58,077 nt of DNA from Pelomyxa schiedti (GCA_020536535.1 JAHLWZ010000242.1:1-58077), one strand, 5' to 3'. Shown: positions 1-58,077, counted from the stretch's first letter. Translations and numbers: made by a program. Notes: generated by a model not told the origin, from the letters alone.

Positions 1-119
1 ATTTCGCTGTTTGTTTTTGATTCTGACCATCGCGACACTGGTTTGCAAGTAATTTTACATCCCCCACACAATTCACCACCCCTGCCTTTATGCAGCTGAG
101 TCCCTTCAGGTCAAGTGGC

Positions 120-170
120 AACACGGATTGACCGCTGCGGCTTTCTTTTCGAACACGGATTGACCGCTGC
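120..170. repeat. Short direct duplication (19 bp, AACACGGATTGACCGCTGC x2)
   Basis: Two identical copies at ~120-138 and ~152-170, read directly from the sequence. Confidence 0.9.
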
Positions 171-649
171 AAGTTTATTTTGTTGACGGCGAGAGGGCCA
201 TCGAGGAAGAGCGGGAGGTGCCTGTGGCTGTCGAATTACACCATGTTGTTGTTGACACTGGTGCAGACACAGTGTTTCCATCAAAACTTGGTGCTTGGAC
301 TCCAACAGAGGGGGTGGTATGCACCTTGTGTGTGGGGTCTGCTCTCTCCTGTGACACACACTTCAGGCATTTGTTGGGTTGACCTGATTGGACACAGTGT
401 GTGCCCATTAATCAGTACAGCCAATTGCCCCAAGAGTTGTTGTAATGGTGTTATCATCCCCCTCACCTTCTCCCACACCTCCATCCATGTCGCTGATGTC
501 CCCCAACTTTCCACTTTTAATCATCAACCAAAACAAGAATGTTGATTTTCAACAAAAAAATGCTGGTGGGATTAAAAACACTGGTGCTTTTACCTCCGGG
601 TCTGATTGTGCTTTTCTTTGTTGTGGTGTTTAATTGTGGCAAAAAGCCC

Positions 650-860
650 ACCCTTATTTCTCTCATTTTTGGTGCCAAATAAAGGCCAAGAGTCATTGAG
701 TCATTGGTTGAATGCCAAAGAAGTGGTCTTACATCAAAGCAATGCAATGTTCATTGCAACCTTTATTTGGGCATTTCGACTGCGAAGTTATGGGATCTCG
801 ACAAAGCTTAACCAGGGTAATTTTTTTCTGGTGCCTTACTTATGGGAGGTGCACATTGCA
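650..860. repeat. Dispersed repeat, inverted copy at ~54590-54790 (possibly the 3' part of a LINE ORF2)
   Basis: Minus-strand translation HCFDVRPLLWHSTNDSMTLG here matches plus-strand HCSDVRPLIWHSNNGSMTLG at 54.7 kb, and the nucleotide match is visible by eye. The LINE assignment (FIATFIWAFRLR resembling the W-x-x-W-x-x-RN region) is weak. Confidence 0.8.
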
Positions 861-1179
861 TGTGGAAAGGCCTTGTACCTGTTTCCTTTGGGCCTGAGTC
901 CTACTGGTGTTGTTGGAAGTGTTGGAAGCACGTGCCCAAATGGTAAGAAGAGAGAAGTCCCAAATGAATTACGGACAACTTCAGATTTTAAGTTTTGGGG
1001 TAGCCGAACAGTGCTGTGCGGAGAGCGCTTGGAGGCTCGACAACGCGCAATAGAACTAACTAATTACCAACAACAATACATCAACCTGGAGGCGGCTCAC
1101 ACTAGCCTGCCATTTTGTGACGACAAAGAAGTTTTTTCTCACTTGCCATTGAACCGACTGGGTCAGAACCAGACACCCA

Positions 1180-2492
1180 CATCAACGTGGTTGTCAACAA
1201 CCTTCGGTATACCTGCAGGAGGTATGCTCTACCATTCGGGGCACTTATGACAGGCTCAAACCGCGGAAACGCAACCCTAAACCAGAAGCACTTCAACCTC
1301 CTCCCCAAGCTCATTCCCCAGTTTCAAACCACGGCAGCTCTTACATCACCCAAAACGACTCAGCCTAATGAGTTTCCAGTACTGAATGCTATGTTGGCTC
1401 CAAGTACTGGCGAATCAATCAGTCAACCAACAGATGAATTTACTTTCTATTCCAGGAAAACCTATATTGGCACCTCCCCAAGATGAAGTGCACAAGGTGC
1501 CCAGGCACTAACCACGACGTGGTTAGGTGTCCCTTTCAGTCAGAAGAACACTACGAGGCACCTCTTCGTCTACTCTGAGAGTACAGCCCCAGCCCCACTA
1601 TATCCCGAGAGACCAATGCCCCTCGGCCAACCCAGCAATCTCTAACAACATCAACTACTCCTCCAGCCGCTCCCTTTATTTCCCCTCCAACAACATCCAA
1701 CCCAACTCCAGGACCCGACAAGACAGGGATCAGGCCCCCACGGCCCCTGATAAAACCACCTAAAGCAATGATCAGCTTAAGAGTATTATTGTGGTACATG
1801 AGGGGGCTAGCTACGGCCCCAATACGCAAACTCAACCAAATCAAAGACACAATCAATACAATCAACACACATATCCTTGTAATCACCAAAACCCACTCTA
1901 CAGAACAGGCACATGACAATACCTGCAACCTGAATTCCTGAAAACACGCCAAAACTCAGATGGTGGTAATAGGGATTCTTAAATCCCACAACCCAAAGTC
2001 CTGATGGAAGGCCAACTGTCCAAGGTTCAAATTCCCTGGGAGAATCAAGCCATGGACATCCTCAGTGTCTAAGCTCTCCCCCTAATTTTCAAAGTGGTAA
2101 TAGACACACTCCTCATGAATTTACAATGCTCCCCAGCCAAACCCAAGGTATCAGCTTATGAAGATGATATCTGCACTGCCTGGAGGAACCTTAAGGATCT
2201 CGACACAGGAGCAGCCTTAAACCTCCGCAAGACAGAAGTGCTGGCTGTATCTCCCCCGTTAGCCAAGGACAAAATATCGATAGCCTACCCGGCACAAACT
2301 GTAACGAAATACAAGTACCGGGGAGTTTACATTGGTCACACCACCACTAAAGAAAGGATCGAACCAATGATCAACAAAGCCTGCAAGAGAGCTCAAACCA
2401 TTATCCCGAAGGTTATTGGCCACCAATATCTACATCCACTCCATCCTCCAATGCCGACTCCAACAAACAAATACAAGGACAGCTGGAGGTAA
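1180..2492 (+). mobile_element. Degenerate non-LTR retrotransposon (L1/Tx1-like) ORF2: endonuclease remnant + RT
   Basis: AYEDD (YADD-like), GAALNLRKTEVL and KYKYRGVYIG in ORF 2094-2492. EFTFYSRK (~1440) resembles an APE motif and GPDK (~1745) resembles RT domain 0. Many stops and frameshifts. Confidence 0.75.
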
Positions 2493-2581
2493 TGTGAAAT
2501 CTAAATACCTTCCCTTGACTGAATTAACCAGGTGTGTCTTCTGAAGAAGTAATTGGTTCACCTCTTTTCTCTGTGACAACT

Positions 2582-2745
2582 TCAATTGAAGTTTATTGTC
2601 CTTGAGTGCCTTTCATAGTCAAGCAGTGCTTCATGGTTCTTGAGCCTTTCACCGTGCAACCACTGAGTATCATTATAGCCTTTGAACTTGACCTCTAGAG
2701 CGTTCCTCCGGGTATGAGCTTGTGGGCAACAATTTCCTCAATTTG
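2582..2745 (-). other. Chromodomain at the Gypsy integrase C-terminus (frameshifted)
   Basis: QIEEIVAHKLIPGGTL, then a 1-nt shift, then EVKFKGYNDTQWLHGERLKNHEALLDY. Confidence 0.75.
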
Positions 2746-5560
2746 TTTGACGCGTTCCTTGTAGTCCTTTGTCTTCGGCAATAGTGGAGCCTTTGCCGAG
2801 TCCACCCAATGAAACATGTTCTCGATGTGTGCTTCATGCGGTTTCTCTCCGGACCTGCCTTCTGCATATACTAACCAATTGTGTTCACCACGCCGTTCTA
2901 TTATCCTGTACGGTCCTTACGTAAGTATGTCTAATTTACTAGATGCCCAGTGATGTAATTGGCATGTAGATACGTACTAAGTCTCCGACTTTGAAATTCT
3001 TTGTAGTAAATTCGCACGGAATGGGCTTTCGTACATCCCTTTCGTTATTGACTGTAGTTCTGAGTTCATTTGCGATCTCCCAGCTCCGTGGTACTTGTTT
3101 CATGAAGGTATGAGTATCTCTCTTATCCACTTTCATGAACGGTGCTGCAATAGGTTCAACCTATCCATTCCGAATACCATAGAATAAGGTGTGTGTAGTT
3201 GTATTCGGTGCTGTATTGTGAATAGACAATTGCGGGTATTAGCTTCTCCTGTTGACTTGCTCAACTCTGCCAATAGTCTGTGGGTAATAAGGCGCATTGA
3301 CACTGTGCATAGTATTCATAAATCCATGTTGTTATTTGATTACTTCTGCTGTGTTTCTAACGGTTCCATTAGTCATAGCAGCATGATTGCGGACATTTCC
3401 TCAGGATCTGGTTGTATTCCGTCTTGACTAATAATGTGTCCAAGGAAATTAATTTTATCAAGACAAAATTCGCACTTAGAAGGTTTCAACCTCACTCCAG
3501 CTTCATACAAACATTCAAATACTTCTTCCAGATGTTTCACATGATTCTCGACTGTATGTGAAAATATGATGATGTCATCAATGTAAGCTAAAACATATTG
3601 CCATTGCTCTCCAGAAAATAGTTGTGACATTCCTCCTGTGCTTCATACTTATGACATCGGGCATAGGAAATCCATCCTTTACAGTGATTGTGTTGAGGCG
3701 TCGATAATCAACACAAAATCGAATTGAACCGTCTTTCTTCTTCACAAGAACGACAGGTGCTGAGTATGGACTATTGCTGTATCTAGCCACACCCGCATCG
3801 CATCAAGTAATTTTTGCGCTTCTTCTTTCTCCTTCTCACGCTTCTCAGGATTCACTGTGTCTTTTCACGTTGATGGGTGCATCAGATGTGAACTTGATCT
3901 CGTGTTCAACTCCCTTTATTCACTGAGTTCTTGTGCTGTTACCGCGAAAACTTTGCGATAAGCATTGAGGAGCTTATGTTTCAGATGCTCATCCAAATGT
4001 GATCCGATCTTCTAATCGTTTATCGGTACTGTATTTTCACCTTTCTTGTTAATGTTAATCTCATAAACCGCAAGTGATCCCACTCGTTTCCAGCTTCCGT
4101 TACCTCTTGGCTGGGATTTCCACTTGAGAGCTACATCCTTCGCACTTCTGATCTGTGCTACAGCTAGTCCTCTGTACAGTCGAATAATTGAAAGGAGCTT
4201 CCCTTGTGTTAGCAACTTCGATTGCGAGACTTCTAGTCTCCGGTATGGTGTACAGAGCAGATTGCGCACATATACCATGTATGATTCCTTCTTTACACTT
4301 CTCAACAAGTAATAATTCAGGATGTAATCTGACTGGTAGATTGACTTCAATCTTCATCGTAGTCCAGCCTGGGATTGTCAAATCGTTGGCCGATACGATC
4401 CTCTTAGTAGTTCTATTCTTCGTGAGTAAATGTACTTTCTTTCCACCTTATCTAAACGAATTACAAGAATGCAAGATGTCTCCTTTGTATGTTGTAGTGG
4501 GATCACAGCCCAGTAGACTATATCCTTCAGTCCTATGGTCACTGTAAAAGTTACAATGTGCTTTGCATTTCCGATTTCTACCTATGGGTAAAGATTCACC
4601 CCCAGAATTCCAGTAATATGTCATTGATAGCTTTGGCTTTTGCAATACTAGGCATTTGGGTGACTTGCTTCTCAGGTGCAATCTTTTCCAATGCATCTTC
4701 ACTAACAGTAGAAATAGTAGAGCCTGAATCAATCATGATAGTGACGGGCTTATCGTTGACTTTTCCCATCAAAGTGGACAACCAAGTGCCCAACTTACTA
4801 CCAAATGCGTGCGTGCCTGCCTTGGCTTCAGAGTTGGCAGTTGTATGCTAAGGAATTGCCTTTCCTCCACGGTTACGTAGGCTACAAGTTTTGGCGGAAC
4901 CTGTGCCGCTACCTGACTCGCTACCAGAGCTTTCATTCACGTCAGTTTGCTCTTCTTCATCATTATCTCCTAATCCATATACTCTAGGCTTAGTACAATC
5001 TCTCCACTTGTGACCATAGCCTCCACAGTTATGACATTAGATGTGACTATTTCCAGAATGAGATGTCTTCGACGATGAATCAAATGTGGTGTGCTTGGTT
5101 GGTGGATAGTGGTGACTTCCCGATGTGCTGGCGCTAGTTGGCGTACTAGTAGTTGAGGGAGAATGGTGAGATGCATTTCCATGTGACTGATTTGAATGGT
5201 GTTCGTTATGGCGATTGTTCCGATGATAATATCCCTGATCATTGTATGTCGGGTGAATTCGTTTGTCATGATCCTCAACCTCTTGTAGTGTCTGGATCAA
5301 CGTTGGAATCGTTGTAGCTTGGCATGTCACTACCGTGCGGTAATACTTCCCATACAATGCATTTACGAACATCTTCACTTTCGTATCTTCATCCAGTGGA
5401 GTTCTCAATCTCGCCGCTTCTTTCTTAAGTTTACTTCCAAAGTATACAATCTTCTCGCCACGTTTTTGTCTCATATTCACCAGGTGCACGCTGTTTTCGA
5501 GTGGAGCCCAAATCAGGAGTTTAGGGGTCCTAGTTGGGTGTCGGACATACAACCGGGACC
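2582..5560 (-). mobile_element. Ty3/Gypsy chromovirus-like LTR retrotransposon, internally deleted
   Basis: Gag-like region (VNMRQKRGEKI...VKMFVNAL), CCHC knuckle CHNCGGYGHKWRDC (4995-5036, just after a premature TAA), protease MIDSGST, RT ([42 protein letters not shown]), integrase fragment YYPQTIGRVEQVNR and a C-terminal chromodomain. RNase H and the integrase N-terminus are missing; no LTR pair found. Confidence 0.92.
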
Positions 5561-7699
5561 CAGATTGGTGAGTTTGTAGTACAAACGGAATCACACTATA
5601 ACGGATACACAATTTAGCATTAGGGGTACAAAAAGTCCAAGAGGGCCCCAACAGCACACAAGTGCTGCGCTCTGACGTGAGTCCTGATCTTTCTCCAGAG
5701 GGCAGCAGCCCTGATAAAGGCATGGGTCTGGGAACTGGTGTCAGCTGTCAAACAAACAGCTTGCCCAGAATACAACTGTCAAAGAGCAGAAACTGAGGGG
5801 GAGTGGCACGTGAGAACTCCAGGGAAACTGCATGACAGCTCTTGCCCTCCTGTGCCCAGATGAGGAGCTCAGAGATCTCCAAGATCTAGAGCTGTCAAAT
5901 TTCACTTGTTGAAAAAAAAAAACAAAGAGAAACCGCACATGCGTGCCGGACTTGGTGGTTGTCCAGTGTTGCGGACAAGCGACTATTCCTCTACGGAAGT
6001 CTAGTGTCTCCTGACTTTACGTTTGCGTTTCCTCCGGTCCTTTATTTCCCTTCTTTAGTACCCGCATTCTCATGTAAGTCGCTGTTACTGCTTTAACTCC
6101 GGCATTAAACTTTTGACATAGTTATATAATTAACACCAAATAACCACGAAACGAAAATAACACAAACTCTTGTCAGTATCATCTTCCCCTTGCAAGGAGT
6201 TAGCGTGGAAAGGAAATTGATTTTCTTATGGCGACTCATCACCCCAGAAAAAGGAAAATGCCATGAAGGTATTTTTAGACGGCCTTAAGTTTCTTCTCTG
6301 ATTGTCTCATAGAGGTGGAATGTGTTTACTTTGAAATCCCGAAACAAGGTAATACTCCACTCTTTTATCCCCTGCTTCTCCTTGCTGATGGTTTTCAGCC
6401 TGAATTGGATTTTTCCATTACTGATGCAGACCTCTTGAGGCTACTTCATTGTGGGGTCATCATTTGGCCATGTTTGATGAAACCCCTGATTTTCACTCTA
6501 CCCTCAGCATTGTAACCTGATATCAAGATTAGGTGTAGAAACACCGGATATCAAGTTGGAAAGAGTACAGGCGGGAGCAGACACACCAGCACCCCCGTCC
6601 CCAAGGTGAATATGAATCCCCTTTTTTCATTTGCCTATGAGCTAACCATGCGGTGTTCAGAGACCTCGGACTTACTTGCAGCAGTCCTCTGCTGCGGCCA
6701 GTACCAGGTTACCCTGCACCAAATGTATTTGCAGGCATGCATTGTAATGTGCAGAACAACAAGGCGATGCAGTCACCACAGAACCTCCTCACCCTCAAAC
6801 CACAACAAACAGATTGTAAACCACAACGTAATTGTAGTAATGAGACTCCTTACTTCAAAAAAAAAAAAAATTGTGAATTAGACAAATGGCTGAAGGGCAG
6901 GAAAATGGCGCCCCCCGTTGGTACCGATTTGCACTCGGCCGCTTTGGGTTCCAAAAAGCACCCGTTTCGAGCCCTTTTGGTTCCAGGCCCCGTTTTGTTG
7001 CTAATTTCCAGTTTTGCGTCGACACCCATGACGGTACCACTCGTACCCCCCGCCCGGGCCCGACTCGGAAACAGCGTGTGATGCAACTGTTGACCTTCCT
7101 TGCGGTGTACAGTTAGTTTTTCAAGTTCAAGTTCATCAAAATCTTCATCAATCTTTCCTTTTGTCCACCAGCCAGTTTCGTGAATGATCTCTTTCACAAG
7201 CGGTAGAATCATCGGCCCGCCGGAGCCGGAATTCCAGAACCTGCACCGACACCATTCCACAACAGAAACAAGTGACCAACATGGTTAACCCATCCTACTC
7301 CACCACCCTGACCAACGCGGTTGGTGTACTGAACCAGGCTATGGGATATTCAATACACGCGGTTACACTCGGCAAGTGGAGCAGCCTGGTGGATGCCACA
7401 GTATGAGATACCACCACCAACACACTGTTCCCTATCAAACCACTGCTTCTAACCACATTCACGCAAAAACACAGGCACATATGCCCCCACATTCACAACA
7501 AGCACCACCACATCCACCGATACTTCTGAGATACTACTATCGGCACCCACACAAACAAGCAACGCAGACAACAACCACAACTCGGCGCACCCCCGTCATA
7601 GTCATAGTGATTACATCTGCACATGTTTCCAGTACTTTGTGTCACTACGGCTTCTTAACTCCCCCTCTTGGAATTAAAAAACCTTTCAATCAACCAGGA

Positions 7700-8230
7700 G
7701 TTTCGGTTGTTCCACAAGGGGCACTCAAAGTTAAGAGTAAAGGAATACGGGGGCTGGAGGGTGCTTGTTATTCTGTTTACATGAGATACAAGCGTATCTG
7801 TCTTCCAGACTGATGTTAGCTCCGTATTTTCCATACTCAGTATGTGGGCAATAGTCTAACAGTGCAAAAACCAGAGCAGCTATAATAAGAACGGGCCATT
7901 CACTTACCAACGAAATTTGCTGCTGGGTAGGCTTATTTTTAGTAGATTCCTTGGATAAATTAATATGGAAAGCCACTTCTTCCATCACTTCTTGCCAGAA
8001 CAGTGAAAGTTTCAGATGGCGAAATTTGATCTGTGTTGTGCCAATAAGAAGTATTCTCTCCCCTCTTCCACCAAGAAAGGAACTAGAATCGCATAAGCAA
8101 TCAGGGTCGCAGTAAACGGTAGTGCCAGTAATAGTCTTTTCACTTGTACGAGAATTGATACTCTTACGTGTTGGAACGATCTATTTGACGGAATAAACAA
8201 CTCTCTGTCTCCGCCATACTCCCAGGGGCA
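7700..8230 (-). mobile_element. Probable DIRS/Ngaro-type RT remnant
   Basis: Frame-hopping motifs in DIRS order: SFQHVRV, FSYK*KDYY / LALPF, ILLIG, AFHINLSKES..PTQQQI. No tyrosine recombinase seen. Confidence 0.5.
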
Positions 8231-8289
8231 GAGTGTTTTGCTGTGGTCATTGCATCAAGAGTAACTGCAGATATCTTGGAGTGTTGCTG

Positions 8290-9200
8290 TCATACGAGTC
8301 CGGCATCCATTTCTGGAGATCATAGGGTTCCTGCTGGCCCACAAATACACGGTAATGGTTTGTTGTTGTGTTGGTGGTGATGCTGCCTGTCCTTGCTGTG
8401 TGTATGGTTGTGGAGCTTCAGGAATGGAAGTATGTAGAACAGAACAATACTTTGCATATATGGGCTTGATGGAGGGATTCCAGGGGTGTTGAGTTGCGTG
8501 GGGAAAATAGCCTGATATATCAGTTTTAATCATTCTGGAGCGGAGATGTAAACACCAAGGTATTTGTACTTCATTATTGTGATGTGTTATCTCTAGCCTC
8601 CAGTGGGTGAGCTGCCAGGACTTCTGTCTTCTTAAAATTCATGGTGATGTCTCTTTTTGGGGATTTTGATGTGGTCAAGTGCGAGTTTCCTTGGTGGGCA
8701 GAGCGGGTGAAAATGTTTGGTGCTGCGAGTTTCCTTGGCGGGCAGAGCGGGTGAAAATGTTTGGTGCTGCAAGTTTCCTTGGCGGGCAGAGCGGGTGGGC
8801 AATAATATGTTCCAGTGGTTCCAGAAGTGGGTGGTGAGTGAGGGTACTTGTGGCAGTGCAGGGTGTTTGGGGGTGTGTTTGCGGTGTCTGGGTGCGGTGC
8901 AGTGGGGTTCTGGCTGGGGTTCCCCCCAATTGGCCTTCTTAGGTGTGGTTATACTGAGGTGCAAATGAGACAGTTCAGGCCCACATACAGTGGAGGTAGC
9001 CAATGGGTTGTGATTGCCACCGGTGTGTTCTGGGTGGGTGTGTTTGACAGGCTGCTGAGGTTCTGTGTTCTTGGTACCAGGATCAGAGTAAGGGCTTTGA
9101 CTTGAAGTAGACCCTGAGTGCCTAAGGCAAACTTGGAGATGGAACCACAACCTTCACAATTCAGACCCCAGACACCTTGCACCAATGGAAGAACTGTTTT
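8290..9200 (-). mobile_element. Degenerate LINE, same family as 1180-2492, heavily deleted
   Basis: NFKKTEVLAA and KYKYLGVYIS (8540-8640) mirror NLRKTEVLAV and KYKYRGVYIG at ~2220-2335. Weak APE-like starts (GLNCEG, GGNHNPL) upstream. Confidence 0.65.
8681..8796. repeat. Tandem repeat, 44-bp unit x ~2.6
   Basis: GCGAGTTTCCTTGG(T/C)GGGCAGAGCGGGTGAAAATGTTTGGTGCT starting at 8681, 8725 and (partial) 8769. Confidence 0.95.
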
Positions 9201-9478
9201 GTGTAAGTAAGTTGAAAAACACAAACAAAGTACCCTTGAACTCGGTGCTGGTTTTCATCTTTTTTAAATAGTGTTCAGTTGTGAGATAATGCATCCTGAA
9301 GTTGCTTTCTCCATTTCTTTGGGTCTTGCTTGTCCACTGGAAAAGCAGTAACTACAATACACTGTTACAAACTTCATCATTGGTATAAAGGGGTATTACT
9401 CCTAAAGACTGTTAATACTTCCAAACTGTAGTAGATAAGATACTTTTTCTTCAGGCCACAGGCATAAAAGGGAAAAGA

Positions 9479-9840
9479 ATGCTCAATCACTGTACCAAAC
9501 TTGCATGGCTTCTTCGTATCTCTCAGATTGGTACAGTGATTGAGCATAGTTGATTGTATTTAGGGACAGTGGAACATCATTTACAATATCCCATAACTGT
9601 TGTGTGACGTTGGCAACATCACATCCAAAAGAGTGCCACATATTCTTGAAAGATGCACAAAATCCTGCACTTGATAGGTTGCTCAAACTACAATCGAGTT
9701 ACCAATTCACTTCCACAACAGCACGAGCGGTTGATTCCCATCCTCACAAATCAAGCAAGCCAACGCACACGAACTCGTTTTCGGGAAATCTCTCGGATAC
9801 GCCGTTCAGCACAACCCTCGCTTCCGTGTGGTTGTGCCGT
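9479..9840 (-). pseudogene. IFT70: Degenerate copy of IFT70 5' exons, ending in a 20-bp fold-back
   Basis: Aligns with 12380-12765 (NYAQSLYQSERYEEAMQV) with indels and CpG transitions. Perfect inverted repeat at 9479-9498 / 9528-9547. Confidence 0.9.
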
Positions 9841-9963
9841 GTTGTTTTCGTGTTTTGTTTTGTTCTTCACTTCATATCGGAGAAAATTTCGACTACGTAC
9901 AAAACCCTTTTTTTTTGGTCTTTGTCTGTCACCACATTATTTGCCGGTGTAGATGCAATAGTT

Positions 9964-12822
9964 TCAGGAGCTCCTAAGCCGCAGTAGCAGGCGTAATATC
10001 ATACGCGCCTCATAGGAAATTGTTCGGGGTTCTTTTAGTGTTGTTGGGTTGTAATATTATAGAAAGTGCCAACATACTGTCGCTTCTTGTAGGGTCTTCT
10101 GGCTCAGCACTTAAATTTCTTCCGTGGATGTCACATTGCCTCAGAAACTCAAAGATGTCATTATATCTGAGTTGTGGTTGGATTGCTGTCGAAATGAGGG
10201 CACTAATACACAGAATCCTTGAGAATCATCATGTTTTTACTTAGAACCTCTGAGAGAGCCAAAAAGCACAGCTTGGCATAAAACCATGTATCTGTATCGA
10301 GTTTTCTTTGGAAGTTATCAAGAGCTCCCATTATTCTTGCAATTCCGTACTCAAAGTTCCCCTTTTTTCTGTTAGCAAAGGAAATGGAGTTGGTCCAGCT
10401 ACTTTACTACAATACAACGTTCCAATTACCTGGCAAAAAGTCATTAGAAAGAACTGTGGTTCAAAGGTTTCACACACCAGATTTACAATGCACAAAGAGA
10501 GTATTTTTTGATTTGGTACTTTTTCTATGGCAATCTCTTCCTCCCTTTCAATTCTACGCATCAATTCCTCTGCAATTTTTGTCTGTTGGTTTTATTTCAC
10601 AACTTAAAGAAGAATTTGAAGGAAGAACATGTTCTGTCATGATATAGGAGACACATAAATTAGCTAAAACGATAGCTGGCACTGATAATAGCTAATAGGA
10701 TGGTGAAAGCTGATAAAAAGTGAGAAACCTTACAGACTCAGAGTGGGCATTCACAATCGGTTCGTAGTATTGAATGGCATCATTAAATTTGTTTTCTTGA
10801 ACAAAATGTGTGTGTGCCATGTTAAGTTTCCAAACCTTAGAGAACTGAACACATAATAACAGTGGCTGATGGAAAAAGAACCTGGCTCTCACTGCAATAC
10901 TCCACAGCTTGGCTATATCTCGAGATAAGAAAACAATTCAAAATAAAGAGCACACCGTAGAATTTTTTCTACAGTTGTATAGTCATTCAAGTCCCAGAAT
11001 ATTTTTGCCTTCGGAATGGTGACGAAAAAACATAACGAAAAATAATAACCTGATGCATAAGAACTGGTATATACTTAGCAGACTCTACTTCACAAGCTTT
11101 TGTTGCTGCTCTTACCTCAGCTGTATCTCGGTGAAGACGAGCAGTCTGGACCTGGCATGCAAATGAGAAAAGTAAGGTGAAACTAGCTGTCTGCTCAATA
11201 TTGATTTTATACCTGTTTCGACAGTTTTCTGAGTGCTTCTGTGTGCTTAGTGCCCAGAACTTCCAACTTGGAAAAAGATTCTTGAGGAGAGGTCTCTTGG
11301 GCCAGCAAAGCATCTAAAAATTGGACAAGCTCCTTGAGTGTCATTACTTAGATGGGAAACTGGGGTAAAACGAAGATACAGGATCCAGTTGGTCTCTGCG
11401 AAAAGTCGTTCCATTCAGTAATTCTTGGGCATCAGAATAACGTCCATACTGGCAGTTCAAGAGCAACAAGTTTCCGAAAACATCTTCATTGCTTCAGGAC
11501 CTTCACTCGCAAAAATACAATAACCTGGCATTGAAGGTAGCAGGTTTACAACATGTTCCATTTTCAAAAAATTCTCTCTAGGATTTTCATCCATATGAAT
11601 CAATGCCTGTTATTGACATTAGGAGATTCCAGTCTTGTTGCTCGGCATTGTTACTTTGTTGTGCAATGTTATAGGATCTTCTTCATCTTCATTCCTTGGG
11701 GGCATTGCTTGAAGACTTTCTTTGGCAACATCGGGACTTTGAGAAAGGAAATCAATTGCTGCCTAGTGTTAGTTTGATATCGTTCTGAGCATTCCTTTGG
11801 GAATACCTTCAAGTTGAAGGCTTCAATCAGGGCCGATTCCTTTAGAGTTTGTGTATTTCCTACACTCTTGGGCATTGGATCTGGCGCATAACTGGAAAGC
11901 TCTAAGATTAATTAGGCTACTTTTAGTTTTAGAGTTCTATCTGGCTACCAGGATGCTCTTGGATACCCCGTTCAATAATCTGTAAGATAAATTTTCGGGC
12001 CAAACTATGCTGCTCAAGATAAAAGTGACATAAAGCGATATTGTATCTTCTTGGGTAAGGCTTGGCGTTCAGGGAAGAAAAGAGTCACACACTCTATATA
12101 AGGATGATTGCCCAGAAGAAGTAATGCATCACTGAAAAGTTTCAATGCCTCTTCGTACTTCTTTTCCTTCACTAAAATACAAGCTTGTAACACAAGAGCT
12201 TCAGGATCTTCAGATAAAGATTCTAGAAGAGCTCGAGTGTGGGAATTTTCATCCAGTTCATATTGGATTAGTGCCTTTAGTTTGGAAACCTTTTTTTTTT
12301 TTTTTTTGCCTCTTTAGTCAAAGAGAGAGGTGTGTGTTAATCACCTTTGAATTGTATACAGCATCTTTAATTGCCATACAAACTTGCATGGCTTCTTCGT
12401 ATCTCTCAGATTTGTACAGTGATTGAGCATAGTTGAATCTGTATTCAGTGACCGTGGAATATCGTTTACACAATATCCCATAACTGTTGTACGACGTTGG
12501 CAACGTCATATCCAAAAAAAAAGAGTGCAACATACACTCTTGCAGATGTTGCAAAATCCTGCAGTTGATAAGTCACATATGCCAACAGTGACTGTGATGC
12601 CCTGGTTGGTGACTCAGTCATCAAAAGCGAAATGACACAAACTTCATTTATAAACTCACTGATTCCACAACACAAGCAAGCCACCACGCACACGAACCTG
12701 TTTTCGGGAAATCTCTCGGACACGCCCTCCAGCACAACCCTCGCTTCCGTGTAGTTGTGCTCTGAAATGAGCCGATAAATTGTCGACGTGTAACTCCCTT
12801 CGGCGATGGGTCTCGTAGCCAT
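9964..12822 (-). CDS. IFT70: Intraflagellar transport protein IFT70/TTC30 (TPR protein), multi-exon, apparently intact
   Basis: Spliced peptides match TTC30 from start to end: MATRPIAEGSYTSTIYRLI, NYAQSLYK, IIERGIQEHP, SVGNTQTLKESALIEAFNLK, MPPRNEDEEDPITLHN, YIPVLM, VWKLNMAH, AIVLANLCVSYIM, CIVNLVIGTLYC, DTDTWFYAK. GT-AG introns keep frame; stop TGA at 9964-9966. Confidence 0.95.
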
Positions 12823-13289
12823 TCGCTCCCGTGTCACAAAAACTTTGCTTAGGGGAAATCAACATTCCAGCCGGCAACATACTCCCAGTTCTCAGTGGAC
12901 CCGCAGCACAGCATCACGTGTCATTGAATTCCTTAAAAAATGGAATCACAGTATCAGCCCTGGGCAACCCTCAAAAGTTGGGAGTTGGACAACTGCCAGT
13001 AATTCCATGATACCTGATGTTGTGCATGGCATCCACATACTCAGAATTCATGTGAATCAGGGCTTATAAGCAACACCACTTTCACTCACCTCAGAATTCT
13101 AAACATGCTTTTTCTCTTCAACAATCTTGCATAACAACAACAATTACAAGTGCAGCAGTCTCCCTGTGAGGATCTAGCACTCACCAGTGTTTTTTAGAAG
13201 AGAGTGCTGCTTACATGTATCAGAAACAAGAGATAAGATCATGGATGTGAGTTTCTTCTGGCAGATATGGGAAGGATGAATGTTGATAA

Positions 13290-14335
13290 TACATGGCAAA
13301 GCGATATAACTTGTCCTCCTTGATAACGAACGAATAGATCCCTTGCAGCAATGTATTTCCAGCTATTCTCAGGTTCAACTAACAATACATTATCGTTTCC
13401 TTGACACAGTCCTTTCATGACAGGGAAGAAAAGAGGATCTGGGGCAACATGGGGGGCCATGTCTAGGTTGGTATCTGTGTCTGTTAGCTCATGATGGTAT
13501 GTTGGCTCTAATAGATCATTGTAATGTCCAAACTTGATTTCATTGGGGTGTGGGTAAAGCCAACTGCCCAGTTCATCCTCCCTGGACGACGTGCTTCAAA
13601 GTCAAATTCTTGCAGAGCTAATGGTCATCCAAGACTTGGTCTTGACTTTCCTGTGGTTGTCTGCAGGGCTAAGACTGATGTGGCATCTGTGAACAGACAT
13701 CAGATGTGTGATGTGTACAAAGTGTCCTCCCCATAAGGTTCGAATTTGGAGATTGCAAAGCATTTCTGCTCTGTGATATGGTATTTCAATTCAGCTCCTT
13801 TCATCTTCCTGCTAACGAAGGACATAGGTACATACTCTCCTGAGCTATCCTTCTGCATCAGAATTCCACTAATAGTATGTCCTGAAGAATCACTTAGAAC
13901 AGTAAACTCATGGTTCCAGTCTGGATAGTGTAGAAGGGGTGCTCTAGTCCGCAACAGATAGACCATTGCCAGGGTAGGTGTCAGACCTCCCAAAACCATA
14001 CTCATCAAACACTGAAACATAGAAGGAGTGTTAACTAAATCTTTGGCTCATTCAGTCAGTTCTACTTGCCAGTAGCCAGATTCAAGATCAATTCCAGTGT
14101 GCATCCACCAAGGGCTTCCAACATGTCATGTATTTGTGGCATAAGATAAGCTTCTTTCTTGGTAACGGAGTTCAGCTTACAATAGTCTATGCAGAATTGT
14201 ATACTACCATCAGGTTTTCGTTATAGAACGACTGGAGCAGCCCACACTGTATCCGTTCTGGTGCACTAGAAGGGTATGAGTTTGTGGTTTCTGCTCCATC
14301 TTACTATTCCCAGGGTTGATTCCTATCATCCCCAT
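13290..14335 (-). mobile_element. Ty3/Gypsy pol fragment (RT N-part, RNase H), same family as 49745-54050
   Basis: FCIDYCKLN, GIDLESGYWQ, APLLHYPDW..SDSSG..FVSRKM and DPLFFPVMKGLCQG, clearly homologous to 51430-52740. Confidence 0.92.
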
Positions 14336-14347
14336 GCAGTTTCCAAC

Positions 14348-14367
14348 AATTCTTCACGTGAAGAATT
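14348..14367. repeat. Perfect 20-bp palindrome AATTCTTCACGTGAAGAATT at the Gypsy fragment boundary
   Basis: Self-reverse-complementary, read directly. Confidence 0.9.
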
Positions 14368-15357
14368 CGTAATGGGCGTACAAAAAGGAGTTTCGGATTG
14401 GTACGCTGTGACAGCATTACATTTCACCAACTTTCTTTTTTAGGAGAACAATTCCAGTCCAGTTCCTGCGGAGGTAGGTGCTGCCCAGCGTACTGCTGTT
14501 CCAGGATGCAGTGATACAGGGGTGGTGTGTGAGGCAGCATAGGATGCCTGGCCCCACGTCCAATTGGCTGTGCTGTGGACCCTCATTGGCGTGTTCATCA
14601 GCAAAGTGCCACCCCAAAAAGGTTGTTTTGGAGACAGGTTTCGTTTTGGTAGTCTCGTGTTCCACACTACGGTGGATACAGCCACGCTTCTCATCTACAA
14701 CAAATGTTACACCGGTTCTCCCAAAAGGCTCAAACCAAGGCAACCACAGAGAGCTGTGCACTCAGAGAGTGATTTTTTGGAGAGTCCCAAATAGAGTGCC
14801 GCTGCCTAAAGGCTCATGAGCATGGTTACTTTTTATCAGAATGGCTTCACCAAGCACCCGCGATTTTTAATTACGCATCGGCTTATGATTCAAACGAAGG
14901 TGTGAAGAGCAACTGGAGTACGATGCACTACACCATGGCCGTGTTGCCTTATCGACGTAGACCACACGGAAAGATGGACACATTCCGTGCACGATGCCCA
15001 GCGTTTCTGTGCCACCAAAAAGGCAACAAGACCCAATAATGGTACTCCAGCATTCACCCAACAGAGTGGCACACCAACACAGGTGGCTGCATGGTAACCG
15101 CCACACCGGGGCCTGGGCTCCAACTGCCCCACCACTAACTTGGTGTAGGCCGATCTGTGACACAGGCAGATTTGCGCTGCCTAAAAACAAGGTTTCTGTG
15201 ACGGAACATGTAAGACACCGTGTCCAAAACAGAACCGTGGGCAGGAAACCCAGATATGGTACCTTGTTCGATTTTTTCCCCCTTCTCATGCACCTTCGAA
15301 ATTTCGAAAAACAAAGATCAAATAAAGAGAGCCACAACACCAGCACAAGCAACAAGA

Positions 15358-16864
15358 ATGTTCAAGACAATAGTCGGAGTTGCTGCGATTTTCCAGCATG
15401 GTTGTGTGAGTGCGAGCGCAGCAGCACCTGCCAGGATCTACTACGAAGGATTCGGGCCGCGCTTCAGTGCTGTTGACGGGTTCCAGGACGGATATATAGA
15501 CTACTTGCTGGTGCCCACCGCGGCGGTACCAGCACCCAAGGTGGGCGATCTCATCGGCGTCTCCGGCTGCCATAAAGCAAAAGTCGGGAGGTAATTTTTT
15601 TTTTTCCCCTTCATTTTATTTGCCTATTGTTGTATTTGTGGTGTTTAGTAGTAGTTTGTTGAGTTTTTTTAGTTTGTAGTACTAGGTTGAGTTTCGTAAG
15701 TAGTTTTGTCGTAGTTTGTTGAGGTTTTTCAAGTTTGTAGTAGAGTTTTGTTCATTCTGTTGGGTTTGTAGGGTTTTTTTTTCCCTTTTTTTCTTTTTTC
15801 CCCTCGTGAGATATCTTGTACTTGGTTTGTCTATAACTAATGTCGGTCTCACACAAAAAACTTAGGTGGTTTAAAAAAGTCTACTCAATCACTGCTTATG
15901 AAATACTTCCAGAGGGAGGTGAGCTCCCTCTGAGGGCTAGAAGCGCACTTATCACTAGACCATTGATCGAAGTCGTCCCGAAAGAGCCTCGGGAAAAGAG
16001 GCCCAGGGCTGCAGATCGTTACCCAAGCGAAGGAATCGCTGAAGCTATCATTGATACTCCACAGAACTTCTGCTTATCCACCTCAGCCACAGCAGCTGCT
16101 TCAAACACCACTTCGGCCTCGAACCGTGAAGATTCTCAGTGTCATGGGGAAGAAGAGACTTTGCGGGAAGAGGAGGAAACTACACCACAGGATCAGCTAG
16201 CAGTCATATCGCCCGTGATTTCCCGTGACGGTACGCCCAGCGTTACTTTCTCAGAAACTGTTTTTGGCGACCTGTACCACCTTGAGCAAGAAATACCCTT
16301 CTCCTTTATGGATGGGCAGAGCCTAGAGGAAATCAACAACAGGGCATACACGAATGGGATCGGGGTGATAGTAGGTGTGGTTTTTCCCCCTGTTTGCTAC
16401 TATAGCTGACTATTACTGCAGATGCCATTGTTAGCATCTACGAACACGTTACAGGCAATGTGTACCTGGCGGCATTCCTTGGCAGGACGCCAATTCGTAA
16501 GAACATTTTCCTCAATGGGAATCTGTTGAAGCACCTGCTGTCTGGTGAGAGAACTGAGCCCCGCACCAGTCTAAAGGTTGGAGAACTGCTCCTCTTGAAG
16601 GGGGCACAACTCGGTCCGAAAACCGAGTTTGGAAAGGGCAAGGAAGCCGGTACGTTGCCCATCATTCATTCTTTGCCAGTAATAACACACTAAAACACAC
16701 TTGCAGACATCTTTATGTCACTGCCAGAAACTGGATGGTTGTGGACATTCTCCGAAAACTCGGCAAGTTGGCCGCTTAAGTACGTTGAGGAGACAAAAGC
16801 ACTCAAGCAGTGGGTGTTCAATACAAAGGAACAAGAACGCCGCAAAATGAAGAATTCCTCATGA
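15358..16864 (+). CDS. Multi-OB-fold (POT1/TEBP-alpha-like) protein, paralog A; splicing of the middle part uncertain
   Basis: Exon 1 YYEGFGPRFSAVDGFQDGYIDYLL..PKVGDLIGVSGCHKAKV. Later exons DAIVSIYEHVTGNVYLAAFLG, SLKVGELLLLKGAQLG and DIFMSLPETG..WPLKYVEETKALKQWV all align with the gene at 35646-37903. Confidence 0.7.
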
Positions 16865-18271
16865 AACCAATTAAACCAAACCCCAAAAAAAACAACGCCA
16901 AACGAATGAAGAGCGAAGAGAGAAACTTCTTTTTGTTTTGTTGCACTACCATCCCCCAACCAAACAGCTTGGATTTATTGTTGGCTTAGTTCTTTGCTGG
17001 AACAGAATGGTAGGTTTGTTTTTAAGTCTTTGGTGGCTCTGGGCTTTGGTGGTTCTTGACACCAGGTTGGTTGTGGGTTGGGTTCTGTTGTGGTTCGTAG
17101 GTGTTGTGACTGTTTGTGGCTTGTAAGTGATACTTGTTGTCATGTGAAACTTCTTGGCCTTAGTCATAGTGGGCTAGCCCTGTTGGTGGCTGGATTTCTT
17201 GGGGTTCGCGAGCGAAGGGGAACGGGAGCTTGGAGGTGTAGCCGTGGTGCTTCGGGTGGTACCGAGGTGCGGTCTTCGGTCTTTAGACTGGATCCACTCT
17301 TCACCAAAAAAGACGTGAGTGGTGAGTAGCAACCTTCGATAGTCCGCGAGGAATAGTGGAACGCACGCACACACCCCGTATGATTTGGGCCGGAGCTAGC
17401 CCGCCAGCTCGAAACGCAAGACAAGGTGGTAGGGGTCGGCAGCCTGGCCGCACATCACATCCAACTCTCCCCGCCAACAACAAAGCAGAGTCCGGAACAG
17501 TATCGCACGTGCCGCGGAAGATCTGGGTGATGAAACCGTGCCCCGGGCCCAGTCCACCACACCAACCACGAGGAGCGGAGGCCGACAAAACGAACAACAA
17601 CAACACCACCCCAGATGCAAACACGTGTCGTAGATCCTCTTCCCAGTGACACACCCGTTGTACAACCCCGAGTTGTTATTTAATATAAAATATTATTTTG
17701 GCGTGGAGTCCTTGGTTTCGAAACCGGCGCAGGGCATTAGTGCCTCGTCGATCCTGCGTGTTTTTCTTGCTGTAAGTGTGGAGCGCAACACCCGTTCTTT
17801 CGCCCCACGCAGCAGATCTCCTCAGTCTCCATGTGCCCCGCGAAATTCTAAGAACGGAAAGTACCATGTCAATTGCAGAAAGCAGACTCTATTCATATCC
17901 AAAATCAAACCAGCCAAGGAGACGGCCCTCGGGCGCGGACATACATGTGGGACTGTGGGAAAGACTCTCCCCTTCCGACCGAGGAGCTAGATGTGTTGGC
18001 CACAAAGCCCCGCGACACGGTGCGGTGTTTTTTTTTTTATTTGTAGAAATAATCAAGCAAAAAGACGCAATCACGCAAAACACGGCGCGTTTTGAACGTG
18101 TGTTTATTGGAGGATAACATTTTTTTTTCCCCCTTTTTTGCAGCAAAGCAACCGCAAACGGCCTCGCAACAATTGTAGCAATATCGTGAGTATATTCGGG
18201 CCAACAAGCCCGCGTTTTTTTTTTTTTTGATCATAACTTCACTGATATCTCGGTAGGATGGTGGATTAGAC

Positions 18272-19830
18272 ATGAATCCACCCCCTTCTTCAAGGGAGCC
18301 AGGGCGTCGCAGGAGAGCAACAGCGCATCGTGCTTTACCAAGAACAGGAGCCAACACTGCGATGAAGGTTGGATCTCTTTCTTTTGTTGTTCATTTGCAT
18401 GCCCCAAATACTCCTAACTCGTCCTCTCTAGATAAAACCATGGGCGAAACTATCCCTTTTTCAAACGGGGAATAGGGAATGGCTCGTTAAAGGTGAAGAA
18501 CTATCTTCTTCTTTTGATTCTCTCTGAGTTTCACCCATTTAGAAGTTCGAGCCACCTTTGGCTCCGACCCTTCATGCTCCCTGCTATGGAACGACGATGT
18601 GTCCAGGACTGCTGGTGTAAAGCCTGTGCATTTCACGTTGGAGATGCGCAGCGCCTCTGGGGGACCCTGGGACGAACCAGGGAACAAAAAGAAGTTTTGC
18701 AGACCTTTATTAATGTAGGTTCTCTTTATCTTTCCAGGGGTGACTTACTGTATCCCATCCCAACAACTTGCAGATGCCACGACCGTGTAGAGATTGGTTC
18801 TGGTTCTGTGCCAACAAGAGTCACATCAGCTGGACAATCTACCCTATTGCCAGGAAGATCAATGAAATCAGGAGCTCCTGTGGAACCCCTGGTTACCAAG
18901 GCCAGTCTTGGGAATCTCTTTTTTTTCTGATAATTCCTAACCATTCTTCTTCAGCACCTGAAATGTTGGAGCAAGTGGGTGATAAGCCCCGGACAGCTCT
19001 GGCCGACATGTGGTCGACTGGTGCTGTCTTGTACTATTGGTGAGTATTTTCCTTTGCACATTTATCCCTTCTCACACAATGTAAAACAGCTTTGAAGCAG
19101 AACCACCCTTTAAAAATCTGCAAGAAATGAAAGAGGGCAAGCTGCAGTTCAAGTCACAATCCTGGAACAACGTGAGCGCCAAAGGTTCGTTTCGCTCAGA
19201 CCTTCAAAGTAAAAATTAATTATGCCCTAGCAAAGCAGCTGATAGCGAAACTACTCTCCTGCGATCTCAGCGAGAGGCCCAACTGTGAACAGGCCTTGCA
19301 GCATGCATGGTTTACCTCTCCAGAGGAACCTGTTTACCCCCCCTGCTTGTACGAACCTTGACCCTACCGTTTCCCAGGGCGTGGCCAACAGTGGTGCAAG
19401 TACTGTAAACACAACTTCCGCGTCAAACGTGGCAGAACCATGTGACAATCTGCCTTCAGCACCGCGGGGAATGATGTCTCCACAAATTTTGATTCCCACC
19501 CACGAACAGCACCAGGACCCCAGGGCGGCACCCGCACCCCTCCTCCGATCTCCCGCCTCGCTCGCAGCCTCACCCCCCCCACCGTTGATGCCGCCGACCC
19601 ACCCTCCTCACTCTCAGGCCCAGTCTCAGTCCCACTACCGCTACCAGTACCAGTACCAAGACCAATACCTATACCAATACCAGTCCCAGCCTTCACAGTT
19701 GCCGTTTGACTTCCCCTGTGGTGCTGTTCCCTCCCCATTCTCGGCCTCCTCAGCATCGTCGGCCTTCTTCTCCTCGTCCCCATCATCGACAGGAAAATCC
19801 CCCGAGACTGACGGGGTTGATGAAATCTGA
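18272..19830 (+). pseudogene. FHA-like + CAMK kinase paralog with kinase subdomains I-VII deleted
   Basis: FHA-like exons (WAKLS..EVRATFGSDPSC..VHFTLEMRS..CHDRVEIG) match the kinase at 38019. The exon then jumps out of frame to ARKINEIRSSCGTPGY / APEM / ADMWSTGAVLY / PFKNLQEMKEGKLQF / LIAKLL..RP..ALQHAWF. No GxGxxG, VAIK, HRD or DFG. Confidence 0.8.
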
Positions 19831-19920
19831 AGAATACCATGACTCAGACTTCAAACCAACCAACTTAGGCATACACTACCCACTGTACAAATCACAGCAA
19901 ATCCACAACAAAACACGTGC

Positions 19921-20051
19921 AGCTGACAGTGATTCCAAAGACGAGCAGGGGTGGGGGTAACAGGGGTGGTGCAACTTTTTCATTGAAGCTCCTGGGCACC
20001 ACCACCCCTGTTGCCCCCACCTCCTGCTCGTCTTTGGAATCACTGTCGGCT
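19921..20051. repeat. Inverted repeat / hairpin, ~52-bp arms with ~24-nt loop
   Basis: AGCTGACAGTGATTCCAAAGACGAGCAGG-GGTGGGGGTAACAGGGGTGGTGC pairs with the reverse complement of 19997-20051, with a few mismatches. Confidence 0.95.
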
Positions 20052-20205
20052 TCCTTGACCTGTTGAAGTGCAGAAATGGTCCTGGTTCTTTGTATCTGTG
20101 ACGGGAAATTCTGAAATGTCTGGACCACATCCAGCCTCTGAGGAGCATCACATGGCAAGACCCCAAAAAATAAAAAGTCCCAAACTTAAACACAATTTGC
20201 CTCAC

Positions 20206-21881
20206 TCAATGATTTTCCAACCCTCTGGTGGGATTATAATAATTCTGGTGTTTCTGATTGCTGTTTTGATGGTTTTTTTTGGCTTTACATCCAGAAGCTA
20301 GTGATCTGGTCACAAAGTACTGCGAAAAAACCACGCAGTCATGGGCATGGTGTGTGGGTTCATCATTGTGCCTTCTCCTTGTACTTTTGTTTGATGAGGG
20401 CATGTTGCTGTCTCCCTTCAACTCTGGCAAGGATTTCATCAATGGGATCCACCATTTGCTCCACTAACGTGCAGGCAGTAATGGCGGCAATTGTGGCAGT
20501 GAATACATCAATGCCGCGGTGCACACGGAAAGAAACCACAAGTAACATGACCGGTACAACAGCAATGCATTCAAAGAGTGCCAGCCACCAATAATCCATC
20601 ATTGCAAATTGAATGGCTGCAACTACGAGGGACCCCACATGACCAGAGAAGAAGAAGTCATTTGTAGGGTGATAGTCAACAAAGAGAGTTGGTACATTGA
20701 AGCCAAACATCTGCCCTGCTTGGTTGTTAATGAAAGTAGGTAATAGGTTAATTCTTATTCCCAAAATTCCACTACTAGATACATATGAAAGGTGAGATTT
20801 AGCAATTACCTCGCGGCCACATAAAGTCAGCCGGACAAGGGAAAGTAGCCAAAAGTTGAGCCACAAAACGCAGCAGCATCAGAACAAATACACTCAGAAA
20901 CGGCCTGACAGTGCTTCTACAAAGTGCACCAATCACAAACAATGACAGGAACGTTGCATCAATGACGGCACTTGACACAGCCTGCGCCGCGGAGGCAACC
21001 GGTGGGTGGCTGTGCAAATACGCATTTATGGGAGCTGTGAGCGCGACCAATTTGTCATTAATGGCATCAGTCAAAAGTTCACTCCTCACTCTCAGAACTT
21101 CATCCGGGAGTGTCGGGCACGAGCCCTTTGAGTCCAAGGCCAACTGAAACACCACAATGAGCAATCCAAGAAGGGCCAAGAAGCAGATTCGTTTCGCTCT
21201 AGAAGCGGGAGCGCGAAGCAGCGTGATTCTAGAAGTAGCCACGACGCGGTACAGTTGCACGCGGTCGACGGCGTGGACGCGTATCTCGAATTTCCCGGCG
21301 TGCGGCGGCAACTTCTCACTGGGGAAAGTCACCTCCACAGTCTCAAAGTCCTGCACAGGTGCCGCAGCAGCAGCAGCAGCCGGCGTAGCGTGATTATTAT
21401 GGGACTTTGACTTCTTCTTCTTTGGCACTTGCGGCATCACAGGTGCAGGAGCCGTCGAAGAGGAGTCCTCGTTCGTGGCGCCAGCGAGATATCGAGGCCT
21501 GGGGACGTAGAGCCAGCGGCCCTGGGAGACTCCCGGGACGCTGGGGACCCCCACGGGGTAGATGCCGACCCAGTCGCGGTAGGCCCCGCGGGACGTCGGG
21601 GCCACCAGGGAGACGGTCACGGGCTGGCCCACGACGACCTCGGCGGGGTGCGCGGCGACGCGGTAGCTGGCCCACGACCCTGGGGGCCGGGACTGGGCGC
21701 CCCGCAGGATCCGCTTCTTGATGCCCGAGGCCTGCTGCGCGATGTAGGTCTTGCCCTTTTGGAGCGACATGGGCTTGTTGCTGCTGTTGGTCTTGTTGGC
21801 GGCGTTCTTGTTGTGCTTCTTATGATGGGATGCCGATTTAACCGTTGGTTTCCGCACAGGTTTCTTGGCCTTGGTCTTCAT
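20206..21881 (-). CDS. Lys-rich N-terminus + SKICH-like domain fused to a sphingomyelin-synthase/PAP2_C-like multi-TM phosphotransferase
   Basis: RDWVGIYPVG..WLYVP..VTFPSEKLP..GKFEIRV..VVATS (SKICH-like), then TM helices with NDFFFSGH and RVHRGIDV (SMS-type catalytic His/Asp motifs). Two predicted introns; the 3' end is inferred from splicing. Confidence 0.8.
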
Positions 21882-22192
21882 CGTTGGAGGGAGGTATTGG
21901 TCAGGCCTTTGGTTGTTATTTGTTTGGTGTTTGTGGGTCACCCATGATGTGGAGAATGGCCCTTATAAAGAGCCTGAGGTAAAAACAACAACCAACAGGA
22001 AATCGGCAGAAATAGGAGAAGTCAGACATGGAATTAAAAACCAACGAGAGATTTCCCACTTCACAAAGGCGAAGGGTTGAAAAACTCGAAAACGTGAAAG
22101 TGGCAGGGGAGTAATGCGCAGAACGAAGAAAGTGTCTGATGTGTTGAAGATCTTAACACTTGTGGCATTTTTGGGAGATCGGGAGATCCAGA
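21882..22192. promoter_or_regulatory. Putative ~310-bp bidirectional promoter
   Basis: Lies between divergent ATGs at 21881 (-) and 22193 (+), and is conserved in the copy at ~57520-57835. Confidence 0.5.
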
Positions 22193-24300
22193 ATGACGAA
22201 TGCGGATGGGAACGGTAGTGACACGACGACTCCAGAGGCAGTGGTTAGTATCTCAGCATCCTGTGAAGAAAAAGGTCGTTCATTTATTGTGTGTCACTTG
22301 GGTGGTTTTTTTACCGTGTTGTAGAGCGCCCGTATGTTGCAAATCAGAGACTTACGGAGGAGCAGAACAAAGAACGCGGAAATGAAGATGACTGCGTTCG
22401 CGGCGGATCTTGTGAACAGAAAAGCCACATATCAATTCTAGATCAGCGGGCACTTAAGACCAAAGAACATATTAAGATCGGTTGCCTACTGATAGTAGCT
22501 GTTTTGGCAACAGGTAATTCTGCATAGTACCTCACTTGAGTGTTGTAAGATTTGGTATTAGGATTCTGCCTTGTTTACCTGAAATTTGTGCTCGTTCCAC
22601 TCGTTCTAGCAAAATTCCTGCAGGTATTTGAGTTAATGTCTATTTACACTTAACGCAAATAGTACATGTTAGAGCCACTAGTTTCTTTCTTGCACAAAGG
22701 AATACGGCCCTGCAAGCAAATAGAATTACAATCTACATCACAATGGGAGGCCCCTGTTAATTGTAGGTGCAAGCAAACGACGCAGTATAATTGCAAGAAA
22801 AACTGCAAACAGGTTAGGCTTGGGCATATGCACATCTAACATAAGCCTGGGACAGTTTTGGTTCTATTGCAGGTTGCCTTATTCCCTTGCTGTAACAGTT
22901 TCACTGTTATTGGTATGCATGTAAATTACTTAGATTCATGCACTGTTTTCTTTGTATATTATAGGCCCTGGGACTTGTGATTCTCGTAGGGTTTTTAGTT
23001 GTTTACTCCTTCAGTGAAGTCATCCATGTAAATAGATACTTGTACCCTCAAAAATAAGTACAATAACTTGCACAAGGAAAAGGAGAAATACAAAGAAAGG
23101 GGAGAGGAATTGCTATCAGAAATAACTGTTTTCCTTTGCTCTCATGGATTTAACGTGACTGAAGCTAGTATTATACAAACTGTTGGTTGAAACATTCCCA
23201 TTCTATTGTTTACTGCTTCAGATAAAAGATAATGTGCCTTTCCCAACAGTCGTTGTTTCCGTTGCAGATTTACTCTATAAAACAATTTCAGATGTTGTCT
23301 TGATGCTTCTTTTTCTGGTACTGCCGAATACTTTTACAACTCTCACACTTGACAGGTGTACATGCTGTATGAAAGGTCTTCCATACCGATTGGTAAAAAG
23401 AACGAAAGAAACAAGTTGCAACTCGTTTTTTCTGCCCCAATTCATTGTATCTAAGAAAGATGAGACAGCAGATGAATAGTCAGATTCAACAATACATAAT
23501 CGCAATGGTAACAAAAAATCCCACTCCATGGCTCACTAATAGCTTTAGGCGTTCATATCTTTTTGTGTTGCTTTATTGTGCGGCCTAGTGCTTTGCTTGT
23601 TGCGCGTTGATCTATCTCTTGTGGTGGCTTTCCTAACGTATTGATGTCAGATTAATCCTACCCTGTTTTGAATTTACTTAGGTTCCTGTTAAATTTCAGT
23701 ATACTCCCCCACTCCTGTGAAATATTAATCTTCACAAGTTCCCAATTTTGGTCCAATCATTGCATGGATTCTACCCGTATTTCAGTTTCATAAATTCCAA
23801 TAATAATCTCCTGGCAGATACCTATTGTTCTGTTGGATCCCACCAAGTCCTGGCTGGCTATTTCATTAGTTATTCTGGTTCCTGGCTCTATTCGTATGCC
23901 ACTGAACTTCAGGAAGCGGTTTACTCCGAAAAATAGATATGATTATCGGCAATTTTGTTGCCCCTAAAGTGCTGGGAAAAGCCGTGGACCTTCATCCCGT
24001 AACCTGATTGAGAGTTATTCCTTGGCCATTCACCCTTTCTCCTCAGGTAACCGTGCTGCTAGCCCTTGTATTCTGGGCAGGTAAATCCTCCCAACGACTG
24101 TTTTGCCAACTCACCCAAACAAAGTCGTGTGGGGAGCAGTCGGCGCAATACTGTCTGTTCCGTTGATGGCTATCCTGAAAGTGTGGTGCGACCACGTACA
24201 GCACCCTCTCTTCCAAAACGTCGGGAGCCTACTCGGTAACAACAACAACAGTGCCGCTCCCGAAACGCCTCCCCCACCCACACAACATTCCGACCCCTGA
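22193..24300 (+). CDS. AI-2E family (UPF0118/PerM/TqsA-like) transporter, many small exons
   Basis: MTNADG..|ERPYV..LIVAVLAT, YLKFVLVPLVLAKFLQ|YMLEPLVSFL, LPYSLAVTVSLL, IPNFGPIIAWILP, IGNFVAPKVLGKAVDLHP|VTVLLALVFW|VWGAVGAILSVPLMAILK. This matches the AI-2E C-terminal signature. Confidence 0.88.
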
Positions 24301-24396
24301 GCGTACACCTCTCGTCCCATCACAAAAGGCTGAACCAAAAAGAAAAACCACCATCACTTCGCAGAAACACACCACTACGGGCGTTTGTGTGTTTCA

Positions 24397-26230
24397 ATGA
24401 ACCAACCAACACGAGACCCAGGCGGTACTGGAACGGGGGACGGGGCGCCGTCGCAGCCGCAGTCGCAGTGCATCGCGGTGCGGGTGTCGACGGCCAACGG
24501 GCGGCTGTTCAGCCTGGACACCCGCAGCAACGTGTCCATCGGGGTGCTCCTGCACGCAGCCATCGACCTCATGCACGGCAACCACCTGTCGCGCTGCGCC
24601 CTCGACGGCGTGTCCCACCGCTTCGGCCCCTCGTCCTCGTCCTCGTCATCGTCCACGTCTGCTGCCTTGATGTTGGCACCGTCGTCGTCGTCCTCGTCGC
24701 AGCTTCCTCCCTCTGGTCCAGGTTGTTGCCTATTAATAGTCGCATATATTGTAGTTATGGGATCCTTAAGTATGGGATTTTGTGTTTTCTCACACAAATA
24801 TCTCTTTATGTGCAGTGAATAGTGCTGGCATAAGCAATAACAGTAGTACTGGAGGGAGGAGGGATTGGCAGGAGACCAGGGCTGGTACAGCAGAGAGGGG
24901 TGATGTTGGAGTTTGTGGGGTGGGAACAGGTGTTGGGGGTGTAGTAGTGGGGTGCAGGTGCAGGGGCATGTGTGAGTGTGATGGGGAATGTGGATGTGAC
25001 TGCCCTGATTGCAGTGGAAACCACGGGAGCTGGGAGGGGGGTGAATCAGAAGGATGGGCTGATGATGACTTTGGACTGTTCTTGGGTGACAAGGAATTGC
25101 CGATCCATGCAACATGTTATGACTGTGGACTCTCAAACTGGGTTGTCATGAACTTGGCTCCAAGGTTACAAGAAAACCTGGATCCATATGAAATGAATGA
25201 AATCCATGAAAGCCCAAATAGAATCACACAATAAATAATCTCAATCAAGACAGGGGCCAATAAACATTACTGTTGTTGTGAATCCTGCCAGTGAAGATAA
25301 CGATTCAACATTTTCTGGTGACAATTGTGGTGACTGTGTGCACTTGCAACTAGTACGAACAACAACAGTGGCAACTGTTAAGCAACAGTTGGCTCTGTCA
25401 TATCAATTCTTACCTGAAAATTACAATATTACACTGTGGGGGGCACCACTTTCAAATGGTTCCAGCCTGAAGGACTGCTATATAACCGAAGGATCAATTT
25501 TGGGTCTTGTTCCAAAGAGAGGACCCAGAGTTTTACTGTGTGTGCTTTCTTAATGGATGTTTTTCAATTGAGACGGTCCTCCAACTCATTCAAATTTCAT
25601 CCAGCGAACCTTGTAATATTCCCATTGTCATTACAGTTGTTAGTGGGTCTGCAGAATTTCAATTCGTTACTCATCCTTGTGATACTGTCAAATCAGTGCA
25701 ACAGGAAATTGCTCGGAAGTGGAGTGTTCCCCCATCCACGCAGGCATTGATGTTTGCAGGACATATGCTTAGTGGCAATTCTACATTACATCACTGTGGG
25801 ATAATAGGAGGTTCTGTACTTCAGCTGCACATTGCCGAAAATGTACCTCTAATACTTAAAAACAAATCCTTCATTATTTAATCTTTTAGGGGCATCTTGC
25901 TACAGCGAATTCCCTTCTGTAAGTCAATACTACCCTTCGCACGTTTGTATCACGTTCTTATGCCCAAATTATTAATAAAGGGTTCTCGTCAAACTACTGT
26001 TCCGATCAGACAACCAAATAATCAAGTTACGTTCCATGTCCAGTGTGACGGTGCAAGCATTCAAAGAAGCGATAGTACTGTATTTGTCACAGAACGGCAT
26101 TCAACTCCGGTCATGCGATTTTCACCTTGTTGCAAGAGGCAGTGAGATGTGTCTAAACTCACGCACTCTTGCACAGTACCTTTGCGTCCCGTCATCCACC
26201 ACTTTGGCTCTTCTCCTCGTTATCAGGTAA
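24397..26230 (+). CDS. Tandem ubiquitin-like domain protein (four Ubl repeats; the first is split by a long insertion)
   Basis: IAVRVSTANGRLFSLD..., FGLFLGDKEL..TCYDCGL, TTVATVKQQL..LWGAPLSNGSSLKDCYITEGSILGL, DTVKSVQQEIARKWSVPPSTQALMFAGHML..TLHHCGI and TVQAFKEAI..LVARGSEM..RTLAQY. Confidence 0.75.
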
Positions 26231-26308
26231 TGAAATAGTATATTTTACCAATCTTACGAAGTAAGCAATGAAGTACGGGAGCCAACGAATTACATTTCTG
26301 ATTTGAAC

Positions 26309-26920
26309 ATGGATTCTCTATCTTCACCACTGCTTGACCAAATTCCCGTCGCACCGCAACGCATTGCTGATGAACCATATATAGAAGCCCTGCTTGGAAC
26401 CCAGGCAGTGAGTACCCCAAATCCCACCGGTGCCTATGTTTCCAACTTCACCTTGAATACACCAACCGCATCAACTCAACCCAACTTCCAAATCCACACC
26501 CAGCCGGCCGTGATCCCTAGCACACCGGTACCCCAAATGCAGTTCACAGCACCAGCACACACCGCTCCCCCACCAACCATGGTACACACAGCACTACTCC
26601 GTACAAGAAACTCCGAATGTTCCTTCCCAGTGAATGTTCTCTATGAACAAACCCAAACAGACACCGAAATAGTCTCTGCCAAATTCATGGTAAGGAGCTT
26701 TTCCCCTATCCAAAAAAGAAACCCAAGACAGCAGCAAACCCAGCCATCGCATTCCCACAAACAAACCAATCCCACAACTCAGTACTGACCAAACCAAACC
26801 AAACCAACACAGATGGGACCGACCGGCGAACCAGTATGCGGCTGGGTCACGATTCCAAAGTCACTCGCATCGACATCAGGCTCATTCACATTCGCCTTTG
26901 GGGGTTCCCAAACGTCATAG
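26309..26920 (+). CDS. Hypothetical Pro/Thr-rich protein, two exons
   Basis: ORF 26303-26788 plus a plausible GT-AG intron to MGPTGEPVCGWVTIP..GGSQTS*. No recognisable domain. Confidence 0.35.
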
Positions 26921-27154
26921 ATAAAAAGTTCCAGTTTTCATGGAGCATTCAGCGACTGCCCACGTCTTTGACGACTTCAAGCTTTTTACAAATACTTCGG
27001 CAAACGCGCTGAAAAAGTGACAGCAGATATTCCAATCGGCGAACTCTAGATTCGCAAATCTTTACTTTAATTAAATTGGCATTAACTCGGGCTTAGAAGC
27101 ATTAAAACACAACACCCTTGGTTATTAAACTGCCACCAACAGAATATACGAAGA

Positions 27155-29366
27155 ATGACGGACGAGGGAGTGCCGAGGGTGTGTGTGTTGTGTAGATCTT
27201 GTGGGCGGCTGTCTTTTTACGGACTCATTTTTTTCCCAACCACAAAAAGGAAGGAGATCCCACCAGGTCACGGTCACGACAAAGCAAACGACATCCAGAC
27301 ACAAACCACGGTTCGAGCGATGACAGCGAAAGCGGGCATCATCGGCACCACCATTCGCACTCAAATTCCCATTCTCACTCTCGGCCGCACACTCGCGAAC
27401 ACGAACATAGCTCCCACCATCACCACGGCCACCACCATTCATCTGGTGCGAGAAGTGACAAGCAGGAGCAACGGCAGGCGCCGTTCGTGGTGGAAGAAAG
27501 TCCTGTTGTTTCACCAGTCCCACAGGGGATGGAGACTACAACTACAGCGACAACTGCAGCTGATGTGACGACGCCTACTTTCAGGTTTGTTGACGCCTTG
27601 TGTATTTGAGTTTTTACTAAGCACACTTGGCAGTACCACGAATAGCAAATCTATGGCTTCAGTGTTTGAGCCAGTGGATGTTGAGAGCAACCACAATTCG
27701 TATGGGCTGTTCACACTTCCGAGTTGTTGTCTGGGAGATGAAAATACATCTCCAGTCAAAGTGGAACGCCGTCGCGTGTGGTTCGCTCTCGCACTCGTTT
27801 CTGGTCTTACTGTAGGTGGACTCGTAGCATATGAGATGATCATAGGAGCCTTCTACCTAACAGCTCTTTGGAATCCAATTGAAAACTTTAGTACTATGGA
27901 TGTGGCGTTGTGTAACAGAGATTATGGATGGATTGAGGATCCTTCACTGAATGTTGGGCGTATGTGGAAAACCTTTTTTTTATTTTGCCATGTCAACTTC
28001 AGTAGATCAAATTGTTGGGATATTTAACCAGTCGGCGATATTCAGATTCACAATTTTGGAGAATTCCACATCCCAGGAATGGATTGAAGATAGAGTGGCT
28101 GATAATACCTTTTGGTTTGCTCTCATATTTCCGGAGAACTATTCTGATATTTTGCTTGGTAGACCACCTTCAAACAATACACCTTAACCAACACTTCTAG
28201 GCTCTTACACTGGTTATCCGCATATTGACTCAAATGGGACATACACCAATCCTGTGTTGGAGATTTATGACGAAGGGAAACAATACACAACAACTCTTCT
28301 AATGAGAAAAGTGGTATGTTTGTGCCACTTTCTTAGCGTTTGCCAATTTCCCCAGGAAACTGCCATGTTCGACAAGATTAACTATGGTGCAGCAGAGCTT
28401 CTACATAGTGGGGACTTTGGTGCCCAAGATCCTGATGCTCCTCTCGGTGTTCTCGTCACCCCCGTCTACAGAACGGGAATCAATCTGCATCCTGTAGGAA
28501 AATATGGATGGTAGGTGTACTATCAAATGAGTGTCCTATTTACAGTTGTAGGTACTTTGCCTCATACATTTCCCTTGTCATATTATGGATCTCTGTTCTT
28601 CTGTCACATAACCTTGTCTACCTGACGTTTCACCGAAAGTTGACTGAATCCGTCAAAATGAAGTTCTGGGTGATGGCGGCTTGCCGCTTTGTTATGTATC
28701 TTCTAAGCTCCTGTTCTCTGGGACTGTTCACAGCAATCATCATTTCTTGGTATGACATTCCAATAACAAACGGTACTCCCACCCTGATCTTGCTTGTATT
28801 TCACACTCACTTACAGGATTTGGAAAGCTCTTTCTTTTGTATTGGCTTGCAGCACTGGCGTTCGCGGGGATAATGTACAACCCACTCCTTCCTCCTTCTT
28901 TCAAGCTGAGATTTTACGTAGGTGCCCTCTGTTTTCATACATGAGTGAAGGTGGAATGATAGTTGCCACAATGTTGCTGATTCTCCAGGTATAACTTTCT
29001 AGGGATATTCTTAGTACTGACTAACTTCTTACCAGCTTGCTACCTGCGATGGAGTCTATGCACGCGACACTCTTCCGCCGTTCTTCCATGGAGTGGGCCC
29101 CATTTTACCGTTTTTTCACTGCGTTCCAATATTCCGGTACATTACCCTTGGTGAGTACTTTCTTTGAGCTCTTTGTTTTTTTCTTACTCACAACAGGAGC
29201 TTGTCACAATTCTATTGGAGAGCACGTTGGGGTCCTGTTTGCATGGTTCTTGGGTGGCTTTGCCATCTCAATTCCTGGGTGGTACTGGGAAATTGGAGAG
29301 AAAGCACTCAGAATGCTACTGCCAGTTTTTATAGATGCCTTTGACCACTTCTCTAAGGCTGTGTAA
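27155..29366 (+). CDS. DUF3533/SNG1-like (YhgE/Pip-related) multi-TM membrane protein with His-rich N-terminus
   Basis: TM1 ending ALWNP, luminal domain with FWFALIFPENYS, motif NLHPVGKYG|YFASY, then several TM exons. The N-terminal exon is rich in His/Ser repeats. Confidence 0.7.
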
Positions 29367-30103
29367 AAAGAGTAAAAAAAAACAACAATTTTGTGTTTTA
29401 AATAAAGTTCATGGTTTTACTCTGCACCACGGTATTACAGAGAAATAACGAAAAAACGCAAAGAAGCGAACAGTGGATTTTGTTTAATTTCCTATAGGGT
29501 GATGATCCCAAAAAGAAAAAAGGCAAACCGACACATGAAAAAAAGAAAAAAAAGCCAAACAAAATATTTTTTGTTTTGACACCGCCCGCAACGCCCTGCT
29601 CAGTGACAAAAAGTTCGTCGTACATCTAAAGGTCGATCGCCAACATCCGTTCCACTCAGTGTCCCCGGGTTATACGAAAAACAAAAACAAAAAAACAAAA
29701 AAACATCGGTACAAAGCCACAGGAACATCACGCCAACAGCAACAGCTACAAAAGCACCTCTACACCACAAACCCATAATAGGAACACACCAACAACAAAA
29801 ACAAACAAGGCCCTACTCCTTTTTTCCCCCCCTATTCAACAACCCCCTTTCGAGCAATCCAACACCTCCCATAAGACCATTCCCTTCGTCAAAAACCACC
29901 AAGGAACCAGCCAGCCGGGTTGTTCCCCGGCCGTCATCGGCATCATAAAACTGCGCCTTACATTCGCTCATCCACTTGCACGACCAGACTCGTAAACAAA
30001 AATTCATACGCTCACTCACACGCACACATTCCCGCACAAACAATATAAGAACCCATAATTCCGACTGAGCCCCACAACACACACCACGCCACCGCTTCAC
30101 TCA

Positions 30104-33100
30104 ATGAAGTTCTTTGGCTTCAGAAGCCGTTCTACGTCGGCGCCTGTCAGCGGGCCCGCTGCATCATCGACATCGACATCAACATCAACTACAACTTCAG
30201 CAACAACAGGCACCACCCCATCATCTGCTTCGGCGAAACGATCACCCCTGGGGACTGACACAAGCGGGTCAAGTGCCAGCACCACTTCGAGAGTGTCTAT
30301 TGTTTTGCTCGGTTGGTTTATTCTATAACCTCTTCTGTATATACCAACTCAATTTCTTTTTTTAACCTGTTCTGCTTTTATAACTTAACTTGAAATTCAC
30401 TGCAGGCCCCCCACAGTCTGGTAAAACGGTATTGTTTAAACAATTTGGAGAGTATTGCAAGACTACTGACTCATCATCAACACATTCACCAACACCCCCA
30501 CATTCCACTTCGACTGCACCACCATCAACTGCATCAAACACAACAACCAGTTCATCAGCAGCCACTGCAACTCCCCCCTCTTCTGCAGCTTCCTCAGAGG
30601 TATGCAACTCAAACAAGTTACTTGTACGAAAGTCGGCTATTGAATTCATGCTGCAACTCATTGACTTGTCAAGTAAGCTTGGGCTTGAGGTGGAGGAGGA
30701 AAATCAGGTAGGAACAGTACACAGACCCTTCTTTTGTTTAAACATAAAATTAGGCAATATGCAACACGTTGCGAGACATCGATTTGAAAAATCTGGATGA
30801 AGTTGCATCAGCAAAAATTTCGTACTTTCCTAATCTCCTCATCGTTGGGTAATAATGGCATTCAGTGTTGACATTGCCAGATTGTACCACGACAAAGCCA
30901 TTAAAAAAGCTAGACGGAGCCCTATTTTCTCTTCTCGAGCCCAAGCAAAAATGTGTGCTCAATAGACAGTTCCTTTTTTTTTTTTTCTTAAAGTGGAAAC
31001 AAAAGTCTTTTTGAGAAGGAAAACAGTATATTTGAGGGCGGATTTGTTCCTGAAAAACTTGATATTCTTTCCGCATATGATCCCTCTCCAGACCAACCTT
31101 GCACAATTACGACTTCTAATACAGAGATAGAGTAACAAGCCCAGCTACATAACAATACAAGAGTAACAAATACAACAACTAGGCTCTCGGTCTTGTCTTC
31201 CAAACTGTTTAATCCAGGGGCATTACCCCCTAGTGTACCACCGCCATTTGTGTGCATTTTTGTTCTCCCTTTGGACAGGTACAATTCTTTCTTACATTAT
31301 ATTGAAGCCAACCAAATTCTTCAGGTTCGACTCGCATCTCGATCCAACTAAGGATCCTTCCACTACCGGTTCCTCCTCCTTCCATAAGGAGTGCACTAAC
31401 AATAATTTAGAGACCTCTGCAGCTACTGTATCTATTGTTCTGTAGTCAATTTTTTCCTAATATGGATAGGCCGTTCAGAATCCTTTAGTGCAGTCTATGC
31501 AAATGCTGGCGGATATAGTTAACACAGACGGAAAACTACAAGATACAAAACATGTGGTTGTTGTCTTATCGCATGCTGATGTCTTCGAGGCTAAGTGCCA
31601 GAAAACTGATTTGGCGTGTTGTTTCTCCAAGTTTTCTGGTTCATCCCTTTGTAGTATTTCTCTGATTTAATGTAAATGTTAGGTGGTTGTGATCCTGATG
31701 CTGCTCTGAAACATGTGACAACCGAAGTGTCAGCAATTTTTTCTGCCAAAGAACGTTCCTACAAAGTTCGTTCTGCTTCCACTCCTGTATTTCTCTAATT
31801 GGCTTTTTGTAGTACACTGTGTTCTCGGGCTGCTTATTGGAGGACTCGCAAATGTCACAAGTTCTTTCTGAAATAATGACACTCTCCAAAGCTTGTGCCG
31901 TTCCCATTACAGTGCGTTTTACATATGCAATATCTTTACTAACAATTACAACTCTTAGCCAAAATCACCCACACTGGTGAGCCCTTCTGGTACAGCACCT
32001 GTCCCATCCTCAACTTCCGCATCTGCTTCAGCATCAACAACTACAAGTGCTGCAGCTTCGCCCTCCCCTAAAAAGAAACTAAATATAAAGCCTCAGAAAA
32101 CTGCAGAGAAGAAAAAACTCAAATTAAAAGTAGGTTTATACATGACATTCTCACCAATGAACTCACTCTTTCAAGTCAGGTGCAGGAGAACTCCAAGGAA
32201 GAAGGCCCACAATGGAGGATACACATATAACATCTGACTCTGTTGTTGTTGATGGCATTCCAACTAAGATTCAGTTAATACAGATAACATACCAAATTCC
32301 GTCACCTCTGACATCTCCAGTGTCTCCCTATACGGTGTCTTTGATGGACATGGCGGGTCTGAATGTGCACATGTAGTTGCAGATACGTTGCCAAGAGAAA
32401 TATTTGCTGACCCACAAATATTATGCGGAGAATTCGAACAAAATTTCAAAAGTAGCTTTGCGCGAATTGATCAGGTAGATGACTGTGTTCTTTTCGCTTT
32501 CTTACCTCCCCAGGCGGTAATTCCGAGGTCTGGGAAAAGTGGTTCCACTGCAGTTGTGGCAATACTTTTGGATAAAACTTTACTTGTTGCAAACCTTGGT
32601 GATACTGAATGCGTTCTTGGTACCCTGGGCTCCAGTGGAACTTACCAGGTTTAACTCAAGTTACCCATTACTCTTATAATTCTTCATTGTTAGCCGGAGC
32701 TATTGTCTAAGAAACACACTCCCGGAGATGCCGAGGAAAAAACGCGAATCACATCAAATGGAGGATTCGTTTTCTCTGGCCGTATTTTTGGCACACTGGC
32801 CGTCAGCCGGGCGTTTGGAGATGCTGGCTACAAAGTACACAACTCTACACACTTCTTCCTACAAAATCTCTGACAAGTATTTCAGAAATTCGTGGTTCCA
32901 GATCCACATGTTACTATAAGACCTCTCACTAGGAAAGACGGCTTTCTTATTATTGCATGTGATGGGTGAGTTACTTCTCCCAATATTTGCACTAATATTT
33001 CTTAGTCTATGGGAAAAATTCAACTATGCTGAAGCGGTTGAAGTTGTTGCCTCCAACAAAGAGCTTGGCCGTTCACCTGAGGCAATAGCACAGCTGCTAT

Positions 33101-33171
33101 GTACCCAGGCTTATGAGAGGGGTTCCTCTGACAACATCACTGTTGTGGTAATTCTTTTCACTTGGGCATAG
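30104..33171 (+). CDS. spnA: Spalten-like protein: divergent G-alpha domain + S/T/P/K linker + PP2C phosphatase
   Basis: G-alpha-like: IVLLG|PPQSGKTVLFKQ, LYHDKAIKK, FVPEKLDIL, VVVLSHADVFEAK..CCFSKFSG. PP2C: GRRPTMED, YGVFDGHGG, GSTA, VANLGDTE, LAVSRAFGD, IIACDG|LW, GSSDNITV. Same architecture as Dictyostelium SpnA. Confidence 0.88.
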
Positions 33172-33358
33172 AGCAAGCCATTGCTTTCCCTTGTCTGAGA
33201 ATTGTAGAAAAAAAAAAGGTTTTGTTTTTGAAGATACGCGTATCTTTCTCCGAAGGCAAAATTGGAAAAGGAAGAACAAAACTGGGTTTTGTGGATTATT
33301 AAAGACGATCTACACTACAACTAGTTGTAACGAGTATTCACAACACATACAGAATTAC

Positions 33359-34257
33359 TCAGTACGAAGACAACTGTCTAGGTAGACCACAGTCAGGGGG
33401 AGAAAACCGCAGTAGACCGAACCCATCATCGCCGTCCTCCTCAACAGAGTACAAGCCCCTGCTGATTTTCCCGGGACTCGGCAGCAGCCCGTAGAAGGTG
33501 GCGCTCATGGGGCTGAGGGTCACGGGGGAGACGGACGGGGACGAGGCCGGGGACACCGGGGAGCAGGAGACCGGCGGGCTGAGCGAGCCCCTGTGGGGGT
33601 ACGAGTTGGAGCCGGGGCTGGGGCGGGAGTGCGTGGGGCGCGGGGGGAAGTAGCAGGCGTCCGGCTGCAGGAAGTCGTCGTTCATGACCACCGGGTTGGT
33701 GGACCGCCGCGGGGGCGAGCACGAGTAGGTGACCAGCGAGCTGCTGTTGCTGCAGCAGCCCCCGGCTGAGCTGGCCGGCTTGGGTGTCGTCGAGCACGAG
33801 AGCATGGGGGTCGTGGAGTGCTGGCGGTGCTGCTCGAGGGGCGAGAAGCAGCTGGGGCCGCACTCTTCGTCGTCCGCGGGGGGCTGCTCTTGCGAGTCCT
33901 CCATTTCGAACGGCAGGAGGGCGGGCTGGGACGAGCGCAGGCCCGAGAATATCAACCACAGCTCCTCGTCGACTTCCGAGGGTGGGGGCGGCATCTCTTC
34001 GACTTGTGCGCTGTGGAGCTGGAGCTCGTGCTCGCCCCTGCTGCGATAGAACAATACGTTAGTCCCTTGTTCTGGGGGAAAAAAAAAAGAAAAAAAGGGG
34101 GAGGAATGGGTGAGGCGAAAGGTCAAAATAAATGTGTGGATGCCTCAATCCCCGGGTGTGTTGTGTGAGGTTCAACGTTGTGGTTTTATTGTTTTTTTTT
34201 GTTGTTTCGTCGTAGTGGCGACGAGGAGTACCATGCTGAAGATGTCGAAGGTTTCAT
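33359..34257 (-). CDS. Hypothetical Ser/Pro-rich protein, two coding exons
   Basis: GC3-rich long exon (ORF 33359-34126) preceded by a branch point and AG. The short exon MKPSTSSA splices in frame. Confidence 0.55.
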
Positions 34258-35645
34258 AGCTTTCGGTGCAAATATGACACGCTCGCCATGGTGTCTACTG
34301 CAACAGTACGTTAGTTCCTTGTTCTGGTGGAAAGACACAAAGTACAGACTACACGATAACTAACAACAGACAAACAACGTACTCGAATTCGCATGTCATT
34401 GAGGAAAAGAATGAAGGCTTGCCGACGGTTCGTCTTTGGGGTTGTGGTTTGGAGAAAAAAATTTGAAATGCAAGAAAATGAAGAACCGACGGCCTTATAT
34501 TGGAACCGCAACTGCGGGGGCATCAAAATCTGTTACCATATCAGGAACGCCGTTGGGGGATCTGAGGACGAAACCTGTGCTCAGCCCCTTTTTTAGTTTT
34601 GGAAGATAGACGAATAGCAAAGAAGTTCCTATCGCGTCGCTTCAAGGGACACTCCGATTGCTCGATCTTAAATTTAATTTGGTTTGACGATAGGCGTGGA
34701 ACAACAACCAGTTGTTCGTTGAGGTTCTCAGGTTCAATTGAACAACTGTCCAGGAAGCCACTGCACTAGTTAGAACCCGTTGGAAACATTTCAGTTTTGT
34801 CCATTTGGAGGTGAACGTTGGGGGCCACCTCATAATACAAATCCTTGGCCTGACCAGTATTGCTGCCTCGAAGGGTTCAATTTGGAACATACGATGAATT
34901 TGGCACGGTAAGGCCCAGAACCTGCCACTCTTGGGCACTCAGGCTCCTTAAATGCAGTGAGGGTCTCTGCGATAAGGGGTGTGTTAGGTACATTTGTTGC
35001 ATCAGTTGTCACTTCTACAGTGACAACAGCCCGGCCGTCCTCTGCAGGTACGTGCACAATTCGGCATTCACGCTCATTCAGCGTGGTTCGGTCACTTACT
35101 TGCATAGTACTTCGTTATGAGATGGATGTATGTCGCCGTACAGAATCGGTGGCATGTAACATCGCTGGGGTAGATCTCCCGTCTCCTAACATCTCTTTGG
35201 TTTTTTGGTTTCCTTTGTTTCTGATGAAGACGAAATGATGGGTCCAGATAAGGGAACCGGGCACTTCTTGCAGATTGGTCAATCCGTGTTTGCAAAGAAT
35301 AGAACCCAGTTTGAGGCTCTCACTGGACCAAGTAAAGGTGCACCCATGGTTCACAGGGCAGCAGGTGGAAACAACACCGGAGGATGTGCACATGATGGGT
35401 TCCTCTTAAGTCACCCATCCCCCGACGACCCCACCAGCCCACACCTCATTGAGCCACCTTCCCAACAGAAAAAAACTGTTTTGAATAAAAACAAACAAAC
35501 ATCTCTCTTCTTCTTTTTTTTTTTTCAAAATTGCTTGAATGGAAGGGAAATGTTTGGCAAAACCACCAAAGCATAGGTGTGGCGAGGTGACTTCGCGTCG
35601 CTGTAGTTCTAAGTACGGTTCTAATCACTGATGTATTTCTGTCTG

Positions 35646-37903
35646 TTAGTGCCTCGCACTGCTGGTTTCCTTGGAGGGGGTGGAACCGCAGTGCACTCTT
35701 GTCCTCAAGCTCTCGGCATACTCGAGATACTCCCGAGGCCACACTGTGGAATCGGGTGTGTAAAAGCACATAAATCCACTGTCGGTAAGAGATAGGAAAA
35801 TATCTGCAGTTGGTGTTGGGTGCTCAGGGATTGGGGAAAAACTCTGGGTGGAAGGTTGAAGAATGTACCTGGATTTCTGTCCTTATCTTGCTTGTTGCCA
35901 AATTCCGCTTGTTTCAGCAGTACAACTTCCCCAGCTTTGAGGGTGACTACGTCTTGTCTGGCCACCCTAAGGCACGATTTCTTCAGGAATACCTTGTGTT
36001 CCTCCCCAGGGTGGCCGGGGAAGAACACTGTGTAAATACTTCCGGTCTCGTGCCTGACAATGCGGACCATGGCATCTGACGGAACGAACAGGTCAGACAC
36101 CGTGCCAAACTATACAAGGAAACACACCAACTTTGGCAAGGCAGTCCTTGCTAAGGCCCTTGAGGCTCTCTGCGGGAATGTGGTTATACGGAATGTCAGT
36201 CCTGAACATTGAAGGCATATTCGGTATATCACTGGTGAAGACAGTGCAATTCAATGCCCTGAACTGAAACACATCACCGCTCCTCGAGCCTTCACATGTT
36301 CCAGATAAAAGGTGCAATTCACCAATCTTCAGACTTGACATCTCGAAACAAGCTGTAATGAGTGCTTCGCAACCCTGCAAACGGTGGGTTTTGTGTTACG
36401 GTGCGTTAGTTCAACAAAAAAAAGAAACATGGAAACTACCTTGCGGTCCACTGCATAAAATTTATTCGCAGATAGTATCATCAGACAGCGAATTACAACA
36501 TTGCCGTTAGAATTCCTATTGGACTCATCGAACGTGCTGAGGGCTATTACTTCTGGTGACTCGGAAGCCCCCGGGGTGATCCCTGTTGTAGGCTCCTCTG
36601 GTGTCTCGGTCTCTTGGTGGTAGTATCCAACTGTTGGTGATGTAGTAACCCGAGTCTGATTGCCAAGGGAACTAACAAAAGGTGAATTTGGTGTTGCTTG
36701 TGCCTTTGCCATATCCTTTTGCAATTCTGCCAAATTTGTAGAGCCTTTGACCCTGGCTCCGCTTGCACAACACAATAAAGGGGCCTCATAGTGTCGAAGG
36801 GAATCGAGAGACGAGGGTGGGGCACTGCAAAATCCCTCCTGGGGTGCATCGGCTTCCAGGTGGCAGTGCTCAATGGGCGGAATATCTTTTATGGGAGGGT
36901 CAGAGGGTACAACGGGCATTCTGTCAAAAGCAAGTGAAGCTGCTGTAGTATTCTTTGAAGTACGGGACCCGGACTCTAGCTGATGGGGAAGAACGTGAGA
37001 GGCATCAGATTGGTATTGGGCCCATTCAGGAAGCGGAATACTTCGATTTACAATGCCAAGATCATCATCAAATTGGCATTTGGCCCATTCAGGAACCGGT
37101 GGGGTGTCTGTTCGCTCTATAATTGGAATAATTCCATTTCCAATGCCAAGATTTGAAGCATCAAGCCAAACCGAGCCAGACGACCTCGAATCCGTGGGAC
37201 TGTTTGTGCTTGGCGTACCACATACTGAAAGTGGTGATGTGTCAGTTCTCTCCGTTCCAATTCTGGTACTAAGTTATTTTAAGAACGGGACAACATATGA
37301 TACACACACCTCTGCGACGAGCAGCAGTTATTCTTCAACCTTTTAGCCACAGGGCTGTAGTCTTCTTCTCTGTCAAGCATAGAGGGCGGGTGGAGGTCAT
37401 ACTGACTCAGTGATGATTGGAGCTGGCGGTTTGTCCTGAATGGGATATTTCCACTGGGTGGAAGAACATAGTACTGCGTGACGCAGTGCACCTTTTTTGC
37501 CCAACTGGCGGCGAGATACGGTGGTGAGGGGCGGGACCACAACGGCAGCATAAAGGAAAGGAAACAAATAATAAACAATGCGCGCGACAACCAGCACAAC
37601 AAACAGCGAAGGGAACCGGTACCTAATGACAGACGCCCTGTGGGAACGGAGTACGGCCACATGGTGGCCGACCCTGATTGCCGCGGCGGCGGGGTCGTTG
37701 AAGAGTACGTTGATGATGCCGTCCTCGAAGCCGAATGGGCTGTAGCGTATGGCAACGCCGTCGTAGTATTTGTCGTGAGGGGCTTCGTCGTCGTCTTCGT
37801 CGTCGGCCGGTATGCACTCGCTGATGCTGATAATGGTCAGTACCATCTTGAAGGGTCGTGTTTCCGGGCCAGATCCCGCAACGGCATTGCTGTTCGGCTG
37901 CAT
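35646..37903 (-). CDS. Multi-OB-fold (POT1/TEBP-alpha-like) protein, paralog B, three OB-like repeats
   Basis: Repeat 1 YYDGVAIRYSPFGFEDGIINVLF..IRVGHHVAVLRSHRASVIRY, repeat 2 NVVIRCLMIL..SSLKIGELHLLSG, repeat 3 DAMVRIVRHETG..TLKAGEVVLLKQAEFG..DIFLSLTDSG..WPREYLEYAESLRTRV, with a P/S-rich linker. The fold assignment is an inference from motif resemblance. Confidence 0.75.
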
Positions 37904-38018
37904 GTTGGGGCGGTTTGGGCTTTGAAAACTAAATTGCCTGGAGTGTTTGCGACGCCACTACCATCAAAACACCTTTCACGGAACTAATAAAAAAAAACCC
38001 CGAGTGACAGCGACGCAC
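37904..38018. promoter_or_regulatory. Putative 115-bp bidirectional promoter between the OB gene and the FHA-like kinase
   Basis: Divergent ATGs at 37903 (-) and 38019 (+). Confidence 0.55.
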
Positions 38019-40533
38019 ATGTGGTTCCGCAGCAAGGGCAAGCCAAAAAGGGAGGAACTCAGATCCCTGTTCTCCACAACAAATGTCGCCGCTGCCACGG
38101 TTTGGGTTTTTTTTTCTTTCCCTTCCTCTTTTTCCCTTATGTCATACTTTCCCTCTTACAGGCAAAAACTGTCCGCAAACGACCACCCAACATCACAGGA
38201 GAGTGGGCAACTTTGTCTCACATTGACCCACCGACGGGAACGTATCCAAGAAGCTGGAATATTACAGGTGACCTGCATGGCGAATTTCCTCCGCTCGTCA
38301 CAACCTAATAAATTTTTCAGAAGTTCGGACTACGTTTGGTTCGCAAGCTCCTTGTGACCTCATATGTGTTGACAAGGATGTGATGCCCCTCCACTTCACG
38401 GTCGAAATGCGCGATTCGCTTGGCGGGGATTGGAATAGTCCCACAAACAAGAAGAGGGAATACTGCACCGCTTTTTTGATGTGAGGCATCAAAAAAAAAA
38501 AACCCAATCCCAACTTTGAACTTACCAGTCACGCACAGCTGTCATGGACCTGTTAAAGTAGGCTGCAAGCACTTGAACCCAGGCGATACAGTTCTGCTAT
38601 CCGAGACCGAAACAATCTTGATCCAAAACAAAATAGGCATGCACTCAGTTCCAATCTCCGTTGTTCTGGTGCAGACCTAACAGGGACACCCAGGGTTTAC
38701 TTTCAAAAACAAGCTGCACAAGAAAAAAGTGTTACAGAGGAATGGAGACAAAGTTGATATCAATGCTCCCATTGGCTTGTGTGTATTCCTTCTTTTTTTT
38801 CTTTTTTTGTGTTTTGGTGGATGGATGGAAATAATTTCGACACCTTTTAACATTTTCTTCCCAGTGGAGCCTTTGGAATAGTATTCAGGGGTTTTGATCA
38901 CTCTATGCTGAAGGCGGTTGCTATCAAGGTCATCGTATCTTGCGGCAGTTGAACGATTCCTCACTCCTCACATCCCTTAGGTTGTTGACGTTAACAGACT
39001 CAAGAAAAGTTATCCCAAATCTCCAGAGAAGTTTCGAAAAGAAGCTGAAGTCTTGCAGAAGTACTTTTACCTTTGTTTTCCTCCCACATTCAATTTTTTC
39101 CCTTGGCAGGCTTTGTCACCCCAACATTCCAAGGGTATACATGACTCACCTCTCGAAGCATGAGAAGAACTTCTATATCGAGATGCAGTTGTACGCAATG
39201 CACTATTGCTACTCTGCAAACTTAATGCCAATAACAAATAAAAACACACAAACAAAAAACCAAGTATACCAGGTCGTACATTGCACAAAACATGAAGATG
39301 GGGGTCTGAATGAACCGGAAATAAAAGAAATCTCCAGACACATATTTTCTGCTCTGGAAGCAATCCATAAGGCACGTTACACGCATCGGGATATCAAGGT
39401 GTCTGGGTGCTTATTCTGATTTGAGTTGGCTCCCCTAATACTGCTGTTACTACCCGCAGCCTGACAACATTATCCTCCTCGAAATGCCTTGTTTTGCAGA
39501 TCCAGGTTCTACACCCCGCCACACACCGTACTTGTTGGACTTCGGTCTGGCAGAGCTAACTAGTTCAATGAAAACGATATGCGGAACACCGAGCTATAGT
39601 AGTACCACTCCCTCACATCTTTTGGAATGTTCCGCCCCAAGTTACCAACTGGCACATGTTCAGCACCCGAGATGCTCGAAGGGAAACCATACACAGACCT
39701 CATTGATATGTTCGCCATGGGAGCGGTGCTTTGGTATTCGTAAGTTTGCGACTTACGCAGCCCCCTTTCTTGTCTCCTTTTTTTGACATCGACGCAGATT
39801 CACAGCAAAAGCGCCATTTAAGAACCTGGACGAAATGAAAGATGGGAAGCTTGATTTCTCATCCACAGTTTGGGCCAATGTTTCTCTAGACGGTAAGCCA
39901 CACTTGAACCAAAAAGACTTCAATTCATTCAACCGTGCAGCCCGACTGCTCATAAAGAAGCTGCTTTGTTACCACCCAGAAGAAAGGCCCAGCTCGTCAC
40001 AAGTTTTGCTAGATCCATGGTTCCGAAGAAGAGCACCTGTTTCTAGTGAAACGGATTCAATTGCCGAGGTTCTCACTGACAACAACAGAAGTGCCTCTCC
40101 CAATGCCCCACAGATCCCACAATGTCCTCCTACAAATTCCACTTCCACTTCCACTTCCACTTCCACTTCCACTTCCACTTCCACTTCCACTTCCACTTCC
40201 ACTTCCACTTCCACTTCCACTTCCACTTCCACTTCCACTTCAACATCGAGTTTGACTTCAACAAGTTCATCCGTTAAACCACCACGGTCAGCAGAGCATC
40301 CCCACGCAACCGTGAACACAAAGGCAATGTCATCCATCTCAGAAGGAATTCCACCCTCACAATCACAATCACAGCCACAGCCACAGCCGCAACCGCAACC
40401 GCAGCAGCCGCAACCGCAACCGCAGCAGCCGCAACCGCAACCGCAGCCGCAACCGCAACCGCAACCACAACCACAACCACACACATGCTCCGGCACCACC
40501 CACCACAAGCCTCCAACCGCGGTCGGAAGCTGA
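38019..40533 (+). CDS. FHA-like domain + CAMK-group Ser/Thr kinase (Chk2/Fhk-like architecture) with low-complexity tail
   Basis: TFGSQAPCDL..LHFTV..LNPGDTVLL, GFGAFGIV, AVAIK, HPNI, HRDIK|PDNI, LLDFGLAE..CGTPSY|APEM, DMFAMG, LIKKLL..RPS..LLDPWF. Confidence 0.92.
40138..40240 (+). repeat. (TCCACT)n hexamer microsatellite encoding poly-(ST)
   Basis: Near-perfect hexamer run inside the kinase C-terminal exon. Confidence 0.97.
40374..40480 (+). repeat. CA(A/G)CC(A/G) repeats encoding poly-(QP)
   Basis: Imperfect hexamer array in the same exon. Confidence 0.95.
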
Positions 40534-40960
40534 ACTCCTAGTAGACCCAGAACGCTGGAAACCGGGATCGGCGACCGCTGCACTAAGCCCCGTTCGCTGC
40601 CACACTCTCGGGCCGCGTCACAATTACGATGTACCTCCTTATACCAACCCCAAAAGTAATAGAACTGCACCACAGCTACACAATAAAATCACATCTATTT
40701 TCTTATCTCTTGGTTATGATACCCATGTCAACAGCAAACTGTTCTAAAAAACACTTGTGAGTGGTGTATCTTCACAAGGAGATGGCTGAACTTGTAATTG
40801 TTGTTGTAATGAAGAGAAAAAGAACATGTTTATTATGGGAGGTGATTGTAAGTCCCATGAATTCTGAGTATTCTGTGGACACTTCGGCTCAGGGCTGTCT
40901 AGCTGTTGTGTGCTTGTGCCAGCGGGAATGTTGTTTTCCCCTAAGCAAAGTTTTCTGAGT

Positions 40961-41425
40961 AGCGACGACCCATCGCCGAAGGGAGTTACACGTCGATAAT
41001 TTATCGGCTCATTTCAGAGCACAACTACACGAAAGCAAGGGTTGTGCTGAGGGCGTGTCCGAGAGATTTCCCTAAAACAGGTTCGTGTGCGTGGTGGATG
41101 GCTTGTGCTGTGGAATCGGTGAATTTATAAATCATTTCGCTTTTGATGACTGAGTCACCAACCAGAGCATCACAGTCACTGTTGGCATATGTGACTTATC
41201 AACTCTTTTTTTTTGGATATGACGTTGCCAACGTCGTACAACAGTTATGGGATATTGTGTAAACGATATTCCACGGTCACTGAATACAGATTCAACTATG
41301 CTCAATCACTGTACAAATCTGAGAGATACGAAGAAGCCATGCAAGTTTGTATGGCAATTAAAGATGCTGTATACAATTCAAAGGTGAGCAACACACCTCT
41401 TCTCTCTTGGACTAAAGTGGCATTA
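40961..41425 (+). pseudogene. IFT70: Inverted, deleted copy of IFT70 exons 1-3
   Basis: Very close match to the reverse complement of ~12310-12815. Lacks the ATG, has a 1-nt loss in exon 1 and small deletions including the second donor site. Confidence 0.92.
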
Positions 41426-42399
41426 GGAGGCACACATACATTTCAGCTCACAACCAGACGGGATTGCCGCAACTACAAGGTGCAGAAGTTCGCGACCAAA
41501 GGATCATTAAAAAACAAATGAGGATCCCCTCAGGAACCCTAATATGTTTCACTCTATTTACTCCTTATTTCTACTCATCTCTAAACTTGCTTTGTTCCAA
41601 TTCTTCTTCAGTCAGCCTCTGTTGCCACTGTGTGAAGTTGAACTGTCCCTTCTATTTTGGAGGTTAAGAGGGAAACCAGGTACTGATGCGGACCTCAACT
41701 TACTTGGAAATATTCTCAAGAAGATTTACAATCCCACTCAAGCAGCCTACCTCTTGCATTATGTGTCTCTCTTTGAGGGTTCCTGAACAAGCAACTTAGT
41801 GCTGGTTCTGTTTGAATAAGAAGAATACAATTGATCCAACACTGTCTCTTAATAGCTGAAGTTGGCAGATGCTATGATGTGCTGCACCATTGAGCGCGTT
41901 TCTGTGCACAGTAGGCATTGATTCGACCACAGGAAATATTGACTCGTCAGGATAAACTTCGACCTCACCATAATCCTCATCTGAGTCTTGTTCAGGCTCG
42001 ATGCCCATTGGTGAGGGAGCCCTGGAACGTGGATCTTTTCTCTTTTTGGTTTAGTATTGTCTGGTGAACACTAGTTTTTTGTTGCTGTCTACACACCATT
42101 ATTCTCTGTAAGGCAATACGACATTCATTTTGTAATACACCATGCAAACCTGTGGCAACACAGACAAAAGAGCACTCATGTGAGTCTCTGTTCATTCCTT
42201 ATTTTTTTGCCAGTACCAGATCCATTAATCCACGAGTGACGACATCAAGGCGACTTGCAACAGCACCAAGACAATGCAACGATGAAGCCAACTGTTTTTG
42301 TTGAGTTTTGACACAACTTGATTGTAACCACACCTCCAACTTGTTACTCTCGCCGGTATCAGTAGCCATCGTTTCACCGCCACACCTGACAGCACACAC

Positions 42400-42720
42400 T
42401 CTTTGATGCAACTACTCGGATCTATGTCGTCATCCTTTTCTTGCCCATGTGGCATTAGCAACACCCCTCAAACCGATATTCCTGTCTTTTTCGTTTTTTT
42501 TGTGAAGCAAGGCTCCACACCAGACGGTGCAATGATCTTGATGTTGTTGGCACCACACCTTGTCTGGCTAGAGGAGCGCCAGTTGTGCTCAACCTAGGCC
42601 CCACAAGGGCCCAAAGGCCAACTGCAAGAAAATCACCATGCTTAATGTTTGAGACATTCAGCATGCCTTCTATGTATCAATCCATCCCCTACTTCAAGTG
42701 GAATTCCAACTGGAATCACT
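42400..42720 (+). pseudogene. Actin/Arp gene relic
   Basis: Frameshifted WHHT, EER(P)VVL, PKANCKKIT, MFETFSMPSMY and SSGIPTGI correspond to actin WHHT, EEHPVLL, PKANREKMT, MFETFNTPAMY and ASGRTTGI. Confidence 0.65.
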
Positions 42721-43609
42721 GCAATGACATCCCTGCAGACCACAGAACCTCACTCACCCAACTAACTGCCATATTTCCAGACTGGGAAGTGACATTCTTG
42801 TTCTGTGGTTGCTGGTACAGTCATATGTTCTCCTCTGCCTACCACTGATTCAGCAGACGCAGTTTTCAAGGACTGCTGTGGTGATCACTTCATTGGAGGC
42901 AAGAACTTAGTGGGAGGATGATGAACGAGGGTGTGGGTGCCGTGTCTTCCCACAATGCTTCATCTTTGTATTCCTCCTCCTCTATGGCGAGGGGAGTCTG
43001 TGACCATCGCGGAGGCCCACAGGTTCAACGTGGCTATCGTTGCTAGGTTCATTATGTTTACTCAGTTTACACTGTATTATGCTGGTGGTGTTATGCTTCT
43101 TTTCATTTTTATTTATGTCTTGTGTGCTATGGCTGAAACTTGAGTGCTGTGAGCTGAAGCTGACAACATATGAACCCACAGGAGAAAGTGGGGCTCTGGG
43201 CAGCCACTGGCATGCCAGACACACACCCTCTGTTTGCGGATGACCCACTCTCACTGACTTCGCTTTGAGCCTGGTAGATGAAGGAGAACAGGAGAATAGC
43301 ATCAGTGGTGACTGTTGTGGAAGGGGGATGCGGAGGTACTGAATTCCCCACTGGTGGAAGAAAAGGAAGCAGGTAAAACTTTTTGCTTTATAACTGAAGC
43401 TAATCACTTGTATCAAGAGTGAAAACTGATACATTTCTTTGATCTTACAGTTCCCACTTTTGTGAAAGCCTCCCTGTTGTACAGAGGTTTGTTTGTTTCT
43501 ATCTTTCCCACTGGAGGGGATAATAATAGCCTCTTTGTGTCCCAGTTTGAGATTTTTCGTTTAAAATGGGGCCATATGGGATTTGCTTTGCAGCATGGAA
43601 AGCTATCCC

Positions 43610-44520
43610 TAAACACCACATAATAACTAAGGCCAGGACCAACTTAACCCCCAGAAGCTCAACTGTAGTCATAGTTGGATAGCCATATGGTGCCTTTAAA
43701 GGACCACTCATCACCAACAACATTATAGCAGTATCCAGTACTACACCCTCAAGCACCACAAAGTCCCAGTGCAATTCCTTTTCACCAATTTCTCCAAGGC
43801 CTACGATAACTTTGATCAGAAAGCAATAGGACATAATCTTGGAACAGTTATAGGAATGCTCCAAATGTGGATGAAAGTGATCACACACCTCAAAATACAG
43901 AAGCATACCTATCATCACCACTAAGAAGGGGTCCAGCAAGGATGTCCCCTCTCCTCTTCTCTTCAATATCGTGATAGGCACCCTGCTCAGCTTGTGCAGA
44001 TGACTTTATGGAAGAATGCAGAAGACAGGGGCTCCACCATTTAAACTATACTATCAGGAAATAGGAGCCGCATTTTTCCCAAAGCACTGGTCTTCAAAGG
44101 AAAATCGTGGCTACCAATATCTATATCCATTCAACTTTGAAGTATTCTCCCCAACAAATCTGGAAACCTTACATGAGCAAACTTTTCCATCCCTGGAACA
44201 CCTAACTGCCCTCAAGCAGCAAGGCGGCCTAGCAGGTGGAAGGAATATTGCTGTCCCTGTCTCAGTATATCAATACAGTGCAATATGTACATAGAAGCTG
44301 GAATCAACTTTGCTTGGGGTACAAAGTGAAATAGAGGAATACTCTCGAATCCACGCCTACTGGCCCACACTTCAGCTTTACACCACCACAGAGTCCATTT
44401 AGGAGGTGTAACAATGTACCAAAGAATTTAATTGGAAACTGAAAATATTTTACTAGCATTGTGCCAGTCAGTTTCACCAGACATTGCAGCCAAGAGCTTC
44501 TCAAGTTGTTTTATGAACCA
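43610..44520 (+). mobile_element. Degenerate L1/Tx1-like LINE RT
   Basis: YGAFKGPLITNNII, NFSKAYD, GVQQGCPLS then a frameshift to LFNIVIGTL, and KQQGGLA. Confidence 0.8.
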
Positions 44521-45099
44521 CTGAGAAAGCCACAAAGCCATACAGGCACAATGTGCTTGTGAAGAGGCTTGGCGAGGAATTTTCTTCACATGGAGATCCC
44601 ACTATTCCGAATTGAGAATCATCTGTTAAATAGAGCCAGAAAAATGCTGGGCATGCCCAATAAGTATCTCAGTTCGCCCTCAATGAGAGGCGTTGTCCCG
44701 GGCATTTGTAAAAAAAAAAAACCTGGAAGGTTTTTTCTGTTCTTTTTTTTTGGTTTTATGAAAGTACAACCAAGAAGGAGGAGAAAGGATGTCGTGGATA
44801 GAGCAGTGACAGTGAAAGAAGAGAGTGATGTCTTGTTGGCCTCCTGTAGCAGCTTGAATATCGAGTATCCATTTGACCGTTCCTCAAAAATCTACTTGGA
44901 AATTCACGGGCCTGAGTGGGATATGTTACAGACACTATTGCATAGAAAAGACAAATTTGAGGATACAAACAAGGAGGGAAGGAGACATAGTGTTAGTGAC
45001 TTATGGTGATCAATATCAAATATGTGGTTAATTCACATATTTGTGCATAATAAAAGGCATGCTTGCTTTGATTTGAGGGGAGGGAAGCTGGAACAACCT

Positions 45100-45800
45100 C
45101 TTTCGAAAAAGGCTTGCACAACAGGTCAGATTAAACATGGGTTCTTTTGAAAAAAGTCTACATTCCTTGTCCATTTCACATTCCACAAATCACAAACCTA
45201 CACTATGATGGAAAGATCAAGGAAAAAATGCCTTAAACGGGGTTGAAGATGCAGTTAAGCACATTGTCACCGTGGGTCGTCAAAGTAGTTTCACTACAGT
45301 GGTATTTAAAAAAAACCAAATTCTGGTAATAAAAAAAAACCTGAATTACTGGAGGTGGAATGCTCACTGTGAAGTTTACTTCAGCTGGAATGTATTTCCT
45401 CGGCAATGTCAACATTGAACTCACTGGAGTAGGAATGGTTCCAGGCTGCAGCTTTGAGTGTCCAATGTACACATCGATTCTCGGCATCCAGTGCAACAGT
45501 TACTTCAAGTTGGCCACAACATTTCTATAGACCTTACATTTGTGAACATATTTAGTTGGTACCTGATTCCAAACTTCACTGCACTTGGCAATGTTCGCAG
45601 GTGATATTTGCACAAGCAAATGTTCATTAAAGTCAAGAAAGAGCTCATTTTTCTTGTATACAATAGAGGGAGCTCTCCAACAAATGCCAGCCTGTAGATC
45701 TGGCGGAGTAAGTAGGAAACAAGTGCGGCGACTCCGTACAGTGCTGTTGGCTTTGCAATAGGAATGTATTGCGTTTTGCATAGATGAAGTGACTGCCGAG
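45100..45800 (-). pseudogene. Adaptor-complex mu subunit (MHD) relic
   Basis: ICWRAPSIVYKKNELFLDFNEHL matches the WR...YxxNExFxD signature, and FFERGCSSFPP resembles FE..ISFxPP. Stops and frameshifts present. Confidence 0.55.
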
Positions 45801-45979
45801 GTACGCTTTGATATGCATACAAACGAAGTGTATTTCTACAGAATTATTTATTGCTTCAAGATGGCGATAACTTGCTTTTTTGCACTCTCTCCTTGGAATT
45901 ATAGGCCACATATACGCTCTTTTGCTGCTAAGGTGTGAATGATGCAACTTGTAAGTGTTGACTCTGTGATATGTTGGTT

Positions 45980-46980
45980 TCAAAATCAAGAAAACCAAAT
46001 GAAAGACCTCTGAAGTGGATCATATACTCAAATGGTTTGCTCATATCAGTGCCTCTTGCTGATACTGTCGCTGTTCCACATAGTGGAAGAGACTTTGTAA
46101 AAACTCCATACAGAACAACCTTGGAATTGTGGAACAGAGATGGTATATGTGCTGGTGCTGTCCACAGGGATGGTCTGACAGAGACTTGTGTGTGGGCAGA
46201 TCCAGAGCCCGACTTGACTACAGAACTCTCTATGTCAGAGGAGCTTGCAATTCAGCTTGGCCGACATTTGCAATTCCTCTCACCATACTTCTGCAGACGC
46301 CGGCACCTAAACCAAATGCAAATACTCTGGAATCACCGCCATTGTGTCTCACATACTCGCAAACCTCTTGGGTATTGTGAAACTGCTCCGTCAGTGAAAA
46401 GTATTATCTGTCTGCCGTAATTTTCACTTGGAGCCGAGCCAAGGGCATACTTCAGTGGTGCAAATATATTTGTTCCGCCAAGAGATGCTGCTAGGGAGTG
46501 CATATGCCTCTTTACCGCCACAAGGTTAGTGGCAAACACACTGTTGGGAAATAAACTCCCCTCTCTCATCATGTAGTTCCAAATCCAATGATGTGTTATC
46601 ATGACGGCCAGAAATTTGCATTCTACTGTATCCCGCTCCATTAATATTATTGTCTTGAGCAATCAGCAATGTGAGGTCACCCTGAAATCACTTTCCTGTG
46701 AGCATTTCAGTACAACCATTTATTGTTTGGAAATTTTTGTACCTAGTGGGGCAACTCACCCGTAATTGGCGTTCTATTCTGTATTGTGACTGCCATGGTG
46801 ACGATATCGTCCCACACTGAGGAGGTTGATGGCTCTTCAGGCGGGGAGAATGTTGTCTGATATTTCGGTGTGTATGAGGTTGGGAGATGAAAAACGGAAT
46901 GTTATGTTTTCAACAACTTCCTCTTTTGGTGCGAGGTTGCCAATAGTTGCTTTGAACAGATCTTTTGAAGAGGCTCAGTG
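45980..46980 (-). pseudogene. VIT-vWA (VWA5A-like) relic 2
   Basis: FKATIGNLAPKEEV (VIT end), LGGTNIFAPL..RQIILFTDGAV, RVFAFGLG, IPSLFHNSKVVLYG. The DRSGSM strand is deleted. Confidence 0.8.
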
Positions 46981-47869
46981 ACAGAAACTTATGAGCAGCA
47001 CACTTTACCTTCACTGATGTGTTTGATTAAAAAGGCACCATGTCCAGGGAAAATGCCATCACTATACACGTTTTCTGCTTTCCCTTTCTCCTCACAACCA
47101 GCAAGTCCCGATCTGCTTCGCGTAAGCCACCAATGTGGACACCATAGCTACGACTCCCACCCAAAGGTACCTTTTTAAAATAAGTTTGAGGTTGATTACT
47201 ACATAATAAACCTGGGTTCAGATCTGAGTCTTGGTCCTAGTCCAGCTCTGGGTCTTGGTTTCCATCAGAAGTGTTCTCTTCCTCCTGTTGCTTTTCTTCC
47301 TGTTGTGGGTCTCAGGGAATCCTGGAGATCTGATCTCAATAACATATGATGCCTTGCAAGATCTCACTGAAGGGGGTCACTGCTAGCTGAGGTTCCTCAT
47401 CTAGCAAGGCCACACCTTGTGAGATTCTTCTTTAGTTTCAGTGCTACAAATACAAGTGTATTTTCTAGACAATTTTAAAATGAAAAGAAAAAGTGTGTTT
47501 ATGCAGGCAGTTAGAGCAAAAACCTTTGCCACATCTACTGCATGTTTGTTGGTCTCAATTTTGTTTCTGGCATATGCAGTAGTCCAGTTCCACACAGTCA
47601 TCACACCCTATAAAAATTACTGTCAATTACACCCAGCATTAGTGTCAGTTACCAATATGGGTTCCAGCAGTGACCACTACAACAACATTCTGCGTACCAT
47701 GAATATCTCCCAGTTTGTTCACCAGGTCTGTGTTGACATGTTGAGATGTAGGGACTCCTCCTCTCCCAGCTACAATTATTTGTCCATCTTTGTGACTCAG
47801 ACTCCTTTATGCCCAGTGTTGCACAATAATACCACTCAAAAAGTATAGTGAGTACCTTCCGTTGGAATA

Positions 47870-48900
47870 GGTGAACACAAATTTAGAACTATGATTGAAG
47901 GTACCAAGACTTGAAGTGTAGTAAACTGAAGTGGGATATCCCCAGGCCACACTAACAGCCTCAATTTTACATTCTAGGGCATATGAAAGCAATCTCATAA
48001 CCTTGCAATCTGTTATGTACATTGTATTTTAAAATGGCATACTGAAGGTTCCAACTGTTCATCTGGCAACACAAAATCTGCAAAGCCGTTGCCTCTCTCA
48101 GCCAAACCAGTCACCAACTCTATGGAGCAATCTCCGATTCCCAGTGCGAAAACTGTGCAATTATCATGGTGATGTCTTAGCGAGACTGCCTCGAATACAG
48201 ATGAAGTATTCTCCACTGCACCAGGTAATTTCAAGCTGCTGTTGGGTATAAGGAACTGAAGTAGGGCTCATTTTCACAAAAGTGCTTCCGAATCTTTGGG
48301 GAAAGTTCATAGCATTCAGGAAAAGATAAAACGAAGATGCAAAAATGGTACCCCACAATGTTAATTCTGTTACCAACCTTGAATAATGGAGTTAATGTAG
48401 AGGTTCACACATGCAAGTATTTCAAGGTGGATTTTATATTGCAGGTATTGAGCGCAAGAACAACTGCAGGGCTAAAACTGCTTGTTCAATTTGATGGCCT
48501 GCCATGGAACCACTCCTATCCACAAGAAGAACCTTCCTATGTAGTAAGGAAAAGATTTCAAAGAAGAGGGTTATAATAACTAGCTCTGTATTTAGTCTCT
48601 TCAACGGAAATGCTGAGAGTGAAAAGTGAGCCACATCGCAGCAGTGGATACAGTGGAAAGTCGCGTGACACAACACAATGAAGCCCCGAAATGGAATTGA
48701 AGTGCAATTGGGTGCCTTATTGTCATGACTTTCACAAGTGGGTTGCCGGACAAATTATGCTCCAATCCAGGGGTTGAAACGGTGTTGCAAAGAGTTGATA
48801 CTTCTTTTTCCACAGCGACCCTACACTGCATACAGTATGGTCCGAACAACCTGGAGAGCGTAGCGAACGGGGTTGTGTCGGCCACGACTCGAGCCATTCC
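47870..48900 (-). pseudogene. VIT-vWA (VWA5A-like) relic 1
   Basis: VLLVDRSGSMAGHQIEQAVLALQLFLRSIP, GAVENT..VFALGIG..LVTGLAERGNG..F and a weak VIT start. Large internal deletions. Confidence 0.8.
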
Positions 48901-49744
48901 ATCGATGATGGCTTCGCTTACTTAGGAGAAAGACACCCCAATCACTCATACGGCAACGAAGAAGAGAGGGAGCAGATCGTGGCGGGGGGCTACCGAAACC
49001 GCCAGAGATCCCAAATGACGGAAGGGAACGCTTTCATGTGCGTGCTACTAGTGGTTCACTGTTCCCTCCACGTCTGTTTCCTCTCTTTGAGAGAACCTCT
49101 TCACTGCTTCCCCCCACCTGGTAAAAACACCTCCAAACCAACACTTGGTCCTGTTTCGTTAGTAACATTTTACTTGAAGGTACAAATGGTACTTTCTGCT
49201 TTAGCCCCACTACACCGAGTCATGCTCAAAATTCCAAGTCGATCCACCCTCTATGCAAGAGGTACGTGAGGTTGTTCCTGCCACAGTCAGAGCAATCCTC
49301 AGAATTTTTTATTCTTAGTTTCTCATCGGAGTTATTTTTTCTATTCTGACCCGCTCTATTCACTCCTGTGGCATTCTCATCTGTTACCACGTTGGTTGAC
49401 CTTCGTTAGTCATATCAATGGAACTCACTAGGCGAAGGTTATTCATAAATTGCAGCTCGAGTCCTCCATTTTTATCCCTTCAGTCTTATTGCATACTTGT
49501 AAAACTTCAATGCACAAAAACTCATTCCTTGACAAGAATATTATATGAATAGCATGGCACCACTGGTGTGTCAGTGTACTGCAGTTCTATGTGATTGCTT
49601 TGGTGTTATACACAGGCCAGTTGTTGGAGGTGTGACACAACAACACGGCTGTATATCAGGTAGAACCAGCCAGAGGGAACCCATTAGTTCACCAGGCTGA
49701 GCAAACAAGTTCTTTTCCCCAAGTGACGCGGCTCCCGCCGCAAG

Positions 49745-49756
49745 TGGTAGCCAGAG
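49745..49756 (+). promoter_or_regulatory. Candidate tRNA-Met-like primer binding site TGGTAGCCAGAG
   Basis: Follows a CA + 2 nt spacer just upstream of gag. Differs from the canonical TGGTAGCAGAG by one extra C; no 3' LTR found to confirm it. Confidence 0.4.
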
Positions 49757-52700
49757 AGTTAGTTTCCTTCTACTACAGTCACCCCCTACATCGTGTTCTA
49801 CAAGTTCTTGTCATTCAGTATTCCCGCTTGCACTTATCTAGGGAGCAGTGAGCCAGTATGTTTGGACCTGATGGAAAACCTGTTACTTCTGCTTCCTCGT
49901 CTACAAGCTCTTTTGCGGCTGCTAATCCTGTCAATCCTTTCACTCCATATTTTTCCAACCCCACCCCTAATCCCAATCTCAGTAGCAACCCCAACCAATA
50001 AGCAATTACCGTCATCTAACCCCGGAGTGAATCCTCCTAACCCAAGAATTGCCAATCCTCCCCTTGACCCTAGTACTTCGTTAAGACAGCAACTCCCACC
50101 CAATCCTCCTCCAATACCTCAGATCCTACCTCAGCATACTTCAACGTGCGGCCTTTCAGAATGTGCAACCTCTCAATCAGCCATGGATCCCTACACTAGT
50201 TCCCTCATTTCGTCAACCTGTAGTATCTGTGAGCAGCGAAGAGAAGGGCACCTTACAAAAAAACTTCGCTGATGAGGCTGATGAAGACGCTCACGTTTGG
50301 CTGGGGACTTTATAACTTAGAGGCAATTCCATTGGTCCGATGCAGTGACTATTCAAAAGGCTCTTCAAGCACTCCGCGGCAAGGCATTGCAGTGGATACC
50401 GGAAGCGCGCGGCCATCTCATGTCATTCTCTGACTTTCATGAAGCCTTTGAGGAATATTTTCTGGTGGATGATGAAGCCCTACGTTGTAAAGGAGTCAGG
50501 CACTTGCGGAGGAAGAAGGATGAGTCCAAGAAAGCATTTGGGAGACGGCTGAAAGCAATGCCTCACAATGTGCAGATGAGAGATGATGAACAAAGCTGCA
50601 TCAAGGAAGATGGCGCCTATAACCCCGCGAGTTGCTGAGTGCTTCCTGTGTAAGATGCCAGTTGTCAACTTCCAGGATGTCCCAGGAATGTCACCCAATC
50701 AAAGAATGGCAAGCAATACATGTACTGCCGTACGAGTCATCGAGATGCTCATCTGGCATACCTCCAAAGCGCTCCACGATATTATCCAGTTTCAAATTCC
50801 ACCCCAACTCCAACACCACCTCCAAGTTCCATTCCAACACCATCGCCCTCACCCCAACAAACACCACGTTGCCAACAAACTCCACCACTCCACTGGGAGG
50901 TTCCACCAGTGGGGTGCAGTCTCGCCAGTAAAAGAGTTTAGCCTTGGTGGTAAACGTTAATTCAATAAACTTTTATCACCAAGCAATCTCTTTAGGAACC
51001 GTGTTCTTGGAATGAGAGTGAGAGCAAGAGCAAGAGCAAGATAAAAGAGACATACCATCACCACACTGAAGCTTTTAAAGACTGAAAGAGAGAAGAATAT
51101 TACCATCATGAAGAGTATCCGATCCACTGCTACACACCAAGTCAAGTTACCTAATGTAAGTGAGATCGATGCGAGAATAGATACAGGTGCATACGTTTCC
51201 GCCATTGACTCCAACTGTTTCAGAAAGTGCAGACCAAAAGCTAAACCATGACCCACAGCAATTCAACTCACCATTGCCAAAGCCAGCAAATCGTTGGAAG
51301 TTATCGGCGAAGATAGCAATATTAGGATTGGGGCCGGATCAACCCTGATCACTGTCTTCATTGTCAACAATCTGGTATATCCCAAGGTTCTGCGATTAGA
51401 CTGGTGCACCCGGGTTGACCAGGAATCCTATTCCATTGGGACAATAGGAATCAACCCTGGGAATAGTAAGACGGAGCAGAAACCACAAACTCATACCCTT
51501 CTAGTGCTACACCAGAACGGAGAAAGGTCGAGCTATTGAACAAGCTGTACTTGTCACATCTCTCAAAAAGTGAGCAACGGAAAGTATGAGATTTGTTTGA
51601 ACCAAATCTGGATATCATGAGTGATGGAGTTACCACTGGGAACCTACCTTGCTGAAGCATGATATCGACACGGGAGATGCAACTCCAATCATGGCACAGA
51701 TGTTTTCCTATGGCTCATGAGCTGGTTGAAAAAGAAGTTGCCAAGAACCTTGAAGCCGGCGTTATTGAATCTACTGATACAGTGTGGGCTGCTCCAGTCG
51801 TTCTATAACGCAAACCTGATGGTAGTATACAATTCTGCATAGACAATTGTAAGCTGAACTCTGTTACCAATTGGCACACTGGAATTGATCTCGAATCCGG
51901 CTACTGGCAAGTAGAACTGACTGAACAAGCCAAAGAGAAAAGTGGATTTAGAACTCTATATCGGCTTAAAGTGATACCTTTTTGTAGTATGGTTTTGGGA
52001 GGTCTGACACCTACCCTGGCAATGGTCTATCTAGATGCCATAATCGTGTTCACCAGAGGAACTCAAAGAGTTGCTGACTAGAGCACCCCTTCTACACTAT
52101 CCAGACTGGAACAATGAGTTTACTGTTGTAAGTGATTCTTCAGGACATCCTGTTAGTGGAAATCTGATGCAGAAGGATAGCTCAGGAGAGTATGTACCTA
52201 TGTCCTTCGTTAGCAGGAAGATGAAAGGAGCTGAATTGAAATACCATATCACAGACAGAAATGCTTTGCTGCTCTCTTTGCAATCTCCAAATTCGAACCT
52301 TATGTATGGGAATTACACTTTGTACACATCACACATCTGATGTCTGTTCACAGATGCCACATCAATCTTAGCCCTGCAGACAACCGCAGGAAAGTCAAGA
52401 CTTGGTAGATGGGCATTAGCTCTGCAAGAATTCAACTTTGAAGCACATCGTCCAGGGAAGATGAACTGGGCAGTTGGCTTTACCCACACCCCACTGAAAT
52501 CAAGTGCGGAACATTACGATGATCTATTAGAGCCAACATAACATCATGAGCTAACGGACACAGATACCAACCTAGACATGGCCCCTATCCATGTTGCCCC
52601 AGTAGATCCTCTTTTCTTCCCCGTCATGAAAGGACTGTGTCAAGGAAACGATAATGCATTGTTAGCAGTTGAACCTGAGAATAGATGGAAATACATTGCT

Positions 52701-54050
52701 GCAAGGGATCTATTCGTTATCAAGGAGGACAAGTTATATTGCTTGAATAGACCCATGAAGCATCCACATCAGAGTAGAATTCTCAAGCTCTGTGTTGAGA
52801 TTGAAGACGATAGAAGAACACTCATGACCACATATCACAATGCTCTGAATGGTGGCGGTCACAGAGGAGAAACTAAGATGATTCATGCACTATCACAGAA
52901 GTACTGGTGGCTGAATCTTTGGAAAGATGTTGAAAACTGGTGCAGAGAATTCACTGTATGCCAGCAATTCTGGAACTACAAGCCATCTTTCGAGCCAAAG
53001 AATATCATTGCCCATTTTCCAGTAGAATACGTAACTAGGGACTTCTTCTTCCCACCAGTTCCTTCCAATAGAGGACACACCGCTGTACTTCTAATGGTCG
53101 ATCTGCACTCTAGGTTGGTTAGGTTGAAGGCATTGAAGAATCGAGAAGTACCAACTGTACTGCGAGCAATAGAAAAGACATGGATTTGCACTCAAGGATG
53201 TCCAATGAACCTTCTTAACGATCGAGACAAGTCGTTCATCAGTGAACTAAATGCCGAATTCTACCACACTTGGGGAATTATGAACTGCAAAGCAATGGTG
53301 CTGCCGAAATCACAGTTCGTGCTGTAAAACAGATCATGAGTAAATACTTTGCCCAGAATCCTAGAAATTGGTAGAGAACGTTGCATTGGGTTGAGTTTGA
53401 CCTCAATACTATTATGTCTGAACTTATAGGAGAAACACCATTCTTCAGAGACCATCTTCGAGATCCCATTCTCCCCATTGATACTAACATTGCGCAAATC
53501 ATTCCAACCACTGTTGAAGCTGGTCCCTACGTTCAGGAGACATTGCAGAGCCGAGTCGAGATCAGAGACCTAGTAAGTAGTCAACAGAGGAAGGACTAGG
53601 AGAAGGAGTTACAGACTATGTGCAAGAGAGTGCATTAAGAACCAGAAGCTTATGATGGAACAAGAAAGAGTATGGCTAAAAGTTCCAGAGAACCACCAGA
53701 GACCCATGGAACCCAAATGGTCCGACCATACTGAGTGCTCCATGTGAAATCAGAACTAACCAGAGAGGTAAATCTAGACGATTCATCAGGATATTGCGTT
53801 GTTCATGTTAATAGATTGAAACCTTTCTATGGGAATGAAGACCTAGCCCGTGAAGCTCGTCCGCCTAACTGTCATTGTAAACATACACAGCTGCAGATAT
53901 CAGCTGCAAGACCTGAGAGAATTATTGAGGAAAGAACCCAAGATGAAAAAGTGTACTACCATGAAGCTACAAACAAGATTGACTCAAGAAAGATGCTGTA
54001 TGGTGCAAAAAGGGTGATCTTCTCACTGCACTAGTACAGGTGTGGGAAAC
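49745..54050 (+). mobile_element. Ty3/Gypsy LTR retrotransposon (gag-PR-RT-RH-IN), degenerate with internal deletions
   Basis: Gag LRGKALQW..FHEAFEEYF, protease RIDTGA, RT WAAPVVL / FCID / DLESGYWQ / YLDAII, RNase H SDSSG / FVSRKM, integrase H..GGHRG..KYWW..C..C, NDRDKSF and NGAAE, and a weak chromo-like PERIIEER..YY at the end. Confidence 0.92.
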
Positions 54051-54589
54051 TAAAAAGTAATTTAGGCTAGCTGGTACAAAATGCACAGCCGCCACAACAA
54101 GTCACAACAGGGAAAGTACAAACTACAGAAGAAACACACAAGCAATGAGGACGACTGAAGAAACCTTTTCAATTTGGAGCCGAGACACACCACCCCAGCT
54201 GGGAATACCACCACCTCAGATCTCAACCCCACAACAACCAACCATGACAACTAGCACTAGATCTCAACCAGTAACTACAACCGCACCAACATCTGTGTAC
54301 ACACAGCCCTCACCAATGGTACCTTAACACCTGGCCTTTTCAACAGGAGAAATGAGTCTCTTGTTGCTACATACAGGCCGTAGCAACACTTCATTCAGCC
54401 TGGGGGAGCTGTAGTGAAGATTAGAAATTCTAGATATCCCTTAGCTTTGACCCAGCATCCCAAGGGACACACGTTCCAAATACCTGAAATGTAAAATCGA
54501 GTAGTAGAGTCACAGAAATCCCCACCAAACCCTCTTCCCCCGTTCTGGCAACGTCCAACTATTTTTATGGCACTTAAAGTTAGGTATTA

Positions 54590-54790
54590 ATGTCAAGGTG
54601 CTGGCCCATAAGTATTACACAGAAAAAAAAAGCTGGGCTTTTAGGTACGTTTCCCCTTGGAAATCTGCCGCAAAAGGCCCAATAAGGTTGCAACGAACGT
54701 TGCATTGTTCAGATGTAAGACCACTTATTTGGCATTCAAACAATGGCTCAATGACTCTTGGCCTTATTTGGCACCAAAAAACCAACTAGT
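54590..54790. repeat. Inverted copy of the 650-860 repeat
   Basis: Nucleotide similarity by eye across ~200 bp. Confidence 0.8.
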
Positions 54791-54879
54791 CAATCCCGCT
54801 TTTTAACCTGATCTCACGGGTGGCATGCGCAGCTCCGCGCACAACACCGACGTAAGTGCTCAGAGCCGTGACTAACAAA

Positions 54880-55021
54880 CAACACCCACATAGACAGCGG
54901 GTCGGTGGTGGACCACATATGAAGACAGAGCAACACCCACATAGACAGCAGGTTGTCATCGTCTTCTTTTTATAAAAACTCTTCAGTTTATGTTTGGTAA
55001 CTCTTCAGTTTATGTTTGGTT
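54880..55021. repeat. Two short direct duplications: CAACACCCACATAGACAGC x2 and AACTCTTCAGTTTATGTTTGGT x2
   Basis: Read directly from the sequence. Confidence 0.9.
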
Positions 55022-55077
55022 TTTCAGCTTATTAGCGAGGATGGAGGGTAATCGTATCAATTTATTCCTTTCAAGTT

Positions 55078-55140
55078 TCGTTTCGTTCCGTTCCGTTTCG
55101 CTCCGTTTCGTTCCGTTTCGCTCCGTTTCGTCTCGTCTCG
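55078..55140. repeat. Degenerate pentamer microsatellite (TTTCG / TTCCG / CTCCG)
   Basis: Read directly from the sequence. Confidence 0.9.
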
Positions 55141-55267
55141 TTTTTCGGAAGTCTTGTTTAAACTTACTATTGTGTTCCATTTCCTCACTCCAACAACAAC
55201 AACATTGGGACTGCCCAAACTTTTTCGGTGTGCACACGATCAAAAAACGAGCGTTTTTCTGGGAAAA

Positions 55268-57070
55268 CAGTGTGCACACAGTTTGCAGCACGCCAACGGC
55301 CAACAGACAAACCGATGTGCTTCCCACCCCAAAAAAATCAGGCACAGCCTGGACCATTTTTTTGTTTTTGTCGATTTGGGTCCGATCAGACTTTCTACAC
55401 TCTTTCACGCGCGAAATGGTTCGGTCCTGAATGCTTTGTGATGGTGTTCAGGACCGTGTGTGTTTGAGTGCATTTTCTGACACTTGTGTTCAGGGCGTGT
55501 TTCTGCGAAAAGTGGAAGACCCGATTCTCAAACACCTGATTGGGGATCCCTTTTCTCGGTGGGCTCTGGTTTGGTAGGTCGTTTGGGAGGGCAGTTGGGT
55601 TGTTTGAGAGTGTTGTTGTTTCCTCCTTCTTTTCTGTGTGGGTGTTTCTGGCTGCTGATTGTCAGGCTGCAAGTGTGAAGATGGTGGGGAATATCCCTGA
55701 GGGTGGTGAAGGGATTGAACTCCTACTTGTGGAGTGGGAAGCTGTTTCATGAGAGATGGAGGTGGTGGTGTTGGGGAATGGATTGTGGTGGAGTTGGAGG
55801 ATGAGGATGTTGAGGAATAGGCTGTTGTTGTGTTTGAGCTGGGGTTGTTGAAAGGGTTTGACTGTGGAAATCTAATGTTTCGTGTGGCACAGGAACCTCT
55901 GTACTTGAAGGTGAAGGATGTTGTGCAGATGAATAAATAGGACATTGTAGAGAGAGAGCCTGTGAGGGAACAATGAAAGATTGGGAAGAAACCTCAGGTA
56001 GTGTTAGCTTCTGTGGGCTCGAGAATAAGCCCCACAGAGGAAGAAAACGAGTGAGAGTGAAGAGAATAAAGGGTTCTCTTGTTTGTTTGGTCGTTATTGT
56101 AAGGGGATAAAAAGGGAGTGTGTAAAATCTCGCAGAGTGGTTGTGTGATTGGGTTAAAAGGCCACGATGTTCAAATGGATTCTCGGACAAGTGTGCACAT
56201 AATCAAAACCGCCTGCCACGTTGTTGTTGCTGTATTTGTGCGCCCAGCTGCGCTGTGCACTGATCATTACCTTCGCTGTCTCATTCTGGTAATAGTCCAG
56301 ATTTGGCTCAGTCCTCAGTCTCTCCAATCATCCCGCTAAAGTGCGCCAGGACTTCAGAGCCTCACGAGCAAGGCCAAGTTTGTGTACTTTGTGGAAGTAC
56401 ACAGTGTGAATTGATATGGAGCAACTGTGGAATCCTCTCTTCAACCCAAATGGTGGCTTTGAGAACTGTAAGTCAACATGTGGGTATTGGTCCTGGAATG
56501 GTTGTCTGGTCTGTCACTGGTTGGTGTCTCTCCTCACATTAACTGTAAAAATTGGTTGTTGCTTCAGTGCCATTCAGTCCCTCATTTAAAATCCAGTAAA
56601 TTGTGGTAACAGCATTTGCATTTGGGGAGTTACAGGGACAGGCACCAGGAGCAGACAGCCAGTTGGTTGACACAAAGTAGTGTCAAGTTTCTCTTTCACC
56701 AAAGCTATGGTTCCCCCATTGCAGATAACTGGTGGCACTACAAAGAAAGACCCACCTTCTCCAATGTTTCGACCACTGGGCAGAGAGTAATTCAGCAGAA
56801 CAAAGGAGTTTGTTTTTCGGGGTTTTTTTTAAGGGAAAAAGTTTTCATGATGCTTGGGGGGTCCTTGTCTATTGTGTCCGATCAGACTTTCTACACTCTT
56901 TCACATGCGAAATGGTTCGGTCCTGAATGCTTTGTGATGGTGTTCAGGACCGTGTGGTTTTTGTATTTGACAGAGCACAAAAAAATGGTCCAGGCTGTGC
57001 CTGATTTTTTTGGGGTGGGAAGCACATCGGTGTGTCTGTTGGCCGTTGGCGTGCTGCAAACTGTGCACAC
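55268..57070. repeat. Nested repeat structure: ~100-bp inverted arms (A) enclosing ~85-bp direct repeats (B)
   Basis: A at ~55268-55368 with its inverse at ~56975-57070; B at ~55378-55460 and ~56877-56955. Confidence 0.9.
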
Positions 57071-57182
57071 CCCGCGATCGGGGGAATTTTTTTTCCCCTT
57101 CATTTGGTGTGCACACAAACGAAAAGGAAAAAAAATTAGGTTTTTGGCTGTTCTCAGCATCCAGCCCACACTGAGTCCTGCA

Positions 57183-57282
57183 NNNNNNNNNNNNNNNNNN
57201 NNNNNNNNNNNNNNNNNNNNNNNNNNNNNNNNNNNNNNNNNNNNNNNNNNNNNNNNNNNNNNNNNNNNNNNNNNNNNNNNNN
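57183..57282. other. Assembly gap (100 N)
   Basis: Run of N. Confidence 1.
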
Positions 57283-58077
57283 CCTCGGCGGGGTGCGCGG
57301 CGACGCGGTAGCTGGCCCACGACCCTGGGGGCCGGGACTGGGCGCCCCGCAGGATCCGCTTCTTGATGCCCGAGGCCTGCTGCGCGATGTAGGTCTTGCC
57401 CTTCTGGAGCGACATGGGCTTGTTGCTGCTGTTGGTATTGTTGGCGGCGTTCTTGTTGTGCTTCTTATGATGGGATGCCGATTTAACCGTTGGTTTCCGA
57501 ACAGGTTTCTTGGCCTTGGTCTTCATCGTTGGAGGGAGGTATTGGTCAGTCCTTTGGTTGTTCTTTGTTTGGTGTTTGTGGGTCACCCATGATGTGGAGA
57601 ATGGCCCTTAAAGAGCCTGAGGTAAAAACAACAACCAACAGGAAATCGGCAGAAATAGGAGAAGTCAGACATGGAATTAAAAACCAACGAGCGATTTCCC
57701 TCTTCACAAAGGCGAAGGGTTGAAAAACTCGAAAACGTGAAAGTGCGCAGGGGAGTAATGCGCAGAACGAAGAAAGTGTTTGATGTGTTGAAGATCTTAA
57801 CACTTGTGGCATTTTTGGGAGATCGGAAGATCGGATGACGAGTGCGGATGGGAACGGTAGTGACACGACTCCGGTGGCAGTGGTTAGTATCTCAGCATCC
57901 TGTGAAGAAAAAGGTCGTTCATTTATTGAGCGTAACGTGGGTGGGTTTGTTACCGCGTTGTAGAGCGCCCGTATGTTGCAAATCAGAGACTTACGGAGGA
58001 GCAGAACAAAGAACGCGGAAATGAAGATGACTGCGTTCGCGGCGGATCTTGTGAACAGAAAAGCCACATATCAATTC
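57283..58077. repeat. Second copy of 21638-22438 (5' end of SKICH-SMS gene, promoter, 5' end of AI-2E gene)
   Basis: Colinear, same orientation, scattered substitutions and small indels. Both visible reading frames stay open. Confidence 0.95.

Follow-up and report, generated by a model that had tools for sequence, protein, structure and literature searches.

Two genes on opposite strands of Pelomyxa schiedti DNA, here called A and B, encode hypothetical proteins with matching blocks of sequence at both ends. A first-pass annotation took them as diverged paralogs defining an unusual, perhaps expanded family with POT1-like OB folds. Whether they are paralogs, what folds they contain, how they relate to POT1 and what they might do are the questions addressed here. 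"The window" is the whole 58,077-nt stretch analyzed.

Gene structures and RNA evidence

Both genes are intact and spliced, and every intron is GT..AG. Gene A (GenBank hypothetical protein Pelo_3153) has four exons encoding 375 aa on the + strand, and gene B (Pelo_3161) has six exons encoding 636 aa on the - strand; the coordinate pairs 15358-16864 and 35646-37903 are their exact CDS limits (Table 1). At each residue the spliced model of B is identical to the GenBank protein (P0001), and that of A to residues 212-586 of its GenBank counterpart (P0002:212-586).

Table 1. Exons of genes A and B, the protein regions they encode, and the neighboring kinase genes. Domain and strand assignments are predictions.
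Feature	Coordinates	Strand	Content
A exon 1	15358-15590	+	Residues 1-77 and 2 bases of codon 78; most of N-terminal OB-like domain (strands 1-4; YYEG, GFQDG and PKVGDLIGVSG motifs)
A exon 2	15866-16374	+	Final N-domain strand WFKKVYSITAYEILPEGG, up to ~15932
A exon 2, linker	15933-16304	+	Acidic, S/T/P-rich; contains remnant of B's middle module
A exon 2, end	from 16305	+	Start of C-domain
A exon 3	16422-16649	+	C-terminal domain core, DAIVSIYEHVTG ... SLKVGELLLLKGAQ
A exon 4	16707-16864	+	Last strands, long C-terminal helix (KYVEETKALKQWV...), stop codon
A neighbor	17380-19830	+	GenBank gene, 427-aa protein kinase; downstream of A, same strand
B exon 1	37903-37623	-	N-terminal OB-like domain, strands 1-4
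B exon 2	37504-37310	-	Final N-domain strand WAKKVHCVTQYYVLPPSG, then start of linker
B exon 3	37262-36440	-	823 nt; long acidic S/P/T-rich linker with degenerate repeat
B exon 3, end	from 36556	-	First half of B-only middle module
B exon 4	36374-36128	-	Second half of middle module, SLKIGELHLLSG at 36332-36315; C-domain starts at 36206
B exon 5	36075-35869	-	C-terminal domain core, DAMVRIVRHETG ... TLKAGEVVLLKQ
B exon 6	35803-35646	-	End of C-domain, C-terminal helix region, stop codon
B neighbor	38018-40533 (start as in first-pass annotation)	+	FHA-like and CAMK-type kinase; head to head with B

RNA contigs from single-cell transcriptomes were compared with the genome over 35300-40100. Four of the five introns of B are confirmed by them as joints; coverage extends over exons 2-6, including the joint at the 3' end of exon 2 (37310 to 37262), and no contig lay over exon 1 in the transcriptome runs examined. 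Three differences between RNA and genome fall within the C-terminal domain, all synonymous; four non-synonymous ones are in linker codons 235, 257, and 277 and tail codon 633. The 375-aa A product was not on record by exact look-up in public assemblies.

Paralogy and family size

A and B are true paralogs, old and diverged. Identity over four collinear exon pairs is 29-43%, with Smith-Waterman shuffle z scores of 11.5-15.7; none of 2000 shuffles per pair reached the observed score. The N-terminal exons are 38% identical overall (41% over a 49-residue blastp stretch, E 2e-7; z 12.3), the first 28 residues of exon 2 are 43% identical (pairwise blastp E 4e-8; z 11.5), the C-domain exons 34% (32% over 68 residues, E 1e-9; z 15.7), and the last exons 29% (33% over 36 residues, E 4e-9; z 12.5). 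The three introns of A match introns 1, 4, and 5 of B in codon and phase. All the shared blocks quoted in the first-pass annotation were found and aligned (YYEG..RFS..GFQDG with YYDG..RYS..GFEDG; DAIVSIYEHVTG with DAMVRIVRHETG; LKVGELLLLK with LKAGEVVLLK; DIFMSL..WP.KY with DIFLSL..WP.EY), and its view of the genes as diverged paralogs of an unusual family stands, given the exon identities, shuffle z scores, common introns, and lack of a Pfam domain.

The linkers are acidic and rich in Ser, Thr, and Pro, ~120 aa long in A and ~270 aa in B, and judging from their composition are probably disordered. [ST]P sites number 5 in the whole of A and 14 in the whole of B; SQ/TQ sites are few (one and three). 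In the degenerate repeat of B exon 3, 34 nt match at a spacing of 63 nt (PVPEWAKCQ / PLPEWAQYQ). The B-only middle module occupies residues 395-489 and includes 21 residues that match the C-domain as a motif: SLKIGELHLLSG, from residue 448 on, resembles C-domain SLKVGELLLLKG (shuffle z 6.1), and hhalign of the module against the C-domain profile, overlapping residues excluded, gives E 0.005 over 21 columns. At this position A has only the remnant FGDLYHL, with two gaps in the alignment. The proposal of three repeats in B, with most of the middle one missing from A, holds up at the motif level; no further copy was found in the window beyond those in A and B.

In the searches run, the family has so far been seen only in Pelomyxa schiedti. 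An exhaustive HMMER search of 1.84 billion proteins with a profile of the N-terminal exon found only A and B. K-mer-prefiltered and pattern-seeded searches with other parts of the proteins yielded no additional members; homolog searches with B's large exon and with the C-domain alignment returned nothing, and with the A/B alignment A and B alone; two metagenome scans found no members. Across these searches, the supposedly expanded family comes down to two members. Nor do sequence-profile methods detect any OB family in A or B: exon pieces, full proteins, and domains gave no Pfam match, NCBIfam and PHROGs searches gave none, and comparison to PDB sequences (exon profiles, full proteins, and C-domain profile; phmmer/hmmsearch E<=10) yielded chance-level rows only.

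Predicted folds

The best reading of the N-terminal domain (~100 residues), a modest-confidence one, is that it is probably an OB-fold barrel. The AlphaFold model is a five-stranded barrel at low confidence (pLDDT 50-66), compact over ~95 residues; just a loop links strands 3 and 4. Both this model and that of the C-domain are of low confidence, with input alignments of 2-3 sequences and mean pLDDT of 36 and 44. VIA-align was run against 48,161 chains, with the fold judged by title for the best 50 rows: all of these are OB folds, including SSB, RPA, TPP1, Stn1, Teb1, CTC1, and TEBP-alpha. The top match is PriB 4gs3 (Z 9.2, rmsd 3.1, 83/90 residues aligned), and other Z values are 8.2 and 7.9 for PriB, 7.7 for human SSB, and 6.9 for Stn1 chains, where by the tool's own figure the best chance value is typically 7-8. 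Foldseek gave weak top rows (E 7e-3 to 5e-2), most of them OB-fold entries; they include Rfa1 N-OB, SSB, PriB, ribosome entries, and Pot1pC. An Atlas shape search gave RPA70-like, OB_Ssb-like, and SSB clusters, every one at TM < 0.5.

For the C-terminal domain (~150 residues) the predicted order is helix, b1, b2, b3, helix, b4, b5 (two strands), and a long terminal helix (A residues 347-374). The order b1-b2-b3-helix-b4-b5 would be compatible with an OB fold, in a low-confidence model (pLDDT 44), but the 3-D model itself is not a barrel and matched no OB fold; its best match (Z 4.8) is to longin/roadblock/GAF-like chains, and there was no significant structural match. The earlier suggestion that both terminal domains are OB-like is thus supported for the N-domain, by its barrel and the PriB match at Z 9.2, and not by the structure model of the C-domain. 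By language-model features, the nearest named clusters for the C-domain are POT1 PF02765 (0.90 and 0.89), OB tRNA_anti-codon (0.89), and RFA/RPA (0.88-0.89), and POT1 PF02765 is the best named neighbor of whole A (0.88), scores to be read as leads, since by the tool's own calibration 4-10% of shuffled proteins also attain 0.9. All ten of the best named neighbors belong to one clan, although a third of shuffled proteins also give all-one-clan lists.

The possibility that the two domains are copies of a single OB1-like domain was also considered, and rejected because hhalign of N against C gave E 0.44 (shuffle z ~0-1.3). The two are not similar to each other.

Comparison to known OB systems

Proteins of the POT1 / TEBP-alpha family bind the telomeric G-strand sequence-specifically. 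POT1 has an N-terminal tandem OB1-OB2 DNA-binding domain and a C-terminal OB3, which carries an inserted Holliday-junction-resolvase-like domain and binds TPP1; the human protein includes the motifs GDIVRFHRLKI and EALRVWA. The C-domain of A and B recalls POT1 OB1 in its nearest named feature clusters, its strand-4 motif, and its terminal amphipathic helix. A and B differ in lacking the OB1-OB2 tandem, having one OB-like domain (residues 1 to ~100); in the low-complexity, apparently disordered linker of 120-270 aa that parts their domains; and in lacking an evident OB3/TPP1-binding part (C-domain model pLDDT 44). With one putative OB, a long linker, and one further domain, the layout is indeed not that of canonical POT1, as the first-pass annotation had remarked. 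The kinship it proposed did not emerge: hmmscan of the full proteins and each domain gave no PF02765 match and PDB sequence searches no POT1 or TEBP chain, in both cases at E<=10, and there was no NCBIfam match. By sequence comparison, A and B cannot be shown to belong to the POT1 family.

Bacterial SSB and PriB, homo-oligomeric single-domain proteins, include the best structural matches to the N-domain. The likeness is at the fold level only, with ~10% identity and no PF00436 or NCBIfam match, and A and B are eukaryotic, intron-containing, and made of several domains, with the added linker and C-domain. RPA70 and archaeal RPA are similarly suggested: Rfa1 N-OB is first in the Foldseek list and the RPA70-like cluster first in the Atlas shape search, RPA/RFA are among the feature neighbors, and several modules on flexible linkers would be a common trait. 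RPA70 has a zinc ribbon, in DBD-C, and A and B have none; they also have no REPA_OB_2, Rep_fac-A_C, or tRNA_anti-codon Pfam match and far fewer OB modules, and with TM < 0.5 throughout the likeness is again one of fold. Stn1-Ten1 and RPA32-RPA14 pair through a C-terminal helix that comes after an OB. A and B have a long predicted helix at the end of the C-domain, and the two paralogs could conceivably pair; Stn1 chains also match the N-domain model (see above). A and B, however, lack winged-helix domains and any sequence match to these proteins.

Neighboring kinase genes

Each of A and B adjoins an FHA-like kinase gene, and the two kinase genes are paralogous. Gene orientation relative to the kinase differs between the loci (Table 1). 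The part of A's neighbor conserved with B's extends from ~18540 to 19315. B's neighbor has RNA contigs on it and a GT..AG intron at 39892-39939; its matches to the FHA fold are weak, below Pfam thresholds (Yop-YscD_cpl, E 0.002; FHA, E 0.23). This gene is missing from the consulted copy of the GenBank gene table. There is a TS/QP simple repeat at 40137-40241.

Possible identities and functions

We consider it on the whole probable, if by no wide measure, that A and B are ancient Pelomyxa paralogs composed of an N-terminal OB, a linker, and a C-domain with OB-like strand order, acting as tethered ssDNA-binding modules, with a co-duplicated kinase and no demonstrable POT1 membership. Three other readings draw on the same data. 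The conserved domains may not be OB folds at all, but parts of fast-evolving lineage-specific proteins, with the OB signals artefacts of low-confidence modeling and beta-rich embedding. Mean pLDDT values of 36 and 44, the non-OB best matches of the C-domain (Z < 5), the failure of profile searches to match any family, and the Atlas calibration, which grades scores near 0.9 as leads only, would all fit; yet two independent methods agree on the clan, the match of the N-domain (Z 9.2, 83/90 residues) exceeds the typical chance best of 7-8 with all of the best 50 rows OB by title, and the OB clan was named from the sequence alone ahead of any computation. We think this reading unlikely. That A and B are very divergent true POT1/TEBP-alpha homologs, binding telomeric G-strand ends with a C-terminal domain equivalent to POT1 OB1, seems distinctly improbable. 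PF02765 clusters are the best named feature neighbors of whole A (0.88) and of the C-domain (0.90 and 0.89), the C-domain has a G-[DE]-hydrophobic run ahead of strand 4 and an A-L-+-x-W/R-V end helix reminiscent of the human motifs, and S. pombe Pot1pC and TEBP-alpha are among the weak structural matches to the N-domain. These are countered by the absence of PF02765 and PDB POT1/TEBP matches at E<=10, a layout other than an OB1-OB2 tandem plus C-terminal OB3, the ranking of generic SSB/PriB above telomere proteins for the N-domain, and the non-barrel shape of the C-domain model. Further, for Dictyostelium, also an amoebozoan, a candidate has been reported that can be aligned at its two ends with human POT1 (PMC6759168), and POT1 may therefore be recognizable in this supergroup.

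The kinase genes suggest another role for the N-domain, as a protein-binding OB of RPA70N type, with A and B adaptors or substrates of the neighboring FHA-like kinases; the Ser/Thr-rich linker would be phosphorylated, and then read by the FHA-like domain. The best Foldseek rows, Rfa1 N-OB and RPA70N, include complexes with Ddc2 and ETAA1; a paralogous kinase lies beside each paralog, though in differing orientation; the kinase beside B matches the FHA fold, if weakly (Yop-YscD_cpl, E 0.002; FHA, E 0.23); and S, T, and P abound in the linkers, the full-length proteins carrying 5 (A) and 14 (B) [ST]P sites. A single segmental duplication would, however, account for both adjacencies with no need of a functional link, SQ/TQ sites are few (one in A, three in B), Foldseek E-values are weak and VIA-align places PriB and SSB first, and the FHA assignment is under Pfam thresholds. 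We give this scheme a low probability.

The favored reading, of ancient paralogs with tethered ssDNA-binding modules, is our best guess as to function; OB folds bind proteins and sugars too. In order, each protein would have an OB barrel of ~100 residues, an acidic linker, and an alpha/beta domain of ~150 residues ending in the long helix, with an extra small beta-rich module ahead of the C-domain in B that A has largely lost. Strung like beads along a flexible tether, in the manner of RPA- or SSB-type proteins, both conserved modules may bind single-stranded nucleic acid, with ssDNA the likeliest target. Candidate binding residues are the conserved aromatic and basic ones: the N-domain has YY, F, W, KK, and Y, and the C-domain H, Y, F, K, W, and Y. 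The terminal helix might mediate pairing, like those of RPA32/RPA14 or Stn1/Ten1. The pair itself probably stems from an old local duplication, the neighboring FHA-like kinase gene being copied along.

More speculatively, and with little probability in our view, A and B could be ssDNA-binding proteins invented in Pelomyxa that form, with the FHA-like CAMK-type kinase, a duplicated two-gene module for DNA-damage or chromosome-end signaling. If so, the RPA/POT1-checkpoint-kinase axis would be replaced or supplemented in a lineage-specific way in this giant multinucleate anaerobic amoeba. At present A and B are hypothetical proteins to which a fold can plausibly be assigned, a result that helps annotation and is otherwise of modest interest. 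Should the OB-fold and ssDNA-binding predictions prove true, they would constitute a new family in the large "genome guardian" group of OB-fold proteins, with sequence relatives undetected in the searches run; genome-maintenance parts could then arise anew or diverge past recognition in little-studied protists, and the pair would offer an entry point to ssDNA or chromosome-end protection in Archamoebae.

Gene models and expression

Pelomyxa schiedti is an anaerobic archamoeba, and the window is one complete contig (JAHLWZ010000242.1) of its assembly GCA_020536535.1. Its genes A and B were modeled by six-frame reading, with inspection of the DNA around frame shifts; their exons are listed below together with the adjoining kinase genes.

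Positions of genes A and B and of the kinase gene adjoining each
Feature	Position	Strand	Remarks
Gene A, exons	15358-15590, 15866-16374, 16422-16649, 16707-16864	+	375 aa
Gene B, exons	37903-37623, 37504-37310, 37262-36440, 36374-36128, 36075-35869, 35803-35646	-	636 aa
A's kinase neighbor	17380-19830	+	GenBank gene, Pkinase; downstream of A, same strand
B's kinase neighbor	38018-40533	+	FHA-like + CAMK-type; head to head with B; absent from contig's GenBank gene table

All introns of both genes are GT..AG and 47-275 nt long, intron 3 of B being counted as such after a one-base shift permitted by the RNA alignment. The RNA evidence consists of single-cell transcriptomes filed as "protist metagenome", compared with the B locus, and covers exons 2-6 of B, no contig reaching its exon 1 or intron 1; RNA contigs from three runs contain the B splice joints 37310/37262, 36440/36374, 36128/36075, and 35869/35803. 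The longest contig on B stops at 37356 and continues into adaptor-like sequence, which we take to be the SMART template-switch adaptor; 37356 is therefore a cDNA end.

The model for B equals Pelo_3161 (P0001), and that for A equals residues 212-586 of Pelo_3153 (P0002, 586 aa), to which GenBank assigns 211 extra N-terminal residues from upstream exons (13459-15357). These residues have no counterpart in Pelo_3161, and no homolog of them was found. The reading frame is open upstream of the ATG at 15358, and the start of B is only 115 bp away from the neighboring gene. As far as can be judged from sequence, this ATG is the likely start of A, rather than the GenBank start at 13459, and Pelo_3153 is probably over-extended at its N-terminus.

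Paralogy of A and B

A and B are paralogous beyond reasonable doubt. The first-pass annotation had described them as two diverged paralogs sharing conserved blocks; all of these blocks are present and aligned, and identities, blastp, shuffle scores, and intron positions agree. For the N-terminal exon, the first 28 residues of exon 2, the C-domain exon, and the last exon, respectively, identities are 38, 43, 34, and 29%, pairwise blastp E-values are 2e-7, 4e-8, 1e-9, and 4e-9, and Smith-Waterman z-scores against 2000 shuffles are 12.3, 11.5, 15.7, and 12.5. The three introns of A correspond by codon and phase to introns 1, 4, and 5 of B, the common codons (A/B) being R/S after KVG/SVI, D before AIV/AMV, and D before IFMSL/IFLSL. 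No third copy was found within the 58,077-nt window.

B is longer than A because it has a longer linker (~270 residues vs. ~120) between its N- and C-terminal domains (N-domain and C-domain) and an extra middle module (residues 395-489). A motif of this module, SLKIGELHLLSG, resembles SLKVGELLLLKG in the C-domain (shuffle z 6.1; hhalign E 0.005 over 21 columns), and only a remnant of the module is present in A, much as the first reading of the sequence had it.

The linker has a net charge of -12 in A and -14 in B. RNA contigs differ from the genome at nine positions within the B coding sequence, five of them synonymous, including each of the C-domain differences (codons 566, 572, and 623); the four non-synonymous differences are at linker codons 235, 257, and 277 and at codon 633 in the C-terminal tail. 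The numbers are small, but the pattern fits a constrained C-domain and a freer linker. The linker-coding DNA in exon 3 of B also carries degenerate direct repeats at 37003-37152 (34 nt spaced 63 nt, and 28 nt spaced 90 nt), encoding PVPEWAKCQ / PLPEWAQYQ and LGIGNGIIPI / LGIVNRSIPL, which are possibly a short linear motif.

Domain folds

Sequence comparison places neither protein: Pfam at E<=10 gave no matches to whole A or B or to their domains, NCBIfam and PHROGs gave none to A or B, and no relative was found among PDB sequences searched with single sequences and profiles. AlphaFold2 confidence is low because only 2-3 sequences were available for the input alignments (mean pLDDT 36 for whole A, 44 for the C-domain alone). 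Residues 1-95 of A are nevertheless modeled as five strands, at pLDDT 50-66. In an all-against-all structural search this N-domain model superimposes on PriB (4gs3, Z 9.2, rmsd 3.1, 83/90 residues; 4fdb, Z 8.2), and all 50 matches listed are OB folds, judged by title, including SSBs, RPA, AspRS/AsnRS anticodon-binding domains, TPP1, Stn1, Teb1, CTC1, and TEBP-alpha. The top Foldseek matches are weak (E 7e-3 to 5e-2) and mostly OB folds (Rfa1 N-OB, SSB, PriB, Pot1pC, and ribosome entries, many of which are taken to be ribosomal protein uS17), and an Atlas shape search returned RPA70-like, OB_Ssb-like, and SSB clusters, every one at TM <0.5. From these models an OB fold is probable for the N-domain, resembling the SSB/PriB type of barrel in general and not POT1 in particular.

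The C-domain gives conflicting signals. Its elements are predicted in the order helix, b1, b2, b3, helix, b4, b5, long helix, as in an OB fold followed by a terminal helix. Its nearest ESM Atlas neighbors by features are POT1 PF02765 (0.90 and 0.89), OB tRNA_anti-codon (0.89), and RFA/RPA (0.88-0.89), the best ten named matches all coming from one clan, and with the whole protein these families come back at 0.85-0.88. The calibration supplied with the tool treats scores of this size as leads only. No barrel forms in the three-dimensional model (pLDDT 44), whose matches are confined to longin/roadblock/GAF-like chains at noise level (Z<=4.8). On balance the predictions lean toward an OB fold here as well. 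The initial OB-fold reading is supported for the N-domain, at the level of a low-confidence model, and is left mixed for the C-domain. The accompanying suggestion that both ends resemble POT1 OB1 is unsupported, since comparison of the N-domain with the C-domain revealed no resemblance (hhalign E 0.44; shuffle z ~0-1.3). That the layout is not canonical for POT1 was correct: the order here is OB, linker, domain.

Family size

The proposal of an expanded lineage-specific family was not borne out: there are two members only among catalogued proteins, the exhaustive search being that with the exon-1 profile. HMMER with this profile against 1.84 billion representatives recovered A and B only, as did the A/B alignment in a word-indexed search across 5.8 billion proteins; the C-domain alignment and the big exon of B had no matches in the latter, and two pattern scans of JGI metagenomes had none. 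By these searches the family appears, so far, to be restricted to one species.

Kinase neighborhood

Both genes adjoin a kinase gene, and the two kinases are paralogous (tblastx blocks of 46-62% identity, 38320-40023 vs. 18542-19313). RNA contigs lie on B's kinase neighbor, which has a spliced intron at 39892-39939; one of its exons weakly matches the FHA fold (Yop-YscD_cpl E 0.002, FHA E 0.23), and others match Pkinase. Its tail has long TS and QP repeats (~40137-40500). The simplest history suggested by this arrangement would be that the two neighboring genes were duplicated together long ago and that their orientation was rearranged afterwards.

The contig carries three copies of a repeated element (40686-41409, 12320-13255 inverted, and ~9500-9840; ~75-98% identity in translated comparison), and two of them flank the two OB-kinase loci. 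The element may be a transposon or may be left over from the segmental duplication.

Other features of the contig

In the 3' UTR of B, ~50 nt at 35578-35632 have a DNA depth >1000 in run X4 vs. ~9 over the remaining locus, and DNA and RNA contigs split there into several different continuations; this is a high-copy element. The N-terminal part of a SKICH/sphingomyelin-synthase-like gene (MTHKHQT.NNQR.DQYLPPTMKTKAKKP...; 20799-21941, - strand) recurs near-identically at 56891-57586 (-), near the contig end and broken by a run of N; either a recent duplication or an error of assembly could explain this copy. A 249-aa ORF at 52578-53327 (+) resembles, by eye, a retroelement integrase core.

Possible function and affiliation

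In the mechanism proposed here, the two conserved modules would sit on an acidic, probably disordered tether and bind single-stranded nucleic acid by way of aromatic and basic residues that are conserved, with the terminal helix as a candidate pairing element. They could instead, less probably, be protein-binding OB adaptors, or substrates, of the neighboring kinases; a functional link between OB-like protein and kinase is possible. A rival reading in which neither protein has any OB fold would accommodate the non-barrel C-domain model, and has the five-strand N-domain and its uniformly OB matches to set against it.

True but highly divergent POT1 proteins would account for the PF02765 scores of the C-domain, and the different domain order weighs the other way; we consider such POT1 homology proper improbable. 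Nothing in the searches or models connects the pair with telomeres. The POT1 and RPA clusters are feature-space neighbors of the C-domain, and the likeness of the N-domain to PriB/SSB and RPA-type OBs is at fold level only. None of the characters defining POT1, RPA70, or SSB that could be examined here was clearly seen in A and B, and we therefore assign the pair to no named family. Together A and B form a genuine pair of orphan paralogs for which an OB fold is plausible, the structural models being of low confidence, and they would represent, so far, a new species-restricted variant among OB-fold proteins.
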